A stretch of 64,000 nt of DNA from Candidatus Falkowbacteria bacterium. Its GTDB lineage: Bacteria; Patescibacteriota; Patescibacteriia; CAIXNZ01. Below are positions 1 to 64,000 of this stretch, in pieces (within the stretch, counting starts at the first letter, position 1; each line of letters begins with the position of its first letter). The stretch is from positions 64,771-128,770 of the forward strand of contig CAVZGV010000003.1 in assembly GCA_963774955.1 (NCBI GenBank), read 5' to 3'. The position numbers and the translations under genes are program-made. The notes beneath the pieces were generated by a model that made no database searches, had not been told where the DNA came from, and saw only the letters and a list, made by a program, of their open reading frames with translations.

Positions 1-1
1 G

Positions 2-1381
2 AATCAAGTTTTTTCGGCTTATATTCAGGGTAAGGTCAGTGAGGCTGCTTTAGCTGGTGAATTTGAGGAAAAAATCAGCCTCGATTTCAATGTAGCCATT
101 GATTTTGCCTATGAACTGGTGGAACAAGTGGTTCCTTTGTTGCCTGAAGATATTCAGTCAAAGCTTTTTCCTGAGTTAGCAGTAACCAAGGGGATTGATC
201 TGGCTGCGATGATTGAAAATTTGAAAAAAGAAGCCGGGATTAGTGTACCTAAAAATATGGAAGCCCGGCTGGTAGAATTGATTTATACTTGGTTTCGTGG
301 GATTCGCGATGATTGGGAGACGCTTGACCGGCTGACTTTGAGTTCCAAAATCGGGGGGTTAGGTTTGCCTTATGACCAAGCCCAGCAATTATTGTCCAGT
401 TTGAATAAAATAAAAAAAGTTGATAATGGAGAAATCCTGACGGCAATTAATAAAGAAATGGCCAGAAAATCAGCTGAGCCGGCTCTGCTGGAAGAATCGG
501 AAATTGATGTGGCGGCCAAACCCAAACCGAAAATTGAATTGGAAAAAATAACAGGACAGGAAGCAACTATCGAACAGCTTCTGGCGGATAAAGGCTTAGG
601 TTATAATGACCTGATAAAAAAAGCTTATGAAAGCCAGGCAGAACCACCGTTAGGTCACGAACCGAGCCATCTGCCGGACACTGAAGTGCCCAATTCGTTA
701 GTGGCAGAAATAAAAGAAGAAGAGGCGTTTTTAGACTCCCACGAAGAATTACCTGCGCCCAAAGAATTGCCTGTAATAAACCAAGAGTTTAAACCGCTCG
801 AACAAAAAGTTGAGTTGCCGACACCGGCCCAGGATATTTTAGAAGAATTGGGTTTGCCTCAGCCTGAACCACTCTGGAAAAAAACTCAAGCAGCTCCGGT
901 TACCCCAGAATCAGTGAAGTCAGATCCCGTACAGGCTTCTCAGTCAGCACCCGTGACGGCCTATCAGTCAGAACCAGCGCCGTCCTATCAGTCAGAACCT
1001 AAACCGCTTTATCGAAAGCCGGAAGTAAATGAAAGGCCGCGACTGGAAGATGTCAAAGGCTTTGCGACCAAATTATACGGGCCGATTGATGAATTGGGAT
1101 CCTTAAGTTTAATTGATTTTCGCCGTTTATCCAAAGATCCGCAAAAAGCCGTAGAAATTATCAGACAAAAATTGGAGGTTCTGGAAAACGATTCTTTGGA
1201 AAAAAGAGCAGCCGGCATCAAAGCTTTAAAGAACAGCCCTTTGTATAAAATTTATGCAGATATTATGAATCAGGCTTTTATGAATAATCAGTCTTATGAC
1301 AAGATTATTGCCCAAAGAGGGGATATTACTCCGGTTGAATATAAGGCGATTATGGATTTGAATAAAGGTTTGAAATATTAA
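2..1381 (+). CDS. hypothetical acidic/Pro-rich protein, 5' partial (frame open to window edge; first ATG at 119)
   Basis: ORF track 119..1381; same frame has no stop back to position 2; short internal YQSEP-type repeats; no recognisable catalytic motif. Confidence 0.45.
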   Translation, partial: NQVFSAYIQGKVSEAALAGEFEEKISLDFNVAIDFAYELVEQVVPLLPEDIQSKLFPELAVTKGIDLAAMIENLKKEAGISVPKNMEARLVELIYTWFRGIRDDWETLDRLTLSSKIGGLGLPYDQAQQLLSSLNKIKKVDNGEILTAINKEMARKSAEPALLEESEIDVAAKPKPKIELEKITGQEATIEQLLADKGLGYNDLIKKAYESQAEPPLGHEPSHLPDTEVPNSLVAEIKEEEAFLDSHEELPAPKELPVINQEFKPLEQKVELPTPAQDILEELGLPQPEPLWKKTQAAPVTPESVKSDPVQASQSAPVTAYQSEPAPSYQSEPKPLYRKPEVNERPRLEDVKGFATKLYGPIDELGSLSLIDFRRLSKDPQKAVEIIRQKLEVLENDSLEKRAAGIKALKNSPLYKIYADIMNQAFMNNQSYDKIIAQRGDITPVEYKAIMDLNKGLKY

Positions 1382-1448
1382 AAAAGTTAATCGATTTTCG
1401 TATAACGAAACGCAAGTCGAGACTGTTTAACGTAAAACGAATAAAACC

Positions 1449-1874
1449 ATGCCACTAACAGGACCGTTTTTAGTCCCACAATTTATTGACGTCGAAAGCA
1501 AAATCTTCGGGCCGATTACCACGAGGCAGTTTTTGATAATGATGGTGGCAGCGATGTTGGATTTTTTATTCTATAAGATGCTTTATGCCAATACTGCCAT
1601 AATCGTAATCGTTATTAATACCGGTCTATTTATGATAGTTGCTTTTTTAAAGATTAACGGCATGCCCTTCCATATTTTCTTTGTAAATCTGATGCAGACT
1701 TTATTGCGTTCCAGCGTAAGAATTTGGAGGCGGGTGGAAGTCACTGCTTTACCACCGGTGGAGAAAGAAGATGTTAAAAAAGAATTTGTCCCCAAAACTG
1801 CAATTCCAGAATCCAGACTTTCTTCTCTTTCCCTGACAATTAATACCGGCGGCGCTTATAAGGAAGAGGATTAG
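1449..1874 (+). CDS. small two-TM membrane protein, VirB3/PrgI-like (T4SS/conjugation-type), immediately upstream of VirB4-like ATPase
   Basis: 141 aa, two hydrophobic helices, position directly before VirB4-family gene as in Gram-positive/CPR T4SS loci. Confidence 0.45.
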   Translation: MPLTGPFLVPQFIDVESKIFGPITTRQFLIMMVAAMLDFLFYKMLYANTAIIVIVINTGLFMIVAFLKINGMPFHIFFVNLMQTLLRSSVRIWRRVEVTALPPVEKEDVKKEFVPKTAIPESRLSSLSLTINTGGAYKEED

Positions 1875-1976
1875 CGACGTGTTTTATTTGCTTCCGAATA
1901 CCCCGCATTTTTACCAGACTAGCTTTTTCACCCAGCCACCTTTTACCAATTAAATTATATATTCATATTTATTTTT

Positions 1977-4590
1977 ATGGCTTTTGCTTCCACTCAAAAA
2001 TATTTGCATATTTCCGAATTTCGTAACGACATGGTCATTCTTAAAGACGGTACTTTGAGAATGGTTATTATGTGTTCCAGTGTTAATTTTGCGCTTAAAG
2101 GTGAAGATGAACAAAGCGCTTTGATCGCCGGCTACATGGAATTTTTAAATTCCATGGATTATCCTATCCAGATTGTGATCCAGTCCAGAAAATTAGACAT
2201 TGAAGGCTATATGCGTCGTCTGCAGGAGGCGCAAAAGGCTCAAACCAATGAGTTATTGAAGACACAAATTGACGGCTATCGCGGTTATATCAATCAATTA
2301 ATTGAAATGCAGGAAATAATGACCAAGAAATTTTTTATTGTTATACCATTTAATCCGCTTGGTTCTAAAAATAAGAGTTTTTTTGCCAGGTTAAAGGAGT
2401 CTTTATTCCCGGTCCATCTTATTCGTTTACGGAAAGAAAAATTAGCTGAATACAAGGATGAAATAATGCTTAGAGCTGATAACGTGATGTCTAATTTGAG
2501 ATCAATGGGGCTTGAAGCCGTGGTCTTGGATACTCAGAGCTTAATTGAGCTTTATTATAATGTATATAATCCCAAAACCAGCCAGAATGAGAGATTAAAA
2601 GATGTCAGCCAGATGGGCTTGGAAGCTTAAATATTATTTTGAATTTATTATCTTATGCCATTAGAAATTAATCAACAAACCCAAGGCCCTCAGCCAAAAC
2701 AGCCTAAAGTGACTGCGGCGCAAATGAAAGCCCAGGAATCATCAGCGGCCAAAGGCGAGGCCATTACCTTGGAAGAAGAAAAAATTTATCGCCACGGTGT
2801 GATGGATATCAAGGATTTGATTTCCCCGGCTGCTTTTGAAGTTAAGCCGACTTATTTAATTTTAGGGGATATTTATTGTCCGAACATTTTTTGTTTTGAA
2901 TTATCCTCGCTATATTAATATTGGTTGGTTTACTCCGATTGTTAATTTGAGTAAGACCCTGGATGTGGCGATGTTTTTTTATCCGGTTAAATCAGATATG
3001 ATTTTAAAGCAACTAAAAAAAAGAGTCGGTAATATGGAAGCCCAGCTGATGTCTGATATTGAAAAAGGCGCGCCACGTGATCCGATTTTGGAAACCGGTT
3101 TGCGAGACATTGAAAAATTAAGAGATGATTTGACCCAGGGCATTGAGCAATTTTTTCAATTTGCTCTTTATATCACCATTTATGCCAAAAATATGGAGGA
3201 ACTGGAACAATTCAGCTTCGGAAATTGAATCAATATTTGGCGGTAAATTGATTTATAGTAAAAAAGTTTTTTATCAGGCGGAACAGGGCTTTAATTCTAC
3301 TATTGCCCATGGCCAATGATGAACTGATGATTTCTTTTAATATGAATACTTCGCCGGTGCGCCTCTTCTTTTCCGTTTATTTCTTCAGAATTGACCTCTG
3401 ACAACGGAATTTTATACGGGATTAATCGTCATAATAATAGTTTGATTTTTTTTGACAGATTTTCTTTGCAAAATGCCAATACGGTGGTTTTTGCCACTTC
3501 CGGTGCCGGTAAAAGTTATGCTATTAAATTGGAAGTTTTGCGTAGTTTAATGTTGGGCACTGATGTAATTATTATTGATCCGGAAAGGGAATATAAGCAT
3601 TTGTCTGAAGCTGTCGGCGGAACTTATATTGATATTTCTTTATCTTCAAAAAATAAAATTAATCCTTTTGATTTGCCTCGAGCCATTGGCGATGCCACCA
3701 CCGAAGATATTATCAGAAGCGCGGTTATTACTTTAAAAGGTTTATTGACGTTAATGCTGGGTAAACTGACAATTGAAGAAGATTCAATTTTGGATCGCGC
3801 CTTAATGGAAACTTATGCCAGTAAAGATATTACTCCCCAGTCTGATTTGGCTAAGATTGAAGCGCCGATTATGCAGGATTTGCAGAATATTTTAGACGGC
3901 ATGGAAGGCGCAAGCAATTTAAGCTTGAGGTTGAAAAAATATACCGAAGGTACTTTTTCCGGTTTATTTAACTCAGCCGACCAATGTGGATATGAAAAAT
4001 CAGTTGGTTGTTTTTTCGTCCGAGATTTGGAAGATGAATTACGGCCAATTGCTATTTACAGTATTATTAATTATATCTGGAATGTGGTTCGTTCAGAGAT
4101 TAAAAAAAGAATTTTGGTTATTGATGAAGCCTGGTGGCTGATGACTAGTGAGGATTCGGCTAAATTTATTTATGCTCTGGTTAAACGTTGTCGTAAATAT
4201 TATCTGGGCGTAACCACCATTACTCAGGATGTTAATGATTTTTTAAATAATCCTTATGGCAAGGCAATTGTGACTAATTCTTCATTGCAATTGCTTTTGA
4301 AACAATCTCCGGCTTCAATTGAAAATATCGTTAAAATATTTATGTTGACTGAGGGTGAAAAATATTTGCTTTTGGAATGCGGAGTCGGTGAAGGTATTTT
4401 TTTTGCCGGCCAGAAACATGCCGCTATTAAAATTGTGGCTTCTTATACTGAAGATCAGCTAATTACCAGTGATCCGCATCAACTTTTGGAAATTGAAGCG
4501 TCTAAACGAGAATTTGAACAGAAAAATGCAGCTGGGGAAGAAGCAGGTCAGGCTCCAAAGCGGGAAGGTGTTGAGGAAATAGCAATTTAA
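1977..4590 (+). pseudogene. virB4: VirB4/TrbE/CagE-family type IV secretion ATPase, disrupted into >=5 pieces (1977-2630, 2655-2918, 2896-3228, ~3225-3390 in two further frames, 3391-4590)
   Basis: N-terminal CagE_TrbE_VirB-like domain in 1977-2630; Walker A FATSGAGKSYAIK and Walker B VIDEAWW in 3391-4590; in-frame TAA (2628-2630) and TGA (2640-2642) plus at least three frame changes; summed length about 860 aa as expected for VirB4. Confidence 0.6.
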
Positions 4591-4623
4591 AATTATAACA
4601 GCTAATTACTAATTTTTTAATAT

Positions 4624-5280
4624 ATGGCATTGGCTCAAAATCAGGTCACCTCAAGGAAGAAAAGATCATTACTCTGGATCTTGTTGATTTTATTGTTATT
4701 AATTGCGGCTATTTTGATTTATTTGTATTTATTTTATTTTAAACCAAAACCAGTGACTGAAAATATCAATATTAATCAGAATACCAATCAGACAATTTCA
4801 CCGACTGCGCCGGCAACAACGACTTTCAATAATACAAATGCCAGCGTGTTAACGGATATTCAGGCAGCTACCGGCGGCAATCAGTCCGGTAATCAAAATG
4901 AACAGAATAATGCAATTTTAATAGCCACAGCTTTTACCGAAAGATTTGGCAGTTATTCCAATCAAAGCGATTATCGTAATTTCCAAGAGTTAGATCAGTT
5001 TATGACTGAGACGGTTAAAAAATGGGTCAGTCAGTATATCGAAGGCTTGAAAAAAGATCATGCTGATACCAATGTCTATTATGCTATTGAAACCAAGGCA
5101 ATTTCCACTCAGGTTAACAGTTTTGATGAGACAGCGGGTTTTGCTCAGATCTTAATCAGAACTCAGCGTCAGGAATTTAATAATACGATTACCAATCCCC
5201 AAATAATTTATCAGGATATGCTGTTAGAACTTATTAAAGATAATAATCAATGGAAAGTCAGGGGTGCTTATTGGCAATAA
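4624..5280 (+). CDS. hypothetical membrane-anchored protein (N-terminal TM, Asn/Gln/Thr-rich exterior)
   Basis: ORF track; single N-terminal hydrophobic helix, low-complexity N/Q/T region. Confidence 0.5.
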   Translation: MALAQNQVTSRKKRSLLWILLILLLLIAAILIYLYLFYFKPKPVTENININQNTNQTISPTAPATTTFNNTNASVLTDIQAATGGNQSGNQNEQNNAILIATAFTERFGSYSNQSDYRNFQELDQFMTETVKKWVSQYIEGLKKDHADTNVYYAIETKAISTQVNSFDETAGFAQILIRTQRQEFNNTITNPQIIYQDMLLELIKDNNQWKVRGAYWQ

Positions 5281-5317
5281 AAATAGACAGTGGTAATTAG
5301 TAAATGGTAATTGGTAC

Positions 5318-6052
5318 ATGGAAAATTTTATATTCATTTTAAACAAATTTAAAGATTTTTTTTTAAATTTAATTTTCCCGCAGGCATGCTTTGGTTGTCA
5401 GCAGGAGGGAAGTTATTTATGTTTAAAATGTTTAAATCAGATCGAATTAAATCGGGAATTTTATTGCGCGCTTTGCAAGCAAAAAAGCGACCTTGGCCTG
5501 ATTTGTCGTAATTGCAGGCAGTCTAGTGATTTGCAAGCAATTTGGGTCGCGGCAGATTATAATAATAAAATTTTGCAAGACTTGATTCATGCTTTAAAAT
5601 ATAAATATATCGAAGGTATAAGTGAAGATTTGGCTATCATTGCAGTTAAATATTTGCAGCAAGCGGATATTTTCTGCCATTTCGGAATTAATCAAACAAA
5701 TACTATTATAATTCCGGTACCTTTACATAGAAAACGTTTTTTAGCCAGAGGATTTAATCAGAGTGAATTGATTGCTGATCAAATCGGTAAGATATTAAAA
5801 CTTGATAAAGTAGACTTGCTTAAGCGTATAAAAAACACCGAAACTCAGATTAATTTAAATCGTTTGAAACGTCAAGAAAATGTTAAGGAGGCTTTTAGGC
5901 TAAGTAATTTGAAATTTGATCCAACAAAAAAAGTCATCCTAATAGATGACGTGGTAACCACGGGAAGTACTTTAAAAGAATGCGTCAAAGTTTTATCAGC
6001 AGTCGGTTATACGGAAATTTACGCTTTGGTTATAGCTCAGCGCGAAGATTGA
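5318..6052 (+). CDS. comF: ComF-family protein (double zinc-ribbon + phosphoribosyltransferase domain)
   Basis: N-terminal CxxC..CxxC..CxxC..CxxC, C-terminal PRTase motif VILIDDVVTTGSTL. Confidence 0.8.
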   Translation: MENFIFILNKFKDFFLNLIFPQACFGCQQEGSYLCLKCLNQIELNREFYCALCKQKSDLGLICRNCRQSSDLQAIWVAADYNNKILQDLIHALKYKYIEGISEDLAIIAVKYLQQADIFCHFGINQTNTIIIPVPLHRKRFLARGFNQSELIADQIGKILKLDKVDLLKRIKNTETQINLNRLKRQENVKEAFRLSNLKFDPTKKVILIDDVVTTGSTLKECVKVLSAVGYTEIYALVIAQRED

Positions 6053-6062
6053 TTATTTGGAC

Positions 6063-6079
6063 GGAGAGGGTGAGATTTG
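6063..6079. repeat. 17-nt near-exact duplicate (16/17) of the 3' end of tRNA-Ser(TGA) (6131-6147)
   Basis: ggagagggtgagatttg vs tRNA end ggagagggtgggatttg; separated by hairpin-pair element R2a. Confidence 0.7.
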
Positions 6080-6081
6080 TT

Positions 6082-6108
6082 CCGCAAAGCGGAATCCCGC
6101 TTTGCGGG
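6082..6108. repeat. hairpin-pair repeat R2a (ccgcaaagcgg-aat-cccgctttgcggg)
   Basis: two adjacent GC-rich hairpins; 25/30 identical to 10506-10532. Confidence 0.7.
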
Positions 6109-6129
6109 AAACCCTACGTTCGTGTTATT

Positions 6130-6216
6130 CGGAGAGGGTGGGATTTGAACCCACGGTCCCGTAAACGGGACTCCGGTTTTCAAGACCGGTACATTCAACC
6201 GCTCTGCCACCTCTCC
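6130..6216 (-). tRNA. tRNA-Ser (anticodon TGA), class II with long variable arm
   Basis: cloverleaf: acceptor ggagagg/cctctcc, anticodon loop cuUGAaa, T-loop ttcaaat; close to canonical bacterial tRNA-Ser. Confidence 0.85.
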
Positions 6217-6231
6217 ATAATAGGGACTTCC

Positions 6232-6327
6232 TGGCGGAGAGGGGGAGATTCGAACTCCCGCGCCGACTAAAAACGCCGACCTACAGGTTTAGCAAACCCG
6301 CCCCTTCAGCCTCTTGGGTACCTCTCC
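6232..6327 (-). tRNA. tRNA-Ser (anticodon GCT), CCA encoded
   Basis: acceptor ggagagg/cctctcc+gcca, anticodon loop ttGCTaa, T-loop ttcgaat, long variable arm. Confidence 0.85.
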
Positions 6328-6408
6328 AAAAGCCCTATTATGTCTAATATTTTATCTTAATTTAAAGAAAAAGTCAAACTTAGTACTTAATATTAACAAA
6401 TTAAATAT

Positions 6409-6918
6409 ATGCAGCAAACTCAAGATTCAAACCTAAAAAAAGGTGAATTTGGACGAATATTTTTCGAATGGCAGATTCCTGAATATACAATGCATGAAAG
6501 AAGTAATGCCTGGTATATTGTTATGGCGATTATTGGCATTGGGCTGGTAATTTATAGTATTTTTACGGCAAATTTTCTTTTTGCCTTGATTATTATTTTG
6601 GCTACCTTTGTTGTCTATTTACGGGTATATTATACTCCCAAGGACTTGTTTTTCCAGATTACTGAAGATGGCATCGTCATAGGCAATCAGTTTATTGGCT
6701 ATGAAACACTGCAAAATTTTTATATCATCTATTATCCCCCGGCGATTAAAAAGCTTTTTTTCAGACGTAAGGGAATAAATTTGACCGACATTTCAGTTCC
6801 TTTGGATAAAATAAATCCTGTTCTACTCAGAAAACAACTGCTGATTTATCTGAATGAAGATTTGGACAAAGAGCATCAAAGCGCAGCTGATTTGATTGAG
6901 ATGCTGTTTAAATTGTAA
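6409..6918 (+). CDS. hypothetical membrane protein
   Basis: ORF track; two TM helices near N-terminus; terminator hairpin at 6941-6966. Confidence 0.5.
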   Translation: MQQTQDSNLKKGEFGRIFFEWQIPEYTMHERSNAWYIVMAIIGIGLVIYSIFTANFLFALIIILATFVVYLRVYYTPKDLFFQITEDGIVIGNQFIGYETLQNFYIIYYPPAIKKLFFRRKGINLTDISVPLDKINPVLLRKQLLIYLNEDLDKEHQSAADLIEMLFKL

Positions 6919-6980
6919 AAAATAGTATTATAGGCTATAATAATTGGGGAGATGTTATGTCTCCCTTTTATATTCGTTTT

Positions 6981-7055
6981 ACGTTATTCGGTATCGGTTA
7001 ACGTTACGTTAATCGTCAACCGTTAGACGAAACGCATGTCGATACCGAATAACGA
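6981..7055. repeat. perfect 15-bp inverted repeat (cgttattcggtatcg / cgataccgaataacg) with 45-nt spacer, upstream of tRNA-Arg
   Basis: read directly; right arm overlaps motif ACGAAACGCATGTCGATAC shared with 1396-1446. Confidence 0.6.
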
Positions 7056-7067
7056 ACAACCGATTTA

Positions 7068-7139
7068 GTCCTCGTAGTTCAACGGATAGAACACAAGATT
7101 GCGGATCTTGTGATCCAGGTTCGATTCCTGGCGAGGGCA
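7068..7139 (+). tRNA. tRNA-Arg (anticodon read as GCG)
   Basis: acceptor gtcctcg/cgagggc, D-stem gttc/gaac, anticodon stem caaga/tcttg, loop ttGCGga, T-arm ccagg-ttcgatt-cctgg. Confidence 0.65.
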
Positions 7140-7147
7140 TACGTGGT

Positions 7148-7182
7148 TCTCCGCCGAAGGCGGATCCGCCTCTGGCGGAGAT
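7148..7182. repeat. hairpin-pair repeat R1a (ccgccgaaggcgg-at-ccgcctctggcgg)
   Basis: 34/37 identical to 10334-10366; lies between tRNA-Arg 3' end and its 17-nt duplicate. Confidence 0.7.
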
Positions 7183-7196
7183 TCCTGGTGAGGGCA
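7180..7196. repeat. 17-nt duplicate (16/17) of tRNA-Arg 3' end (7123-7139)
   Basis: gattcctggtgagggca vs gattcctggcgagggca. Confidence 0.7.
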
Positions 7197-7301
7197 TAAA
7201 TAAGTTTAAAGTTTAAAGTCAAAAGTTAAAAGTTTGGAAGATATATTTTAAAAAAATCCAAATACTGCTTCGCGGCATAACTTAGGAATAATAATTTCAA
7301 G

Positions 7302-9404
7302 ATGTATTCCTTAAGTGCTCCCATAGAAAATTTAACCCGGGTCGGTAAAACTACGGCCGGTCGTTTAAAAAGATTAGGCATTGCCACGGTCAATGACCTG
7401 CTTTTTTATTTTCCGTTCCGTTATGAGGATTTTAGTCAGGTGGTTAAAATAAATGATTTGCGGCCCAACCAGACAGTTACTATTAAAGGTAAGATTGTTT
7501 TGATTGAAAATAGGAGAGCCCATCGTCGCCGTATGACTATTACCGAGGCTTTGATTGAAGATGAAACCGGTTCAATTCAAGTTATCTGGTTTAATCAGCC
7601 TTTTTTAATAAAAAATTTAAAACCCGGTGATGAAGTTTTTATTGCCGGCACTACGGAGATAAATAATTTGTCCCTGCAGTTTACTTCACCGGCCTATGAA
7701 AAAATTACAGGCGGTGACAGCCTTAATACGGCTAAAATTGTACCGGTTTATCCCTTGACCAGCAATTTAACGCAAAAGCAATTGAGATTTTTAGTTAAAG
7801 TTGCTTTGGACTCGGTTAATCTGGTTAAAGAATGGCTGCCCAGGGAAATTTTGGATAAAAATAATTTAATGCCTTTGGCTCAAGCTTTGGCGGACATTCA
7901 TTTTCCGGCTAGTTTTGAGGTTCAGGCGCAGGCTCGTTATCGTTTTAAATTTGATGAGCTTTTTTTAATTGCCTTGCAAAGCCAGAGACTGCGTCAGTAT
8001 TTGGCTCAAACCAAAGCCCCGCAGATTGCGTTTAAAGAGCAGGAGATTAAAAATTTTGTCAGCAGTTTGCCTTTTACTTTGACCGCTGATCAGAAAAAAG
8101 CAGCCTGGCAAATCCTTTTAGATCTGGAAAAATCTCAGCCGGCCAACCGTTTGCTGGAAGGGGATGTCGGATCAGGCAAAACCGTGGTCGCAGCCATGGC
8201 CATTTTAAATACGGTTTTAAATGATTTTCAGGCGGTTTTAATGGCACCGACTGAAATTTTGGCCAGGCAACATTACAATGGAATCAAAACTTTATTAGCG
8301 CCGTTTAAAATTAAAACAGTTTTATTAACGAGCAGCGAAAAAGTATACTTTGACGGTCAGCAAGAAATTGTCGGGAAACATGAAGTTTTGAATTTGGTCA
8401 AAAACGGTAAGGCCCAATTAATAATCGGCACCCATGCTTTAATTCAGGATGAAGTTGAGTATAAGAATTTGGGTTTAGTCATTGTGGATGAGCAACATCG
8501 TTTCGGCGTGGAACAAAGGAAAACATTAAAAGATAAAAATAAAAACGGGTTGACACCTCATTTTATATCCATGACTGCTACGCCGATTCCCCGTTCGCTG
8601 GCTTTGATTTTATACGGCGATTTGGATTTATCCATGATTAAGGAAATGCCCAAGGGCCGTAAAAAAATTATTACCCGCCTGGTTGCTGAATCCGACCGGC
8701 AGCAGGCTTATCAGTTTATCAGGCAGGAAATTAATAACGGGCGTCAGGTTTTTGTCATTTGTCCCTTGATTGATCCTTCTGATAAATTGGGAGTCAAGTC
8801 AGTGACCGAAGAATTTAAAAAACTGGATAAGGAGATTTTTCCGGATCTCAAAATCGGTTTATTGCACGGCAAATTGAAAGGCAAGGAAAAAGAAGCAATT
8901 ATGGCCGACTTTAAAGCTAATGAAATTAAAATGCTGGTTTCCACTTCAGTGATTGAAGTCGGTATTGATATTCCCAATGCTACGATTATGATGATTGAAG
9001 GCGCGGATCGTTTCGGCCTGGCGCAATTACACCAGTTTCGCGGTCGGGTCGGCAGGGGAGAATACCAGTCTTATTGTTTCTTATTTGCGGAAAATTATCC
9101 CGCTAAACGGGATGCCGCTTCGCGGCATAATCCCAAGACTAGGGAAAGGCTGGAAGCCTTGGTTAAATCCAATGACGGTTTTGCTTTGGCTGAATATGAT
9201 CTTAAATTTCGCGGGCCTGGTGAGGTTTACGGCTCACGCCAATCTGGTTTGCCTGAATTACAGATTGCCAGTCTGACTGATTTGGAGTTGATTAATCTGA
9301 CCAAGGAACAGGCTAAGACTTTTTTTACTCAATATAAACTCGAAGATTTCCCTTGGCTTAAGGCTAAATTGGCTGAGAATAAACTGATTGATCATTTGGA
9401 ATAA
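7302..9404 (+). CDS. recG: ATP-dependent DNA helicase RecG
   Basis: 700 aa; N-terminal wedge domain, Walker A GDVGSGKT, DEQH box VIVDEQHRFG, conserved C-terminus TDGFALAEYDLKFRGPGE. Confidence 0.85.
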   Translation: MYSLSAPIENLTRVGKTTAGRLKRLGIATVNDLLFYFPFRYEDFSQVVKINDLRPNQTVTIKGKIVLIENRRAHRRRMTITEALIEDETGSIQVIWFNQPFLIKNLKPGDEVFIAGTTEINNLSLQFTSPAYEKITGGDSLNTAKIVPVYPLTSNLTQKQLRFLVKVALDSVNLVKEWLPREILDKNNLMPLAQALADIHFPASFEVQAQARYRFKFDELFLIALQSQRLRQYLAQTKAPQIAFKEQEIKNFVSSLPFTLTADQKKAAWQILLDLEKSQPANRLLEGDVGSGKTVVAAMAILNTVLNDFQAVLMAPTEILARQHYNGIKTLLAPFKIKTVLLTSSEKVYFDGQQEIVGKHEVLNLVKNGKAQLIIGTHALIQDEVEYKNLGLVIVDEQHRFGVEQRKTLKDKNKNGLTPHFISMTATPIPRSLALILYGDLDLSMIKEMPKGRKKIITRLVAESDRQQAYQFIRQEINNGRQVFVICPLIDPSDKLGVKSVTEEFKKLDKEIFPDLKIGLLHGKLKGKEKEAIMADFKANEIKMLVSTSVIEVGIDIPNATIMMIEGADRFGLAQLHQFRGRVGRGEYQSYCFLFAENYPAKRDAASRHNPKTRERLEALVKSNDGFALAEYDLKFRGPGEVYGSRQSGLPELQIASLTDLELINLTKEQAKTFFTQYKLEDFPWLKAKLAENKLIDHLE

Positions 9405-9585
9405 GACCAGATAGTTTCTTAAATTTGTATAGATTTTATTGGGCGGATACCGAAAGCCACCGAAATCAGGCCGCGCATGACAAAGGCGGATAGATCTTGA
9501 CAATAGTTTTTAAATTTAATAGGATTAAAATATGATTCCGGATGGTCCGGAATCAATATAAATTCAATAAGGAGGGGGCACAGAC

Positions 9586-10038
9586 ATGTCAGGAAGCAGG
9601 GATCGCGCTGGAAAAAAAGCGGAAGTAGAAAATGAAAAGTCAGGTAAACCGGAAAAGCCATTGGCTAAAAAGGAGGTAGAAAAGTTTCGTTTTTTATTGC
9701 AACGTAGACTTACAGAAGCTCAAAAAGTCTACCGGCAGGAGATCGGTAACGTCAAGGGCGCTGATTACAGTGATCAGGCCAGCCAGGAATGCGATTTAAG
9801 CGAGCAAATAAGGGCCAAAGACAAAGCCCGTAAGGAAATCTTTGAAATCCAGGCGGCTTTAGAGCGCATGGATAAAGAAGAATTCGGCATTTGCGAGGAT
9901 TGCGACGAACAAATTCCCAGGAAACGCCTGGAGTCGAGTCCGACCGCCAAATTCTGCATTACCTGCAAGATCGCCAACGAGCTGGCGGAAAAAAGGCTGG
10001 GCTACGGTCGAACTACGATCGTAGAGAGTGAGATCTAA
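9586..10038 (+). CDS. DksA/TraR-family C4 zinc-finger protein
   Basis: C-terminal CEDCDEQIP...CITCK four-Cys motif after coiled-coil; terminator 10056-10091. Confidence 0.7.
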   Translation: MSGSRDRAGKKAEVENEKSGKPEKPLAKKEVEKFRFLLQRRLTEAQKVYRQEIGNVKGADYSDQASQECDLSEQIRAKDKARKEIFEIQAALERMDKEEFGICEDCDEQIPRKRLESSPTAKFCITCKIANELAEKRLGYGRTTIVESEI

Positions 10039-10055
10039 AAAAAAACAAGGAGGGG

Positions 10056-10091
10056 GCGGACGGGCAGTTACCAGCTGTCCGCTCTTTTTTT
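10056..10091 (+). terminator. intrinsic terminator (gcggacgggcagttaccagctgtccgc + T-run)
   Basis: GC hairpin followed by tcttttttt. Confidence 0.7.
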
Positions 10092-10219
10092 ATGGTTACT
10101 AATCTAAGCGGGACGAATCAGCTACGAATCTACTAATGTAAAAAAATTTTTTTTAAGACGTGAGACGTAACACGCTTAACGATTCGAGCCTCGTAACCTA
10201 TTTACGTAAGACGCCTGCT

Positions 10220-10921
10220 TTATATTTTGGATACAAAAGGATTGTCCCTGAGATAAAAGCGCCAGGGTTTATGCTTGTAAGCGCCGGCGTAATCAACACC
10301 AATGCGTTTTGCACTTTGTATTTGAGAAGGTTTTCCGCCGGAGGCGGATCCGCCCTTGGCGGATATTTTTTCCTTGGGATTTTCAGCCAGATAAAGCTTG
10401 GGACTGGTAATGATATTTACCCCGTTTAATTTTTTATCAATTTTTAAGGCCTGGCAGAGTTTGGCCGAACCATTGGTAAGTACAGTATAAAGTCTAAAGT
10501 CTAGGCCGCGAAGCGGCATCCCGCAACGCGGGAAAGTTAAAAGTTTGGAATTTTTTATCTTAAGTTTACGATTTTTATACATTTGTTTAATGCCGGCGAC
10601 AGGTTCCAGGGCGCGGATTAAGATGGCGGCAGGGAAGTCCTTGGCTTCGGTTACAATATTAAAGCAATAATACATACCATAAACCAGATAAATATAAGCT
10701 GTACCCGGCTGGTCAAACATAATTTTGGTGCGTTCAGTTTTGCCGCGGGACGCATGTGAAGCTTTATCTTTCGGCCCGTAATAGGCCTCGGTTTCGACAA
10801 TTTTACCAATTAAAATATTTTTACCGTCTTGCCGCAGCAGGTATTTGCCCAAAAGTGCTTGAGCCAGCTTAAAGGTATTTTGTTTAAAAAAATTTGCGTT
10901 TAAACGTCGGTAGTTTGACAT
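10220..10921 (-). CDS. mpg: DNA-3-methyladenine glycosylase (Mpg/AAG family) carrying two in-frame repeat-derived insertions
   Basis: N-terminal ETEAYYGPKDKASHA...YIYLVYGMYYCFN, C-terminal RIGVDYA...WRFYL; about 35 aa longer than typical; extra segments coincide with repeats at 10334-10366 and 10487-10560. Confidence 0.75.
   Translation of the reverse strand: MSNYRRLNANFFKQNTFKLAQALLGKYLLRQDGKNILIGKIVETEAYYGPKDKASHASRGKTERTKIMFDQPGTAYIYLVYGMYYCFNIVTEAKDFPAAILIRALEPVAGIKQMYKNRKLKIKNSKLLTFPRCGMPLRGLDFRLYTVLTNGSAKLCQALKIDKKLNGVNIITSPKLYLAENPKEKISAKGGSASGGKPSQIQSAKRIGVDYAGAYKHKPWRFYLRDNPFVSKI
10334..10366. repeat. hairpin-pair repeat R1b, in frame inside mpg (encodes KGGSASGGK)
   Basis: tccgccggaggcggatccgcccttggcggatat; matches R1a. 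Confidence 0.7.
10487..10560. repeat. composite repeat inside mpg coding sequence: aaagtctaaagtcta + hairpin pair R2b (10506-10532) + aaagttaaaagtttggaa
   Basis: flanks match 7201-7246 (same flanks without the hairpin pair); R2b matches R2a. Confidence 0.65.
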
Positions 10922-11000
10922 AAATAGCTGGGGAGTATATAATAAATTTCAATAAATAGTTATTTCGCCTGTAAAACAATTTTTGCCAAGGAGGTATAAA

Positions 11001-11137
11001 ATGAAAATTAAATTTGGTAGGAAAGTCGCGCAAAAGCCGACGGTCTTTCTTAAGCTAGTCTGGGCCATGCTGGCCAATTGGATCACCTGGCAGGAAATGA
11101 CCGCAATTATGGCGGCCGAGCTCCGGGTTTACGCCTA
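11001..11137 (+). CDS. possible small hydrophobic protein (45 aa)
   Basis: strong RBS aaggaggtataaaATG, followed by bidirectional terminator at about 11195-11240. Confidence 0.3.
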
Positions 11138-11243
11138 AAAATGGAATCAGGCCATGCAGGAGCCAAATTGTCAGGACAATGAGTTGACCATAAAGGCGAA
11201 AACAAAGCGCCCAAAGAGAAATATTACTCGGGCGCTTTTTTAT

Positions 11244-12583
11244 TTATATAACTTTCTTGATGGCCTGTTCCAGATTTTTTACAGGTACTAATTCTTTTTG
11301 TGAGGGTGCGGTTTTGCCAACCGGTATGATAATTTTCTTAAAGTTTAGTTTCAAGGCCTCTTCGATTCTTTTGTCCAGCTGGTAAACCGGCCGGATTTCA
11401 CCACCCAAGCCGACTTCGCCCAAAATCAGGGTTTGCGGGTCAATAGCTTTGTTTTTTAGGGAAGAAACAATAGCCAGGCAAACTGCCAGGTCAGCGCCGG
11501 TTTCGTTGATTTTAAGGCCCCCAGTGACGTTTAAATGGATATCCTGGTTGAGCAAGGGTACATCAGCCCGTTTAATTAGGACAGCTGCCAGCATTTGCAG
11601 TCGATTCAAATCATAGCCTGAACTTCGTCTTTGCGGGTAGCCAAACATGGTTTTGGTAACCAGCGCCTGGACTTCAATCAAAAACGGCCGACTGCCTTCC
11701 ATAATGCAAGTCAGAGCAGAACCGGAAATAGGCGTCTGATTGATGCGGTAGAAAAAGTTCTGAGGGATTTTTTACTTCCAGCAGGCCGCTTGAGCTCATG
11801 CTGAATATGCCGATTTCCTGGGTTGAGCCAAATCGGTTTTTGGCGCAGCGCAGTGAGCCGAAAATCATCCGAAGTTGAACTTTCCAAATACATGACTGCA
11901 TCAACCAGATGTTCCAGTGATTTGGGACCGGCGACCTGGCCGTCTTTAGTCACATGACCGATGATTAGAATGGCGATATTATATTTTTTGGCTATTTCTA
12001 AAAGTTTAACCGTACAAATCCTGACCTGATTAATTGATCCGGCCTCGGAAGGAAGTTCATTAGAATATAAGGTTTGGATGGAATCAATGATAATTAAACT
12101 TGGTTTTTCTTCGACTGCAAATCCGGTAATTTTTTCAACGTTGTTTTCGGCCAGAAATTTTAATTTGGGAAAATCCAGATTAAGCCGGTCAATTCTCATT
12201 TTTATCTGGGAGGCTGATTCTTCACCGGAAACATAAAGAATGGGGGACTGGAGCTGATGGCAGAGTTGTAAAACCAGGGTTGATTTGCCGATGCCGGGTT
12301 CGCCGCCCAGCAGGATTAAACTGCCGGCGACAATACCGCCGCCCAAGACGCGGTCAAATTCGCCGATCTTAGTTTGCAAACGTTCGAATTTGGGAGTGGC
12401 TGAAGTTTTAAAGTCAATGAGTTGGGATTTATCTACCTTTATAGTTGTCATTTGAATTTTGTCATTTGTCATTTCTTCGGCTATGGTTCCCCAGGCGCTG
12501 CAAGTCGAACAGCGCCCAGTCCACTTGGGATACTGGGCGCCGCATTTTGAGCAAGCGTATATTGTCTGAGGTTGTTTAGACAT
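11244..12583 (-). CDS. radA: DNA repair protein RadA, interrupted by two frameshifts in this sequence (pieces 12583-11711, about 11904-11760, 11702-11244)
   Basis: N-terminal zinc ribbon [18 protein letters not shown], Walker [16 protein letters not shown] motif in a second frame, Lon-like C-terminal domain in a third. Confidence 0.75.
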
Positions 12584-12589
12584 GATGGT

Positions 12590-12782
12590 TATTTATTCAA
12601 CCCCCTCTTTGATTCTCCCCCTAATCATAGGGGGAGAGTGCGGGAATATCGGATTTTCCGTAAACACCCCTCCTTACAAAGGAGGGGATCGGGGGAGGTT
12701 CTCGGATACTTTATCAACTCCCTCCCACCTTCGCTAAAGCTACTGTGGGCTAGCTGTATCTCCCTCTAATCTTAGAGGGAGA
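12590..12782. repeat. GC-rich three-hairpin tail of DUF559 copy 1 (C' 12614-12637, B' 12667-12687, A' 12759-12782)
   Basis: perfect 9-10 bp stems tctccccctaatcatagggggaga, cccctccttacaaaggagggg, tctccctctaatcttagagggaga; homologous to 31851-32011. Confidence 0.75.
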
Positions 12783-13175
12783 TTCCGGAAGTGCAGGCTG
12801 AGTTTTGATTTTACGATCGTTTATTTCCTTACAAAGACAATATAGTTCCTCAACCACTGAATCAATATCTTCAAAGATTTGGTGATTCCAATATCTTTTT
12901 ACAATAATTCCGCAATCTTGTAAATATTTATCCCTGATTTTATCTCTATTAATATTCTTTTGTAGGGTATGAATATCACCGTCTAATTCAATCGCTAATT
13001 TTAATTCAGGGCAATAGAAATCTACTATATAGTATCCAATCCCATATTGCCGACGGAATTTGTATCCTAACTTTTTGTTTCTTAATTCTTTCCAGAGTGT
13101 AACTTCAGCTGGAGTCATTTTTTCCCTTAATATTCTTCTTTTCGTTTTATGCAATTTTAAATTAAACAATTGCAT
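12750..13175 (-). CDS. DUF559 (Vsr/restriction-endonuclease-like fold) domain protein, copy 1
   Basis: 141 aa, signature FRRQY..YIVDFYCPELKLAIELDGDIH; about 65% aa identity to 31458-31889. Confidence 0.75.
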   Translation of the reverse strand: MQLFNLKLHKTKRRILREKMTPAEVTLWKELRNKKLGYKFRRQYGIGYYIVDFYCPELKLAIELDGDIHTLQKNINRDKIRDKYLQDCGIIVKRYWNHQIFEDIDSVVEELYCLCKEINDRKIKTQPALPESPSKIRGRYS

Positions 13176-13263
13176 TTGATTTTTTATTTTGGTTTTAATT
13201 TAGTATCTCTGGGCGCCGCATTTTGAGCAAGCGTATATTGTTTGAGGTTGTTTGGGCATGGGG

Positions 13264-14961
13264 TTATTGAAAAAGTGGAAAATCAGAGGCTTCTGGTACA
13301 CAGGTGCCGCCAACAGATAATATTTTAGAAGTTGGGGTAGAGCATTTTAATCCCGCTCGGCACTCACCATCTCCTCTAGTTGTTACGCTATTACCAACCC
13401 TGGAACAGGAATCACCTATTTCACCTCGAGCGCAGGTATTGGTTCCCGCCGTGTTGCAAATTTTTGTTTTACATTCAGCATTACTGTTACAAGCTGTGCC
13501 TGCATCTCCAGTTGTACAAATATTGCCTAAAGAGGTATTGCAAATCATGGGATCGCCATTGGGAGCTTTGGGGCATTGATCGTTTGAATTACAATAACAA
13601 ACACACAACTTATCGCCTTTTGTTTGATTACTCGGTGCGCAAATGGTTCCGCCGGGAAATTGGAGATGGCCACCTTCAATTGGTTCTATTTTACATTCGT
13701 ACTCACCTTTGTTGCAATATGTTAATTCTTTTACCCCTGTTATTTTATCCATTGTGACACCAACAGCGGCACCTGCCATTCCTAATGTGGCTGTAATTGG
13801 CAATTTTGCATAAGCTGTGACGAGGGAACCTGTTAACCCGCAGGTAAATCCGCTTTGACAAGTAGTACTACTCATTCTGTAAGGATCACAGCGGCCATAG
13901 CCTATTTTGGGCATGCACTTGTTAGCCCCAAATGTTCCAACGCTGGTATTACAGTAATAGCCTTTCTCAGAGGCACAATCTTTATCAGCATCAGCATTAG
14001 CATTATAACAATTTTTTATTGTTTCAAAAGATGCACCACCTAAGCATTCTTGGAAATCAGTACCGACGCAAGGATTACCCACATAGCCAAATTGACAATA
14101 ATTTAAGCCTGCCCAAGGAGCATAGCATCTTAATCCCTTGCAGTCTTCTTTCTCAGTTTTATCAGAGCAGTCTTTAAAAAGTGATTCGGTAATATCAATG
14201 CATTTGCCGTCAGTACATTTGCCGCCGCAACAAAGGCGGTCTTCAGTGCAGGCTTCGCCGTTTTTAGTGCAATCTACACATTCCCAGGAACCGCTATTTT
14301 TACAAACCTTATCAGTACCTAAGGCTGAGCAGTCTTTGCCGGTGCATTTTGTTTTAAATGAATCTTCATAGGCTTCGCCGCATTTTTTAGTTAGGTCATC
14401 TGTGCAGGTGGTATTGTTTTCCAGATCCAAAGTGCGCAATTCGCCGACGCATAAACCAGGGGAGACTAATTTGCCTTTCTTGGCATCACAGTCGGCTTTT
14501 AATAAAAATTCATATTGTTTTTCACCTGTTTGACAGCATTTCGTGCCTTCTATTACTGTAATGGATAATGGCTGGAGCAGAATTGTGCCCGGTGCGACTA
14601 CTTGCAGGATGATAATCGCAAAAAGAGAGATACAGATGCCCAGGACAGCTTTGAAAATAGTATCTTTGGCTTTCTCGATATTTGACGGCGCTGCTCCGGA
14701 AAGTGTCCACAGGACACCGCCATACATGATCATAATAATAGCCAGGGCAATAACAGTGGCCGACCCAAATAAAAAGACAGCTTTGATATATTCGGCAATA
14801 GTTGAACCAGTAATCGGTAAACTGGCCGGTAAATCACCAAAAGGCACCTGTAGATCTAAAAAATCAAGCTGCGCCAGGCAGATAGGCAGGAAGATATTGA
14901 AAACCGTAACAATAATAAAGACAATAATCGGAAAAAGAAAAATTTTAGGCAATTTTGGCAT
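13264..14961 (-). CDS. cysteine-rich (about 60 Cys) surface protein with N-terminal signal peptide + two-TM hairpin (VirB2/T4SS-pilin-like topology)
   Basis: N-terminus MPKLPKIFLF..CLAQ then two helices; about 430-aa domain full of CxxC/GxC spacings; no homolog recognised. Confidence 0.55.
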   Translation of the reverse strand: MPKLPKIFLFPIIVFIIVTVFNIFLPICLAQLDFLDLQVPFGDLPASLPITGSTIAEYIKAVFLFGSATVIALAIIMIMYGGVLWTLSGAAPSNIEKAKDTIFKAVLGICISLFAIIILQVVAPGTILLQPLSITVIEGTKCCQTGEKQYEFLLKADCDAKKGKLVSPGLCVGELRTLDLENNTTCTDDLTKKCGEAYEDSFKTKCTGKDCSALGTDKVCKNSGSWECVDCTKNGEACTEDRLCCGGKCTDGKCIDITESLFKDCSDKTEKEDCKGLRCYAPWAGLNYCQFGYVGNPCVGTDFQECLGGASFETIKNCYNANADADKDCASEKGYYCNTSVGTFGANKCMPKIGYGRCDPYRMSSTTCQSGFTCGLTGSLVTAYAKLPITATLGMAGAAVGVTMDKITGVKELTYCNKGEYECKIEPIEGGHLQFPGGTICAPSNQTKGDKLCVCYCNSNDQCPKAPNGDPMICNTSLGNICTTGDAGTACNSNAECKTKICNTAGTNTCARGEIGDSCSRVGNSVTTRGDGECRAGLKCSTPTSKILSVGGTCVPEASDFPLFQ

Positions 14962-14967
14962 AAGAGG

Positions 14968-15669
14968 TTATTTTTTTAGTTCACTGTCAATGATATTTTT
15001 TATCGTGTAATAATTGATAAAACCTTCAATTTTTTGGTCGTTAACAAAGATAGTTGGCACTGCCGTGACTTCCATATTTATGGCTTCAACCAGATTGCGG
15101 TCTAAGACGGCTACATATTTGCCGGTATTAATACATTGCTGAAATTTTTCCTTATCTAAACTCAAGGTTTGAGCCAGGCTTACATAAGTGGCCGGACCTA
15201 AATTGGTTTGGTTTTGATAAAGTAACTCTTGATACTCCCAGAATTTATTTTGTTCCCAGGCGCAGTAAGCAGCCGAAAGAGACGGCCGGGTTTCCTGATT
15301 AATAGTGACCGGCAGGCCTTTAAATATAAAACGGACCTGACTGGCGTAAATTTTTTCCAAGTTGTTCATGGTTGCCTGAACCGAAGCACAGCTGGGGCAG
15401 GTGAAATCAGTATATTCAAAGACTGTTACCTTGGCATCCGGCTGGCCTTTGATCGGATCATAGCGGGTAACCGCTGGAATTTTTTTCAGGGCCTGTTCAG
15501 ACTGATTTTTGTAATACTGGTCTAGAAAATTATATAATTTCCATTCTTTCCAGTAATAGCCGAGTAAACTATAGGAAATAACGAAAATAACAAGCACCGT
15601 AAAAATCAGAAAATAAATAAAATAAAGCTTTTGCGGGGAAATCAGGATTTTTTTCTTGTCAGTCATCAT
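14968..15669 (-). CDS. membrane-anchored DsbA/BdbD-like thiol:disulfide oxidoreductase
   Basis: N-terminal TM; thioredoxin CxxC motif FTCPSCA; DsbA-like length. Confidence 0.7.
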   Translation of the reverse strand: MMTDKKKILISPQKLYFIYFLIFTVLVIFVISYSLLGYYWKEWKLYNFLDQYYKNQSEQALKKIPAVTRYDPIKGQPDAKVTVFEYTDFTCPSCASVQATMNNLEKIYASQVRFIFKGLPVTINQETRPSLSAAYCAWEQNKFWEYQELLYQNQTNLGPATYVSLAQTLSLDKEKFQQCINTGKYVAVLDRNLVEAINMEVTAVPTIFVNDQKIEGFINYYTIKNIIDSELKK

Positions 15670-15673
15670 AGTT

Positions 15674-16936
15674 TTATAATCTTATTTCTTTAATTTGTCC
15701 GGAATTTTTATCCCAGGCGTAGAGGATGGTTTTATCCTGACTGATCACCATTTTGCCGATTGAAGTATCAAAAAGCGGTTGAGCGATCAATTCCTTACTG
15801 CCAGTCATCAGGTTAATTTTATAAATATTATCAGGCTGGGAATCGGCCATGCTGGGAATAAAGCCGCTGCCCAGATCAAGTGTTTTTGGCACGGCGCAAT
15901 AGATAATATTATCCCCGCCAAAGGTGCATTTATCAGCCCAGGTATCAAGATCAAGTTTTGTTCGTCCGGTACCCAGTAAATCAGGAGTTGAATTAACTAC
16001 CCATAAAGTCGGATTGTATGAAGACGCTGAATTGTATGAGCTGTAAAGTAGTTTATTGCCAGTGGGTGAAAAAACATAGCGGGGATCACGGCCCTCAATG
16101 CGTACGGCTTTGAAATTTTCGCCGTTAAAGCCGATCGGGTAAATCTCAGAACGGTCAGCATCGAGTCCTTTGATAAACATCGCAACATATTGGTTATTAG
16201 GGGACCAGGTAATGGCAACATTTTCATCCTCATCACCCAGGGCTTCAATCTGGCGGTAATTACCTCCGTTGGTATCACTGATGGCTATATATCTGTCTTC
16301 AGGATCAAGTTTCATGGCTTTAAAAGCGATTTTGGAACTATCAGGTGAAAAAGTAAAATCTTTCCAGTGGGTGGGCAGAGTGATGGTGGTCTTTTTATTA
16401 ATATCGTAAATAACATTAGAACCGTCTGGATATTCCATGACTGCTTGTTTGCTGTTTGGCGCCCAGGTTACTTTCTCTACATTTTTAAAAGCAATGTCAG
16501 AAATTAAAGTTTTAGTGCCATCAGGGGTGATATTATAAAAAAATCCGTTATTGGCATTATAATAAACCAAATCCGTACCATTACTGCTTAAAGATGGGGT
16601 TAAGGCCGGATCATTTTCCAACACAGTATATGCTGTAAGGCCGCCATTTGCTTGAAATGAAATCGTAGTGCCCGGAATAGTGGTCACAGGCGGGGGTAGG
16701 CTGGGCAGTGCCGGCGGCAAGAGTGCCGGAGCATTAATAAGGGGAGGGATATAGGCTGGAGGTGGCTGGGTGGGAGGAAATTCAGTCGGTGGAGTCGGAG
16801 TAACCGGCGGTGTTACGGGTGGCGTTGGTTGTGGTAAAAGAGGCCTGAAAAATAAATAAAAAATAGCAAAGCCTATAAGCACAGCAACGGCAATAAAAAG
16901 TATAATCAGTAAAACTTTTTTTGTTCGATCAGACAT
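15674..16936 (-). CDS. membrane-anchored TolB-like/PD40 beta-propeller protein with Pro-rich linker
   Basis: N-terminal TM, PTPPVTPPVTPTPP linker, repeated beta-propeller blades. Confidence 0.5.
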   Translation of the reverse strand: MSDRTKKVLLIILFIAVAVLIGFAIFYLFFRPLLPQPTPPVTPPVTPTPPTEFPPTQPPPAYIPPLINAPALLPPALPSLPPPVTTIPGTTISFQANGGLTAYTVLENDPALTPSLSSNGTDLVYYNANNGFFYNITPDGTKTLISDIAFKNVEKVTWAPNSKQAVMEYPDGSNVIYDINKKTTITLPTHWKDFTFSPDSSKIAFKAMKLDPEDRYIAISDTNGGNYRQIEALGDEDENVAITWSPNNQYVAMFIKGLDADRSEIYPIGFNGENFKAVRIEGRDPRYVFSPTGNKLLYSSYNSASSYNPTLWVVNSTPDLLGTGRTKLDLDTWADKCTFGGDNIIYCAVPKTLDLGSGFIPSMADSQPDNIYKINLMTGSKELIAQPLFDTSIGKMVISQDKTILYAWDKNSGQIKEIRL

Positions 16937-17001
16937 ATTTTTTGGTTAATAATATATTAGTAAATAAAAGGCGGTAAAAATTATTAATTATTTTAAAATC
17001 T

Positions 17002-18393
17002 TTATGATTGCGGTGCTATTAATAACAGGAATAACGAAATAACAATTACCGGTGAGAGCAGGATCATTAAACAGATTATAAGTAACATCAGGATTATAGC
17101 GTCTAAGATGAGGAAAACAGCAATTTCAGCAATTTCAAAAAGCATCCACATGATTCTATCAGCCTTTTTATCAAAAGAATCATTGCCATCACTTATTTTT
17201 TCAGATTCTCCCGAGCCTCCTGATGTGCCGCCACCTCCTCCGGCAGCACCGCCACCTCCTCCGGCAGCACCGCCAGCTCCTCCGGCAGCGCCTCCAGCAC
17301 CTCCAGCAGCTCCGGCAGCACCGCCAGCTCCTTCGGCAGCTATATTTAGATATTCTTTCCATTCATGACCAAAACGGCAGACATATTTAGAATGTGCAAA
17401 ATATTTAACCAGAAAATGTATATTAATATAGATAATTCCTACGATAGGACCGAGAATTGTTTCCAGGTTAATTATGAGTGCCCAGGCATCACTTAAAAAT
17501 TGAGCTGATACTTTTTGCCCGATCATTATAATTACATCTTGGGCCACTTTCTTGGCAGCTTTAGCTGCTTCTCTGATCTTCATTTGAGAGGCTGCTCTTT
17601 GCATTCTCTGCAAATCTCTTTGCATGGCTTTTTCCGGATCTTCTTCCTGTTCTTTATCCTTGCCTTTATCCTCTGCTCCTTTTTTCTTATCTTTAGATTG
17701 GTCTTCTTCCCCTTGTTTTTCCTGGCCTCCTTGGCCCTGTATTAATTTAGTTTGATCAGACGGACCTGCTTCTTCAGGCGGTTCCGCCCCTGGTCCGGCT
17801 GAGGTTGGCTGCCGTTGCGCTACTCTGAAATCACGCGCTTGTTGATTTTCCTGTTGCTGTTCTTCTGGTTTTTCCGTGTTTTTATCTTGATCCGAGCTTT
17901 GTTGTTCCGGTTCTTTGCCCCCAGTTTGAGTTTGATCAGCAGGTTGCTGGTTACCGGTTTCGGCTTGGTTTTGTTCTGTAGTATTTTTATCTTGATCCGG
18001 ACCTTGTTGTTCCGGTTCTTTGCTCTCAGCTTGAGTTTGATCAGCAGGTTGCTGATTACCAGTTTCAGCTTGCGCATTACCATTAGTGGCCTGGCCTTGG
18101 TTTGCCGATGGAGCTCCTGACTTTTTCGGGGCAGTCATATTACCAGCTTGTTCTTGAGGCCCTGTTTTTTTCCCTTCCGCTTCATTAGCCAGGTTACCAG
18201 GTTCGTCTGGCGATCCTGGTTCTTGTGGTTGGCCATTTTTTCCCTTAGGTTTGCTTTGCGGAGTCTCATCATCATCAAGTTTTTCCGGTTTGGGGATATC
18301 TCCGGATATTTTAACTTGTCTTTTCTGATCACGTAAATTACGGCCCTGATCTTTTTCTTGGTTATTGGCTGGTGAAGTATTTGAATCGACCAT
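17002..18393 (-). CDS. hypothetical membrane protein with long disordered Q/E/K/G-rich N-terminal region, internal 35-aa tandem duplication and Gly/Ala repeat between TM helices
   Basis: 105-bp direct repeat x2 at 17879-18088; GAGGAAGAAGGAGG stretch; C-terminal hydrophobic helices. Confidence 0.5.
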   Translation of the reverse strand: MVDSNTSPANNQEKDQGRNLRDQKRQVKISGDIPKPEKLDDDETPQSKPKGKNGQPQEPGSPDEPGNLANEAEGKKTGPQEQAGNMTAPKKSGAPSANQGQATNGNAQAETGNQQPADQTQAESKEPEQQGPDQDKNTTEQNQAETGNQQPADQTQTGGKEPEQQSSDQDKNTEKPEEQQQENQQARDFRVAQRQPTSAGPGAEPPEEAGPSDQTKLIQGQGGQEKQGEEDQSKDKKKGAEDKGKDKEQEEDPEKAMQRDLQRMQRAASQMKIREAAKAAKKVAQDVIIMIGQKVSAQFLSDAWALIINLETILGPIVGIIYINIHFLVKYFAHSKYVCRFGHEWKEYLNIAAEGAGGAAGAAGGAGGAAGGAGGAAGGGGGAAGGGGGTSGGSGESEKISDGNDSFDKKADRIMWMLFEIAEIAVFLILDAIILMLLIICLMILLSPVIVISLFLLLIAPQS

Positions 18394-18415
18394 TTGAAAA
18401 AATTAATTCCTAAGC

Positions 18416-19198
18416 TTAAGCGCTTTTTACTCTTTTTAAATCCTGATATAAAGCAAAAGGATAAACTAGTATCAATAGCATGATAATAATAACAAAAATA
18501 TAGCTTAGTGCCGGTCCGATTGCCGGCAGTTTAAATAGTAAACCGGAAATGTTGTTTAAGATTAAGACCATAATGGCCAGCACAAAAATTTTAAAGGCCA
18601 GGCTGGAGAGGCTGCTTTTACTTAAATGGTACGTGTGTTTAATGGCATTTAGCGGGTATTCATCCTTTTCAATTATGATATAAATGCTAAAGATCAGTGT
18701 CGAGGAAAGCAGTAAGATCAAAATATAACCCAGGATCAGAGAAAGTATGCCTAAAACAGCTTGGTTGGCGATAAAGAAGATAATGGCAGCATAAATCGGC
18801 AGGGAAAAGATAACAAACAAAATGGAAATGATAATGGCGAGGAACAGAAAGTTTAAAAAATGTTTTTTGACCGACTTAATATTTTCTCTGAATTTCAATT
18901 TGGGATTCATTAAAGTATAAATAATAACGATTTGGGCAACTACGGCAATAAGAAAATAAATAAGATAAGTGCTTAAAGCCCAGAGAATGCGGGAGACTAT
19001 TATATTATCAACAGTAATGACTTTAAAGGTAACAAGTAAATAATAAATATAGGTCAAGAGCAGATTGGCAGCTAAAATCAGAACTGAAATAAAAATAAAA
19101 CTTAGCAGTAAATTCAGCCAGCTTTGCTTGACGATTTCCAGACATTTAAGAAATAGCTGGCTGGTCGGCATTAATTTTACGGAGTTATTGGTTGGCAT
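18416..19198 (-). CDS. hypothetical polytopic membrane protein
   Basis: about 6 predicted TM helices; in cluster with lemA-htpX. Confidence 0.5.
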   Translation of the reverse strand: MPTNNSVKLMPTSQLFLKCLEIVKQSWLNLLLSFIFISVLILAANLLLTYIYYLLVTFKVITVDNIIVSRILWALSTYLIYFLIAVVAQIVIIYTLMNPKLKFRENIKSVKKHFLNFLFLAIIISILFVIFSLPIYAAIIFFIANQAVLGILSLILGYILILLLSSTLIFSIYIIIEKDEYPLNAIKHTYHLSKSSLSSLAFKIFVLAIMVLILNNISGLLFKLPAIGPALSYIFVIIIMLLILVYPFALYQDLKRVKSA

Positions 19199-19282
19199 CT
19201 TTAAGAAAGATTAAGAATTAAAAGTTGAAATTAAATATTTTGTTTATTTTTTTCTATCATAAAAAAGCCCCTGAAAATTTAT

Positions 19283-20209
19283 TTATGCCATGCTGCGCAA
19301 TTTGTTGATGCGGTCTGCCAACGGCGGATGAGTAGAAAAGAGGCCGCTTAGGAATTTTTTAGTCTGGCCAAAAGGATTGGCAATATATAAATGAGCCGTG
19401 GCATTATGGGCTCTTTTTAAGGGTTGAATATTCTCTTGTCCGATTTTTTCCAAAGCATTGGCTAAGCCCTGAGGATAGCGGGTTAAAAGTGAACCATCAG
19501 CGTCAGCTAAATATTCGCGTTTGCGGGAAATTGCTAATTTGATAAGTTCGGCTATCAGCGGGGTAAGCAGGGCAACAAAGATGCCGATGATGATAAAAAT
19601 TCCGGCAGATTTACTATCATCTCCTTTATGGAAAAGGCCTCGCATCAGCCAGTCCGCCAAAAGTGCGATCACGCCGACCAAAACCAGGACAACCATCATC
19701 AAGCGGATATCATAATTTTTTACATGCGAAAGTTCGTGGGCAATCACACCTTCCAGTTCTTCATTGGTTAATTTGCTGATGGCGCCGCTGGTGAGCGCAA
19801 TAGATGCGTGTTGCGGATCTCTGCCAGTGGCAAAGGCATTGATATTCTGGTCTTCGATAATATAAATTTTAGGCAGGGGCAGGCCAGCAGTCAGACAGAG
19901 ATTTTCCACCATATGAAACACGTATTTATTTTCATCATGAGTGATTTCTTTGGCGCCCGAGCTAGATAAGGCGACTTTATCGCCGGCATAGTAGCTGACC
20001 AGAGTCATAATCATAGAAATTATAATTGCCGCAATGAGTCCCAGAGAACCGCTTTCAGTCAGATAACCAAAAAGCCAGCCCAAAGACAGAATAAAGGCGA
20101 TAAAAATAATAATTAAGAAAACAGTTTTGCGTTTATTGGAGTCAATTTGTTGATACATATTTTTGCTTATAGCAGATAGCTTATGGCAAATAGTTAAACT
20201 ATTTGCCAT
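19283..20209 (-). CDS. htpX: zinc metalloprotease HtpX (M48)
   Basis: HELSHVKN HExxH motif, N-terminal TM helices, lemA neighbour. Confidence 0.85.
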   Translation of the reverse strand: MANSLTICHKLSAISKNMYQQIDSNKRKTVFLIIIFIAFILSLGWLFGYLTESGSLGLIAAIIISMIMTLVSYYAGDKVALSSSGAKEITHDENKYVFHMVENLCLTAGLPLPKIYIIEDQNINAFATGRDPQHASIALTSGAISKLTNEELEGVIAHELSHVKNYDIRLMMVVLVLVGVIALLADWLMRGLFHKGDDSKSAGIFIIIGIFVALLTPLIAELIKLAISRKREYLADADGSLLTRYPQGLANALEKIGQENIQPLKRAHNATAHLYIANPFGQTKKFLSGLFSTHPPLADRINKLRSMA

Positions 20210-20222
20210 TGGTCATATGCTA

Positions 20223-20774
20223 TTAGAATTGAACTTTGGGTGCTTCTTTTTCTTCAGCTTCAATCTGGAAAAAGTCGTATTTTTTAAAGCCAAGCATGCC
20301 GGCGATCATATTGTTTGGGAAAACTTGAATTTTGGTGTTGAAATCGCGGACATTGCCGTTGTAAAAGCGGCGGGATGCCTGGATTTTGTTTTCAGTGTCG
20401 CTCAATTCATCCTGAAGCTGTAAAAAGTTGGTGCTGGCTTTCAAATCAGGATAAGCTTCAGCAACCGCAAATAATGACTTCAAAGTTCCTGATAAAATGT
20501 TTTCAGCCTCGCCTTTTTCTTCTATTCCCTTGGCTTGCATAGCTTGGGAGCGGGCTTCAGTGACTTTCTGGAAAACCTGGTTTTCATGGCCGGCATAGGC
20601 TTTGACTGTTTCCACTAAATTGGGAATCAGGTCATATCTTCTTTTTAATTGGACGTCAATATCTGACCAGGCTTCATCAACTCGGTTACGGCTTCTGATT
20701 AAATCATTATAAACCGCAATTAGCCATAAAAGCACAACGCCGATAATGACCAGAATTATTACCAAAATAGGCAT
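20223..20774 (-). CDS. lemA: LemA family protein
   Basis: N-terminal TM, conserved RRYDLIPNLVETVKAYAGHE region. Confidence 0.8.
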   Translation of the reverse strand: MPILVIILVIIGVVLLWLIAVYNDLIRSRNRVDEAWSDIDVQLKRRYDLIPNLVETVKAYAGHENQVFQKVTEARSQAMQAKGIEEKGEAENILSGTLKSLFAVAEAYPDLKASTNFLQLQDELSDTENKIQASRRFYNGNVRDFNTKIQVFPNNMIAGMLGFKKYDFFQIEAEEKEAPKVQF

Positions 20775-21011
20775 AATTTTTTGCTTTAATTAATTAAATT
20801 TAATATACTTAATTCAGCTATTTTATAAGGGCAGGTGTTTTAGCAAATATAAACAAAACTGGCCAAAATAAAACAGCCTGAAATTATGTCCTCATGAGTT
20901 AATTATAGTATGAAAATTGTGCTAATGTCAAAAGAAATTTATTATTTTTAATTAAATTTTCCCCAGTCAGCAATATTTTGCTGTAATTAGGGAAGATTTT
21001 GGAGAAAAAAT

Positions 21012-22196
21012 ATGATTTTCAAACGTCAACAATCATCAAGGCTATTAATCGCGGGCTTAGCGCTATTTGTGGTAATATTTTTTTTAACTTGCCCTAGTGC
21101 GAGTCAGGCAAATTTTGAGTCCAAGGACACTTCCGGCAATGTTTATATTCCGACAGGGACAGTTTTTGAGAATGTTTTTTATTTGGCGGGACAGAATTTA
21201 ACCATTAATGCCAGCATGAAAGATGATGTTTATCTGGCAGGCGCTAACATAAATATCTCCGGTCCGATTGAAGGCGATTTAATCGTCGCCGGTTCAAATG
21301 TAGTTATTAATTCGGAAATTAAGGGTGATTTAAGGGTAGCGGCTGGTTCGGTTACCATTAATGGCAAAGTAAATGGCAATACAACGATTTTGTCCGGTAT
21401 GGTTACTTTGTCTCAGAATTCCGAATTTGGCAAAAGTGTAATTATGTTGGCTGGTAATGGGGAGGTTTACGGTAAAATTAATAAGAATTTGTATGCTGCA
21501 GCGGGAAATGTCATATTAAATAATGAAATTTTAGGCAGTGCTTATTTAACAATCGATAGTGACGGAAGTTTAATTTTACAACCTGAAACCAATATTTATG
21601 GCAATTTGGAGTATACGGCCAGCCAAACCGCCAATATTATTTCAGGGGCAAAAATACAAAATGAAGAAAAATTCACTCAACGTCAGCCTCAAGCCGCAGG
21701 GCGTTCAAATAAAGGTATGGGTTTTGTCCTGGTACTCTGGTTGGCTGGTTTATTGGGCTCAATAATTGTCGGATTGATCATTGTTTTTGTTTTCAAAAAT
21801 CAGACAGTTAAAATTTTAAAGCAGCTGGAAATTAAAGTGCTGCTGACCATGCTTGCCGGTTTAGTTTATTTGATCGTCACCCCGATTGCTTTATTGATTT
21901 TGGCAGTAACCATCATCGGCTTACCTTTGGCTTTGATTATAGGTGCTTTTTTTGCCATTGCACTATTTATCAGTCGTATCTTTGTTGCCATTTATGTGGG
22001 CCAATTGATATTCAAAAATATTTTCAAACAAAAAGAAACATCAGCTGTCTGGTCAATGATTCTGGGCTTGGTATTATTATATGTTGTTTGTTGGTTACCA
22101 CTTTTAGGCTGGCTGGTTAAACTCGTTGTTTTGTTGTGGGGTTTAGGTGCCTTGATGGCCATTGTCAAAAAAGATCTTAATTTGGGAAATAATTAA
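21012..22196 (+). CDS. secreted/membrane protein with bactofilin-like beta-helical repeats and 4 C-terminal TM helices
   Basis: signal peptide; repeated xGDLxVAGSxVxIN motifs; terminator 22215-22245. Confidence 0.5.
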   Translation: MIFKRQQSSRLLIAGLALFVVIFFLTCPSASQANFESKDTSGNVYIPTGTVFENVFYLAGQNLTINASMKDDVYLAGANINISGPIEGDLIVAGSNVVINSEIKGDLRVAAGSVTINGKVNGNTTILSGMVTLSQNSEFGKSVIMLAGNGEVYGKINKNLYAAAGNVILNNEILGSAYLTIDSDGSLILQPETNIYGNLEYTASQTANIISGAKIQNEEKFTQRQPQAAGRSNKGMGFVLVLWLAGLLGSIIVGLIIVFVFKNQTVKILKQLEIKVLLTMLAGLVYLIVTPIALLILAVTIIGLPLALIIGAFFAIALFISRIFVAIYVGQLIFKNIFKQKETSAVWSMILGLVLLYVVCWLPLLGWLVKLVVLLWGLGALMAIVKKDLNLGNN

Positions 22197-22252
22197 AGAA
22201 AGCCTGAAGGCAGAAGTCTGGACTTCTGCCTTCTTGTTTAGGGTTTAAATAT

Positions 22253-23596
22253 ATGATCAATCCTTCCATTTTCAAAGCCTATGACGTGCGCGGCATTTAT
22301 CCTTCAGAAATTGACGAAAGCGCTGTTTATAAAATCGCTCAGGCTTATGCCAAGGTTTTTCAGCCCCAGAGCGCAATTGTTTTAGGCAAAGATGTGCGTT
22401 TATCTTCTCACAGTTTGTGGCAGTCAGCTGTCAAAGGCTTAACAGATGCCGGAATCGATGTCATTGATATCGGGACAATTTCCACGGATATGCTTTATTT
22501 TAGCGTGGCTAAATATGGCTATAGTGGGGGCCTGTCAGTTACTGCTTCCCATAATCCCAAAGAGTATAACGGTCTGAAATTTGTCAGAGAAAAGGCCATT
22601 GCCATATCAGGAGACACTGGCATTATGGATATGCGTGATCAGGCCTTGAAAAATGAACAAATCATGGAGCCGGAAAAGGGGGAAATAATTAAAAAAGACA
22701 TACTTTCAGATTATGCCGAGCACTGTTTGAGTTTTATTGATACTAAGGCTATTAAGCCTATGAAAATTGTAGCTAATGCCAATTTTGGCATGGCCGGAGT
22801 GGCGATTAATAAAATTTTGGAAGATATTCCGGTGGAAATAGTACCTTTAGATTTTGAACCTAATGGCAATTTCCCTAAGGGGCGACCAGATCCGATGATT
22901 CTGGAGAGAAGAAAAGAAACCGAAGAATTGGTCATATCTGCCAAGGCTGACTTGGGTGTAGCCTGGGATGCTGATGCTGACCGCTGTTTTCTTTTTGATG
23001 AAAATGGAGAATATGTTGATAATTATTATTTAACCGCGATATTGGCTGAATTATTTTTAGAAAAATCTCATAAAAAGGAAAAAATAATCTTGGATCCCAG
23101 GCAGTATTGGGCTGTGGCAGATACGGTAGCCAAGGCCGGGGGTGAATCAATCATGAATAAAGTCGGGCATGCTTTTATTAAAGACAGAATGCGCAAAGAA
23201 AACGTGCTTTTTGCCGGAGAAATTACGGGTCATTTTTATTTCCGCGATAATTTTTTCTGTGATAACGGCATGATTCCTTTGCTGTTAATTTTAGAAAAAC
23301 TAAGTCAAGAGGGGATTAAATTGTCGGAATTGGCAGATCCTTTTCGAAAAAAATATTTCATTTCCGGTGAAATTAATACCAAAGTAAATGATCCTGATGT
23401 GGTTTTAAAAAATGCTGAAGCCAAATATTCCGACGGTGAAATTTTACATATTGACGGCGTGTCAGTGGAATATAAAGACTGGCGTTTTAATTTGCGTAAA
23501 TCAAATACCGAACCATTAATTCGCTTGAATGTAGAGGCAAAATCGCAAGCGCTAGTTGACGAGAAGGTTAAGGAATTGTTGACTTTAATAAAATAG
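22253..23596 (+). CDS. phosphoglucomutase/phosphomannomutase (alpha-D-phosphohexomutase)
   Basis: active-site TASHNPKEYNGLK, metal-binding DADADR. Confidence 0.85.
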   Translation: MINPSIFKAYDVRGIYPSEIDESAVYKIAQAYAKVFQPQSAIVLGKDVRLSSHSLWQSAVKGLTDAGIDVIDIGTISTDMLYFSVAKYGYSGGLSVTASHNPKEYNGLKFVREKAIAISGDTGIMDMRDQALKNEQIMEPEKGEIIKKDILSDYAEHCLSFIDTKAIKPMKIVANANFGMAGVAINKILEDIPVEIVPLDFEPNGNFPKGRPDPMILERRKETEELVISAKADLGVAWDADADRCFLFDENGEYVDNYYLTAILAELFLEKSHKKEKIILDPRQYWAVADTVAKAGGESIMNKVGHAFIKDRMRKENVLFAGEITGHFYFRDNFFCDNGMIPLLLILEKLSQEGIKLSELADPFRKKYFISGEINTKVNDPDVVLKNAEAKYSDGEILHIDGVSVEYKDWRFNLRKSNTEPLIRLNVEAKSQALVDEKVKELLTLIK

Positions 23597-23610
23597 ATGA
23601 AGGCTGAAGA

Positions 23611-23694
23611 GCGAAAACGGCTGTTTTTAAGGAAGGTAGAGACGCGCTGCAGCGCGTCTCTACAGGCCAATGTCCTCGATGTCAGCCGTTTTCG
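23611..23694. repeat. nested GC-rich hairpin: outer 13-bp IR (agcgaaaacggctg / cagccgttttcgc) enclosing perfect palindrome gagacgcgc-tgca-gcgcgtctc
   Basis: read directly, between phosphohexomutase and next gene. Confidence 0.6.
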
Positions 23695-24647
23695 CCCGGA
23701 GATCAAATATGAACAAAGAAAAACCACAAGTAAAAAATGAATCCGCGCCGGCCTTGGAAATGGCTCGGCAGGCTTTGGGTCGGGTAAAAGAACTGGATCT
23801 GACGCCGGAAGAAAAAGAAGAAGTAATGCAGATGATTGATCAGGCAAAAAAGGAAGAATCCAGCGGTAATAAAGCTAAGGCGTTGGTGGTTTATAATGAG
23901 TTGTTAAGAAAATTAAAGGAAAGAAAAAACCCAGTTTCTGAAGTTATTAAATTTACTACACCTGAAGGCAAGGAAATAAATATTGATTTAGGTAAAGAAT
24001 TGGAATATTGGTCTGATTTTTATAATGAAATTGGTCTTGATTGGATAAAAATGCCCAAGCGTATTACTTTATCACAGGAACAAAAAGAAACATTGGTAAA
24101 AGGCGCTTTGGCTTTATGTCCTAATGGTCATTATGAAAAACTTAAATTATTAATAATCCCGGAGGGTATTGCTGATAAAAGTGATGATTATAGAAAATTA
24201 ACAAAGTTAGTCAGCAAAAATTTCAAAGTTAGTTTATCTGCGGATCCCATTTATGGTTTAGAAAATAAACCTGGGAAATTGAAGTTAATATTAGTCAAGG
24301 ATGCCAAAGAGTTAAGAAACGATAAAGTTTATCAGAATACTGCAAATTTATCTTTTAATGATTTAACTGCTGAAGGAGGACTTTTTGAACGAAAAGGATT
24401 GCAAAGCATTGATGTGGCGACTTATCTTATTTGGCAAATGGAAGCTAAATTAAGAACAGGAGAATTATTAGATAAAATGAGTCAGGTCTGGCTGACTGAA
24501 AATAAGTTACCTCAAGGAATTTTTCCGGAAACAAGAGAATTATCCTCTTATGTTGTCGGGGATAAATTATTCTTTGAAAGAAATAATCCCGATTATTATG
24601 CGCCACAATTGGGTTGCCGTCTTGCTTGCACAGTGGAAATTGAATAA
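23670..24647 (+). CDS. hypothetical protein (true start probably ATG 23709, MNKEK)
   Basis: ORF track; 5' part overlaps hairpin element. Confidence 0.5.
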   Translation: MSSMSAVFARRSNMNKEKPQVKNESAPALEMARQALGRVKELDLTPEEKEEVMQMIDQAKKEESSGNKAKALVVYNELLRKLKERKNPVSEVIKFTTPEGKEINIDLGKELEYWSDFYNEIGLDWIKMPKRITLSQEQKETLVKGALALCPNGHYEKLKLLIIPEGIADKSDDYRKLTKLVSKNFKVSLSADPIYGLENKPGKLKLILVKDAKELRNDKVYQNTANLSFNDLTAEGGLFERKGLQSIDVATYLIWQMEAKLRTGELLDKMSQVWLTENKLPQGIFPETRELSSYVVGDKLFFERNNPDYYAPQLGCRLACTVEIE

Positions 24648-24674
24648 AAAATATAAAAAGGTTTTACAAATAAT

Positions 24675-25478
24675 ATGAAGATCGGTATTTTTGATTCAGG
24701 CTTGGGTGGCCTGATTATTTTAAAAGAAATCATAAAAAAACTGCCGCAGTATGATTACATTTACCTGGGCGATAATGCGCGGACGCCGTATGGCAACCGC
24801 TCGCAGGAGGTAATCTATAAGTTTACAGAACAGGCAGTTGATTTTTTGTTTAAACAAAATTGCCAGCTGGTAATTATTGCCTGTAATACGGCTTCGGCTG
24901 AAGCTTTGCGTAAAATTCAGCAGGAGTGGCTGCCCAAGAATTATCCTGACAGGCGAGTGCTGGGAGTTATCAGACCAGTAGTAGAACAAGCGGTTAAAAC
25001 TGCGAAAAAGAAAATCGGGGTCATCGGCACCAAAGGCACGGTGGCTTCGCAGGCCTATATTCATGAAATTACCAAATTGAACCCTAAGCTTGAAGTTTTA
25101 CAGCAGGCCTGTCCGCTTTTGGTGCCTTTGGTTGAAGAAGGCTGGCAAAAATCAGATGTGACTAAACGAGTTTTACGAACATATTTGAAACCATTAAAAT
25201 CAGCAAAAGTAGATACTTTAATTTTGGGCTGTACCCATTATCCGATTTTATATAAAGAAATTCAGGGCATAATGGGCCCAAGAACTAAAGTTTTGCATTC
25301 CGGTGAAATCGTGGCTGAGTCTTTGGTTGATTATTTGGGGCGACATCCGGAAATTGAAACTAAATTAGATAAAAACTCTCAAAATATTTTTTACGTGACT
25401 GATTTGTCGGCGCATTACCAGATATTGGGGGAGGGCTGGTTTGGGCAGGGGATTAAGTTTGAAAAAGTTAGTTTATAA
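24675..25478 (+). CDS. murI: glutamate racemase
   Basis: IFDSGLGGL, ACNTAS, GCTHYP motifs. Confidence 0.9.
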   Translation: MKIGIFDSGLGGLIILKEIIKKLPQYDYIYLGDNARTPYGNRSQEVIYKFTEQAVDFLFKQNCQLVIIACNTASAEALRKIQQEWLPKNYPDRRVLGVIRPVVEQAVKTAKKKIGVIGTKGTVASQAYIHEITKLNPKLEVLQQACPLLVPLVEEGWQKSDVTKRVLRTYLKPLKSAKVDTLILGCTHYPILYKEIQGIMGPRTKVLHSGEIVAESLVDYLGRHPEIETKLDKNSQNIFYVTDLSAHYQILGEGWFGQGIKFEKVSL

Positions 25479-25574
25479 GGTTCTATTAGGTTAGATGAGG
25501 TTTTATAAAGTTATATAAGGTTGCGATGAGGAAATAAAAAATCCCGGACCAGGTGGCCGGGATTTTGGGTTTTA

Positions 25575-26213
25575 TCAGAGTTCCTTCTGGCCTCGAATTT
25601 CTTCTCTTTCGAGGTATAACTCTTTTAGTTTTTGCCGCAGCTTTTCATTATTAATATTTCTGCCTTTTAAGCGACGGGTAAGCTTGGCAATTATTTGATT
25701 GACTCGTCCGCCGGAAATATCAAATTTTCGTCCGATTTCCTCGTATGAATATTCCCGGTGCTCCGGATTTAATCCGAATTTGAGTCTTATCATTTCTTCT
25801 TCTTTCGGCGAAAATTGAGCAATTGACTGCTCAATGGTTTCCAGAAGTTCTGTTTCCACTATCTCCAGATACGGTTCTGAAACAGTAGGCAAGCATTTGA
25901 GCCTTGATATGTCTGTGGCACTCAGTTCATGCAGAGACAATTCAATCGCTCTTTTAGGAGATTCAAGCTGATAGAGCTTCAGGGGAAAAAGTAGGTCAAT
26001 ATTAATTTTGAGAATTTCTGACAACCTGACGCAAAACGGCAGCCAGTTGCCTCGTTTGCCAATGGGTGATTTTTTCAGGTTGATCAAATCTCCAATATAG
26101 GTCATATGCAGGCCGCATTGCCGGCTAAAGGCGGCAATTGAAGCGTAGTTATCATAAATAGCATGATAAAGAACATTATTTCGGACTCTGATTTCCACTC
26201 GTACTTCTTCCAT
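25575..26213 (-). CDS. sigma-70 region 3/4-containing HTH protein (no recognisable region 2)
   Basis: SYEEIGRKFDISGGRVNQIIAKLTRRLK region-4 HTH. Confidence 0.5.
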   Translation of the reverse strand: MEEVRVEIRVRNNVLYHAIYDNYASIAAFSRQCGLHMTYIGDLINLKKSPIGKRGNWLPFCVRLSEILKINIDLLFPLKLYQLESPKRAIELSLHELSATDISRLKCLPTVSEPYLEIVETELLETIEQSIAQFSPKEEEMIRLKFGLNPEHREYSYEEIGRKFDISGGRVNQIIAKLTRRLKGRNINNEKLRQKLKELYLEREEIRGQKEL

Positions 26214-26305
26214 CTTTTTTCTCCTTTGTCAGAGTAGACCTTGGCGACACATTAAATCAATTTAGCAATGATTTTGAGATTTGTCAATAATAAATTTAAG
26301 ATAAT

Positions 26306-26339
26306 ATAAAAGAAAAGGAGCTCCGCAACGCGGAGCTCC
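26306..26339 (-). terminator. intrinsic terminator for gene 26355-28208 (palindrome ggagctccgc-aac-gcggagctcc + T-run on minus strand)
   Basis: perfect 10-bp stem then cttttctttt on minus strand. Confidence 0.7.
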
Positions 26340-26354
26340 TTTGATAATTTGTGG

Positions 26355-28208
26355 CTATGGCTTGTCGCTGAGCAGTTGCTCCAGTTGTTTCAGTTGCTCA
26401 GGAGTCAGGTTGTCCAGCCGTCGTTTGACTTCTTCGTTGTCTGTGTTGGTTTCGGCTTCTGCTTGCGCCGGTACGGTGATAGCATCGCTGGCTTGCTGAA
26501 TTTCGGATTTGGTAAATTCCACATCCGGCAGGTCAAAGCTTGCCATCTGGATAATGCCTTCGTTTGTTTCCAGGTAGGTAATCTTGGCTTGGTCATTGTC
26601 GCGGGCAATAGCCAGTTCTTCGGAGATTTTACTGGTACCGGAAAAAAGCTTGTCAGGCATTTGGTCCAGCCAAACGTAGTATATGGTTACTCCGTTTTGG
26701 CTGTCAGCTGCGATGCGTTTAATTTTGCCTTCAGCTTTTTTTACGTACTTTTCATTACTGGGAGCCATGGTATTGCCGTTGGAAGCCAGTAGCTTGCGAT
26801 ACTCGGCCAGTAATTCCGTTTTGTCCTGTCCGAATGCAACTCGTGAAGACGAGGCTTCGACCATGGCAATGCGCTGGAAAACATGCTGGTCCGAAAGAAT
26901 CGGTACCACCCAGGTAAGGGTGCCGTAAATGTTATAAAGGATTGGATCAGTCGGATGCCATTTGGCAGATTCTGCGCCTAAACCGCTGGAAACAGCCTGG
27001 ATTACCGCTGTTTCATTGGCGCCGTTGATGCGGTAGAAATATGATTTGGCGTTGCGAGAGTTGATCATCAGAAATCCGACCAAGGCGTTATCGCTGGCAG
27101 AAGATGAGGTCATGCCGGTAAACCAGTATGGCTGGCCGTCATTACCGTAGACTAGCCACATATCCAGTTTGCCTGCGACTTCTGTGGGAATCATCACATC
27201 CTGTTCCGACCAGATTGAATTCCACCAGCCGCGGGTGTATTTGCCCCGCCACTTGGCATACGAAAAAGCGATTTTCTGAGGGATGATTCGATCCACCCAG
27301 ACAGGAGCTTCTTCTGGTTTGTATTTTTCAATCTCTCCGGTTTCCGCGTTGACCAGAATTACTCCGGTAACCTTGTCGCCGGTGTAATGATGGATTAGGT
27401 CGTATTTGGTGATGACCCAATAAGGGTTCAATTCATCATCAACTTCAAAGGTAAAATCGGTCAGGCCGGTAAACTGGTAACCTTTGGCATAGACATAACG
27501 TCTGAGGTTGTCGCTAAACCAGCCGGTGGTGACATATTTCAATTTGCGCTGTTCAATCCTGACGGGTCGGTTGCGATCCTCGGCATTGACCATGATAAAA
27601 CCATAGGTTTCCCCATAGCTTTGCCAGGAGGCAAAACCATTGAATTCCAGGGGAGCAACCCACCACAGTTCGTCTTTGACGCGCTGGATATGGAGTGTGC
27701 CCACATGGAAACGGCTGCCGATATTGCCGGGGATTTTGCCGATGTCCTGATTGCCCAACCATTCGGCGTGTTCCTGGTCAATGATCCTGATGTGCTTGGT
27801 ATCAATCGGCTGAAAATCATCCTGCCAGGATTTATCTTCCACCTTGCCGATCATATCCCGCAGATTGACTGACTGGAACATACCCATGGAAAGGATACCC
27901 CGGATCAAAACCAGAACCAGCAGAACCACGAAAAGATAAGTGCCGCCGGGAAGCTCCTCCGAGGTTATCCCGGTGATTAATAGATTGATACTCATGGTCA
28001 GCAAAATCATGAAACTCAGACCCCAGAACGGTCCATAAAGACCGGGGCAGACGGCATAAACAATGCCTACCCATAAGATCAGGGCTACAACTGAACGGAT
28101 GATCCAACCCAAAAGCCATTTGCCATGACCGTCTTCTTTCAGTTGATTGAAATTGGGGTTAAACCCGCCGACGACGCTGACGATAAAAGCCACCCAAAGA
28201 TAACTCAT
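26355..28208 (-). CDS. hypothetical large membrane protein (N-terminal polytopic region + about 450-aa soluble domain); codon usage more GC-rich than neighbours
   Basis: 617-aa intact ORF, 4-5 N-terminal TM helices. Confidence 0.55.
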   Translation of the reverse strand: MSYLWVAFIVSVVGGFNPNFNQLKEDGHGKWLLGWIIRSVVALILWVGIVYAVCPGLYGPFWGLSFMILLTMSINLLITGITSEELPGGTYLFVVLLVLVLIRGILSMGMFQSVNLRDMIGKVEDKSWQDDFQPIDTKHIRIIDQEHAEWLGNQDIGKIPGNIGSRFHVGTLHIQRVKDELWWVAPLEFNGFASWQSYGETYGFIMVNAEDRNRPVRIEQRKLKYVTTGWFSDNLRRYVYAKGYQFTGLTDFTFEVDDELNPYWVITKYDLIHHYTGDKVTGVILVNAETGEIEKYKPEEAPVWVDRIIPQKIAFSYAKWRGKYTRGWWNSIWSEQDVMIPTEVAGKLDMWLVYGNDGQPYWFTGMTSSSASDNALVGFLMINSRNAKSYFYRINGANETAVIQAVSSGLGAESAKWHPTDPILYNIYGTLTWVVPILSDQHVFQRIAMVEASSSRVAFGQDKTELLAEYRKLLASNGNTMAPSNEKYVKKAEGKIKRIAADSQNGVTIYYVWLDQMPDKLFSGTSKISEELAIARDNDQAKITYLETNEGIIQMASFDLPDVEFTKSEIQQASDAITVPAQAEAETNTDNEEVKRRLDNLTPEQLKQLEQLLSDKP

Positions 28209-28684
28209 TTTCTTTACTCCTTTTCTTCTGTTTTTGAGGTACGTTTTTGTACTAAAAAGTACAAATAGCCATAAAAATTTACGACACCTTAGTATATAAT
28301 TTTAAAAGATTTTTGTCAATAAAAAAGACGACCTGCTATTTTGGGTCGTCTAGGTAAAACATCACTGAGATTTTTCAGGATTTGAATTCAAAATGGAATT
28401 AGAGTTTTTATCCTTGCGGATTAGGATAAGACTAAAAGCAAAGGGAGTTTGTCTTTTAGATTATCCATCGGGACGGCTGATTGTTACATATCCAGGCCAT
28501 TGGCCTTGGTCTTGTAAACTGATCAACCAAACTCTTGGAACAAGCATTTGGCAATGCCTGATCCTCTTAACCCGACGTTGGTTTTTATAGCCAGAAACCA
28601 GCATTCTTGTCTGACTATTTTGAGATAACTCAATTAAAAACCAACAATTTTAGTAATAATAACTTATCATATTATTGAATTTTT

Positions 28685-29128
28685 GTCAAGATTAATAAAA
28701 AAGCGGTCAGACAGGGTCTGACCGCGTAATGGTTTGGTTCGGATTCCGGGAGGCGCTGGGCGTCTTCCGCTTATAAGGCCAATTGGTCTTACTGGAATCC
28801 GATTTTTAAAGCGACCAGTGCCGCTTTAAATACAATATTAAGTGTTTCTGGGCGTCTCAAAAGCCAAGATGCTTGAGGATACGGCTAAAAGCGGATTTGC
28901 GCAAACCCACTCAAGCTTCTCCATCGGGCAGAGCAATCTTTCCTGATCGGAGGCAAATATCCTTAGAAAAGATTGCCAACACTTGGCCAGCGCTTCCTCG
29001 AGGCGGGGCTGCCTACCCCAAGCGCCAACCTTCAAACCCGACGTCAGATCCGGAGGCCGAACATTTGCCTCACTTACGCGACCGCATTTACGGCAGTCCA
29101 TGACCTGACAATTTAAATTTCGATTATG
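28685..29128 (-). ncRNA. candidate structured ncRNA of about 440 nt, unidentified class
   Basis: minus-strand sigma70 promoter TTGACA-17-TAATAT (plus coords 29134-29162), GC-rich body, intrinsic terminator gcggtcagaccctgtctgaccgc+TTTTTT at 28688-28716; only short, GC-codon-biased ORFs inside. Confidence 0.5.
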
Positions 29129-29133
29129 CTGCC

Positions 29134-29162
29134 ATATTAGCAAAAATAATAGGTAATGTCAA
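29134..29162 (-). promoter_or_regulatory. sigma70-type promoter (TTGACA, 17-nt spacer, TAATAT) driving the candidate ncRNA
   Basis: revcomp of 29157-29162 = TTGACA; revcomp of 29134-29139 = TAATAT. Confidence 0.6.
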
Positions 29163-29231
29163 TGGTTTGCCTTTTATTTTATTTTGAGATAAAATTAGAG
29201 TATTCAATTTATTATTTAACTTTTCAATACA

Positions 29232-30339
29232 ATGATTACAACTGTATTAATTTTTCTGATTGTTTTAGGTATTTTAGTGCTGGTTCACGAACTGGGACAT
29301 TTTTGCACTGCCAAATTAATGGGCATGAAGATTTACGAATTTGGTATCGGCTTTCCACCGAAAATCTGGAGCAAAAAGGGTAAAGACGGGGTGATTTACT
29401 CGATTAATTCTATACCTTTGGGCGGTTTTGTTAATTTAAGGGAAACAGAATCAGAGGCTTCTGATCCCAATAGTTTTATCAATAAGAAACCATGGAAAAG
29501 GGCCGTCGTTATTTTAGCCGGCGTAGCCATGAATTTTTTATTATGCGTTGTTTTGCTTTCATTTGGTTTTATGTTTGGCCTACCGCAGTCAGTGGATCAG
29601 GATGCGCTTAATTCCGGAATTGTAAAAGATTATAAAATTCAGGTGGTGACTGTTTTAGATGATAAACCAGCCAAAACTGCAGGAGTTGAAATCGGCGATG
29701 TGCTGCTGGCTGTTGATGACCAGAAATATTGCCAGTGTTAAGGATTTGGTTGTGTATACCAGTACTAAAATAGGGACGAAAGTTAATTTTAAATTTTTGC
29801 ATGAAAAAGAGGAAGTAACCAAGGAAATTGAAATTGCAGAATTGGAAAAAGGCAAGGGCGGTATTGGTGTTGGCTTGGTGGAAACCGGGATTGTTTCTTA
29901 TCCGGTTCATTTGGCTGTTTGGCACGGTGTGAAATTAACTTTGGCGCTAACTAAGGAATTTATTTTTGCTTTTGCCAATATTATAAAGAATTTAGTCATT
30001 GGCCAGCCAATCGGCGTCCAGGTTTCCGGTCCGGTCGGTATTGCGGTTTTAACCGGTCAGGTAGCCAAATTGGGTATAATTTATTTACTGCAATTTACGG
30101 CTTTACTCTCATTAAATTTGGCGATTATCAATGCGATACCGTTTCCGGCTTTTGACGGCGGTCATTTAGTCTTTATTATAATTGAAAAAATTCGCCGCAA
30201 GCCTGTTGATAAGAAAATTGAGGGTATAATTCATACTATTGGGTTTTCTTTGTTAATGCTATTGATTATTGTTATTACTTTTCAGGATATTTTAAGGTAT
30301 AGTCATTTTTTTAGTAATTTTTTCAGTAATTTGATTTAA
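29232..30339 (+). CDS. rseP: RseP-like site-2 protease (M50), interrupted by one frameshift near 29710-29740
   Basis: HELGHFCTAK HExxH, PDZ segment, C-terminal NLAIINAIPFPAFDGGH; two overlapping ORFs in frames 0 and 1 rejoin as ...VLLAVDDQK|IASVKDLVVY. Confidence 0.75.
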
Positions 30340-30409
30340 ACGGCTTAGTGCTATAGGGCTTTGAGCTTAGAGCTTTATGCCCAAAGTTTATAGCTTATAG
30401 CAAAAAAAT

Positions 30410-31450
30410 ATGGAATTAAAATTCAAAGAACTCAAAGAGCAGGCCTTGAAGGAGATTCAGGCGATTCGCAATTCGGAAGAGTGGCAGCAGATTGAGAATA
30501 AGTATTTTTCCAGAAAAAGCGGGGAATTGGCCAAGCTTTTGAAAGATCTCAAGGATGTTTCCGAGGATTTGCGTCCGAAAATTGGCGCGGTTGCCAATGA
30601 AATAAAAAATGAAATCAGTAAGGCTTTGGAACAAAAAAAAGTCAGATTTGAATTTGGATATTGATGAGGATTTGGAACATGATTTTATTGATGTAACTTT
30701 AGAAATTGAAAAATATAAGCTTGGTCATTTGCATCCTTTGACTCAGGTGCAAATGGAACTGGAAGATATTTTTAAATCCATGGGTTTTATGATTTTGGAC
30801 GGTCCGGAGCTGGAATCGGATTATTATAATTTTGAAGCTTTAAATCTTCCGTCTTGGCATCCGGCTCGTGATATGCAGGATACTTTTTATATTGATCCCA
30901 AGACTGTGAACGGCACGGAAAATTTGCTTATGCGCACTCAAACTTCACCGGTACAAGTGCGGGCAATGCAAAAATATGGCGCGCCTTTGCGTTGTGTGAT
31001 GCCCGGCCGTTGTTTTCGTAATGAAGCCACTGATGTGCGTCATGAACATACTTTTTATCAGATGGAAGGCTTGATGATTGATAAAAATATTTCTTTTAAT
31101 GATATGTGCGGTGTTTTTGGAAACAGTGGCTAAAGAATTATACGGAGATGACACTAAATTAAGATTGCGACCAAAATATTATCCTTTTGTGGAGCCGGGT
31201 GTTAACGGAGAAGTGACTTGTTTTTTGTGCCATGGCAAAGGTTGTAAATTATGCAAACAGACCGGCTGGCTGGAAATCGTCGGCGCGGGCATGGTTCATC
31301 CCAATGTTTTGAAAGCCGGCAATGTTGACCCCAATAAATATCAGGGTTTTGCTTTTGGTTTTGGCTTAACCGGTTGGTGATGCTGAAATACAATATTGAC
31401 GATGCCAGGTTATTGCAGAGTGGGGATTTACGTTTCTTAAACCAATTTTA
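30410..31450 (+). CDS. pheS: phenylalanine--tRNA ligase alpha subunit, interrupted by three single-nt frameshifts (about 30640, about 31100, about 31378)
   Basis: class II motifs across four frames: N-terminal helix, [28 protein letters not shown]-terminal [20 protein letters not shown]. Confidence 0.8.
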
Positions 31451-31457
31451 GATTATA

Positions 31458-31889
31458 ATGCAGTTGTATAATATAAAAGTGCATAAAGAGAAAAGAAGGA
31501 TTTTAAGAAACACAATGACACCCGCTGAAGTTGCGCTTTGGGTAGAATTGAAAAATGAAAAATTAGGATATAAATTTCGACGACAATATGGAGTCGGTCA
31601 CTATATAATTGATTTTTATTGTCCTCAACTTAAATTCGCCATTGAATTGGATGGCGATGTTCATGCCATTGATAGTGTTCATAAAAAAGATCTGATTAGG
31701 GATAAATTTTTGGAAGAATGCGGGATTACCATGAAAAGATTTTGGAATCACGAGATATTTGAGGATATAAATTCAGTTTTGGAGGTGATAGTTAATCTTT
31801 GTCAACAAAAAACCGATTGTAATTCTAAGGTACAGCCGTCTCATCCGGAGTCTCCCTCTAAGATTAGAGGGAGATACAGAGGGAGTTGA
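31458..31889 (+). CDS. DUF559 (Vsr/restriction-endonuclease-like fold) domain protein, copy 2, inserted between pheS and pheT
   Basis: 143 aa; FRRQY..YIIDFYCPQLKFAIELDGDVH; paralog of 12750-13175 in inverted orientation. Confidence 0.75.
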   Translation: MQLYNIKVHKEKRRILRNTMTPAEVALWVELKNEKLGYKFRRQYGVGHYIIDFYCPQLKFAIELDGDVHAIDSVHKKDLIRDKFLEECGITMKRFWNHEIFEDINSVLEVIVNLCQQKTDCNSKVQPSHPESPSKIRGRYRGS

Positions 31890-32030
31890 TCGGGTAACCC
31901 GAATTCCCCGAATACCCCGAGAACCTCCCCCGAACCCCTCCTTTGTAAGGAGGGGAGATTGCGGGGAATGCCGTGACCACTAAGGATTCTCCCCCTTAGA
32001 CAAGGGGGAGACAAAGAGGGGGGGGTAAAT
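31851..32030. repeat. GC-rich three-hairpin tail of DUF559 copy 2 (A 31851-31874, B 31935-31955, C 31988-32011)
   Basis: A tctccctctaagattagagggaga overlaps ORF 3' end (encodes SPSKIRGRY); B identical to copy-1 B'; spacers also conserved. Confidence 0.75.
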
Positions 32031-32093
32031 TTTGACCGTTAACGACTTTCGTAATTTTCAAACGATTATCGCGAAAATTAATAATATTTTTAT

Positions 32094-34538
32094 ATGGATA
32101 TCTCAAAAAATTGGCTCCAAGATTTTGTAAAAATACCAGACTCTTTATCAGCTAAAGAGCTGGGTTCGAAATTAACCATGTCCACGGCTGAAGTGGAGGG
32201 GATGACTGATCAGGCTGAAAGTTTGAGAGGTGTTGTTGTGGGAGAAATTTTGGAAGTCAAAAAGCATCCTAATGCCGATAAATTACAGTTGACCGTAGTT
32301 GATATTGGCTCGCCTTCGCATAAAGCTTCGGCGAATGCAGACAAAGAGAAATTAAATATAGTCTGCGGTGCGCCTAATATTGCAGTCGGACAAAAAGTTC
32401 CGGTCGCCACTATTGGAACCAAATTGCCGAATGGTATGGAAATCCAGAAAGCCAAAGTTCGCGGTGAAGAATCTAGTGGCATGCTTTGCGCTGAAGATGA
32501 ACTGGGTCTGGGTAAAGATCATGCCGGGATTTTAATTTTAGACAGTAAAGTCATGGTCGGAGAATCTTTGACTAAGGCTTTAGGTTTAGATGATACTATT
32601 TTTGAATTTGATAATAAATCTTTAAGCAATCGTCCTGATTTATGGTCACATTACGGTATTGCTAGGGAAGTTGCGGTTTTATTGGGCGAAAAGTTAAAGG
32701 AATTTAAAGTGAATGTTAAGGAACCGGGAAAACCCGCAGAAAAGCTTGATATTAAAATTGATGATTATAAATTATGCCCGCGATATTGCGGCGTTGTCTT
32801 GGAAGGCATTAAAATTGCGGAATCACCTGATTGGCTAAAAAAACGAGTAGCTAGCGTGGGCATGCGTTCAATCAATAATATTGTTGATATTACCAATTAT
32901 GTAATGATGGAAATCGGTCAGCCTCTTCATGCGTTTGATTACGATAAATTAGCGGAACATAGGATTATTGTTCGTAAAGCTAAAAAAGGCGAAAAAATAA
33001 AGACTTTGGATGAACAAACCAGAGAACTTGATGAGAGTATGTTAGTGATTGCCGATGCCAGTAAGCCCGTAGCTATTGCCGGGATAATGGGTGGAGCAAA
33101 TACGGAAATTGATAATAATACTAAAAAAGTCATTATTGAATCTGCTAATTTTGACCATGTCTCTGTGCGCCAAACCGAAACAAAATTAAATTTAAGAACA
33201 GAAGCTTCCATCCGCTTTGAAAAGTCTTTGGATCCGAATTTGTCTGAATGGGGGATTAAGCGCGCCATTGAATTGATTCTACAGGTTTGCCCACAAGCTA
33301 AACTTGTTTCTAAAATTGAAGACGTAAAAAAGTTTAAATTGAACCAGGGTCCTATAAAATTAAGTTTTGATTTTATAACTAAAAAAATCGGACAGGAAAT
33401 TCCTAAAGATAAAGTCATGAAGATTTTATCAAGTTTGGGCTTTGTGATTAAAAAAGGTGTTAAGGATTTAGGCGTGACCATCCCAACCTGGCGCGCCACG
33501 AAGGATATTTCCATCCCAGAGGATTTAGTGGAAGAAGTGATTAGAATTTACGGTTACAACAATTTGAAATCAAGCCTGCCCATGATTGAAATTTCTAAGC
33601 CCGAAGCCAATACTGAGCGTGATTTGGAACGAAAGATCAAACAGCTCTTGGCCTATGGTTTTGGCTTAAGCGAAGTCTACAATTATTCGTTTGTCGGTGA
33701 GGAACAGGTGAAAAAACTAGGTTTAAAGATAGAAGATCATGTCCGGCTGGCGAATCCCCTGGCTAAAGAGTGGAATTTACTCAGGCGCTCTTTAGTCCCC
33801 AATCTCGTGAATAATGCCGCAACTAATTGCCGTAATTATGATGACTTCGGGCTATTTGAGGTCGGTTCCATATTCTGGCCTGGAGCCAAAGGCGAAAAAA
33901 TATCCGACAAGTCAGATAAAACCTTGCCTTTGCAGGTGAAAATGATGGCCGGGATTATTTGCGAAAAGAAAAATGACCGACCATTTTTTAACGCGAAAAA
34001 TATAATGGCCGGGCTTTTAGCTAAACTGCATTTTAATTATAGCTTTGAGAAATCAGCCGAGCCCTGGCCCTTTATTAATAAAAACCGCACAGTTAAAATT
34101 TTGGTTGAAGGCAAAGAAATTGGCTATGTTACGGAATTGGCAGATGATATCTATGATAAATTTAATATTTTGAATAAAATAGGTATTTTTGAGTTTAATT
34201 TGACTAAATTGACTCTTTTATATAAAGAGGCTTTGAAATATAAGCCGATTCCAAAATTCCCTAGTATTGAACTGGATATTTCCATGATTATAGCCAAAAA
34301 GATTCTCTGGGAAGAAATTTATCAGGCGGTTAAAGACGTTGACAAGGATTTAATCCGTAAAATATCGTTTTTTGATGTTTATGAAGGCCAGGGTATTCCC
34401 GAAGGCAAAAAATCAATTGCCTTCAGAATAGAATATCGTTCTGATGACAAGACCTTGACCATGGATGAAGTTCAGATTATTCATCAGAAAGTTTTAAATA
34501 TATTGAACTCAAAATTTGAAGCTCAAATAAGACAATAA
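32094..34538 (+). CDS. pheT: phenylalanine--tRNA ligase beta subunit
   Basis: 814 aa intact; N-terminal tRNA-binding domain, B3/4 and B5 domains. Confidence 0.85.
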   Translation: MDISKNWLQDFVKIPDSLSAKELGSKLTMSTAEVEGMTDQAESLRGVVVGEILEVKKHPNADKLQLTVVDIGSPSHKASANADKEKLNIVCGAPNIAVGQKVPVATIGTKLPNGMEIQKAKVRGEESSGMLCAEDELGLGKDHAGILILDSKVMVGESLTKALGLDDTIFEFDNKSLSNRPDLWSHYGIAREVAVLLGEKLKEFKVNVKEPGKPAEKLDIKIDDYKLCPRYCGVVLEGIKIAESPDWLKKRVASVGMRSINNIVDITNYVMMEIGQPLHAFDYDKLAEHRIIVRKAKKGEKIKTLDEQTRELDESMLVIADASKPVAIAGIMGGANTEIDNNTKKVIIESANFDHVSVRQTETKLNLRTEASIRFEKSLDPNLSEWGIKRAIELILQVCPQAKLVSKIEDVKKFKLNQGPIKLSFDFITKKIGQEIPKDKVMKILSSLGFVIKKGVKDLGVTIPTWRATKDISIPEDLVEEVIRIYGYNNLKSSLPMIEISKPEANTERDLERKIKQLLAYGFGLSEVYNYSFVGEEQVKKLGLKIEDHVRLANPLAKEWNLLRRSLVPNLVNNAATNCRNYDDFGLFEVGSIFWPGAKGEKISDKSDKTLPLQVKMMAGIICEKKNDRPFFNAKNIMAGLLAKLHFNYSFEKSAEPWPFINKNRTVKILVEGKEIGYVTELADDIYDKFNILNKIGIFEFNLTKLTLLYKEALKYKPIPKFPSIELDISMIIAKKILWEEIYQAVKDVDKDLIRKISFFDVYEGQGIPEGKKSIAFRIEYRSDDKTLTMDEVQIIHQKVLNILNSKFEAQIRQ

Positions 34539-34576
34539 TTGGCTAATTGCTTAGGGCTTATAGTTAATTAGAAAGT

Positions 34577-35965
34577 ATGAAAAAATTTAACCTCATATTA
34601 ATAATTTTGTTATTTTTAGGGTTTCCATTCATTGGAGCCAGGGCTGCTGATTTGTCAGGAGTCAGTTTAAGCATCAATCCGCAAAATGCCAGCAGTTTGG
34701 CGACCTGGACAATAAGTTTTACTGTTCCGGAAGATATAAAATTAGGCCATATTTTAATATCTTTAGGCGGTTATCAGCCTGAGTTGGGTTCGGCTGAACT
34801 TTTTGTTTCCGGCTTGCCCAAGGGAACGCCTCAGGTCGGAAAAAGCAATCCCAATTGCGTCTTTAATTGTGATGACATCCGCTATTACTATAGCGATCCT
34901 ATTAGCGTCAAGAAAAATACTAAAATTACCTTTACTTTAAATAAAGTTAAAAATCCAGATAAAGTCGGAACAACCGGTTTAGGCTTTATCAATATCTTTT
35001 CCTCCAAATATCCGCAAATGACCTTGGTTTATTCCAGCGGGGAGAAGCTGGTGAATTTGGGCGAGGCTTTGACCAGCCCTGATGATGAAAATTTAATTCC
35101 GGCGACAACTACTACCGAAAATACAGAGCCGGCTTCCGGCCTTGCCGGCGTCAAACTAAATGAGTTATTTTTTCAGCCGGGCGCCAAAACCACTAAATTA
35201 GACACGATTAAAGACGCTAGTAAGGTAGAAAATTTGACCTTAGATCTTTTAGGCAAGGAAAAAATTACCTTCAAAGGCACTTTGGATTTATCCACACCAG
35301 AGGCAGTTAAATTTTTTGAAAATCTTGGTGATTACATGACTTTTGATAAATTGAAATTCGAGGTCAAACAGGACTTGATGGATCAGTTTAAGGTACCGTT
35401 GGATATTACTTATTACGATTTGCCATTTATTTGGGATCCGGATATTTTAAAAAATGAAACGGAAGTAATAGCCAAAGAAAATATTACCAATTATCATTAT
35501 GTTATTTTTGATAATAAACCACAGGTTTCTTTGACACTTAATGAAGGCGGTGTGTATCAGTTGGTCCCTCATTTGCAGGTGTTTATTACGGATAATCAGA
35601 AAATACAGGGCTCGAAAAATGAGGCGACTTTTAACGGACGGATTTCAGATCCTAAAGCTAAGATTGTAATTTCCCTAAACGGCAAGGATCTGGATGATTT
35701 GGGTGTTTTAGTGGATCCACTTAAAGGTGAATTTAATTTTACCTTAAAGCTTTTATCAGGGACAAATTTAATCGAGGTTAAAGCTATCAGCGAGTATGGT
35801 ACCTTGCCTAAAATTACCAAATTAGTCCAGTACCTAGCGCCAGAAACATTCCTACCCAAGGAAAAAACCTTCATTAGCCCCTTTAATTTGATCGCTGTCG
35901 GCCTGGCCATCCTGGCAATTATTTTCATTTTTGCCATCAGGCGTTTGGCCAAGAAACGGAAATAG
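34577..35965 (+). CDS. hypothetical cell-surface protein (signal peptide, C-terminal TM anchor + KKRK)
   Basis: N-terminal signal, C-terminal LIAVGLAILAIIFIFAIRRLAKKRK. Confidence 0.5.
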   Translation: MKKFNLILIILLFLGFPFIGARAADLSGVSLSINPQNASSLATWTISFTVPEDIKLGHILISLGGYQPELGSAELFVSGLPKGTPQVGKSNPNCVFNCDDIRYYYSDPISVKKNTKITFTLNKVKNPDKVGTTGLGFINIFSSKYPQMTLVYSSGEKLVNLGEALTSPDDENLIPATTTTENTEPASGLAGVKLNELFFQPGAKTTKLDTIKDASKVENLTLDLLGKEKITFKGTLDLSTPEAVKFFENLGDYMTFDKLKFEVKQDLMDQFKVPLDITYYDLPFIWDPDILKNETEVIAKENITNYHYVIFDNKPQVSLTLNEGGVYQLVPHLQVFITDNQKIQGSKNEATFNGRISDPKAKIVISLNGKDLDDLGVLVDPLKGEFNFTLKLLSGTNLIEVKAISEYGTLPKITKLVQYLAPETFLPKEKTFISPFNLIAVGLAILAIIFIFAIRRLAKKRK

Positions 35966-35986
35966 TGGTATAATAAGGATAGCTGA

Positions 35987-36053
35987 AACACGGATTTAAT
36001 TCACAGATAACACTGATTACTTTATCTGTGTAATCAGTGATTATAAATCAGTG
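35987..36053. repeat. solo copy of the inverted-repeat pair that flanks the GxxExxY gene at 63424-63879
   Basis: aaacacggattt..cacagat..cactgattac..atctgtg..aatcagtg; same words as 63424-63464 and 63849-63879. Confidence 0.6.
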
Positions 36054-36068
36054 GTTAATAATTCCCAT

Positions 36069-36362
36069 ATGCTTATCGAGACTACTAAAGACATTTTATA
36101 TATAGTAATTTCCTTTGTCGTCCTTTTGTTGACTATTTTTATTTGCTGGGCGATTTATTATGTGGCGATGATTTTACGGGAATTTAAAAAAATTGTCATG
36201 GATATGCGCAAGAAAATAGAGTTGGTTGAGGCTGTTTTAACTACGTTTAAAGAAAAAATTGAACACACTTCCAGCTATATGAAGCTTTTAGTGGAAAGCG
36301 CAGGGAATATTGTGGAATTTCTAAAGGATAGGAAGGAAGAAAAGTCTAAGAAGAAGAAATAG
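36069..36362 (+). CDS. small membrane protein (start taken at ATG 36069; ORF track begins at GTG 36051)
   Basis: one TM helix, Lys-rich C-terminus. Confidence 0.45.
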   Translation: MLIETTKDILYIVISFVVLLLTIFICWAIYYVAMILREFKKIVMDMRKKIELVEAVLTTFKEKIEHTSSYMKLLVESAGNIVEFLKDRKEEKSKKKK

Positions 36363-36420
36363 AAGATTAGGACTTAGGCATTAAGAATTTGAATACCCGT
36401 TAGCGGGTATTCTTTTAGTC

Positions 36421-36449
36421 TTGACAAGGTTATAATAATATGATAGATT
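36421..36449 (+). promoter_or_regulatory. sigma70-type promoter with extended -10 (TTGACA-17-TGnTAGATT)
   Basis: read directly. Confidence 0.5.
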
Positions 36450-36455
36450 AAAGAT

Positions 36456-36716
36456 GCTCAAATGCCGCCGAGGCAGATCTCGGCCTGATTCCGCTTCGGA
36501 TCAGAATGACTTGAAAAACTGGTTTTCGGCAGCTTTTACAGGGTTTTGAGCCAGGCTTTTCCGAGCGCATCGTGGCCACTTGCCTGGGCGGAAGTCGCCC
36601 TTCATAAGCGAGAGGACGCACACGCACAAGTCGAGAAAAAAAAGAGATTATTTTTTCGGTCTGAAAAGCTGCCATCCCATTTCTTATTGCCGGAGTCCAC
36701 GTACTCCGGTTTTTTT
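36456..36716 (+). ncRNA. candidate structured RNA of about 260 nt (ncRNA or leader), unidentified class
   Basis: promoter at 36421-36449; GC-rich body with long-range pairing ggcagctttt (36526-36535) / aaaagctgcc (36664-36673); terminator ccggagtccacgtactccgg+TTTTTTT at about 36690-36716. Confidence 0.45.
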
Positions 36717-36739
36717 ATTAGCTGATTTATAGGTCTAGA

Positions 36740-37171
36740 TTGTTATTATTTGGTAGAAAATGTTATAATAGGCACATGACAATTAAACCAAAAACTCATA
36801 AGGTCAGAGGTAAGCATCATAAATTCGTAATGCCGGTATTATTTATTTTATTTACTTTAGTAATTTTAGGGGCAGTGGCCAGAACTGTTATGGCCTCAAG
36901 CGCCGGGGTAGTCTTTTGGGGAAGAATTGCCACTGTTGTGGCCATTTGTACTCCGGATCCGAATACCAATCCTTGTAATCCTTTTTTGTTGGCGCCGCCA
37001 TATGTTGTCGTGGCTACAGTAGACGGACTTCCTAATTTGGTTGGTATTATCCCTATGGCATCCTTAGGTCTGTCCAAAACTGCAGTTCCGGGGAATTGGA
37101 TTGTCGGTTTTGGAGCCCAGACTGGGCCTGCTTTTGTCGCCACAACCTATTGGATGTATAGTCTGCGATAA
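36740..37171 (+). CDS. hypothetical small secreted/membrane protein (probable start M at 36776)
   Basis: N-terminal basic segment then TM/signal; Pro/Val/Ala/Gly-rich body. Confidence 0.45.
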   Translation: MLLFGRKCYNRHMTIKPKTHKVRGKHHKFVMPVLFILFTLVILGAVARTVMASSAGVVFWGRIATVVAICTPDPNTNPCNPFLLAPPYVVVATVDGLPNLVGIIPMASLGLSKTAVPGNWIVGFGAQTGPAFVATTYWMYSLR

Positions 37172-37237
37172 AATTTAGTACTTTACTAGCCATTTAGGCC
37201 AGGGATTCTCTGGTCTTTTTTAATGCGTTGAAATTGA

Positions 37238-37266
37238 TTGACAAGTTTTACTTTTTCTGTTAAAAT
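37238..37266 (+). promoter_or_regulatory. sigma70-type promoter TTGACA-17-TAAAAT upstream of 37323
   Basis: consensus hexamers with 17-nt spacer; RBS AGGAGG before ATG. Confidence 0.6.
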
Positions 37267-37322
37267 ATATAATCGAGTAAATAGGTCAGAACTTTGACAA
37301 ATTTAACCTAAAAAGGAGGTAC

Positions 37323-38672
37323 ATGGTCATGTTTAAGCGTTCAAATTGGCTGGAAAAATATGGCCTTGTGCCAAAGATTTTTCTGGTCTGTCTGCTTTTT
37401 GTGTGTATTGGCGGTCTGAATATTTTTTTGGGGTTTGCTCAGGTAAATTCTTATTCTTATCAGCAAAAATTCAGCCACAATGCCAAACTGGATCCCTGGT
37501 TTCAACCGCCGGCGTACACCGGTCCGGAATTTGATTCCTGGCGGGAACGTAAAGAGGCTGCGCAAAAAGAAATTGACTCGCTTTATCAGCTGGCTTTGGT
37601 CAAGGGCAACGCATATTCGGTGGCGGATTATTTTCATGACTTTGACAGCCTGATGGAACTGGAAGATAAATACAACATACGCTTAACTTCCAGTACGCCA
37701 TTTTCGCCGCTGGATCAATTTGTCCTTCTGCGGGATAAATTGTCTGCCTGGTCAAGGCCCACACCCGATGACAAGCAGGTGGCTTACATCCAAAAAATCG
37801 GAGAAAAGATACGTCAACGCAACGGGGAGTTGGATTATACATCAAATACTGACATCAGCTGGTCAAGCTTAAGACCCATATTGTCCTGGCTGATAGATGC
37901 TTATCTGAAATTTATGTTCTTCTGCACCTTGATTTATATTATCAGGTTTGAGGAGCACAAAAAGTCTATCAGGCGTTTCCAGAGGCATCATCATGAACTT
38001 GGTAGATTTATTAATGATGAAGAGCCTTTTCCGGGTAGACTTTCATTCTACGATGAAATCCTGATCAACCCGTGGCGTTTTATCGGGCGTGTCCTGCTTT
38101 GGCCTAAGTACTTTCTGCATTATCCGCTTTATGAAAGTCCGGCTCAGCTGTGGCGTTTTAATCGGCTTAAAGCCGAGTTTTTGCGCTACCAGCCATTGGG
38201 CTATCAGCTGACTCCCAGGGAAGAAGCGATTTTACTGGCTCAGGCCGGAAAACCGGTAAAGGATTTTGGCAAAACTATTCGCACTTTGTTTTCCTATCCG
38301 GTTTTTATCAGACGTTCAGTCTATCTTGGCTACCTGTCTCTGGTCTTGGGATTTTTATTGCAGCCGGTAATAGTCTTGGCCGCGGATTATTCCAAGAAGA
38401 TTGAAGCTCATTGCTATGGGCAAGATCAGACCATTTTGGCTGAACAACCAAGTGATACCGGTCAACAAATAAGGGCTGGGACTGAAACCCCAAAACAGCA
38501 ACCTGACGAATCAGGCAATGAATGTCTGATTTTGACAGTTGCAGAGATGAGCATTCCTCTGAGCAGAAGCGAAAAGATCATGGATTTAATTTTGCTCAAA
38601 CCCAAAGAAATTGTTGCTGATATTGTCCATGTTCCCATTTTCCGGTTGCTTATCGCGGCGCGTTGTTTCTAA
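37323..38672 (+). CDS. hypothetical membrane protein (first gene of GC-rich island)
   Basis: 449 aa, TM helices at N-terminus, middle and near C-terminus; about 50% GC codon usage. Confidence 0.5.
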   Translation: MVMFKRSNWLEKYGLVPKIFLVCLLFVCIGGLNIFLGFAQVNSYSYQQKFSHNAKLDPWFQPPAYTGPEFDSWRERKEAAQKEIDSLYQLALVKGNAYSVADYFHDFDSLMELEDKYNIRLTSSTPFSPLDQFVLLRDKLSAWSRPTPDDKQVAYIQKIGEKIRQRNGELDYTSNTDISWSSLRPILSWLIDAYLKFMFFCTLIYIIRFEEHKKSIRRFQRHHHELGRFINDEEPFPGRLSFYDEILINPWRFIGRVLLWPKYFLHYPLYESPAQLWRFNRLKAEFLRYQPLGYQLTPREEAILLAQAGKPVKDFGKTIRTLFSYPVFIRRSVYLGYLSLVLGFLLQPVIVLAADYSKKIEAHCYGQDQTILAEQPSDTGQQIRAGTETPKQQPDESGNECLILTVAEMSIPLSRSEKIMDLILLKPKEIVADIVHVPIFRLLIAARCF

Positions 38673-38729
38673 ACAACAAACCAACTAAAGCAACCCGGAA
38701 GAAGTTCTTCCGGTTTTAGGGAGAACGAA

Positions 38730-39341
38730 ATGCGGAACAAGATGTTTTCGGTAATCGTGTCTTTGGTCATTGGCCTGCTGGCGTTTTCAGCTCTGGCTGT
38801 TGAGGACAAGCCCCAGATGGGAGTGTCGCTCAATACCGGCAGGGAACTTGGCGCCAATGTCAATCTGACCGCCAGCATGGTGTTCATCAATCTGATGTCC
38901 ACTCACGCGCCTTACACTTCCTTGGGCTTGAGCTATCAGGTGACTGACCAGTTTACTCTGGCCGGTTCTATGGGCTACGGCTTCGAGGAAGCAGATACTA
39001 TGGATGCCGGCTGGTTTGTAGGCGCTGATACGACCTTCAAGTCCGATGACTGGATCATGGTCAACAGCCTTTACTACTACGCTGGTTATGATATGTGGTT
39101 TTCTTACCACTCGTTGACTTATCCGCTCGGGTTTACCCGTGTGGGAGTTGATGTGCGTAATTACCACTATCTGCAACTGGTGGATGAAGGCTCCAGATCT
39201 TACCAGGTCGGTCCGAGCCTGAAGATCACTTTCAATGACAAGCTGAGCTTGAAGTTGAATTACTATTACGCGTTTGAACCCTATGGCGAACCGGCCATGG
39301 ATTCGAATGTGTACAAAGCAACTTTGATCTACAAATTCTAA
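38730..39341 (+). CDS. outer-membrane-type small beta-barrel protein (signal peptide, amphipathic beta-strands, C-terminal ...LIYKF)
   Basis: N-terminal signal; alternating hydrophobic pattern; terminal aromatic Phe typical of BAM substrates. Confidence 0.55.
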   Translation: MRNKMFSVIVSLVIGLLAFSALAVEDKPQMGVSLNTGRELGANVNLTASMVFINLMSTHAPYTSLGLSYQVTDQFTLAGSMGYGFEEADTMDAGWFVGADTTFKSDDWIMVNSLYYYAGYDMWFSYHSLTYPLGFTRVGVDVRNYHYLQLVDEGSRSYQVGPSLKITFNDKLSLKLNYYYAFEPYGEPAMDSNVYKATLIYKF

Positions 39342-39353
39342 GCGAGGCTGATC

Positions 39354-39593
39354 ATGACTGCCCCAAAGATTAGTGGTAAAGTAACATTAACTTGCTGTTG
39401 CGGACAAGAAATCAGTGTTCATTTATACCGCAACGATGAACCGCGAACAGCTTATGTTGTTTCTGCGGATGATAAGTCTCAATGTTGTTCAAGTTGCGGT
39501 AGGAAATATCAGTTCGCCCCAGTCGACTGTGTTGCATTTCAGATTTGGCCACCGCCATCGAAGCTCAAAGACGATGGCCATGTCATGACTTGA
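39354..39593 (+). CDS. small Cys-rich zinc-ribbon-like protein
   Basis: TCCCGQ...CCSSCGRKY; terminator 39618-39650. Confidence 0.4.
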   Translation: MTAPKISGKVTLTCCCGQEISVHLYRNDEPRTAYVVSADDKSQCCSSCGRKYQFAPVDCVAFQIWPPPSKLKDDGHVMT

Positions 39594-39617
39594 TTTTTTA
39601 ACGGTAATTAATATAAG

Positions 39618-39650
39618 GGCGAGGAGAAATCTTCGCCCTTTTTTAAATGG
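39618..39650 (+). terminator. intrinsic terminator gggcgaggagaaatcttcgccc+TTTTTT (near-identical copy at 40356-40390)
   Basis: read directly. Confidence 0.7.
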
Positions 39651-39741
39651 GTTGTTACTTGACATTTAAATAATATTGTGTTAAATTAAGGAGTTAAGGT
39701 TCGTTCTTTTTAATCAGGAAACAAAAGGAGGATGGGAAGAA

Positions 39742-40344
39742 ATGTACAGATATTCGGAAAAGAAAAATTCAAATTGGTTGCTGGTGTTGGCCATTTTTAT
39801 GGCGTTGCCGCTTGTTGTCCTTACTGCCGCCCGTTTTTACCAGCAGTACATGTTCAAAATTGAATGCACTGGCCATCTGAAGCGGGCGGCTGACGCCAAT
39901 GTCATCCGTCTGGCGAGTCAGGAAATGGACACAGCAATCCGCTATCTGGAAAAGAATGAGATGACCAGCGGTTATACTTCAGTGATAATTCAGACACCGG
40001 ATGAGGATGTGGGCTTCTGGTATCAGAATCTCAAGGCATCTGCGGAAGAGCTGGTTAATATTTCTTCGGAGGCAACGCAGCTGGAAAGCAGCAATGTGTT
40101 GATGAAATTGAGGGAAACTTTGTTGGATGAAGGACAAATCACTAAGGTTACTGTTCCCAGTGGCGTGGCTATATTTCCACATAATAAGGCCTATGCCCTT
40201 TTTACAGCCTTGGCAGCTCTGATGTTTGTTGGTGCCGCCATCCTGTATTTGCATAATTCCAAACAAAGTTTTACTTTGATTGAATTGATGATAGTGATCT
40301 CAATCGTCGGGATACTTATCACCTTGGCTTACCAGTATGCCTAG
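39742..40344 (+). CDS. hypothetical membrane protein whose last 25 aa reproduce a prepilin-type N-terminal motif (FTLIELMIVISIVGIL) without the cleavage-site Gly
   Basis: N-terminal TM, soluble domain, second TM, then pilin-like hydrophobic segment ending at the stop. Confidence 0.45.
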   Translation: MYRYSEKKNSNWLLVLAIFMALPLVVLTAARFYQQYMFKIECTGHLKRAADANVIRLASQEMDTAIRYLEKNEMTSGYTSVIIQTPDEDVGFWYQNLKASAEELVNISSEATQLESSNVLMKLRETLLDEGQITKVTVPSGVAIFPHNKAYALFTALAALMFVGAAILYLHNSKQSFTLIELMIVISIVGILITLAYQYA

Positions 40345-40355
40345 ATAAATAATAG

Positions 40356-40390
40356 GGGCGAGGAGAAATCCTCGCCCTTTTTTAATTTAT
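40356..40390 (+). terminator. intrinsic terminator ggggcgaggagaaatcctcgccc+TTTTTT
   Basis: duplicate of 39618-39650. Confidence 0.7.
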
Positions 40391-40496
40391 TACAAATTTC
40401 AGGATAGCGAATATACAAATCGAGTACAAATATACAAATAACCTAATTCATTAATAAACTAATAGATATTGACAATAAGTATTTATTTCGCTACAT

Positions 40497-40796
40497 TTGA
40501 TTTATGTTTCTAAGCCAAAGGAGGGACTGGAAATGATAGGTTTTGCCATAATGCTTTCGATTTTGGGTGCGTGTGTCGTGACCGGCATTTTGTTGAGAAA
40601 GTTCAAGTTCAAACGCGACTGTGAGAATGAGATGATTGCCGGAGTTTGCGCCGGTTTAGCCAAAACCTGTGGCATTCAGCCTTTGTGGATGCGTCTGGGC
40701 TTTGTTCTTTCAACCGTATGTGTCGGTTATGGCCTGGGTCTCTATATTATATTGTGGATCGTCTTACCCGAGGATTTACCAGAGGAAGGGGTGTAA
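40497..40796 (+). CDS. PspC-domain membrane protein
   Basis: MIAGVCAGLAKTCGIQPLWMRLGFVL...LYIILWIVLPE. Confidence 0.75.
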   Translation: MIYVSKPKEGLEMIGFAIMLSILGACVVTGILLRKFKFKRDCENEMIAGVCAGLAKTCGIQPLWMRLGFVLSTVCVGYGLGLYIILWIVLPEDLPEEGV

Positions 40797-40845
40797 AGAC
40801 GTGGAAATTTATTGCTCGATCGGGGTCTTTTCTATCAGCCTGAGC

Positions 40846-41073
40846 ATGTTCATTTTGATTATCCGGATTTCCAAAATCGGTCTGAGCCAACAAGGTAAAA
40901 AAATAGCCGGTGTTTGCGCCGGTTTATCTGAAGCTTCAGATATGCCGGTTTGGTGGATCCGCATTTTCTTTATGATTTTCTTCTTTTTTGTCGGGTATGG
41001 TTTTTTTCTCTATCTGGCGCTCTGGCTTTGCATGGTCAAAGTGAAGAAAAATACTCAGACGGAGACAAAATAG
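40846..41073 (+). CDS. PspC-domain membrane protein (second copy; start at M60 of the ORF-track entry)
   Basis: KKIAGVCAGLSEASDMPVWWIRIFFMIFF..LYLALW; bidirectional terminator 41087-41112. Confidence 0.65.
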   Translation: MFILIIRISKIGLSQQGKKIAGVCAGLSEASDMPVWWIRIFFMIFFFFVGYGFFLYLALWLCMVKVKKNTQTETK

Positions 41074-41160
41074 CAAAATAGTCTTTAAAAACGGCCGCTT
41101 GGCCGTTTTTTCCTTTTAGAATTTTTTTATTTTTTGAAATATTTATCCAGCCTATTAAAG

Positions 41161-41859
41161 CTATCTGAGATAACAAATTAAATTGGCATCAGCATAGATA
41201 CAGCTTTTAAATTGCCATAAGACATCAAGGCAAAAGACCACATCCTGGGCTCTGGGTAAATTTGAGTATTTTATTTTTTTAAAGACACTTTTGGCCACAG
41301 TGGCATGACCATGAGCCGGCAAGAGAACATAGGGCTTCTTTTGAGTAGGTTTGCGGTCGGTATAAATATAAATGGCCTGTTGACGTTTCGGTGGCCGGCC
41401 AAAGGTTAAGTTATAAATTTGTTTAGAAAACACCAGCCTTAATTTTTTAGGATTATATTTCTGCCAAGGGCAGACACCTGAAGAATATTGATGTAAAAAA
41501 AGTTTGGGCTGATATTTATCAAATATATATTTGGTAATTTCCAGCTTTTGCGGGTGACAGAGGTCATCTGCATCAAAAAAAACTAAAATGTCATAACGCG
41601 CAATTCTGGCGCCGCGATTCCGGTTTTGGCCTGCATATTGTTTTTTTAATGTGGTGGCAAAGGTAATAGGAAATTTACAGCTGGCCTGAAATTTACGGGT
41701 AAGTTTTAGGCCTTCTTTTTTGTCTGTTTCACTTAGAGCCACAATTACTTCATTTGGTAAAAGCGTAGATTGATTAAGGCTGGACAAGGCTTGAGGTAAA
41801 TCTTTAAGGTCAGGCGGATGGCAGGGGATAATAACCGAGATTTTGTTGTTTTTATTCAT
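41161..41859 (-). CDS. family 2 glycosyltransferase
   Basis: ISVIIPCHP...FDADD DxD motif. Confidence 0.75.
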   Translation of the reverse strand: MNKNNKISVIIPCHPPDLKDLPQALSSLNQSTLLPNEVIVALSETDKKEGLKLTRKFQASCKFPITFATTLKKQYAGQNRNRGARIARYDILVFFDADDLCHPQKLEITKYIFDKYQPKLFLHQYSSGVCPWQKYNPKKLRLVFSKQIYNLTFGRPPKRQQAIYIYTDRKPTQKKPYVLLPAHGHATVAKSVFKKIKYSNLPRAQDVVFCLDVLWQFKSCIYADANLICYLR

Positions 41860-42136
41860 GTTGTTAGATTTTGGGGTAGTTACTGCTTAATTTTATCAAA
41901 ATACCTTAATTTTCGCAAAAATTAGAAGTTTTTCTTGATTTTTTTTGTTAAAAATGATATCTTTTTATTGTAAATTAGCCTTAATTTATGAATGGAAAAT
42001 CAGGAGTTTCATTACATATTAACGGCCGGGTGCAGGGCGTTTTTTTCCGTTTAAAAAGGCCACAAATATACAAATTTTTACAAATGATTACAAATTTGTA
42101 GTAATTTGTATTTGATTCGTATATTTGTAACAATCT

Positions 42137-43642
42137 ATGCATTTAGACAAGCTTTCACCGGAAGAACGTAAAAAATATCGCAAACGAGAATATATTCCGG
42201 GCCTGATGATCTGGTCGACTTTTGTATTTTCTGTTGTCTTATCATTTATAAAACCAATGTGGGTGATTTATTTTATAATTCTCTTCTCCTTATATTGGGT
42301 CTTGCGAATTTTTTATTTTATTTTTTACTCTATCTATTCGGCCTATATTTTTAATAAGGCGATCAAGATTGATTGGAAGGCAAAAAGAGAAAGCCTGTCA
42401 AATTGGCATGATTATTATCATTTATTTATTTTACCGACTGCAACCGAGCCTTATGAAGTTTTGGAAACAACTTTAAACGGTATTTTGGCCTGCAAATATC
42501 CGACTGAAAAAATAATCGTGGCGATTAGCTGGGAGGAAAGAAAAAAAGATGTTTATGACGCGGTTGAGCCCAGGATTAAACAGAATTTTGAAGGAAAATT
42601 TTATAAAATGTTAACGACGTTACATCCTGACGGCTTGGAGGGTGAAATGAAAGCCAAAGGAGCCAATGCCAATTGGGTGGGCTGGAAGTGCAAGGAATTA
42701 ATTGACCAATTGGCTGTTCCTTATGAAAAGGTTATTGTTTCATATTTTGATTGTGATACCTTTGCTCATGAAAAATATTTGGATTACCTGACTTATTTAT
42801 ATGCAACTCATCCCAATCCGACCCGTTCATCTTTTCAGCCTGCTGTTTTATATAATAATAATATTTGGGACGCGCCGGCGCCAATGCGCATCACCGCATT
42901 TTCAACGGTGTTTTGGCTTTTGGCGGAATTAATGCGTCCTGACCGTTTATATACTTTTTCTTCCCATGCCATGAGTTTTAAAGCTTTGGTTGATGTGGGT
43001 TTTTGGGAAAAAGATATTGTCACGGATGATTCGCGCATTTTTTTGCAGTGTTTTATCCATTATAACGGGGATTATGAAGTGACGCCGATGTATATTCCCG
43101 TTTCTATGGATACTGTTATTTCCGAAACATCGATCTGGAACGGGTTTGTCAGTTTGTATAAGCAGCAGCGTCGTTGGGGCTGGGGCGTGGAACATCTGCC
43201 GTACATGCTTTATCATTTCAAAAAGAAGAAAGATTTAATTCCTTTCAAAACCAGAGTTAAGTATATTTGGAATTTAACCGAAGGTATGTATTCTTGGGCA
43301 ACCGCGCCGTTGATTCTTTTTATTCTGGGTCGTTTGCCCCTATATGTAGCAGGCCCCGCAGTTAAAGAAACAGTCTTAGCGCAGAATGCTCCTTTTGTGC
43401 TGGAATGGATTATGAGCATCGGTATGGTTGGTATTTTTGTTTCAGCTATTTTAAGTGTGCGTCTTTTGCCGCCGCGACCGTCTCAATATCCAAAGTATAA
43501 ATGGTTAATTATGTTTGCCCAGTGGGCACTTTTGCCCATCAATATTATTATTTTCGGGGCTATCCCCGCAGCTGAAGCTCAGACTCGTCTGATGTTGGGA
43601 AAATATTTAGGATTTTTTGTCACGCCGAAAGCCCGCAAATAA
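42137..43642 (+). CDS. processive family-2 beta-glycosyltransferase (cellulose/chitin/hyaluronan-synthase-like) integral membrane protein
   Basis: DCD (DxD), TDDSRIF (TED) and QQRRWGWG (QxxRW) motifs, N- and C-terminal TM bundles. Confidence 0.7.
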   Translation: MHLDKLSPEERKKYRKREYIPGLMIWSTFVFSVVLSFIKPMWVIYFIILFSLYWVLRIFYFIFYSIYSAYIFNKAIKIDWKAKRESLSNWHDYYHLFILPTATEPYEVLETTLNGILACKYPTEKIIVAISWEERKKDVYDAVEPRIKQNFEGKFYKMLTTLHPDGLEGEMKAKGANANWVGWKCKELIDQLAVPYEKVIVSYFDCDTFAHEKYLDYLTYLYATHPNPTRSSFQPAVLYNNNIWDAPAPMRITAFSTVFWLLAELMRPDRLYTFSSHAMSFKALVDVGFWEKDIVTDDSRIFLQCFIHYNGDYEVTPMYIPVSMDTVISETSIWNGFVSLYKQQRRWGWGVEHLPYMLYHFKKKKDLIPFKTRVKYIWNLTEGMYSWATAPLILFILGRLPLYVAGPAVKETVLAQNAPFVLEWIMSIGMVGIFVSAILSVRLLPPRPSQYPKYKWLIMFAQWALLPINIIIFGAIPAAEAQTRLMLGKYLGFFVTPKARK

Positions 43643-43757
43643 ACTAAGATTTAAAAACTAAAATGTAAGAGCTTTAACTAAAAAATTTATAACTGATTAG
43701 TTTTTAGTTCTAAGATCGAGTTCTTAGTTCTAACATCTAAGTTTTGAGTTATGTATT

Positions 43758-44840
43758 ATGCCTAAAGTCGCTATCAATTTGGTCACCTGGAACGGAGAAA
43801 AACAGATTGAATACTGTCTGAATTCTATCCTGGAACAAAAATTTCAGGACTTTTTGCTGTTGATTATTGATAATGGCTCTGTTGACAAGACTGTCGATAT
43901 AATTGAAACTGAGTATTTGCCCGCCTTTAAGGATAAAATAAAATTTGTTAAAAATAAAAGTAATCTGGGCTTTGCCTTTGCGCATAATCAGGCGATCTTA
44001 TGGACTGATTCGGATTATGTTTTAGTCCTCAATCAGGACGTAATTTTAGAGCCGGATTTTTTGGCTAAAGCAACAGAATTCATGGATGGTCATCATGACG
44101 TCGGCTCAATCAGCGGTAAGATATTACGTTGGGAATATCGGCAAATGGAAGACTTGAAAAAATGCGAAAAAACTGATATTATTGACTCACTGGGACTTAA
44201 AATTTTTAAAAGCCAGAGAGTGGTTGATCGTGGTTCCGGGGAAAAGGATTCGGCGCCTACCTCCGCTTTAACTGAGGCAAAAGCTTCGATGGACAAGTCG
44301 GCCGGCAGGCAATATGAAAATATTACGGAAATTTTTGGTGTTTCAGCAACTTGCCCGATTTACCGTCGTCAGGCCTTGCAGGATATCCGCTACGAAGATG
44401 AATTTTTCGATATAGATTTTTTTAGCTATAAAGAGGATGTTGATCTGGCTTATCGCCTTGCTTGGCGCGGTTGGAAAAGTTATTTTTTACCGGAGGTTAT
44501 TGCTTATCATGAAAGAGCCGCTAAGGGGCAGGAAAAAATTTCTCATTTGGCTTTAATTCGTCATCGTAAAGATAAATCAAAATTTGTTAATTATCACTCT
44601 TATAAAAACCATCGTTTCATTTTATTAAAGAATTTGAGTGGCCGCAACTTTTGGCGCTATTTTTTCCCGATTTGCTGGTTCGAATTTAAAAAATTTATTT
44701 ATTTGTTATTTGTAGAATTTTCTACCTTGAAAGCTATCGGTGAATTTAGGGCTAAGCGTAAGAAAATGAAAATTAAACGCCGTTTTATAATGTCGCGTCG
44801 GTTGATTAAAGACGATGAGATGAGAAAATGGTATTCGTGA
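43758..44840 (+). CDS. family 2 glycosyltransferase
   Basis: INLVTWNGEKQIEYCLNSI...LLIIDNGSVD GT2 N-terminal fold. Confidence 0.75.
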   Translation: MPKVAINLVTWNGEKQIEYCLNSILEQKFQDFLLLIIDNGSVDKTVDIIETEYLPAFKDKIKFVKNKSNLGFAFAHNQAILWTDSDYVLVLNQDVILEPDFLAKATEFMDGHHDVGSISGKILRWEYRQMEDLKKCEKTDIIDSLGLKIFKSQRVVDRGSGEKDSAPTSALTEAKASMDKSAGRQYENITEIFGVSATCPIYRRQALQDIRYEDEFFDIDFFSYKEDVDLAYRLAWRGWKSYFLPEVIAYHERAAKGQEKISHLALIRHRKDKSKFVNYHSYKNHRFILLKNLSGRNFWRYFFPICWFEFKKFIYLLFVEFSTLKAIGEFRAKRKKMKIKRRFIMSRRLIKDDEMRKWYS

Positions 44841-44941
44841 TAATAACCAATAATCAATAATCAAATTCCAAATAAATTCAAAATTACAATAATAAAAGCT
44901 AAAATTAGTTTGGAATTTTACATTTAGATATTTGTTATTGT

Positions 44942-45808
44942 TTGGTTGTTGGATCTTGGTTATTGTTTATTTCTAACATTATGGATTTATCAATTATAAT
45001 TTTAAATTACAAAACTCGGGGGCTGGTTAAGTATTGCCTGAAAAATGCCATTAATACGGTTAAGAATTTAAATTACGAAATTATTGTTGTTGATAACGGC
45101 TCTAATGACGGGATTGAGAAGATGCTGGCTGATGATTTTTCGCAGGTCAGATTTTTTCAAACCGGAAAAAATAAGGGCTTTGCCACCGGCTATAATGTCG
45201 GTATCAGACAAGCACAAGGTAAATATATTCTTATTTTAACGGCTGATGTCACGGTTTTAGACGGCTCAATTGAAAAAATGGTGGAGTTTATGGAAAAAAA
45301 TCCGACGACTGGTTTGGCCGGTCCGAAAATTATTAATCCGGATGGGAGTTATCAGATTACCTGCCGCACTTTTCAGACACCTGAAATTATTTTATATCGA
45401 CGGACACCCTTGGGTTATTTTTCATTTGCCAAAAAAGAATTAGACAAACATTTATTGTCAAATTTTGACCGTCAGACAAGCAGGGAAGTTGACTGGGTTA
45501 TGGGCGCCTGTATGATTGTCAGGAAATCAGCTTTAGACCAGGTCGGGTTATTTGATGAAAGATTCTTTTTCTATGTCGAGGACATGGATTGGTGTCGTCG
45601 CTTTTGGGCCAGCGGTTATAAAGTCAATTATATAGCTGATGCGGTCGTGATCCATTTATACGAAAAAGCCTCTGATCACGGCATCTGGAATTTTTGGAAA
45701 TTGGACAAAATGGCGCGCTGGCATATGGTTTCCGGCATTAAATATTTTCTTAAATATTTAGGACAAAAAAATCATGGAACAGTATCAAACCCCGCCACAA
45801 CCAAATAA
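44942..45808 (+). CDS. family 2 glycosyltransferase
   Basis: LSIIILNYKTRGLVKYCL...EIIVVDNGSNDG. Confidence 0.75.
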   Translation: MVVGSWLLFISNIMDLSIIILNYKTRGLVKYCLKNAINTVKNLNYEIIVVDNGSNDGIEKMLADDFSQVRFFQTGKNKGFATGYNVGIRQAQGKYILILTADVTVLDGSIEKMVEFMEKNPTTGLAGPKIINPDGSYQITCRTFQTPEIILYRRTPLGYFSFAKKELDKHLLSNFDRQTSREVDWVMGACMIVRKSALDQVGLFDERFFFYVEDMDWCRRFWASGYKVNYIADAVVIHLYEKASDHGIWNFWKLDKMARWHMVSGIKYFLKYLGQKNHGTVSNPATTK

Positions 45809-47626
45809 TATCAACCTGCCTTCACCCGACTATACTCAAATCAGAGAAAAACCGAGAAAATCTTTAGCTAAGATTATTATCTGGGGTGCTGTTAAAATTT
45901 TAGCCTTAATTTTGGTATTGATTTTGATTTTTGGGGGAGCGATCGGTTTGATTTATTACGATAATATTAAACAAGCCTATAGTTTGTCCTTTTCGGCTAA
46001 GGCTGATTTGGAAAATACGGCTCATCAGATAATTAACCGTGATTTTAAAACTGCGGTTGAATCAATCAAGAGCGCTAACTCTAAATTTTTACAGGCTCAG
46101 AATTATCTCAATCAGGTGGTAATTGTGCGCCAGATTCCCTATATTGGCCTGCAGATTACGGGCGGTTGATAATGTTTTGGTCGCAGCTATAAAATTAACA
46201 GACAGCGGTCAGCAGGTTGTGTTATTGATTGACGATATAACAGCGCCTTTGAAAAATGAATCTATTTCCTATGCCAGTTTGAGTCCTGAACAAAAAAGGC
46301 AGATTTTGGAAAAAGTAGTCGCTTCTGAAAGCATGTTGCTGGAAGTTCAGATCCAAATTGATGAAGCTGACCTGGCGATTTCTACCATACCTTCAGAGAA
46401 ATTAGTTAAACCGCTGAGAGACGGAATTGCCCCGATTCAGCAATATTTGCCTAGAATGAAATTGCTTATTGATAATGCGTTGCCATTATTGAGATTAGTT
46501 CCCAAAATTGCCGCCTTTGATGAACCAAAATCATATTTATTCTTGTTGCAAAATAATTCAGAATTACGGCCTACAGGAGGTTTTATCGGGACTTATGGAA
46601 TATTAAAATTGCAGGATGGCGATATTAAAGAATTTGCCACAGATAATATCTATAATCTGGACCGTTCGACTCAAAAAATTGTGGCCGAACCTTCACCCTG
46701 GCCGATTGTTAAATATTTGGAACAGAAAGATTGGTCTTTACGCGATATTAATTGGGCGCCTGATTTCCCAACCACAGCGCAAAAGGCCTTAGATATGTAT
46801 GACAAGGAAAATAAGGTCTGGCTGGATTTGAAAAAATCAGGTCAGAAAATCTTGGGTGAAAAAGGCATAGAAATTACCGATGTTTTGCCCTACCAGGAAA
46901 ATTTATCAGGTGTCATTGCGGTTACGCCGGAGATTTTGGGTGAACTTTTGGGATTAACTGGTCCGATCGTTACTGATAATATGCTGTTTACCGCTGAGAA
47001 TTATCAGGATCAGCTGGAATTAATGGTGGGTAAAATGTATCAGGAATTAAATATTCCAGTTAACCAAAGAAAAGAAATTATCAGAAAATTGGCTGATCAG
47101 ATTAAATTTAAATTAACGACATTGCCTTTGAGCCAGTTGCCAGCCTTAATTGATATGGGTTTTAAAGCGATGGATCAGAAACAAGTTCAAATTTATGTCC
47201 AAGACGTTGATTTGGAAAAATTAATATTGGAGCGCGGTTGGGGTGGAGAAATCAAAGAAACTGACGCTGATTATCTGATGGTCGTAGATAGCAATCTGGC
47301 CAGTTTAAAAACAGATCAGTATGTCAAGAGAACTATTAATTATTCAGTTTATTGGACAAGGCGATGATTTAATTGGCAAGACTGAAATTACTTATCAAAA
47401 TAATGCTGATTTTACCTGGAAGTCAACCCGCTTAAGAACTTATACTCGGGTTTATGTACCTTTGGGAAGTGAATTAATCAGTTCAGCCGGCGCCATGGAA
47501 AATGATAAAATTAAAGATCCTCAATTACAGGCCGGTCAGGTAGAGGCAGCCACTGAATTTGGTAAAACTTTTTTTGGCGCTTTTATTTCCATTGAACCGC
47601 ATGAAACGAGGTGTTTTAAGCTTTGA
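45774..47626 (+). CDS. hypothetical N-terminally TM-anchored about 620-aa protein (possibly DUF4012-like), interrupted by two frameshifts (about 46160, about 47340)
   Basis: three consecutive overlapping ORFs in frames 0,1,2 joining as ...GLQITGG|VDNVLVAA... and ...YSVYWT|... Confidence 0.5.
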
Positions 47627-47928
47627 ATATAAATTGCCTGCAGCGTATCAAGGATTCAATTAGAATTTATAACTGCATATAATTTAAGTTGTACAGAAGC
47701 AAGCCGGCGTGTTGCCTGATTTGACTTTGGATCTAAAGTTTGGTAAAAATATTAAATCAGCGACTCCGGCTGAACCGGAAAATGAGTGGTTTAATAACTC
47801 GTATAATAATGCAATGTCTCTGGATAAGGACAAAAATATAGTGGTCGGTTTTAAGTAAGCTTTTAATAAATTTTCAATAATAAAATTTTCAAACATTGAA
47901 AATTGAATATTGAGAATTAAATTTCGAT

Positions 47929-48936
47929 ATGTTAAGAAAAAAGATCGGTATTGATTTGGGTACAACTAATATATTAGTCTATTTACCTAAAAAGGGGGTG
48001 GTTATAAACGAACCATCCGTGGTTGCGATTTCCACGACTGATAAAAAAATTCTGGCTGTCGGCATTGAAGCTAAGGAAATGTTGGGTAAAACGCCTGATA
48101 CCATTATTGCTAAGCGTCCCTTAAAGGATGGCGTGATTGCCGATTATCACACCACAGAAGCCATGCTTAGATATTTTATCAATAAAGCCTTAGGCGGTTT
48201 GCGAATTTTGCGTCCTGAAGTCATGGTCGCTGTTCCGGCGGGTATTACATCTACTGAAAGACGCGCCGTGGTTGATGCGACTATGGCTGCCGGAGCCAAA
48301 GCCGCATATATTATCAAAGAACCGATTGTAGCTGCGATTGGCGCCGGTATTCCGATTGGCAGCCCTTCAGGCAATATGATTATTGATAGTGGCGGTGGTA
48401 CCACTGAAGTGGCGGTTATCTCTTTAGGCGGTATTGTGGCCAGCGCTTCAGTCAGAATCGGCGGTAACAAATTGGATCAGGCGATTTTGGAATACACCAG
48501 GAGAAATTACAATTTAGCTATTGGGGAAAGAACCGCTGAGGATATTAAAATTAATATTGGTTCAGCCTTGCCTATGAAAGAGCCTTTAACCATGGAAGTC
48601 AGAGGCCGCGATATGATCACGGGTTTACCGCGTACAATTACCATGACCACCAATGACGTAGTGGAAGCGGTCAAATCTGCGCTGGAGGGCATGATTGAAG
48701 CGATTAAAGAAGTTTTACATAATACGCCCCCGGAATTATCCGCTGACGTGATTGACAAAGGCATTATCATGAGCGGCGGTACTTCGCTTTTGCGCAACAT
48801 TGACCAGTTGATTTCTAAAGCTACCGGCGTGCCGGCTTACGTTGCTGATGACGCCTTGTATTGCGTAGCCAAGGGTACCGGCATTGCCCTGGAGAATTTG
48901 GAAGCCTATAAGAGGTCAATTTTAAGTTCAAATTAA
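47929..48936 (+). CDS. mreB: rod shape-determining protein MreB
   Basis: IGIDLGTTNILVY, DSGGGTTEVAVISLGGIV actin-fold motifs. Confidence 0.9.
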   Translation: MLRKKIGIDLGTTNILVYLPKKGVVINEPSVVAISTTDKKILAVGIEAKEMLGKTPDTIIAKRPLKDGVIADYHTTEAMLRYFINKALGGLRILRPEVMVAVPAGITSTERRAVVDATMAAGAKAAYIIKEPIVAAIGAGIPIGSPSGNMIIDSGGGTTEVAVISLGGIVASASVRIGGNKLDQAILEYTRRNYNLAIGERTAEDIKINIGSALPMKEPLTMEVRGRDMITGLPRTITMTTNDVVEAVKSALEGMIEAIKEVLHNTPPELSADVIDKGIIMSGGTSLLRNIDQLISKATGVPAYVADDALYCVAKGTGIALENLEAYKRSILSSN

Positions 48937-49026
48937 ACTTAGATATATAATTATTTATTGAGTTATTGGCAATTTTGACGGATAAATAATTAGATAGTAT
49001 ACTATTGGTATAAGAGATTAAATTTT

Positions 49027-49293
49027 ATGGCCATGGATCAGGAAAAACAATTGCAGGAAATTTTAGAAATCGTCGGATTTATCAAGGATAATGCTGCTAT
49101 GAAGGAAAATTTGGATCGTTTTGCTACCAAGGAACAACTAGATGAAACTAAGAATGAATTAATGAACCACATTGATATTTTTATTGGTTTGCATCAGAAA
49201 TTGGATATAGAACTAACAGCCCTGCGTTCCAAGTACGATCGTTTAGAAACCTCAATGAAAAAGGTCTTAGATCATTTGCATCTACAGGCATAA
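49027..49293 (+). CDS. hypothetical coiled-coil protein
   Basis: ORF track only. Confidence 0.4.
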   Translation: MAMDQEKQLQEILEIVGFIKDNAAMKENLDRFATKEQLDETKNELMNHIDIFIGLHQKLDIELTALRSKYDRLETSMKKVLDHLHLQA

Positions 49294-49421
49294 TTTCTGA
49301 TTTGCTCTAAAATGTTGATATTGTAGCAAAAACGTCACGCGTCGCGTGGTGTTTTTTATTTTATTGAAAATGTGGCCAAATATGCCTTTACTTAGCAATA
49401 TCTTTAGGCTATAATTAGGCT

Positions 49422-50444
49422 ATGAATAATTTCACTTGGCCGGTGGTCGGCCATCAGAAAATTCAGCAGTTTTTGCAAAAAAGCTTGGCCAATAATAAGC
49501 TGGGGCACGCTTATTTATTTTCCGGTCCGGTCCATCTGGGTAAGAGTCTGATCGCGGAAAATTTCATGGCTTCAATTTTGTGCGCTGATTACCATCAGCA
49601 GAATAAAAAAGAAGGCCAGAAATTACCTTGCGGGGAATGTGTGTTTTGCCAGCAGTTTAATAAAGGTATTCACCCCGACGTTTATTTTTTAAAAAAAGAA
49701 GAGGCTAAGAAAAATATCAGTGTGGAGCAGGTCAGGGAAATGCAGAAGTTTTTAAGTCTGACTTCATTCCTTAATTCTTATAAAATTGCGCTAGTAGTTA
49801 ATGCGCAGGATTTAAGCGAGAGCGCCCAGAATGCTTTACTCAAGGTTTTGGAAGAGCCTGCACCCAAAACGATTTTGATTTTAGTAGTTAGTGACTATAA
49901 TTTACTGCTGAAAACAATTGTTTCCCGTTGCCAGTTGATAAAATTTAGTTTGCTATCCGAAGAAGAAATTTTTCATCATCTCGTAGGTTTAGGTTCTAGT
50001 AGGGAACAGACAAAAATTTTAACCGCCTTGGCTTGCGGCCAAATTGGGTTGGCTATTGATTATCTGCGAAATCCTGAGCTGTTTAACGGCTATTTGGAAA
50101 AAATGGGTCGGATTTTGGGGATGTTTGACCAAAACTTGGCCACGAAATTTAAGAATATAGAAAGCATTTTTTCAGGCTCAAAAAACAATATGGAATCCGT
50201 AGAGGTCTTGGCTGAGGAATTAAATTATTGGCAATTAATTTTACGCGATATGCTTGTTACTAAAAATAGCGCGGATAATGTTTTATTTAATCTGTATTTC
50301 CGCGACCAAATTAAAAAGGTTGCAGAAAATTACTCGACCAAAAAGTTACTGGGACTGTTACAAACAGTAAAAAAGATAAAAATTTATTTAAATTATAATA
50401 TTAATCCGCGCTTAGCCGTGGAAAATTTACTTATAAATTTGTAA
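49422..50444 (+). CDS. holB: DNA polymerase III subunit delta'
   Basis: GHAYLFSGPVHLGKS, zinc module CGECVFCQQF. Confidence 0.8.
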   Translation: MNNFTWPVVGHQKIQQFLQKSLANNKLGHAYLFSGPVHLGKSLIAENFMASILCADYHQQNKKEGQKLPCGECVFCQQFNKGIHPDVYFLKKEEAKKNISVEQVREMQKFLSLTSFLNSYKIALVVNAQDLSESAQNALLKVLEEPAPKTILILVVSDYNLLLKTIVSRCQLIKFSLLSEEEIFHHLVGLGSSREQTKILTALACGQIGLAIDYLRNPELFNGYLEKMGRILGMFDQNLATKFKNIESIFSGSKNNMESVEVLAEELNYWQLILRDMLVTKNSADNVLFNLYFRDQIKKVAENYSTKKLLGLLQTVKKIKIYLNYNINPRLAVENLLINL

Positions 50445-50450
50445 AATCCT

Positions 50451-51560
50451 ATGCAAAACAAAAAATTATTATTATCTTTAGTCTTGGGCCTGTTGCTGCT
50501 AGTCTCAACCGGTTGTATTTCCATTAAAACCGGTGGTCAAACCGGGACAGCCGGAGGCGGTTTTGTCGGCATGTTTAAGTCAAACGACGCTGCGGCCAGC
50601 TGGCGGATGATAAACAATTTAGCCAATGCTCAAGGCAAGCCGCTTTATATCGCTGACGTCAATATCAGTAAAATTATAATGGATCCCAACGATAATCTGG
50701 CTTTGTATCTGGCAACCGATAGGGGCTTATATTATTCTTATGACGGCGGTGAAAGCTGGCAGCAATCTAAATTGCCTGGCAGTGAGACGATTATCAATGA
50801 TGTAGCGGTTGATTATAATAATAAATGCATAATATATGTGGCTACGGGATCATCGATTTATAAATCATATGATTGTTTGCGGGCCTTTGAAAAGGTTTAT
50901 TTTGACACTACTCGTCAGGGCTTGCAGATAACTGATGTTGAAACTGATCATTATGCTGCTAATAAAAATATTGTTTATGCCGCCAATAATAAAGGCGACG
51001 TGCTAAAAAGTGAAGATTACGGTAAAACCTGGCAGTTGAAGCGCAATTTAAATAACAATCCGATTAAAAAGATTCTTATTAATAAAGGCGATTCCAGGAT
51101 AATTTACTTTGCCACTCAAGATATCGGTATTTATAAAACTACGGACGCTGCCAATACCTGGAGTGATGAAAAACCAGAAACAGATATAAATAGGGGCTTG
51201 GATCAATTCGGCGATTCTAAACAATTTCGTTATTTAGTCCAGGATATGACCGAACCGAACACCTTGCTTTTGGCCAGTAAGTTCGGCTTATTAAGGACTA
51301 TTGACGGCGGGATGAAATGGGAAAGCTTGGAATTGGTGACGCCTGATCGTGGCGCCAATATTTACTCCCTGGCCATTGATCCTAAGGACAATAAAGTAAT
51401 TTATTATGGTACTGATACCACGCTATATAAATCAGTAAATAGCGGGGTCAGCTGGGCACCACAAAAGCCGCCTACAATCGGCTGGGTCAATGCTTTATTA
51501 ATTGATCCGCAGGATTCAAAGATTATTTATTTGGGGGGCAAGGCTCTACCCAAAAAATAA
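50451..51560 (+). CDS. lipoprotein with BNR/Ycf48-like beta-propeller repeats
   Basis: lipobox LLLLVSTGC; repeated S/T-x-D-x-G-x-S/T-W motifs. Confidence 0.55.
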   Translation: MQNKKLLLSLVLGLLLLVSTGCISIKTGGQTGTAGGGFVGMFKSNDAAASWRMINNLANAQGKPLYIADVNISKIIMDPNDNLALYLATDRGLYYSYDGGESWQQSKLPGSETIINDVAVDYNNKCIIYVATGSSIYKSYDCLRAFEKVYFDTTRQGLQITDVETDHYAANKNIVYAANNKGDVLKSEDYGKTWQLKRNLNNNPIKKILINKGDSRIIYFATQDIGIYKTTDAANTWSDEKPETDINRGLDQFGDSKQFRYLVQDMTEPNTLLLASKFGLLRTIDGGMKWESLELVTPDRGANIYSLAIDPKDNKVIYYGTDTTLYKSVNSGVSWAPQKPPTIGWVNALLIDPQDSKIIYLGGKALPKK

Positions 51561-51592
51561 CATTTAACACTTAACATTTAACACTTGACTTT

Positions 51593-52156
51593 ATGGCAGA
51601 CACAAATCAATTTATCAGTAAACATAAACCTGAGTTTGACGCTGTTATTGAACATTTTAAAAAAGAAATTGGCAGTTTGCGTACCGGACGGGCTCAGTCA
51701 GCCTTAGTTGATAATTTATTGGTTGAGGCTTATGGCACCAAGCAGGGTTTAAAACAATTAGCAGGAATCAGTATCCAGGATTCAAAGACTATCAGTATCG
51801 AACCTTGGGATAAGAGCATTATGAAGGATATTGAAAAAGCCATAAGCGCTTCAAATTTGGGTTTGTCTGTTATAAATCTCGGAGGAAAGATTCTGGCCAA
51901 AGTATCGATGATGACGGAAGATACTCGTAAGGAATTGCTGAAAATTTTAGGTAAAATGATGGAAACCTGTAAGATAAATATTCGACAAAGCAGAGACAAA
52001 GTCAAAGAAGAAATTTTAAAAGCCGAAAAGGATAAGGATATTACTCAGGATGACCGTTATCAGTATCTGGCGGACCTGGACAATTATGTGACGGAATTGA
52101 ATAAAAAGGTTGAAGCTATTGCCCAGGAAAAGGAAGAGGAAATTATGACCGTGTAA
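51593..52156 (+). CDS. frr: ribosome recycling factor
   Basis: RTGRAQSALVDNLLVEAYG...ISIQDSKTISIEPWDKS. Confidence 0.9.
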   Translation: MADTNQFISKHKPEFDAVIEHFKKEIGSLRTGRAQSALVDNLLVEAYGTKQGLKQLAGISIQDSKTISIEPWDKSIMKDIEKAISASNLGLSVINLGGKILAKVSMMTEDTRKELLKILGKMMETCKINIRQSRDKVKEEILKAEKDKDITQDDRYQYLADLDNYVTELNKKVEAIAQEKEEEIMTV

Positions 52157-52239
52157 GAACCACTGATTTTTAACACAGAGCACACAGATTTTGAGGCAGC
52201 TATTTGCAGTAAATAATTTTTTGGGGTAATATTCATAAC

Positions 52240-52410
52240 AGATAATATACAGCCTTGATCAGGGGTTTGGCTCCCTGGGAGCTGTGAATATATGAGGTGT
52301 CCTCCTTCGCTAAAGCTTCGGAGGAAACTTGGGTGGAACCGCCCTAAATAAAAAGGGGTCCCAAGATGGCAAGGTATTGTTGTATTTGCCGTTTCGGGAC
52401 TCTTTTTGTT
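52240..52410 (+). promoter_or_regulatory. probable glycine T-box leader of glyQS (T-box GGGTGGAACCGCC at 52331-52343; terminator 52358-52410)
   Basis: T-box consensus match, preceding hairpin cctccttcgctaaagcttcggagg (52301-52324), downstream hairpin + T-run. Confidence 0.5.
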
Positions 52411-52438
52411 TAAAAAATAATAAATAACTAATAAGTTT

Positions 52439-53932
52439 ATGAAAAAACAAGAATCCTCCTCCGCTAAAGCTACGGTGGATAAGTCAAATTCCTTGGAAAA
52501 GATCGTATCTTTTTGCAAACGTAGGGGATTTATTTATCCGTCATCTGAAATTTATGGGGGCTTGGGCGCTATTTATGATTACGGACATTATGGAGTTTTA
52601 TTAAAAAATAATATCCGTGATGCCTGGTGGCGCCATATGGTGCAGCTGCGCGAAGATGTGTTGGGTTTAGACAGCGCTATTTTTATGCATCCGCAAACCT
52701 GGGTGGCTTCAGGCCATGTGGCTGGTTTTAACGACCCGCAGATTGACTGTAAACAATGTAAAAATCGTTTTCGCGCTGATCATTTATTGGAAGAATATGG
52801 TATCAATATGGATAAAGCGTCCATTGAAGATATTAATAAGGCGCTGGATGAAGTCAGAGCCAGCGGTAAATTAAAATGTCCGGTTTGCGGTTCTAAAGAT
52901 TTAACCGAGGCAAAAGTTTTTTCGCTGATGGTCAAATCCAATTTGGGTTCTCCAACTGAAGCTTTGACTGAAGATAATGTCGTCTATTTAAGACCGGAAA
53001 CCTGCGGCGGCATTTATCTGGAATATAAAAATGTGGTGGATACTTTGCATCCCAAATTGCCTTTTGGCATTGCTCAGGTCGGTAAAGCCTTTAGAAATGA
53101 GATAATAACGCGTCAGTTTATTTTCCGTACTAGAGAATTTGAGCAGATGGAACTGCAGTATTTTTTAAAGTCGGAAATGATGGAAGAAAAATATGAAATG
53201 TGGAAAAATCTGCGCTGGGATTGGTATCTGGAATATGGTATTTCCAAAGATAAGATCCGCTGGTATAAACATGAAAAACTGGCGCATTATGCCAGTCAGG
53301 CTTATGATATTGAATTTGATTTTCAGTCTTTGGGCGGTTTTAAGGAAGTCGAAGGTATTCATGCCCGCGGTGACTGGGATTTATCTCAGCATGCTAAATC
53401 TTCAGGCGCGGATTTGACTTATTTTGACGATGAAACTAAGGAAAAAATAATTCCTCATATTATGGAGACTTCTGTCGGTTTAAATCGTTTATTACTAATG
53501 TTTTTGGATAATGCCTATCATGAAGAAGAAGTTGAACCCTCCTCCGCTGAAGCTTCCTCCTCCGCTAATGCTTCGGAGGACAAGTCGGAGGGCAGGGGTG
53601 AACAGAGAGTGGTTTTGAAAATTGATAAGCGCTTGGCTCCGGTGAAAATTGCTATTTTCCCGCTTTTGAAAAATAAGCCTAACTTAGTGGCTAAAGCCAG
53701 GGAGATTTATATTAATTTGCGCCAGAATTATTTCTGTGAATTTGATGATAACGGCAATATTGGTAAGCGTTACCGCCGTCAGGATGAAATCGGCACTCCG
53801 TATTGTGTTACGGTTGATTTTGAGACTCTGGAAAAGGATGATAGCGTCACTGTCAGAGACAGAGACACTATGAAACAGGAAAGAATAAAAATTGAAGCTC
53901 TGGGTGAATATTTTAGGGAAAAATTAGTTTAG
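52439..53932 (+). CDS. glyQS: glycine--tRNA ligase (alpha2-type GlyQS) with N-terminal extension and an internal Ser/Ala/Glu-rich insertion derived from hairpin repeats
   Basis: FIYPSSEIYGGLGAIYDYGHYG, class II motifs; inserts at 52455-52479 and 53538-53580. Confidence 0.85.
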   Translation: MKKQESSSAKATVDKSNSLEKIVSFCKRRGFIYPSSEIYGGLGAIYDYGHYGVLLKNNIRDAWWRHMVQLREDVLGLDSAIFMHPQTWVASGHVAGFNDPQIDCKQCKNRFRADHLLEEYGINMDKASIEDINKALDEVRASGKLKCPVCGSKDLTEAKVFSLMVKSNLGSPTEALTEDNVVYLRPETCGGIYLEYKNVVDTLHPKLPFGIAQVGKAFRNEIITRQFIFRTREFEQMELQYFLKSEMMEEKYEMWKNLRWDWYLEYGISKDKIRWYKHEKLAHYASQAYDIEFDFQSLGGFKEVEGIHARGDWDLSQHAKSSGADLTYFDDETKEKIIPHIMETSVGLNRLLLMFLDNAYHEEEVEPSSAEASSSANASEDKSEGRGEQRVVLKIDKRLAPVKIAIFPLLKNKPNLVAKAREIYINLRQNYFCEFDDNGNIGKRYRRQDEIGTPYCVTVDFETLEKDDSVTVRDRDTMKQERIKIEALGEYFREKLV

Positions 53933-53943
53933 AATAAGATAAG

Positions 53944-53972
53944 AAAACCCCTCCGCGCTGCGGAGGGGTTTT
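53944..53972. terminator. bidirectional intrinsic terminator aaaa-cccctccgcgctgcggagggg-tttt between glyQS and the aminotransferase
   Basis: read directly. Confidence 0.75.
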
Positions 53973-53979
53973 AAGTTGT

Positions 53980-55197
53980 TTATTTTTGCCGATAGTTTGA
54001 TAAGAAGTCACCCAAACGTGTGATAGCTTCTTTGAGCTCATCGGCATGAGGCAGAAAAACCAGCCGAAAGTGGTCAGGTTGGGCCCAATTAAAGCCTTTG
54101 CCGGTAACAAGCAGTACATGTTTTTCCCTTAAGAAATCGAGTAGGAATTTTTCATCACTGGTGATGTTGAATTTCTGAATGTCGATTTTGGGAAAAAGAT
54201 ACAAGGCGCTTTGAGGCTTAACACAGCTGAGACCGTCAATTTGAGTGATCATGTCGTAAGCCAAGTCACGTTGTACTCGCAGGCGGCCGCCTTCTTTGGT
54301 CAGGTCGTTGATTGATTGATAACCTCCCAATGATGTCTGAATCGCCATCTGACCTGGGACATTGCTGCACAGGCGCATATTGCAAAGCAGGTTGATGCCT
54401 TCGATGTAATCCTTGGCGGCGGCAGTATTGCCTGAAAGCACCATCCAGCCGGCACGGAAGCCGGGCAGGCGGTAAGCTTTGGACAGACCATTGAAAGTCA
54501 CAAAAAGCACATCATCAGCCAGTGAGGCAATGGCAACGCTTTGGACATTGTCATAGCAGATTTTGTCATAGATCTCGTCCGAGTAGATGATCAGATGATG
54601 TTCCTGGGCGAGTTTGACGATCTGCTCTAAAATTTCCCGGGGATAAACCGCCCCGGTAGGATTGTTAAAAGGAATCACGACAATACCTTTGGTCTTGCTC
54701 GTAATTTTCTTTTTCATATCCTCAATGTCCGGTAGCCAGCCCGCCTGTTCATCACAAAGATAATGAACAGGTTTGCCGCCGGCGAATTTTACCGCTGCAG
54801 TCCATAACGGATAGTCAGGTGCAGGTATCAGCATCTCATCGCCCTTATTGAGGAGGGCGTCACAGGCAATGCGGATTAGGCCGGAGACGCCGTCGCCAGT
54901 GAAAATGTTCTCGAGATTCAGGTTGAGAAAACCTTTTAGCTGGCATTCCTGCATGATGGCTTTACGGGCGCTGAAAATACCCTTGGATTCGCTGTAGCCT
55001 TCAGCCTGCCTGAGGTTTTGGATCACATCAGCGATAATTTCATCAGGCGCGTCAAAGCCAAAGGGCTTGGTATTGCCGATATTGAGCTTGATGACTTTTA
55101 CGCCCTGATCTTCGAGGCGTTTGGCCTCGTCGTGCAAAGGTCCGCGGATGTCATAAAGTACACCGTCAAATTTGCGAGCTTTTTGATATGAAGACAT
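53980..55197 (-). CDS. PLP-dependent aminotransferase, class I (AlaA-like)
   Basis: 405 aa; SKAYRLPGFRAGW lysine region. Confidence 0.75.
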   Translation of the reverse strand: MSSYQKARKFDGVLYDIRGPLHDEAKRLEDQGVKVIKLNIGNTKPFGFDAPDEIIADVIQNLRQAEGYSESKGIFSARKAIMQECQLKGFLNLNLENIFTGDGVSGLIRIACDALLNKGDEMLIPAPDYPLWTAAVKFAGGKPVHYLCDEQAGWLPDIEDMKKKITSKTKGIVVIPFNNPTGAVYPREILEQIVKLAQEHHLIIYSDEIYDKICYDNVQSVAIASLADDVLFVTFNGLSKAYRLPGFRAGWMVLSGNTAAAKDYIEGINLLCNMRLCSNVPGQMAIQTSLGGYQSINDLTKEGGRLRVQRDLAYDMITQIDGLSCVKPQSALYLFPKIDIQKFNITSDEKFLLDFLREKHVLLVTGKGFNWAQPDHFRLVFLPHADELKEAITRLGDFLSNYRQK

Positions 55198-55338
55198 TAT
55201 GGTTCCTCCTTGTTTATGAATGAACTATTTACCTAATTTAACAGAAAATATAGAAGTTGTCAACTATTTGTAATAGTTGGGTAAACTATGATAAAATATG
55301 AGTAGTTGGATCACTAATTTTTATTAACTTATAGTACT

Positions 55339-55536
55339 ATGTGCGTAAAAATTGTAGAATTAATTGGCTGTTCAAGTAAAAGCTTTGAAGATGCTATTAG
55401 CGACGGTGTAAAACGCGCCGGCAAGACTATCCGGGGCATAACCGGAGTCGATGTTATTGGACAGACAGCTAGAGTCGAGGATAATAAAATTGTTGAGTAC
55501 CATGTTAATATGAAAGTCGCCTTCAAGGTGGAATAA
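55339..55536 (+). CDS. dodecin-family protein
   Basis: 65 aa, VELIGCSSKSFEDAISDGVKRAGKTIRGITGVDVIGQTARV. Confidence 0.65.
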   Translation: MCVKIVELIGCSSKSFEDAISDGVKRAGKTIRGITGVDVIGQTARVEDNKIVEYHVNMKVAFKVE

Positions 55537-55581
55537 TTAATAAGAGCTAATGGCCAATAGCCAATGGCGTAAAGTTTCTTT

Positions 55582-56859
55582 ATGTTTCAAAAAATTGTTT
55601 TAAAAAACGGATTGCCGGTTATTCTGGCGCCAAAAAAAGAGAGTAAATCAGTGGCTGTTTTTTTAATTTATAGGGTCGGGTCCCGTTATGAAAAATCTGA
55701 TAAAATTTTTGGTATTTCCCATTTCGTGGAACATTTGATGTTTAAGGGCACAAAAAAGAGGCCGTCTACCCTGGAGATTTCCAAAGAACTTGATAGCATT
55801 GGCGCTGATTATAATGCCTATACTGCCAAAGATCATACGGCCTATCATATAAAGGTAAATGCGGAAAATTTTGGTTTAGCCTGTGATATTTTGTCTGATA
55901 TGCTGTATGATTCAGTCTTTGATAAGGCTAAGCTGGAACACGAAAAAGGGGTGATTCTTGAGGAAATTAAAATGTATGAAGATCAGCCGATTCAATACGC
56001 GGAAATGTTATTTGAGGAACAAATTTTTAGCGGCACGGATCTGGAGCATAATATCGCCGGCACCAGAGCTTCTGTCCAAGGTATCAGCAGACACGATATA
56101 ATTGAATATCTGGAGAACTTTTATTCTCCGCAAAATGCGATTTTGGTTGTGGCCGGTAAGATTGATAAAAATATTAACAAGACTCTGGATAAATATTTTG
56201 TTCGACCAGGTTTCGGTAAGAATTTTAAAGCCAAGGCTGAATTTAAGAAGTTGGTGGTTAAGCAGAAAACGGCCAAGGTAATATTGAATTATAAAAAAAC
56301 AAATCAGGCTCATATTGCCTTGGGTTTTCCAGCTTATTCATATTTTGATCCCAAAGTTTATGCTTTTTATCTTTTGGCCACTATCTTGGGCGGTAATATG
56401 AGCTCTCGTTTATTTATAGATGTCAGGGAAAAACAAGGTTTATGTTATTATATCCGCGCTCAGGCCGATGTCTATGAGGATACCGGAGATTTATTGATTC
56501 GGGCCGGGCTAGACGTTAACAAAGTGGAAAAAGGCCTGAGAATTATTGCTAAAGATTTAAAAGACATAAAAGCAAAGGGGATTACCAATGAAGAGTTATT
56601 AAAGGCCAAGAAGTTTTTAAAAGGTAGGCTGACTTTACAATTAGAAGAGCTCAATGACTTGGCGGAATTTTACGGCCGGGAATTTTTACTCGCTGATCAG
56701 TTGCTAACTCCGGAACAGAAAATCAATAAGATTTTAAAAGTTACCAGACAGGAAGTTAATCAGGTGGCTAAGGAAATATTGAATAAGCAGAAACTGAATT
56801 TTGCCATGGTCAGTCCGTTTAAGGATAAAAATAAATATTTAAAGATTTTAAAGATATGA
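55582..56859 (+). CDS. M16-family zinc peptidase
   Basis: inverted zinc motif HFVEHLMFKGT (HxxEH). Confidence 0.8.
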   Translation: MFQKIVLKNGLPVILAPKKESKSVAVFLIYRVGSRYEKSDKIFGISHFVEHLMFKGTKKRPSTLEISKELDSIGADYNAYTAKDHTAYHIKVNAENFGLACDILSDMLYDSVFDKAKLEHEKGVILEEIKMYEDQPIQYAEMLFEEQIFSGTDLEHNIAGTRASVQGISRHDIIEYLENFYSPQNAILVVAGKIDKNINKTLDKYFVRPGFGKNFKAKAEFKKLVVKQKTAKVILNYKKTNQAHIALGFPAYSYFDPKVYAFYLLATILGGNMSSRLFIDVREKQGLCYYIRAQADVYEDTGDLLIRAGLDVNKVEKGLRIIAKDLKDIKAKGITNEELLKAKKFLKGRLTLQLEELNDLAEFYGREFLLADQLLTPEQKINKILKVTRQEVNQVAKEILNKQKLNFAMVSPFKDKNKYLKILKI

Positions 56860-57581
56860 AAATCCTTATTGCCAATTGGAAAATGAATCTTTCTGTTAAT
56901 GAAAGTATCAGGTATGTAAAAGCCTTGAAAAAAAGTAAAGCCGAAGTGGTTATCGCGGCCCCTTTTACTTTTTTGGCTGATTTGAAAAAGAATATCGGTA
57001 ATAAAAAAATAAAATTAGCTGCGCAGGATGTTTCCCAATTTGAAGTCGGCGCTTATACGGGGGAAGTTTCAGCTAAGATGCTCAAGGAAGCCGGCTGTTC
57101 ATATTGTCTGGTCGGCCATTCAGAACGTCGTATCTATTTTCAAGAAACCGATGCCCAAGTTAATCAGAAAATAAAAAATTTGCTACAGTATAAAATTACC
57201 CCCATAATTTGTATCGGTGAAAATGCCGAGCAAAAGCAAAAAGGCCTGACTAAGCAGGTCATTAAAAAACAACTTTTAGCGGCGTTAGCCGGGATTAAAA
57301 ATACGTCCTTGATAATTGCTTATGAGCCGATTTGGGCTATTTCCACCTTTCAAAAAGGAAAAGTTATAAAAAGCGCCGGAATTTTTGATATTATTGCGGT
57401 TCATAATTATATTAGGAGTTTATTACCGGGAAAATCCCGTCAAATCAGGATTATTTATGGGGGGACTGTTAAACCTGAAAATAGCCAGGCAATTTTCAGC
57501 CTCAAAGAAGTTGAAGGTGCCTTGGTAGGCGGAGCCAGCTTGAAAGTTTCCAGCTTTAATGATATAATCCATATTACTTAA
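56856..57581 (+). CDS. tpiA: triose-phosphate isomerase
   Basis: ANWKMN, GHSERR, catalytic-loop context. Confidence 0.85.
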   Translation: MKILIANWKMNLSVNESIRYVKALKKSKAEVVIAAPFTFLADLKKNIGNKKIKLAAQDVSQFEVGAYTGEVSAKMLKEAGCSYCLVGHSERRIYFQETDAQVNQKIKNLLQYKITPIICIGENAEQKQKGLTKQVIKKQLLAALAGIKNTSLIIAYEPIWAISTFQKGKVIKSAGIFDIIAVHNYIRSLLPGKSRQIRIIYGGTVKPENSQAIFSLKEVEGALVGGASLKVSSFNDIIHIT

Positions 57582-57583
57582 TT

Positions 57584-58375
57584 ATGTATAATATATTACC
57601 TTTGATCATAATTTTGATTTGCCTGGCTGTCATTTTGGCCATTGTTTTTAAGAAACTGCCTCTTTTGGCTGTTTTTGATGTTAATGCTTTGCCTGAAGAA
57701 AAAGAAGCGGAAACAAAAAATAAAATTATGGAAGAAAGGCTGAATAGAAGATTGAAGTTGTTAGGCGAAAAAATTAAGCCTTTTTGGCGGCTTTTTACTA
57801 ATTTTTTCCAGCGTAAATTAAAAGCCTCAAAAGAAAGAATATCCAAATTGGAAGAAAAATATCAGGCTAAAGCTAAGCCGGAATCATTGATAACCAAGAA
57901 AGAGTTTGAAACTAATGAGAAGAAGATAGCTAGATTGCTTCAGGATGCTGAGAATTTGGCTAAAGCAGAGGATTATACTTCTGCTGAAAATAAGTACATT
58001 GAAATTTTAGGTTTGGAGGCAAAAAATATCGACGCTTATCGCGGTTTAGGCGACCTCTATCTTTTACAAAAACAATTTCAGAACGCAATTCAAACATTTA
58101 AGCATATTATTAAACTGGACAAAAACGACAGCCTGGCATATTTTGAATTGGCTGAAGTTTTCATGAGGCTGGAAGATTATGATAATGCTTTAAATAATTT
58201 GAATAAAGCCTTGGAAATTGAGCCTGTAAACCCGAAATACCTTGACCTTTTGCTCACAATTAGTATAATTATAAAAAACAAGGAAATGGCCAAAGAGGGC
58301 TTAACCAGGTTAAAGGCAATAAACCCCGAAAATGCCAAAATTGAGGAATTTGAGGCAAAGATTCGTGAAATCTAG
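57584..58375 (+). CDS. membrane-anchored TPR-repeat protein
   Basis: N-terminal TM, coiled coil, TPR-like helices. Confidence 0.5.
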   Translation: MYNILPLIIILICLAVILAIVFKKLPLLAVFDVNALPEEKEAETKNKIMEERLNRRLKLLGEKIKPFWRLFTNFFQRKLKASKERISKLEEKYQAKAKPESLITKKEFETNEKKIARLLQDAENLAKAEDYTSAENKYIEILGLEAKNIDAYRGLGDLYLLQKQFQNAIQTFKHIIKLDKNDSLAYFELAEVFMRLEDYDNALNNLNKALEIEPVNPKYLDLLLTISIIIKNKEMAKEGLTRLKAINPENAKIEEFEAKIREI

Positions 58376-58472
58376 GGATATTAAATATTTGAAGTTAAAT
58401 CGATTAAGACGATTTTTTTATTTAAGGAGAAAAATGGCCTAGGGCTTTGGCTTTAAGCCATTAAATGAAGTT

Positions 58473-58633
58473 CACGGACGGTCTACCAACTTCGCTTCCA
58501 GAAGTTACACGGATGGTCCTTGAATACTGGCCGTTGTATCCTTCGACTCGCTTCGCTCGCTCAGGACTTCGGCTCTTACGATATTAAAGAGATTATGGAC
58601 GGTCTACCAACTTCGCTCTCAGAAGTTACGGTC
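58473..58633. repeat. about 33-nt direct repeat x2 (ggacggtctaccaacttcgctYYcagaagttac at 58476-58510 and 58597-58631) plus R6 word ccttcgactcgcttcgctcgctcagg (58550-58575; second copy 58888-58913) and a duplicate of the tRNA-Thr 5' end gccgttgta (58534-58542)
   Basis: read directly; direct repeats resemble degenerate tRNA D-arm sequence on the opposite strand. Confidence 0.55.
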
Positions 58634-58647
58634 AGTCCGTAATATAC

Positions 58648-58720
58648 GCCGTTGTAGCTCAGTTGGTAGAGCAACTCCATGGTAAGGAGTAGGTCCGCGG
58701 TTCAAATCCGCGCAACGGCT
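58648..58720 (+). tRNA. tRNA-Thr (anticodon GGT)
   Basis: acceptor gccgttg/caacggc, anticodon loop atGGTaa, T-loop ttcaaat. Confidence 0.85.
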
Positions 58721-58801
58721 CACGGATATGTAATTAGAAATTCTGAATTAAATATGGACAATAATTTTGCTTTTTAATTTTTGATTTTTTATTTTAAAAA
58801 T

Positions 58802-58884
58802 GGGTCGGTACCAAAGCGGTCAAATGGGGCAGACTGTAAATCTGCTGGCTTACGCCTTCGGAGGTTCGATCCCTCCCCGGCCCA
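58802..58884 (+). tRNA. tRNA-Tyr (anticodon GTA), long variable arm
   Basis: acceptor gggtcgg/ccggccc, anticodon loop ctGTAaa, T-loop ttcgatc. Confidence 0.85.
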
Positions 58885-58965
58885 CCCTTCGACTCGCCTT
58901 GCTCGCTCAGGGCAGGCCTTGAAGTAGTCTTTAAAAGGCTTTTTGTTCTTTCGATATTTGTAAAT

Positions 58966-59038
58966 GCCGGAATAGCTCAGTTGGTAGAGCAGCTGTTTTG
59001 TAAACAGCAGGTCGTGGGTTCGAGCCCCTCTTCCGGCT
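58966..59038 (+). tRNA. tRNA-Thr (anticodon TGT)
   Basis: acceptor gccggaa/ttccggc, anticodon stem gctgt/acagc, loop ttTGTaa. Confidence 0.8.
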
Positions 59039-59071
59039 CAGATAATTAATAACTAATAACGATAAAATAGT

Positions 59072-59227
59072 ATGTCTCAAGACAATCTAATCAAACTGGA
59101 ATGTACTGTCTGTAAAAAGACCAATTATTATTCTCAAAAGAATAAAAAAATCATTAAGGAAAGATTACAGCTAAAAAAGTATTGCCGTCATTGCAAAAAA
59201 CATAGTTTGCATAAAGAAACTAAGTAG
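59072..59227 (+). CDS. rpmG: 50S ribosomal protein L33 (51 aa; below ORF-track cutoff)
   Basis: [26 protein letters not shown]...[14 protein letters not shown] with two CxxC pairs; terminator about 59236-59262. Confidence 0.8.
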
Positions 59228-59294
59228 ATAGTCAGGAAAAGGGCCGCTATAGTAGGGCCTTTTTCTGTTAACAGTCAAAAAAAGGAGGTGGCAG

Positions 59295-59582
59295 ATGGAG
59301 CGTGAAGACGGCTGGGAAGGGGACTTGATTATGGTGCTTTTAGTCGTTGGGAATGGAAATGAACGCAGAGTTCTGATTAGAACAGATCGGGGTAAGTATG
59401 AAGTGCCTTTATCTGATTTGACAGTGTCTCAGGCCAGCAGTGAATATTGTATGCCGTTATATGATCCGTTGAAAAAGATGATTCTAATCGGCTGGGAGAC
59501 GGAAACGCATGTTTCTAACGGCAAGGAGCGACGCTTGGTGGAAAAAGTAGGCCTTATTGCCTTGGCTCAGCAAGCGGCTTAA
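59295..59582 (+). CDS. hypothetical protein
   Basis: strong RBS aaaggagg before ATG; terminator hairpin after stop. Confidence 0.5.
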   Translation: MEREDGWEGDLIMVLLVVGNGNERRVLIRTDRGKYEVPLSDLTVSQASSEYCMPLYDPLKKMILIGWETETHVSNGKERRLVEKVGLIALAQQAA

Positions 59583-59605
59583 GGTTTCAGCTTAAAGGGA
59601 CAGCA

Positions 59606-60070
59606 ATGTCCCTTTTCTTTTTGAGTGGGTTTGTTATAATCAAAACAGATATGCAAAGGGTAAATCATTGTTCTCTAAAAAAGGAGGCTTACATGCAGAG
59701 AACTTTTGCAGAAATGATGATCCTGTTCTCAAATACAGATTTGTGCGAATTTTTTCAGATCCCCAATGCTAGTCAGTGGATTGGCATAATTAATCCGAGG
59801 GAAGTCCTGAGTATTCTGTCTGAGGCCGAAGACCAAAATTGGCAAACACGTTTTTGCGGTTTTGTTTCTGCGGAGGCGTACAGTGTCGATTACTCAAGTG
59901 TGGTGGAAATAGAGGCCGCACTTGACGAGTTAGATGAAATTTTTGTTTTGGTGGAAGAACAACCTGAACGGGTTAGTTCTTATCTGGCAGGCATAGATGA
60001 ACAGAAAAAAGCCAAGCTTCTCAAAGCGCTGATGTCCCAGTTGTTGCTGGAAGATTTGATTCAAGTTTGA
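59606..60070 (+). CDS. hypothetical protein (likely start M at about 59693, preceded by aaaggagg)
   Basis: ORF track. Confidence 0.45.
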   Translation: MSLFFLSGFVIIKTDMQRVNHCSLKKEAYMQRTFAEMMILFSNTDLCEFFQIPNASQWIGIINPREVLSILSEAEDQNWQTRFCGFVSAEAYSVDYSSVVEIEAALDELDEIFVLVEEQPERVSSYLAGIDEQKKAKLLKALMSQLLLEDLIQV

Positions 60071-60290
60071 ACAATAGAGGCCTTGTCGGGTAATTCTGGC
60101 AGGGCTTTTTCTTTTCGTTGATTCCTGTTAAAATAGCAGCATTGGGTAATTTCAGGTATAAATCACCAATCATCAATAATCAATAACCAAACAAATTTTA
60201 AATTCAAATATCAAATAATTTTGAGTTTTGTTATTTAGTTATTGGGTATTATTTGATGATTGAGATTTGATTATTGGTTATTAATCACCT

Positions 60291-61538
60291 ATGGATTTAT
60301 TTGATCAAAATTTAAAAGAAAGCGCGCCTTTGGCTGACCGGATGCGACCGCTTGATTTTAAGGACTTTGTTGGCCAGGAACAAATTGTAGGCGAAAAAAC
60401 CCTATTGCGCCAAGCCATTGAGGCTGATAATCTACCTTCAATTATTTTTTGGGGACCGCCCGGAACCGGCAAAACGACCTTGGCCAAAATAATAGCCCAA
60501 AAGACCTCGGCGTTTTTTGAGCCTTTTTCAGCTGTGGCTTCAGGCGTGAAAGAATTGCGGGAGGTTATAAAAGCGGCCATTGAGCGCAAGAAATTTAAAA
60601 ACCAAAAGACGATTTTATTCATTGATGAAATCCACCGCTGGAATAAATCACAGCAGGATGCGCTTTTACCGTTCGTGGAAAAGGGGATTGTAACTCTGAT
60701 TGGAGCGACCACGGAAAATCCGTCTTTTGAAGTTAATTCCGCTTTATTATCCCGTTGCCGGGTGTTTGTTTTAAACTTGCTGGACCAGGAACAATTAAAA
60801 CAAATAATAAAGAATGCACTTAGCGATAAAGACAGGGGTTTGGGTAATTTAAAAATTGACATGCCGGCAGAAGTTTCTGATTTTTTAACCCAAATGGCCA
60901 ACGGCGATGCCCGGACGGTTTTGAATGCTTTGGAGTTTGCAGCTAATTCCAGCCAGCCTGATGAAGACGGAAAAATTATTTTAGATAAAAAAATCATTGA
61001 GCAGGCTTTGCAAAAAAGTTATCTTTACGATAAGGCCGGGGAACAACATTACAATATAATTTCTGCTTTGCATAAATCCATGCGTGGTTCTGATGCCAAT
61101 GCTTCATTGTACTGGTTGGGGCGCATGGTTGAGTCAGGCGAGGATCCTTTATACATTGCGCGGCGTTTAGTCCGGTTTGCCTCCGAAGATATTGGTTTAG
61201 CTGACCCCCAGGCTTTGGTTCAGGCTGTTTCAGCCTATACTGCCTGCCATTACTTGGGTTATCCTGAATGTGATGTGATTTTAGCCCAGGCCGTTGCTTA
61301 TTTAGCCAAAGCACCGAAAAGTAATAAACTTTATACTGCCATTGGCCAGGTTAAACAGGATATTAAGAATTTACCCAATGAGCCAGTGCCTTTGCATTTG
61401 CGCAACGCGCCAACCAAATTGATGCAGGATTTAGATTATGGCAAGGGGTATAAATATACACCTAATTTTAAAGATGCCGAGGAAGCCAAGCAGGATTATC
61501 TGCCGGAAAAGTTAAAAGGGAAAAAGTATCTTGACTAA
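60291..61538 (+). CDS. rarA: replication-associated recombination protein A (RarA/MgsA AAA+ ATPase)
   Basis: FVGQEQIVG, Walker A GPPGTGKTT, Walker B ILFIDEIHR, conserved C-terminal domain. Confidence 0.85.
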   Translation: MDLFDQNLKESAPLADRMRPLDFKDFVGQEQIVGEKTLLRQAIEADNLPSIIFWGPPGTGKTTLAKIIAQKTSAFFEPFSAVASGVKELREVIKAAIERKKFKNQKTILFIDEIHRWNKSQQDALLPFVEKGIVTLIGATTENPSFEVNSALLSRCRVFVLNLLDQEQLKQIIKNALSDKDRGLGNLKIDMPAEVSDFLTQMANGDARTVLNALEFAANSSQPDEDGKIILDKKIIEQALQKSYLYDKAGEQHYNIISALHKSMRGSDANASLYWLGRMVESGEDPLYIARRLVRFASEDIGLADPQALVQAVSAYTACHYLGYPECDVILAQAVAYLAKAPKSNKLYTAIGQVKQDIKNLPNEPVPLHLRNAPTKLMQDLDYGKGYKYTPNFKDAEEAKQDYLPEKLKGKKYLD

Positions 61539-61590
61539 AATTTATTCAAATAATAAGATACCAACAAACAGCTAACAAGGAGGGTTTAAA

Positions 61591-61872
61591 ATGGCGGGAA
61601 TAGCGGTTAGGCCGAATGCTTCGGAGTACCATGAAATCACCAGCCTGTCGATTGATGACCATGGTTGGGAAGTCGTAACCAAAGAAGGTAAAAAGTTCCA
61701 TTTTGACGGCAGGCCAATTTGGGCGGAACATCTTGACAAGGCTGACACGCTCTTGGTTGATGTCAAAAGGGGCTTTGTGCTTATTCCGCCTTTACAGCCG
61801 ATTCCCCATAAGATTTATGATCCTGGGGAACGGTCAGCTGACAAGGGCCGAGAAGTGATTGAGAGTCCTTGA
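61591..61872 (+). CDS. hypothetical small protein
   Basis: RBS aaggaggg; terminator about 61888-61920. Confidence 0.45.
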   Translation: MAGIAVRPNASEYHEITSLSIDDHGWEVVTKEGKKFHFDGRPIWAEHLDKADTLLVDVKRGFVLIPPLQPIPHKIYDPGERSADKGREVIESP

Positions 61873-62013
61873 ATTTAACTTTTTTCATTTAAAGCGCACC
61901 AGCGGGTGTGCTTTTTTTTATAGTAGAAAAATTGAAAATAGAAAATATTTAGGGGATTGACAGGAGTGATTTTTATTGCTACGATTTGAAATCAATAAAG
62001 GGAGGGCAAGACA

Positions 62014-62235
62014 ATGAAAATTCGGAACTTGATCAATGGGCTTCTCGTAGGATTGAAGCGATACTATCAGGCAAGGAAGTTGCACTATCGTCTTTCACGC
62101 CTGAAAACCGAAGTGCATAATCATCCAGAGACAAGACCCAGGATACTATTTACTGGCACAGGCGGACGCATACGCGATGTGCCAGTGGGTCCTATTGAGT
62201 TTAAAGTTGAGCCGGAAAAAGATATCAAGCTTTAA
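62014..62235 (+). CDS. hypothetical small protein
   Basis: RBS aagggaggg; terminator about 62262-62295. Confidence 0.4.
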   Translation: MKIRNLINGLLVGLKRYYQARKLHYRLSRLKTEVHNHPETRPRILFTGTGGRIRDVPVGPIEFKVEPEKDIKL

Positions 62236-62403
62236 TTTGAGCGAAAACATTAATTTAAATCGCTCTGAGGTATATTACCTCGGGGCTTTTTTTTATGGCT
62301 GTTATTTGGTAAAATAAAGGTAGAATTTAAGTGTTAAAGCGTTTAAGCATTTAAGCACTAAAATTCTTAAATTCTGTAACTCTAAAACACTAACTTTAAA
62401 ATT

Positions 62404-62742
62404 ATGAAAATTCTCCTTCGTTGGCTAATTAACACGATCGCCATTATGCTCATGGCTCTTTATTTGCCGGGCATTGGCGTGTCCAGCTTTTATGCGGCTT
62501 TAATCGCAGCTTTGGTTTTGGGTATAATTAACGCTTTAATCAGACCATTGCTGGTCTTGCTGACCTTACCCATCAATTTACTAACCTTAGGTTTATTTAC
62601 ACTTTTGATCAACGCCTTTTTATTCTGGTTTACCAGTACGATTGTCAAAGGCTTTACCGTGGCTGGATTTTGGCCGGCTTTCTGGGGCGCTTTGATTATG
62701 TGTCTGGTTTCTTGGGTGACAAGTTGGTTGATTAAAAAATAA
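62404..62742 (+). CDS. four-TM membrane protein, phage-holin-4_2/YvlD-like
   Basis: 112 aa, four evenly spaced hydrophobic helices. Confidence 0.5.
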   Translation: MKILLRWLINTIAIMLMALYLPGIGVSSFYAALIAALVLGIINALIRPLLVLLTLPINLLTLGLFTLLINAFLFWFTSTIVKGFTVAGFWPAFWGALIMCLVSWVTSWLIKK

Positions 62743-62848
62743 GCACCAAATAGCAAATCGCAAGCTCCAAATAATCGACAAATAACAAATTTTTAAATTA
62801 CAAACTTGTTTGAGGTTTAATTTTTATAATTTAAAATTTATTTGATGT

Positions 62849-63433
62849 TTGTTATTTGAGTTTTGTAATTTTAAGAATACTATGTCTGACTTCGAGTTAA
62901 AAGAAAAGCTGCTACTCCACACCTGCTGCGCGCCGTGCAGCATATACGTGATTAACCAGTTATTGGATAGATTTGACCTGACTGTATATTTTTTTAATCC
63001 TAATATTTTCCCTGAAGATGAATATTTGCAGCGTTTGGCCGAAGTTAAAGAATTTTGCCGCCGCAAACGGATTGATTATATAGAGGAACACTATCAGCCT
63101 AAAGACTGGTTGGGCTTTGTTCGCGGTTATGAACAGGAGCCGGAAAAGGGGTTTCGCTGCGATTTGTGCTTTTTATTGCGTTTGAGCAAAACTGCCGAAT
63201 TTGCCCAGACAAACGGCTTTGATTGGTTCAGCACGACCCTGACCATGGGTCGGCAGAAAAACTCCTTGCAAGTTTTGAACGCAGGGCGTAAAGTAGAAGG
63301 TAAGTACCGGGTTAAATTCTGGGACCAGGATTTTAAAAAGAAATACGGGACTCAGATCGCTGATTGGTTGGCGAGTCGGTTGGGGTTGTATCGGCAGGAT
63401 TATTGCGGTTGTGTCTTCTCAAAGAAATCTTAA
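62849..63433 (+). CDS. queH: epoxyqueuosine reductase QueH (DUF208)
   Basis: LLLHTCCAPCSIYV signature, conserved Cys later; probable start M at 62882. Confidence 0.75.
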   Translation: MLFEFCNFKNTMSDFELKEKLLLHTCCAPCSIYVINQLLDRFDLTVYFFNPNIFPEDEYLQRLAEVKEFCRRKRIDYIEEHYQPKDWLGFVRGYEQEPEKGFRCDLCFLLRLSKTAEFAQTNGFDWFSTTLTMGRQKNSLQVLNAGRKVEGKYRVKFWDQDFKKKYGTQIADWLASRLGLYRQDYCGCVFSKKS

Positions 63434-63851
63434 ACACGGATTTTTAATCACTGATTACACTGATTTTCACAGATATATATGGGACTATTTATATCAAGAT
63501 ATTACTTATAAAATTAATGGAGCAGCTTTCCGATGTTATAATAAATTGAGCTATGGATACAGGGAAAAGTTTTACCACAGGGGCTTTGCCGAAGAATTAA
63601 AATTGGAATTATTAAAGTTTAAACATGAATGCCCCGTCAAATTAATTTATAATGGTAAAATTATAGGTAAATATTATATTGATTTTGTTGTTGAGGATAA
63701 AATAGCCGTAGAGATACAAATTGCCAATGATTTTTACGTGAGGGATATTAAACAATTATTTAGTTATTTAAAGGCAAAGAATTTAAAGCTGGGCTTGTTG
63801 ATTATTTTTAATAAAGATGGAGTTAAGATTAAACGTATAATTAATTCATAA
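63411..63851 (+). CDS. GxxExxY-family (PD-(D/E)xK-like) protein, bounded by inverted repeats 63448-63464 and 63849-63879
   Basis: YQDITYKINGAAFRCYNKLSYGYREKFYHRGFAEELK...VEIQIAN..LKLGLLIIFN; start codon uncertain. Confidence 0.65.
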   Translation: MSSQRNLKHGFLITDYTDFHRYIWDYLYQDITYKINGAAFRCYNKLSYGYREKFYHRGFAEELKLELLKFKHECPVKLIYNGKIIGKYYIDFVVEDKIAVEIQIANDFYVRDIKQLFSYLKAKNLKLGLLIIFNKDGVKIKRIINS

Positions 63852-63883
63852 TCTGTGTTTATCTGCGAGGATAAATCAGTGTT

Positions 63884-64000
63884 TAAGTTCACTATGAGTC
63901 CTGACAAATGGGAAGAAATAAAAGACATGGCCAAGAAGAATTTTGAGGTTTTGGAAATAGGTAAAAGTGAAAATGAGGACGTAATTACCGAGGAGTTAAT
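63884..64000 (+). CDS. hypothetical protein, 3' partial at window end
   Basis: ATG at 63884, frame open to 64000. Confidence 0.3.

Follow-up and report, generated by a model that had tools for sequence, protein, structure and literature searches.

GxxExxY genes across bacterial phyla lie between inverted arrays of 7-nt words that also form gene-less palindromes

The window analyzed here, a 64,000-nt stretch of a Candidatus Falkowbacteria contig, contains a single cassette built on a GxxExxY gene, together with two to three palindromes of the same class (Table 1). The cassette is only ~460 bp long, and its arms consist of a repeated 7-mer, CRC-N-GAT, with four direct copies to the left of the gene (63435-63474) and three inverted copies to its right (63851-63881). 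A previous, sequence-only reading of the window had described the GxxExxY ORF as bracketed by inverted repeats, and all the words that it quoted are indeed in place; aaacacggattt, which it listed as a word of its own, is just one more copy of the CRC-N-GAT unit. The arms end in a further inverted pair, CTTAAACAC (63429-63437) and GTGTTTAAG (63879-63887), and the TTAA at both cassette ends belongs to this repeat. The left arm, which is conserved in four related loci (L001, L003, L088, and L007), overlaps the QueH stop codon (63431-63433), and no promoter-like site was found within it. On the right, the first base of the ATCTGTG word at 63851 is shared with the GxxExxY stop codon. Inspection by eye of the sequence beyond CTTAAACAC...GTGTTTAAG revealed no target-site duplication, and no precise empty allele was found.

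Table 1. Positions of the cassette, its upstream neighbor and the related sites in the window.
Feature	Position	Strand	Evidence and remarks
Promoter-like site TTGGCC-18-TGgTATAAT	35945-35974	+	Immediately 5' of the solo palindrome; -10 box kept in three orthologous loci
Solo palindrome, CAC-N-GAT class, three direct and three inverted words	35986-36056		Word match, fold, conserved in L092
Second solo palindrome, sister word class	42061-42129		CACAAAT/TACAAAT x4, then ATTTGTA/ATTCGTA x4; ends 8 nt before ORF 42137
Half-site: CACTGAT, CACAGAG, CACAGAT, all direct	52161-52189	+	Right after the stop of ORF 51593-52156; no inverted arm
QueH gene (PF02677), upstream neighbor	62849-63433	+	Stop codon within left arm; marks the orthologous junction compared
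Left arm	63429-63474	+	Outer inverted repeat CTTAAACAC plus CACGGAT 63435, CACTGAT 63449, CACTGAT 63458, CACAGAT 63468
GxxExxY (PF13366/TIGR04256) coding region	63477-63851	+	Profile matches, homolog alignment, structure comparison
Right arm	63851-63887	-	Inverted words ATCTGTG 63851, ATCTGCG 63861, ATCAGTG 63875, then outer repeat GTGTTTAAG

Joined by GAAA, the left and right arms of the cassette fold at -24.5 kcal/mol (z = -4.0), and their pairing is retained in both the MFE and the centroid fold of the complete 491-nt cassette. The motif CACWGAT occurs 22 times in the window, versus 8.2 expected, a count that none of 100 shuffles reached; 11 of the 22 occurrences fall in the filled site and the solo site at 35986. 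The latter comprises the direct words CACGGAT (35989), CACAGAT (36002), and CACTGAT (36011), followed by the inverted words ATCTGTG (36024), ATCAGTG (36033), and ATCAGTG (36047), and folds into a single imperfect hairpin (-20.8 kcal/mol, z = -3.8). It had been described as carrying the words of the filled site contiguously and in the same order, but the words are neither ordered nor spaced alike at the two sites, and the likeness is confined to single words and the outer ends. The palindrome is kept at the same site in a relative (L092) whose neighboring protein is 77% identical, and since it sits just 3' of a conserved TGnTATAAT box, it would be a 5' leader hairpin. Conservation between species and the leader position are compatible with a host regulatory role for this solo rather than with selfish spread. 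The earlier proposal of a cassette and its solo footprint thus holds in its first half: the gene with its inverted arms behaves as a discrete cassette, but the palindrome at 35986, a word-level match conserved in L092 behind a promoter-like box, is not a recent footprint or MITE-like copy of that cassette. The second gene-less palindrome is built from a sister word class; TAC-N-AAT is the second commonest word class around GxxExxY genes elsewhere.

The product of the cassette gene matches PF13366 (95.4 bits, cut-off 22, 3.7e-27) and TIGR04256 (98.9 bits, cut-off 35, 2.3e-28), and the signature motif is present near its N-terminus as GYREKFY (G27-Y-R-E30-K-F-Y33 in the protein of 63477-63848). 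Pfam and NCBIfam searches of the cargo returned PDDEXK_3/GxxExxY only, and the cassette contains no other gene besides this ~124-aa protein and no recognizable transposase. The protein corresponds to a minimal PD-(D/E)XK nuclease core of the RecB/Cas4 type, with the motif set E, D, ExK, and QxxxY; the residues conserved in the homolog alignment are E30, D69, E79, K81, and Q93xxxY97. The AF2 model (pLDDT 95) has the Cas4 protein SSO0001 (E 5e-5, TM 0.6) and lambda-type exonucleases as its best PDB neighbors. The window copy keeps D69 and E79, but the lysine of ExK, present in at least 90% of 36 aligned homologs, is replaced by glutamine (VEIQ; CAA, 63717-63719), so that the catalytic set (D, ExK) is not intact. 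Because of this replacement, the copy is a family member by sequence that is probably catalytically dead. The gene extent had been given as 63411-63851, which is a maximal ORF only: the ATG at which homologs begin (63479 in the window) is out of frame, and the sole in-frame start, a GTG at 63411, reads through the left arm and overlaps QueH. The window copy therefore offers no complete ORF with the usual family start. The G run at this point has three residues in the window (TATGGGA) and five in relatives (TATGGGGGA), a frameshift that is possibly an assembly error. The frameshifted ATG, the lost catalytic lysine, and a conserved glycine changed to serine together suggest that the copy is probably inactive or decaying. 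The cassette itself is inherited vertically at the QueH junction.

Across phyla, inverted arms are a general feature of GxxExxY genes. In a set of 56 GxxExxY loci spanning many phyla, the sequences on either side of the gene share a mean of 9.1 inverted 7-mers, versus 1.8 for neighboring genes (p=1e-19), and at least four are shared by 87% of GxxExxY genes but by only 14% of other genes in the same loci. Permuted locus pairs gave 2.05 shared 7-mers, versus 8.8 for true pairs. Each arm is a tandem array of three to four copies of a 7-nt word, CRC-N-GAT in the window and YRC-N-RAN family-wide; the YRC-N-RAN template with at least four copies fits 43 of 70 loci, and its orientation, in which YRC points outward and RAN faces the gene, holds in 25 cases against 2. 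Complementarity between arms reaches into the spacers (64-86%) and the free center base (67%). Arm mismatches showed no clear G:U signature (80 sense versus 56 antisense, with 276 transversion-type), so selection on RNA pairing is unproven. The cassettes fill intergenic spacers, and in 65 of 71 loci the upstream neighbor runs in the same direction (median gaps 77 and 64 nt); the innermost words often overlap start and stop codons.

The arms also travel with the gene. In L007 and L089, GxxExxY genes for related proteins (63-69% identity) have the same words around them in unrelated neighborhoods. The L003 genome has one CACnGAT and one TACnAAT cassette, and the protein of the latter is closest to other proteins of the TACnAAT class. 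More generally, the nearest protein neighbor belongs to the same word class in 16 of 43 cases (8.3 expected, p=0.012). The PF13366/TIGR04256 family comprises ~30,000 clusters at the 50% identity level and has a patchy distribution over multiple phyla; "multiple transfers" have been remarked on (PMC3424549). In a limited full-text search, we found no published description of a GxxExxY word-array cassette, and in the literature searched just five papers refer to PF13366/TIGR04256, each of them in passing.

Palindromes of the same word class also occur without a gene, as had been anticipated. In 627 kb of loci chosen around GxxExxY or QueH genes, we counted 50, versus 0-3 in shuffles, and half of them fit the YRC-N-RAN template, which accounts for just 32 of the 4096 possible gapped words. 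Near-identical copies occur three times in L046 and twice in L087. Orthologous sites are polymorphic: at a PBP|Mur junction, two strains that are 99.9% identical (L003 and L004) have a cassette and a solo palindrome, respectively, and the replaced tract extends into the flanking coding sequences, a difference for which ordinary homologous recombination would suffice, with no need for a function encoded by the element. At the QueH junction, four lineages are filled, ~16 have solo palindromes of diverse, lineage-specific words, and one more carries a membrane-protein ORF without arrays. Filled and solo states are interleaved when ordered by QueH identity, and the cassette is retained vertically in lineages with 81-87% QueH identity. 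Orthologous intergenic junctions thus switch among filled, solo, and other-word states.

The cargo also varies. In L105, the orthologous QueH junction is occupied by an unrelated family, PF05635 (8e-26), the four-helix-bundle gene of 23S rRNA intervening sequences (IVSs), in the same kind of palindrome, and inverted word arrays were found at six of eight PF05635 loci. Three unrelated cargo families, GxxExxY, four-helix-bundle, and GIY-YIG, have been found in such hairpins.

Several known systems resemble this arrangement in part. In the 23S rRNA IVSs with S23p/PF05635 ORFs known from Leptospira and Coxiella, inverted repeats form a 28-bp stem around the ORF, and RNase III cleaves this stem (PMC4990558). 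They share with the cassette a small ORF in the loop of a long terminal-inverted-repeat stem inserted at a hairpin tip, a sporadic distribution with vertical retention and suspected horizontal transfer (PMC4990558), and, through the L105 junction, the PF05635 gene itself. By contrast, the window cassette is flanked by QueH and a protein-coding gene instead of residing in rRNA (an Rfam search of the window detected no rRNA), its cargo is a PF13366 PD-(D/E)XK nuclease, and its arms are tandem 7-nt word arrays instead of a simple inverted repeat. REPIN/RAYT systems combine a multi-copy population of short intergenic palindromes with a sole associated gene (PMC3116915, PMC3337134, PMC5581495); for comparison, the window has two to three same-class sites, and near-identical solos recur in L046 and L087. 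As in GxxExxY cassettes, the gene of these systems is flanked by inverted repeat copies, with a repeat class for each gene clade and vertical retention at a fixed locus. They differ in that RAYTs are IS200/IS605-like HUH Y1 transposases rather than a ~124-aa RecB/Cas4-like core and are usually single, while GxxExxY genes can be found two or more times within a single locus (L003, L089), and in that the word arrays have no GTAG/CGTC tag.

Homing endonuclease genes are similar in combining a small nuclease gene, as predicted here, with filled and empty alleles at one site (L003/L004; the QueH junction), in a replaced tract that enters flanking coding sequence, and in insertion where host function stays undisrupted. 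However, in place of an uninterrupted recognition site, the "empty" alleles have unrelated palindromes, and the closest structural relatives of GxxExxY are Cas4/lambda-exonuclease types, which act on DNA ends and, to our knowledge, are not sequence-specific homing enzymes. The ends of TIR transposons such as Tn7, Mu, and En/Spm bear subterminal repeated binding sites, and these elements and MITEs share with the cassette short direct repeats at one end with inverted copies at the other and gene-less derivatives, but the whole cassette measures only ~460 bp and has no recognizable transposase, and no target-site duplication was evident by eye. Cas4/RecB nucleases have a common fold and motif set with GxxExxY proteins, and an annotation pipeline has picked up a Cas4 gene as a "GxxExxY domain" (PMC8934634); GxxExxY proteins differ in being about half the size and lacking the Fe-S cluster cysteines, and the window has no CRISPR context.

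The reading that we favor, at roughly even chances, is that the locus is a hairpin-apex cassette, IVS-like and REPIN/RAYT-like, with a minimal, predicted Cas4/RecB-type nuclease gene at the tip of a palindrome. From the observed architecture we infer how such an element may spread. Read-through from the host operon would transcribe the cassette, and its arms could pair within the transcript by analogy with 23S rRNA IVSs, isolating or processing the insert, with start and stop codons placed at the stem base. The palindromes would represent a REPIN-like population of non-autonomous elements, and filled and solo states might interconvert through recombination or gene conversion via the arms and flanking genes. 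A plausible role for the nuclease would be to recognize or cut cognate word arrays or hairpins and so promote their copying, as proposed by comparison with RAYTs acting on REPINs or with free-standing homing endonucleases. Counting against this is the PF05635 cargo in similar palindromes, since it implies that the cargo protein need not read the words.

A different account holds that the palindromes are host intercistronic or 5'-leader stem-loops, with roles in mRNA stability, processing, or translation, whose arms belong to the host site and whose loops are invaded by small selfish ORFs because insertion there is harmless. Some palindrome is present at the QueH junction in nearly every lineage, with or without a gene inside, different species share the solo at 35986 behind a conserved -10 box, three unrelated cargo families share the hairpins, and ORFs in 23S rRNA IVSs and intron loops provide a precedent. 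We nevertheless consider this account unlikely: the YRC-N-RAN template follows GxxExxY across phyla into unrelated neighborhoods, word class correlates with protein relatedness, and within one genome the two cassettes differ in their words, all of which is hard to explain unless homing is restricted to like-armed hairpins. Quite unlikely, in our judgment, is the absence of any mobility, with arms that regulate the nuclease gene in cis, by sequestering its start codon or as an RNase III site limiting a potentially toxic nuclease, and solos that are unrelated terminator-like or leader hairpins resembling the arms because slippage readily generates AT-rich tandem words. Although the codon overlaps, the co-orientation with upstream genes, the vertical retention at the QueH site, and the other words used by many solos agree with it, half of the solos fall on the narrow GxxExxY template, multi-copy near-identical solos exist, strains differ in filled versus solo state, and the family is patchily spread over phyla.

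The sequence-only reading had itself raised a common promoter motif without inverted pairing as a competing scenario, which the systematic inverted pairing across 56 loci contradicts. In its broader form, that the words are transcription-factor sites or a promoter element common to unrelated genes and their inversion is incidental, this explanation is highly improbable. The third site (52161-52189) does have direct words only, and direct arrays lie 5' of a promoter in L092, L093, and L094, but pairing extends into the spacers, words vary between sites of one genome, the left arm has no promoter-like site, and the right arm follows the stop codon.

Under the hairpin-apex cassette reading, our findings suggest that many bacterial phyla harbor hairpin cassettes, selfish or domesticated, of a class not described before. 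The conserved DNA architecture, which combines word arrays of fixed template and orientation with gene-less copies and a polymorphism between filled and solo states, provides a first testable functional context for PF13366/TIGR04256. It also connects this family with the PF05635 genes found in 23S rRNA IVSs, whose origin and mobility remain unclear (PMC4990558). A bolder and doubtful extension would make GxxExxY nucleases the partners of phylum-spanning YRC-N-RAN palindromes, a PD-(D/E)XK counterpart of RAYT/REPIN, with the 7-nt words as binding or cleavage units driving palindrome copying between intergenic sites, with cargo or none, and the S23p-ORF 23S rRNA IVSs as an rRNA-resident special case. 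Were the nuclease to act on its own palindromes, this would be a second, mechanistically different REPIN/RAYT-like system, occurring widely among CPR bacteria, Bacteroidota, Planctomycetota, and other groups. As a side observation, the arrays are often translated as spurious N-terminal extensions (MDTD..., MNAD..., RINAD...) and may help produce long, apparently fused gene calls.

The names carried by the closest homologues of its proteins place the window on a CPR/Patescibacteria (Parcubacteria-like) chromosome, and the product of ORF 34577-35965 has a 100% identical counterpart on a public contig of 565,549 bp. The GxxExxY gene of the window follows a QueH gene and lies between two tandem arrays (arms) of a 7-nt word, CRC-N-GAT, which are inverted relative to each other, the whole cassette being closed by an outer inverted repeat, CTTAAACAC/GTGTTTAAG. 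The stop codon of QueH falls within the left arm, and the right arm opens with the final A of the GxxExxY stop codon. The same 7-mer builds a gene-less palindrome (solo) elsewhere in the window. The sequence-only reading had described a gene bracketed by inverted words with a gene-less counterpart; every word that it quoted is present at the stated place, and word positions and folds confirm the arrangement. The solo is predicted to form a single imperfect hairpin (-20.8 kcal/mol, z -3.8), the arms of the filled site, when linked via a tetraloop, reach -24.5 kcal/mol (z -4.0), and arm pairing is kept in both the MFE and centroid folds of the entire 491-nt cassette. The window contains 22 copies of CACWGAT where 8.2 are expected, a count reached by 0 of 100 shuffles. 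A family HMM search of the window found no second GxxExxY copy, Rfam at the gathering threshold returned tRNAs only, and inspection by eye revealed no convincing target-site duplication.

Genes, word arrays and palindromes in the window
Feature	Position	Strand	Description
Promoter-like box upstream of CAC-N-GAT solo	35945-35974		TTGGCC-18-TGgTATAAT
CAC-N-GAT solo	35989-36053		3 direct + 3 inverted words in 65 nt; whole palindrome 35986-36056
TACAAAT-class solo	42061-42129		CACAAAT/TACAAAT x4, then ATTTGTA/ATTCGTA x4
Glycosyltransferase-like ORF	42137-43642		starts 8 nt after the end of TACAAAT-class solo
Array hairpins of unrelated words (AACTAAA, AAATTTTCAA, ACAAATAA)	43657-43750, 47869-47925, 62768-62850		intergenic
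ORF upstream of half-site	51593-52156		half-site lies right after its stop
Half-site	52161-52189		three direct CAC-N-GA(T/G) words, no inverted partner
QueH gene	62849-63433	+	profile match; upstream neighbour of GxxExxY gene
GxxExxY gene (maximal ORF)	63411-63851	+	PF13366 (PDDEXK_3) 3.7e-27; TIGR04256 (GxxExxY) 2.3e-28
Left-arm words	63435, 63449, 63458, 63468		CACGGAT, CACTGAT, CACTGAT, CACAGAT
Right-arm inverted words	63851, 63861, 63875		ATCTGTG, ATCTGCG, ATCAGTG

GxxExxY genes share a conserved cassette architecture, with the gene at the apex of a hairpin and a common word template and orientation in its arms. Scanning genomes, we obtained 80 loci whose homologues are 32-59% identical, from CPR groups, Bacteroidota, Planctomycetota, Proteobacteria, Chloroflexi and others, and counted the 7-mers that the 130 nt before the gene have in common with the reverse-complemented 100 nt after it. 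The mean was 8.8 across 67 loci, compared with 2.05 in permuted locus pairs (maximum 2.9 in 200 permutations) and 3.6 when the flanks were compared in the same orientation. Within the same loci, GxxExxY genes averaged 9.1 shared inverted 7-mers and other genes 1.8 (Mann-Whitney p=1e-19), and at least four were found at 87% of the former but 14% of the latter. The template YRC-N-RAN fits 43 of 70 loci, each with four or more copies that are divided between the two arms: 16 of class CACnGAT, nine TACnAAT, five CGCnGAT, and 13 distributed over seven rarer variants (TACnAAA, CGCnAAT, TACnAAC, CGCnGAC, CGCnGAG, CACnAAT and CACnGAA). An arm typically has 3-4 words spanning about 27 nt; the right arm starts at most 5 nt from the stop codon at 51% of loci, and at 37% the end of the left arm is equally close to the ATG. 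In many called ORFs the N-terminus is spuriously extended by translated words (MDTD, MNAD, RINAD). Complementarity between paired words is 94-100% at the fixed positions, 67% at the centre base and 64-86% in the spacers; this makes the arms true inverted repeats in which the words are under added constraint. A mismatch at every word centre was rejected as a rule, the family-wide 67% being as in spacers and the window lineage atypical. At two loci, L026 and L072, the flanks are direct rather than inverted repeats of a whole 45-60-nt arm. A Sericytochromatia MAG locus (L069) has a complete solo palindrome upstream of its GxxExxY gene and the right arm repeated downstream, where an ORF judged by eye to be a putative cas2 (L069:2908-3189) adjoins the gene.

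An AlphaFold model built from 36 sequences (pLDDT 95) has Cas4 SSO0001 (E 5e-5, TM 0.6) and the lambda/LHK exonucleases as its nearest solved structures. The conserved residues E30 (of GxxExxY), D69, E79, K81 and Q93xxxY97 correspond to the RecB/Cas4 motif set, here minus the Fe-S cysteines. The family comprises about 30,290 clusters at 50% identity (E<=1e-3), and full-text searching found it mentioned only in passing ('function unknown, multiple transfers'). Neither phage genomes, PADLOC defence models nor PHROGs gave matches, and a defence-system or phage origin is therefore unsupported. Many of the top family hits (P0085-P0101 and others) are proteins of ~260-277 aa with two GxxExxY domains, and other such domains are embedded in proteins of 400-900 aa; these may be true tandem fusions or gene calls reading through arrays.

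Arms and gene recur together at new sites. Arrays of CAC-N-GAT words lie on both sides of the gene for P0004 (69% identical), between flavodoxin and glutaredoxin genes, and for P0007 (63% identical), in a transketolase/DUF2090/PfkB string. The L003 genome has two cassettes of different word classes: the one at the QueH junction is of class CACnGAT, and the other, which separates PBP and Mur ligase genes, is of class TACnAAT. The protein of the second cassette is closest to TACnAAT-class proteins in other CPR groups. Among 43 classified loci, the nearest protein neighbour (<60% identity) had the same word class in 16 cases, compared with 8.3 expected (p=0.012).

The state of orthologous junctions varies, even from strain to strain. 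The same cassette occupies the junction between QueH and a KWEE gene in L001 (QueH 87% identical), L003-L006 (82%) and L088 (81%), and no GxxExxY gene was detected at 18 further orthologous QueH junctions (66-91% QueH identity). About 16 of these 18 have a solo array palindrome of lineage-specific words, for example CACnAAT 3+3 in L102 and L110, CACGAAA in five loci, TACTAAG 4+4 in L106, GAGAYTC in L103 and L111, and GAAGGCC in the closest relative, L096 (91%). L112 has a membrane-protein ORF inserted without arrays. In L105 the junction holds an ORF for PF05635, the 23S rRNA intervening sequence (IVS) protein (8e-26, one in-frame stop), flanked by CACAAT/TACAAT words and five inverted ATTGTG/ATTGTA/ATTGTT words. 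CAC-type solos and filled sites have homologous right ends (…GTGTTTAAGTAATCA). L003 and L004, 99.9% identical over 4 kb, differ at the PBP-Mur junction: in place of the TACnAAT cassette of L003, L004 carries a solo palindrome made of GATGGGTAAA words, and the exchanged stretch extends into the last PBP codons and about 20 Mur ligase codons. The difference shows recent exchange, and the pattern is also the one expected from plain homologous recombination with a divergent allele. A second strain-level polymorphism lies on the same contigs (L003:1366-1445 vs L004:713-980), where the inverted repeat GGGCGAAAATGCCC...GGGCATTTTCGCCC encloses differing inner sequence, a duplicated ~75-nt unit in L004.

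Gene-less palindromes with the same template exist well beyond the QueH junction. Defining a solo as at least two words followed within 90 nt by at least two inverted words, we found 50 sites in 627 kb of the window and non-redundant loci, compared with 0-3 in shuffles, in a sample chosen around GxxExxY/QueH genes rather than an unbiased genome sample. Half of them (25/50) fit YRCnRAN, a template covering only 32 of 4096 possible gapped words, with the orientation 'words first, inverted words second' prevailing by 25 to 2. Solos at unrelated sites have their outer ends in common; L046 holds three near-identical copies, and in L087 two near-identical solos flank the GxxExxY gene. The window has nine array hairpins overall (0-5 in shuffles), some built of unrelated words, and such hairpins seem to be a general trait of this genome's intergenic spacers. 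The words of the TACAAAT-class solo flank many GxxExxY genes elsewhere, and the window has no GxxExxY gene of that class. About 250 nt 3' of the half-site lack a long ORF. One 178-kb contig has TAACGAT/TACCGAT arrays in two unrelated intergenic spacers (L093:1420-1505, L001:9942-10046), which suggests genome-specific word families.

At the site orthologous to the CAC-N-GAT solo, L092 (neighbour protein 77% identical) has the same palindrome, altered at a few word centres; the palindrome of L093 (62%) is built from different words, and L094 has none. All four loci, the window's included, conserve a TGnTATAAT box directly upstream. The sequence-only reading had suggested that the window's solo was a footprint of the cassette or a MITE-like derivative. 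Given its conservation in L092 and the conserved box, it is instead an old element retained in a probable 5' leader, and a recent footprint of the cassette, which lies 27 kb away, is rejected. Direct TAC-N-AAT-like arrays were also seen at L092:3800-3830, L093:3400-3450 and L094:3260-3320, immediately 5' of a conserved TTGACA...TAAAAT promoter-like site, which is itself followed by a non-coding stretch.

The window's GxxExxY copy is probably damaged, either decaying or inactive. Its homologues have 123-124 aa and an N-terminus MGE/D-LY; where four relatives have TATGGGGGA, the window reads TATGGGA, with three G instead of five in the run at 63479-63486, which puts ATG 63479 out of frame. The frame is open only from GTG 63411, reading through the arm with a 23-nt overlap with QueH. 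In addition, the catalytic ExK Lys, present in at least 90% of 36 aligned homologues, is Gln (VEIQ, CAA 63717-63719), and Ser replaces a nearly invariant Gly. An assembly error could account for the short G run; the two substitutions are not an artefact of that type.

The upstream neighbour is co-oriented with the GxxExxY gene at 65 of 71 loci and the downstream neighbour at 50 of 63, with median gaps of 77 and 64 nt, so that the arms fill the spacers; the window's left arm contains no promoter-like site. This arrangement fits read-through transcription. Arm mismatches are G:U-compatible in 80 cases on the sense strand and 56 on the antisense strand (p=0.048), and transversion-type mismatches stand at the random 2/3 proportion. 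We do not claim RNA-helix selection on the arms, the G:U difference being too weak.

On our preferred reading of these data, the arms would pair within a read-through transcript in an IVS-like manner, the palindromes would act as a population similar to REPINs, and the nuclease would aid their copying or upkeep, as a RAYT or homing enzyme might. The main rivals take the palindromes for host stem-loops into which small ORFs have moved, or give the arms a purely cis-regulatory role towards the gene. That the words are merely a promoter motif of unrelated genes, without inverted pairing, is not supported. The closest known systems are IVSs and REPIN/RAYT; an IVS is defined by its rRNA location and PF05635 ORF and a RAYT by its HUH transposase, all of which the window's cassette lacks. 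We place the cassettes among those palindromic repeats, selfish or domesticated, that are accompanied by a gene; the window's copy is an ordinary and probably decaying member. A limited full-text literature search found no published description of this architecture.

Other small genes occupy similar positions. Six of eight PF05635 loci (L031, L040, L105, L152, L155 and L162) show inverted word arrays of this kind, and the remaining two a left arm only. The presence of PF05635 genes in such palindromes is a warning that the words need not be read by the protein encoded between them. The Coxiella 23S rRNA IVS is reported to consist of an S23p ORF bounded by a 28-bp inverted-repeat stem, which is cut by RNase III, and its horizontal transfer is suspected (PMC4990558). 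Finally, a 96-aa GIY-YIG gene (PF01541, 4e-11) at L054:3991-4281 has the inverted repeat GTCATTCTGGCTTGGCCAGAATC / GATTCTGGCCAAGCCAGAATGAC at its borders and is possibly a third small-nuclease cargo of hairpin cassettes.

Follow-up and report, generated by a model that had tools for sequence, protein, structure and literature searches.

Two adjacent genes, designated A and B, form a vertically inherited envelope module in one small clade of ultra-small bacteria within the Parcubacteria group (Patescibacteria/CPR), and the B protein belongs, by its sequence and predicted structure, to the outer-membrane beta-barrel superfamily. The genes lie in a stretch of Candidatus Falkowbacteria DNA, referred to here as the window, which was analysed over its full length of 64,000 nucleotides. 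The best overall explanation, to which we assign a probability of roughly 0.55, is that A and B constitute an inherited, switch-regulated envelope module of this clade with B as its barrel. Among the points against it, B looks like a classical barrel with a conserved beta-signal, yet CPR bacteria are thought to have neither an outer membrane (OM) nor BAM. A large part of bacterial diversity falls to the CPR/Patescibacteria, and little is understood of their envelope and of how they obtain resources from hosts. An OMP-type barrel that is conserved, under selection and tightly regulated, in a lineage regarded as lacking an OM, leaves two possibilities: either some CPR kept or rebuilt an outer lipid layer, which bears on the debate over the two-membrane/one-membrane transition, or barrels can be produced and put to use in the absence of BAM, perhaps inside a host's membrane. 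Since the module consists of two genes and a short RNA element, either possibility is directly testable.

Gene B (38730..39341, + strand, as are all features described below) encodes an exported protein of 203 aa. By inspection, residues 1-23 (nt 38730-38798) form a Sec-type signal peptide: K/R residues in the n-region are followed by a hydrophobic core, and signal peptidase I would cut between ALA and VED, where A23 and E25 are conserved; in the AF2 model, residues 2-18 are a helix followed by a disordered linker. The remainder is modelled as an all-beta meander (pLDDT 79.8, pTM 0.70) with 11 strands by DSSP, an odd number that is atypical for bacterial barrels. Most of these strands have one hydrophobic and one polar face in the family average. 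The protein has no Cys and 17.5% aromatic residues, and it ends in the beta-signal ...KATLIYKF (family form KATLIY[KN]F), the C-terminal F of which is invariant across 17/17 close homologues and present in most of the distant ones. The Pfam profile OMP_b-brl (PF13505) matched B with 27.3 bits (E 4.6e-6), just under the gathering cut-off of 28.7, and 7 of 22 family members at E<0.1 (best E 1.2e-6). Apart from a single weak match to DUF3332, the family matched profiles of MBB-type barrel families only, the weak matches including Phenol_MetA_deg, a family of hydrophobic-substrate channels. All 8 Foldseek matches in the PDB at E<=0.001 are membrane barrels; the best TM score was that of NanC (0.56 over the full length, E 7e-3), and FadL was also among the matches. 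B resembles the small OM barrels of Pfam clan MBB (PF13505), structurally most closely the 12-stranded NanC/KdgM-type channels (PDB 2wjr), in its signal peptide, its Tyr/Gly/Ser-rich, Cys-free mature meander of ~180 aa and its terminal Phe. It differs from them in the Pfam score and predicted strand number, in a host lineage regarded as without OM and BAM, in the extreme rarity of its family and in its strict partnership with the orphan protein A, a probable cytoplasmic-membrane protein. A preliminary description made from the sequence had recognized an OMP-like product with a signal peptide and amphipathic strands, and the profile match and the invariant terminal F bear this out.

Gene A (37323..38672) encodes an orphan alpha-helical membrane protein of 449 aa (447 aa if the ATG at 37329 is the start). 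Three hydrophobic segments (residues ~17-40, 180-205 and 333-356) are predicted transmembrane (TM) helices with which A would cross the cytoplasmic membrane three times. The layout would then comprise a helical ectodomain of ~130 aa, a conserved cytoplasmic core with the motif RFNRLKAEFLRY.P.GYQLT.REE, and a low-complexity external tail terminating in HVP..RL..AARC. No Pfam domain was detected in the 14 family members scanned and no sequence or fold match to A was found in the PDB; the AF2 model is all-alpha with low confidence (pLDDT 60). Every labelled sequence among the 23 homologues of A comes from a Parcubacteria-type contig.

At every locus B adjoins A on the 3' side, and in every related contig examined the pair occupies the same slot, between PheT-p462-p103 and GT-GT-DUF4012-MreB. 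This arrangement was seen on ~15 independent contigs, the labelled ones being Parcubacteria, Falkowbacteria or Patescibacteria; homologues are likewise named Parcubacteria, Falkowbacteria or Buchananbacteria. No syntenic site free of A-B was present among the related loci examined. Only 17 close homologues of B occur in 5.8e9 proteins, and a search of 1.84e9 representatives gave 23 clusters of the B family. Of the 7 A-B loci in 185,579 species genomes, 5 are labelled Parcubacteria, Falkowbacteria or Patescibacteria; the other 2 are labelled uncultured Gammaproteobacteria, and at least one of these sits on the same CPR-type backbone. There are 6 loci in 241 million metagenome records, and a separate search of viral contigs gave none. 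PheT identity among the related contigs is as low as 61%, and dS of A-B is comparable to that of PheT. The dS values lie around 1 or above (range 0.75-1.6 over four computed pairs). With dN/dS of 0.19-0.40 for A and 0.12-0.18 for B, both genes are under purifying selection. B was probably either acquired once, anciently, from a diderm or kept from a diderm ancestor.

A and B appear to be transcribed from a strong promoter. The predicted sigma-70-type, TG-extended promoter of the A-B(-C) unit (37238..37266, TTGACA-17-TAAAAT with an upstream TG) agrees with the consensus at 11/12 positions and is the best match within 36-41.5 kb, in keeping with the consensus promoter that had been described at the start of the region. 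The ribosome binding site of B is predicted to be gated by a conserved three-part RNA switch (38640..38729) which extends from the last part of A through the spacer before B. It contains a P1 helix (38640-38651 with 38688-38700, an RNAalifold prediction), a P2 hairpin around the stop codon of A (38662-38677), an SD-mimic (38695-38702), an anti-SD (38704-38713) and the SD of B (38719-38726). The pairing of SD-mimic with anti-SD (P3) and that of anti-SD with SD (P4) are mutually exclusive; both are present at 11/11 loci, and at 10 of them the two are alike in stability (~ -9 to -18 kcal/mol), the P3 value of -5.3 at locus L003 having come from a shortened fold window. In the covariation analysis of P3, 96% of cells were paired and 4/7 pairs were compensatory; its score was reached by 0/500 shuffles, and slid controls scored lower. 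Since the switch partly overlaps the 3' end of A, synthesis of B would depend on translation of A, and B would be made only alongside A. SD-sequestering and translational-coupling hairpins are a general mechanism found in phage MS2 and many bacterial operons. As in such hairpins, the anti-SD would have two alternative partners, the SD and an SD-mimic upstream of it, the mimic being itself tied up with the end of the preceding ORF. The switch differs from known examples in that no Rfam family matched it and in the mixed outcome of a ribosome-mask test of coupling, which worked for L007 and L009 and failed for the window and L001.

The literature regards the outer membrane as lost in CPR (PMC10160955), and published surveys report this loss (PMC10160955 citing Witwinowski 2022). 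The annotation of CPR membrane architecture is not based on cryo-ET, CPR being uncultured (PMC10160955). No Omp85 gene was found in the 64-kb window, which is part of a 565-kb contig, or in the fetched loci of relatives, and no OM biogenesis gene in the window plus ~250 kb of related loci where Pfam calls existed. The type IV secretion system (T4SS) in the window is of the Gram-positive PrgI/TraG type. Together with the Patescibacteria/Parcubacteria-type homologues, these findings agree with the earlier suggestion of an OM-type barrel in an apparently monoderm-like host.

For such a host we propose a mechanism that, taken as a whole, is tentative and somewhat less than an even bet. Sec would export B; A would capture, assemble or tether it by its external helical domain and tail; and B would form a small pore, or a channel for hydrophobic solutes, in lipid surroundings other than the cytoplasmic membrane of the cell itself and outside it, for instance where the cell touches its host. 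A pore at that site would fit the nutrient and lipid dependence of these episymbionts. It is a rather doubtful proposition, at about one chance in four, that a clade with neither BAM nor an OM of its own makes a true transmembrane barrel, with A as a dedicated assembly or tethering factor and the barrel placed in a surface lipid patch or in the host-cell membrane as a conduit for metabolites or lipids. If true, barrels would be assembled here by a route independent of BAM, and the interface between episymbiont and host would be of a new kind.

That a barrel may act in a foreign membrane has a precedent in PopA of Bdellovibrio bacteriovorus, likewise a porin-like barrel of a bacterium living on other bacteria, which is reported to insert into the prey membrane (PMC12228718). 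PopA, by contrast with B, is the OMP of a true diderm, forms pentamers and traps lipids, and no homology between the two was detected. The joint presence of a rod-like helical protein and a barrel in an atypical envelope of Terrabacteria recalls the toga pair Omp-alpha/Omp-beta of Thermotogae, the genes of which are adjacent as are A and B, and the OmpM/SlpA tethers of Terrabacteria (background in part from PMC10160955). A differs from OmpM, SlpA and Omp-alpha in having no SLH or other peptidoglycan-binding domain (no Pfam domain in 14 homologues) and in its anchor, which would be three TM helices; no sequence or fold similarity was found. Assignment of A to the OmpM/SlpA or Omp-alpha type of tether was rejected, the likeness being one of resemblance only.

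An alternative is that B is not embedded in a membrane but is secreted or associated with the wall, its barrel serving to bind hydrophobic ligands such as host lipids or fatty acids, with A as its receptor or importer partner. CPR are not known to synthesize lipids de novo, and the strict A-B linkage, the large external segments expected for A and the occurrence of Phenol_MetA_deg and FadL among the weak profile and Foldseek matches, respectively, can be read in the same way. This alternative is nevertheless improbable: one face of the strands is hydrophobic throughout, a pattern of barrels that are embedded in membranes, conservation extends to the C-terminal beta-signal, and families of soluble barrels are absent among the matches.

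The region 37323-40344 has a GC content of 44.9%, compared with 39.4% in the rest of the window. In 3-kb windows it is the top tetranucleotide outlier (z 3.5; z(GC) ~2.0), followed by the 25-29 kb region (z 2.8). The composition is thus not uniform, and the anomaly, which had been described as ~50% GC with an abrupt switch to GC-rich codons, is real; it is also smaller than described, and only B comes near 50%. B (GC 0.493) has the highest GC3 among 59 ORFs, 0.64; the values are 0.47 for A (GC 0.443), 0.36 for ORF C, which is at background level, and 0.53 for gene D. Two PspC ORFs farther downstream (to 41073) also have a raised GC3 of 0.52-0.54, so that the anomaly extends past 40344. In all 11 genomes compared, whatever their background, GC3 of B exceeds that of backbone genes, by +0.08 to +0.36. 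As the excess is found in 11/11 genomes, the bias is the gene's own and no fresh donor signature. Its most likely cause is selection for efficient or high expression rather than a recent foreign origin.

The same composition could be a slowly fading donor signature if B, and A less so, entered the ancestor of the clade from a diderm. The restriction of the family to one clade and its diderm-type fold are consistent with such an ancient transfer, as are the somewhat GC3-rich A and PspC genes and the four-fold sites of the closest relatives, which are not fully randomised (identity 0.58 vs 0.29 expected). With dS of ~1 or more, however, neutral amelioration should have wiped out a donor signal, and several of the genomes that diverge most show a GC3 excess of B that is equal or greater (0.60 vs 0.25 in L014). 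Four-fold-site identity of B is 0.32 in the distant pair with L006 (chance expectation 0.24) and stays at 0.46 in the other most distant pair, that with L014. We regard fading donor composition as an unlikely account of the bias, and selection on an inherited gene as the preferred one.

The clade might instead be truly diderm, or possess a rudimentary outer lipid layer, with B as its porin and an Omp85-type machine encoded elsewhere in the genome. The sequence of B shows all the hallmarks of a BAM substrate, among them a C-terminal ...IYNF that is nearly invariant, and no clade member is known to have had its envelope imaged; the CPR annotation is not derived from cryo-ET (PMC10160955). Against this stand the OM loss reported by published surveys (PMC10160955 citing Witwinowski 2022), the window and ~250 kb of related loci without an OM biogenesis gene where Pfam calls existed, the Gram-positive-type T4SS (PrgI), and the presence of one small barrel family with at most one paralogue, where diderms have dozens. 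We give a diderm clade about one chance in ten.

The preliminary description had interpreted the region as a compositionally foreign island of four genes. A recent island would mean joint import of the four from a more GC-rich donor, with the composition as the donor's signature. The compositional outlier (z 3.5, B GC3 0.64) is real and the superfamily of B is typical of diderms, but only A and B travel together: relatives have no C, and D, a member of an unrelated family, is served by a separate promoter and terminator. Import is contradicted by the shared slot on ~15 contigs with PheT identity down to 61% and by a dS comparable to that of PheT, and the homologue searches gave no close homologue beyond the clade that could mark a donor. 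No integrase or transposase domain was found by Pfam at 34.5-41.9 kb, no tRNA borders A-B (the nearest lie at positions 7 kb and 58.6 kb), and no direct repeats border the region, the only repeat being the internal terminator pair. A recent island is already largely refuted and very improbable, and a tempting misreading is corrected in that a patch of atypical GC is not necessarily a recent island. An assembly chimera, with a piece of diderm DNA joined to a CPR contig by mistake, could be suspected from the frameshifts at homopolymers in pheS and rseP, and is refuted by the same arrangement, with CPR backbone on both sides, in independent NCBI, JGI, ENA and Logan assemblies with contigs of up to 565 kb.

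The neighbours of the inherited A-B module are C, D and the PspC genes, and in relatives also DapB and others; they form monocistronic units of their own and have a conserved terminator-promoter intergenic module in common. Terminator T1 (39615..39646, GGGCGAGGA-GAAA-TCTTCGCCC followed by T6) ends the A-B-C unit, and its near-identical copy T2 (40354..40385, 29/30 bases) ends gene D. The two near-identical terminators noticed earlier were confirmed: 39617-39646 and 40356-40385 differ at 1/30 bases, with 0 such pairs expected by chance, and no third copy of the hairpin occurs elsewhere in the window. Most related loci have the T1 hairpin, with compensatory substitutions, 3' of B or of the next ORF, and the repeated use of the intergenic module accounts for these twin terminators. 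The shared module probably favours gain and loss of genes beside A-B via recombination. ORF C (39354..39593), which starts 13 nt after B and lies upstream of T1, encodes a Cys-rich orphan of 79 aa that had no Pfam match; it has no counterpart in the relatives, where its position holds unrelated small ORFs or nothing, and gene calling on an identical Logan contig included it. The tandem genes for PspC-domain membrane proteins (~40533-40796 and ~40801-41073; Pfam PspC E 4.5e-21 and 3.6e-17) form a unit (40469..41110) with a promoter at 40469-40497 and a terminator at 41087-41110. PspC is also located downstream of B in L001, L006, L009, L011, L016, L024, L027 and L028.

Gene D (39742..40344), preceded by a promoter-like site (39659..39687, TTGACA-17-TAAATT with TG), lies outside the A-B module and encodes a membrane protein of 200 aa with a predicted layout of TM helix, conserved ectodomain of ~120 aa and second TM helix. 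This part belongs to a widespread family, unrelated to A-B, with >849 homologues of a typical length of ~165 aa, some from Peregrinibacteria and Saprospiraceae. A C-terminal extension (nt 40258-40332, SFTLIELMIVISIVGIL) mimics the N-terminal helix of type IV pilins, as had been noticed in the preliminary description; Pfam N_methyl (PF07963) matched residues 173-197 of 200 with 31.8 bits (cut-off 21.2), the only such motif in the window. D shares with type IV pilins and pseudopilins the hydrophobic helix, the FTLIEL signature, Glu5 and, probably, the membrane orientation of a prepilin (cytoplasmic side, helix, outside). It is unlike them in that the motif follows two putative TM helices and an ectodomain, that position -1 is Ser instead of Gly, and that only three residues come after the helix, hence no globular domain; D was rejected as a type IV pilin on these grounds. 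In the extended D subfamily (200-212 aa), the members of which are mostly without Gly-1, Glu5 is conserved (Asp in P0066) in 6 of the 7 extended members fetched.

By most criteria, gene B (38730-39341) would be placed in the OMP beta-barrel superfamily, and it misses the Pfam threshold, since the OMP_b-brl match of 27.3 bits (E 4.6e-6) falls just below the cut-off of 28.7 bits. The protein has 203 aa and a signal peptide with a site between ALA and VED, followed by a mature chain of about 180 aa containing 17.5% aromatic residues and no Cys, in which 11 strands are predicted, most of them with one hydrophobic and one polar face. The C-terminus (KATLIY[KN]F) hardly varies, and the family has 47 invariant columns; the signal peptide, strand pattern and terminal LIYKF named in the preliminary description are present as stated. 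Among 22 members of the B family, the weak Pfam matches are nearly all to membrane-barrel families (OMP_b-brl, Phenol_MetA_deg, Porin_4, YfaZ, DUF5777 and MtrB_PioB), a single DUF3332 being the sole odd match. In a PDB sequence search OmpG came out on top, but its E of 0.05 is not significant. The AF2 model (17 sequences, pLDDT 79.8, pTM 0.70) is an all-beta meander for which Foldseek found only membrane barrels among the PDB matches at E<=0.001, and the best fit over the full length is to the 12-stranded NanC, with a TM-score of 0.56 (E 7e-3). That B is a non-membrane, ligand-binding barrel is unlikely. DSSP counts 11 beta-strands in the model, i.e. an odd number, and the lowest-E Foldseek matches are the odd-stranded VDAC/Tom40 barrels with poor TM-scores; B may in fact have an even number of strands, one of which was missed in the model, or it may be unusual.

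The B family is very rare: 17 homologues were found among 5.8e9 proteins, 23 clusters among 1.84e9 representatives (12 of the 23 at E<=1e-30), seven loci in 185,579 species genomes and six in 241 million metagenome records. In one distant relative, on a contig of the type found in Patescibacteria/Parcubacteria-type bacteria (CPR), a 220-aa paralogue lies directly after B (L016:2171-2833) and is nearest to the divergent group P0060/P0062 (29% identity, E 1e-13 to 1e-15), and the barrel family has therefore been duplicated within CPR-type genomes.

Gene A (37323-38672) precedes B behind a strong promoter at 37238-37266 (TTGACA-17-TAAAAT with an upstream TG, 11 of 12 positions matched), which bears out the consensus promoter reported earlier. 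The A protein (449 aa) has 23 homologues, all on Parcubacteria-type contigs where labelled, and it appears to belong to no known family: a known fold or family was looked for in Pfam (14 family members), by PDB sequence search and by Foldseek fold search, and all three returned no match. According to the alignment and a model of low confidence (pLDDT 60, too low for interpretation past the helices), A is all-alpha with three hydrophobic helices. Application of the positive-inside rule suggests that the N-terminus is inside and that it is followed first by a helical ectodomain (about 130 aa; pLDDT 80-90), then by a conserved core in the cytoplasm (RFNRLKAEFLRY.P.GYQLT.REE) and last by an external low-complexity tail with the conserved terminus HVP..RL..AARC. 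The genomic pairing of the barrel gene with the gene of this orphan alpha-helical protein is obligate: on some 15 independent contigs, which are all the loci that extend far enough upstream, B is directly preceded by A, even where the B product shares only 35-39% identity with that of the window. For further, distant members, contigs of matching length indicate the same pairing.

The 57-nt spacer between A and B, together with the last codons of A, carries a conserved RNA structure that gates the Shine-Dalgarno-type site (SD) of B. The anti-SD segment (GTTCTTCCGG, 38704-38713) can pair either with an upstream SD-mimic (CCGGAAGA, 38695-38702) in helix P3 or with the SD itself (GGGAGAAC, 38719-38726) in helix P4; the long-range helix P1 (38640-38651 with 38688-38700) involves the last A codons and overlaps the SD-mimic, and the P2 hairpin lies over the A stop codon. 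Both P3 and P4 can form in all 11 loci, with similar stabilities in 10 of them (P3, -10 to -14 kcal/mol; P4, -9 to -18 kcal/mol), the P3 value of -5.3 in locus L003 coming from a truncated fold window. The mimic/anti-SD/SD segments vary by lineage (CCGGGAG/CTCCCGG/GGAGAA, CGGGGAA/TTCCCCG/GGGGAAA and CCGGGAGG/CCTTCCGG/GGGAGGAC) and appear to co-vary, the SD side being judged by eye. In the trimmed alignment 96% of the P3 cells pair and four of the seven pairs show compensatory changes; the covariation score was reached by none of 500 shuffles, and slid controls scored clearly lower. RNAalifold gave a poor consensus on the raw MAFFT spacer alignment, and the switch is clear only with per-sequence folds and the trimmed alignment; no Rfam family matches the region. 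As a prediction, the bistable switch itself is well supported.

The overlap of P1, the mimic and the end of A suggests translational coupling, in which a ribosome finishing A would open P1, P3 would then form and the SD of B would be freed. In a ribosome-mask calculation the probability that the SD is paired dropped from 1.00 to 0.17 in locus L007 and from 0.67 to 0.29 in L009, in support of coupling, whereas the window (0.83 to 0.81) and L001 gave no such support. Because of this mixed outcome, coupling of B to A is put forward as a hypothesis.

The preliminary description treated 37323-40344 as a foreign island of four genes, i.e. A, B, C (39354-39593) and D (39742-40344), with about 50% GC and an abrupt change to GC-rich codons, and as a whole it is partly confirmed. 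The compositional anomaly is real, at about 2 sd over the mean GC in 3-kb windows and with the top tetranucleotide score of the window (z 3.5; the runner-up at 25-29 kb has z 2.8), but it is smaller and less uniform than described. GC is just 44.9% over the whole stretch, against 39.4% in the remaining window (39.7% for the window in full), and only B alone (0.493) comes near the earlier figure. Third-position GC (GC3) is raised in B (0.64, the maximum among 59 ORFs), D (0.53) and A (0.47), but C is at background level (0.36) and two PspC ORFs past the supposed island end (to 41073) are raised too (0.52-0.54). In each of the 11 genomes compared, B has a higher GC3 than the backbone-gene mean, with an excess that runs from 0.08 to 0.36 and is seen also where backbone GC3 is just 0.25-0.26, and identity at four-fold sites between the B gene of the window and those of L006 and L014 is 0.32 (expected 0.24) and 0.46 (expected 0.27), respectively. 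The raised GC3 is therefore a maintained property of gene B. We infer that the bias stems from selection on codon usage, probably for high or efficient expression; no ribosomal genes lie within the window. The fading signature of an ancient donor is a doubtful cause of the composition. A second compositional outlier, at 25000-29000 (GC z 2.3, tetranucleotide z 2.8), is centred on ORF 26355-28208 (-), which encodes a 617-aa multi-pass membrane protein with GC3 of 0.57 and no Pfam match.

The nearest A and B homologues are annotated as Candidatus Parcubacteria, Patescibacteria group, Falkowbacteria or Buchananbacteria MAGs, labels that all fall inside the Patescibacteria/Parcubacteria group. The locus is also found in two GTDB records labelled 'uncultured Gammaproteobacteria', of which L012 is identical to L006, with the same backbone, and L008 has the same gene order. 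Besides housekeeping genes (RecG, PheT, ProS-type aaRS, MreB and HolB), DUF4012 and several GT2 glycosyltransferases, the window encodes a Gram-positive-type T4SS at 1449-4590 (PrgI, TraC-like, TraG/VirB4-like ATPase), which is consistent with a single-membrane envelope, and no outer membrane (OM) biogenesis genes occur within the 64 kb. CPR bacteria are regarded as having lost the OM; being uncultured, their annotated membrane architecture has no cryo-ET basis (PMC10160955; PMC8871954). A cryptic OM in the clade that bears A and B is quite improbable. The earlier point, a barrel in a monoderm-type lineage, stands and is sharpened; searches of the accessible literature turned up no description of OMP-like barrels, or of an A-B-type module, in CPR.

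The role that we propose for A is to capture, assemble or tether this exported OMP-type barrel outside the cytoplasmic membrane; B itself would form a small pore, or a channel for hydrophobic solutes, in lipid surroundings other than a canonical OM of its own, possibly at contact with a host cell. We put the probability of this specific functional model at roughly one in three; the account of structure and evolution is well supported. For the action of a barrel in a foreign membrane, PopA of Bdellovibrio offers a precedent (PMC12228718). The combination of a helical protein and a barrel recalls Omp-alpha/Omp-beta and OmpM of atypical Terrabacteria envelopes, but the A-B pair is without their SLH domain and the likeness is one of analogy only.

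Related loci share the backbone PheT - p462 - p103 - [variable] - A - B - [variable] - GT501 - GT360 - GT - DUF4012 - MreB (p462, p103, GT501 and GT360 being neighbouring ORFs), with PheT identity of 61% to 84%. The dN/dS ratios are 0.12-0.18 for B (dS 0.75-1.6), 0.19-0.40 for A and 0.08-0.10 for PheT (dS 1.1-2.2), which indicates that purifying selection has acted on A and B and that both have diverged in step with the genome. The locus has neither mobility genes nor a bordering tRNA. A recent island, the reading suggested by the composition, is very unlikely in view of the conserved synteny, the dS values and the absence of mobility genes, and the foreign-island framing should be dropped. 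Assembly chimera or contamination can be dismissed, because the same arrangement recurs in independent assemblies; the window B protein is found both on an NCBI/ENA contig of 565,549 bp and on a Logan contig independent of it. A phage origin was rejected, as no A or B relatives occur among 2.9 million viral contigs. The homology search for a donor lineage identified none: the distant relatives of B (about 20% identity) lie on 1-3-kb contigs with uninformative neighbours. B likely originated by ancient transfer into the clade ancestor or by retention from a diderm ancestor.

The genes after B are variable. C encodes a Cys-rich protein of 79 aa without counterpart in the relatives, where B is followed by small ORFs unrelated to C or by no ORF, and C was therefore rejected as part of the module. 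Terminator T1 (39615-39646) is a hairpin of GGGCGAGGA-GAAA-TCCTCGCCC, and T2 (40354-40385) is a copy of it, with one of 30 bases different (39617-39646 versus 40356-40385), in agreement with the near-identical pair noted before; the pattern has no other copy in the window (0 expected by chance). Its consensus across related genomes is GGGCGAGGA-GAAA-TCYTCGCCC with compensatory changes. The hairpin sits after B, or after the next ORF, in most related loci examined and repeats after variable genes around A-B, and this reiteration of a conserved intergenic hairpin explains the twin terminators. L001 has a 122-nt terminator-spacer module in three copies (11057-11178, 12088-12209 and 12953-13074) and nearby a 31-nt promoter-like repeat, also in three copies, the repeats bracketing DapB and a D homologue; in L003 there is a terminator copy at 8577, behind a PPDK gene that has been inserted upstream of A. 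The pattern suggests recombination at a shared intergenic module and looks like a recombination-prone cassette boundary.

Gene D has a promoter separate from that of A-B (39659-39687) and its own terminator. Its first 165 or so aa belong to a family of more than 849 members, some annotated as Peregrinibacteria or Saprospiraceae, with the layout TM, conserved ectodomain, TM by inspection. The prepilin-like motif reported at the C-terminus is found again as Pfam N_methyl (31.8 bits, cut-off 21.2; residues 173-197 of 200, nt 40258-40332), the only pilin-like motif in the window. It belongs to a third helix added at the C-terminus in a subfamily of 200-212 aa (including D, the L001 homologue, P0066-P0068, P0143 and P0148), which copies the pilin N-terminal signature (xTLIE[LIV]MIV..IG). 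In six of the seven extended members fetched, position 5 is acidic (Glu; Asp in P0066), and the -1 residue is Gly in one member only and Ser in D. A truncated or fused pilin gene was rejected, as the extension is conserved in several 200-212-aa homologues of other assemblies and no pilin remnant follows the D stop codon. D is not a pilin; the extension may be a pilin-mimic anchor and, speculatively, D a membrane protein docking to pilus components through this helix. Two tandem PspC-domain membrane protein genes follow in 40469-41110, and PspC genes lie downstream in eight related loci also; speculatively, they might be connected with protection from membrane stress caused by a pore-forming neighbour.

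Upstream of A and of the p143 ORF lie about 260 nt of GC-rich, non-coding sequence (36450-36712), bounded by a site that resembles a promoter (36421-36449) on one side and by a terminator (36689-36710) on the other. This stretch has a stable fold (-85.6 kcal/mol) and no match in Rfam, and it may represent a small RNA or a leader; L009 conserves about 100 nt of it (at 71%) and L001 33 nt. The essential genes rseP (M50 protease, 29232-30339) and pheS (30410-31448) are each frameshifted, pheS at an A8 homopolymer (30633-30640) and with an in-frame stop near 31131 too. The relatives have intact genes of 369 aa and 346 aa, and the breaks are either assembly homopolymer errors or pseudogenes. Two paralogous DUF559 (Vsr-like endonuclease) ORFs, 12750-13175 (-) and 31458-31889 (+), share about 65% identity; one of the two is an insertion between pheS and pheT, a position at which relatives lack such a gene or carry NIF3, and it may be a mobile endonuclease.
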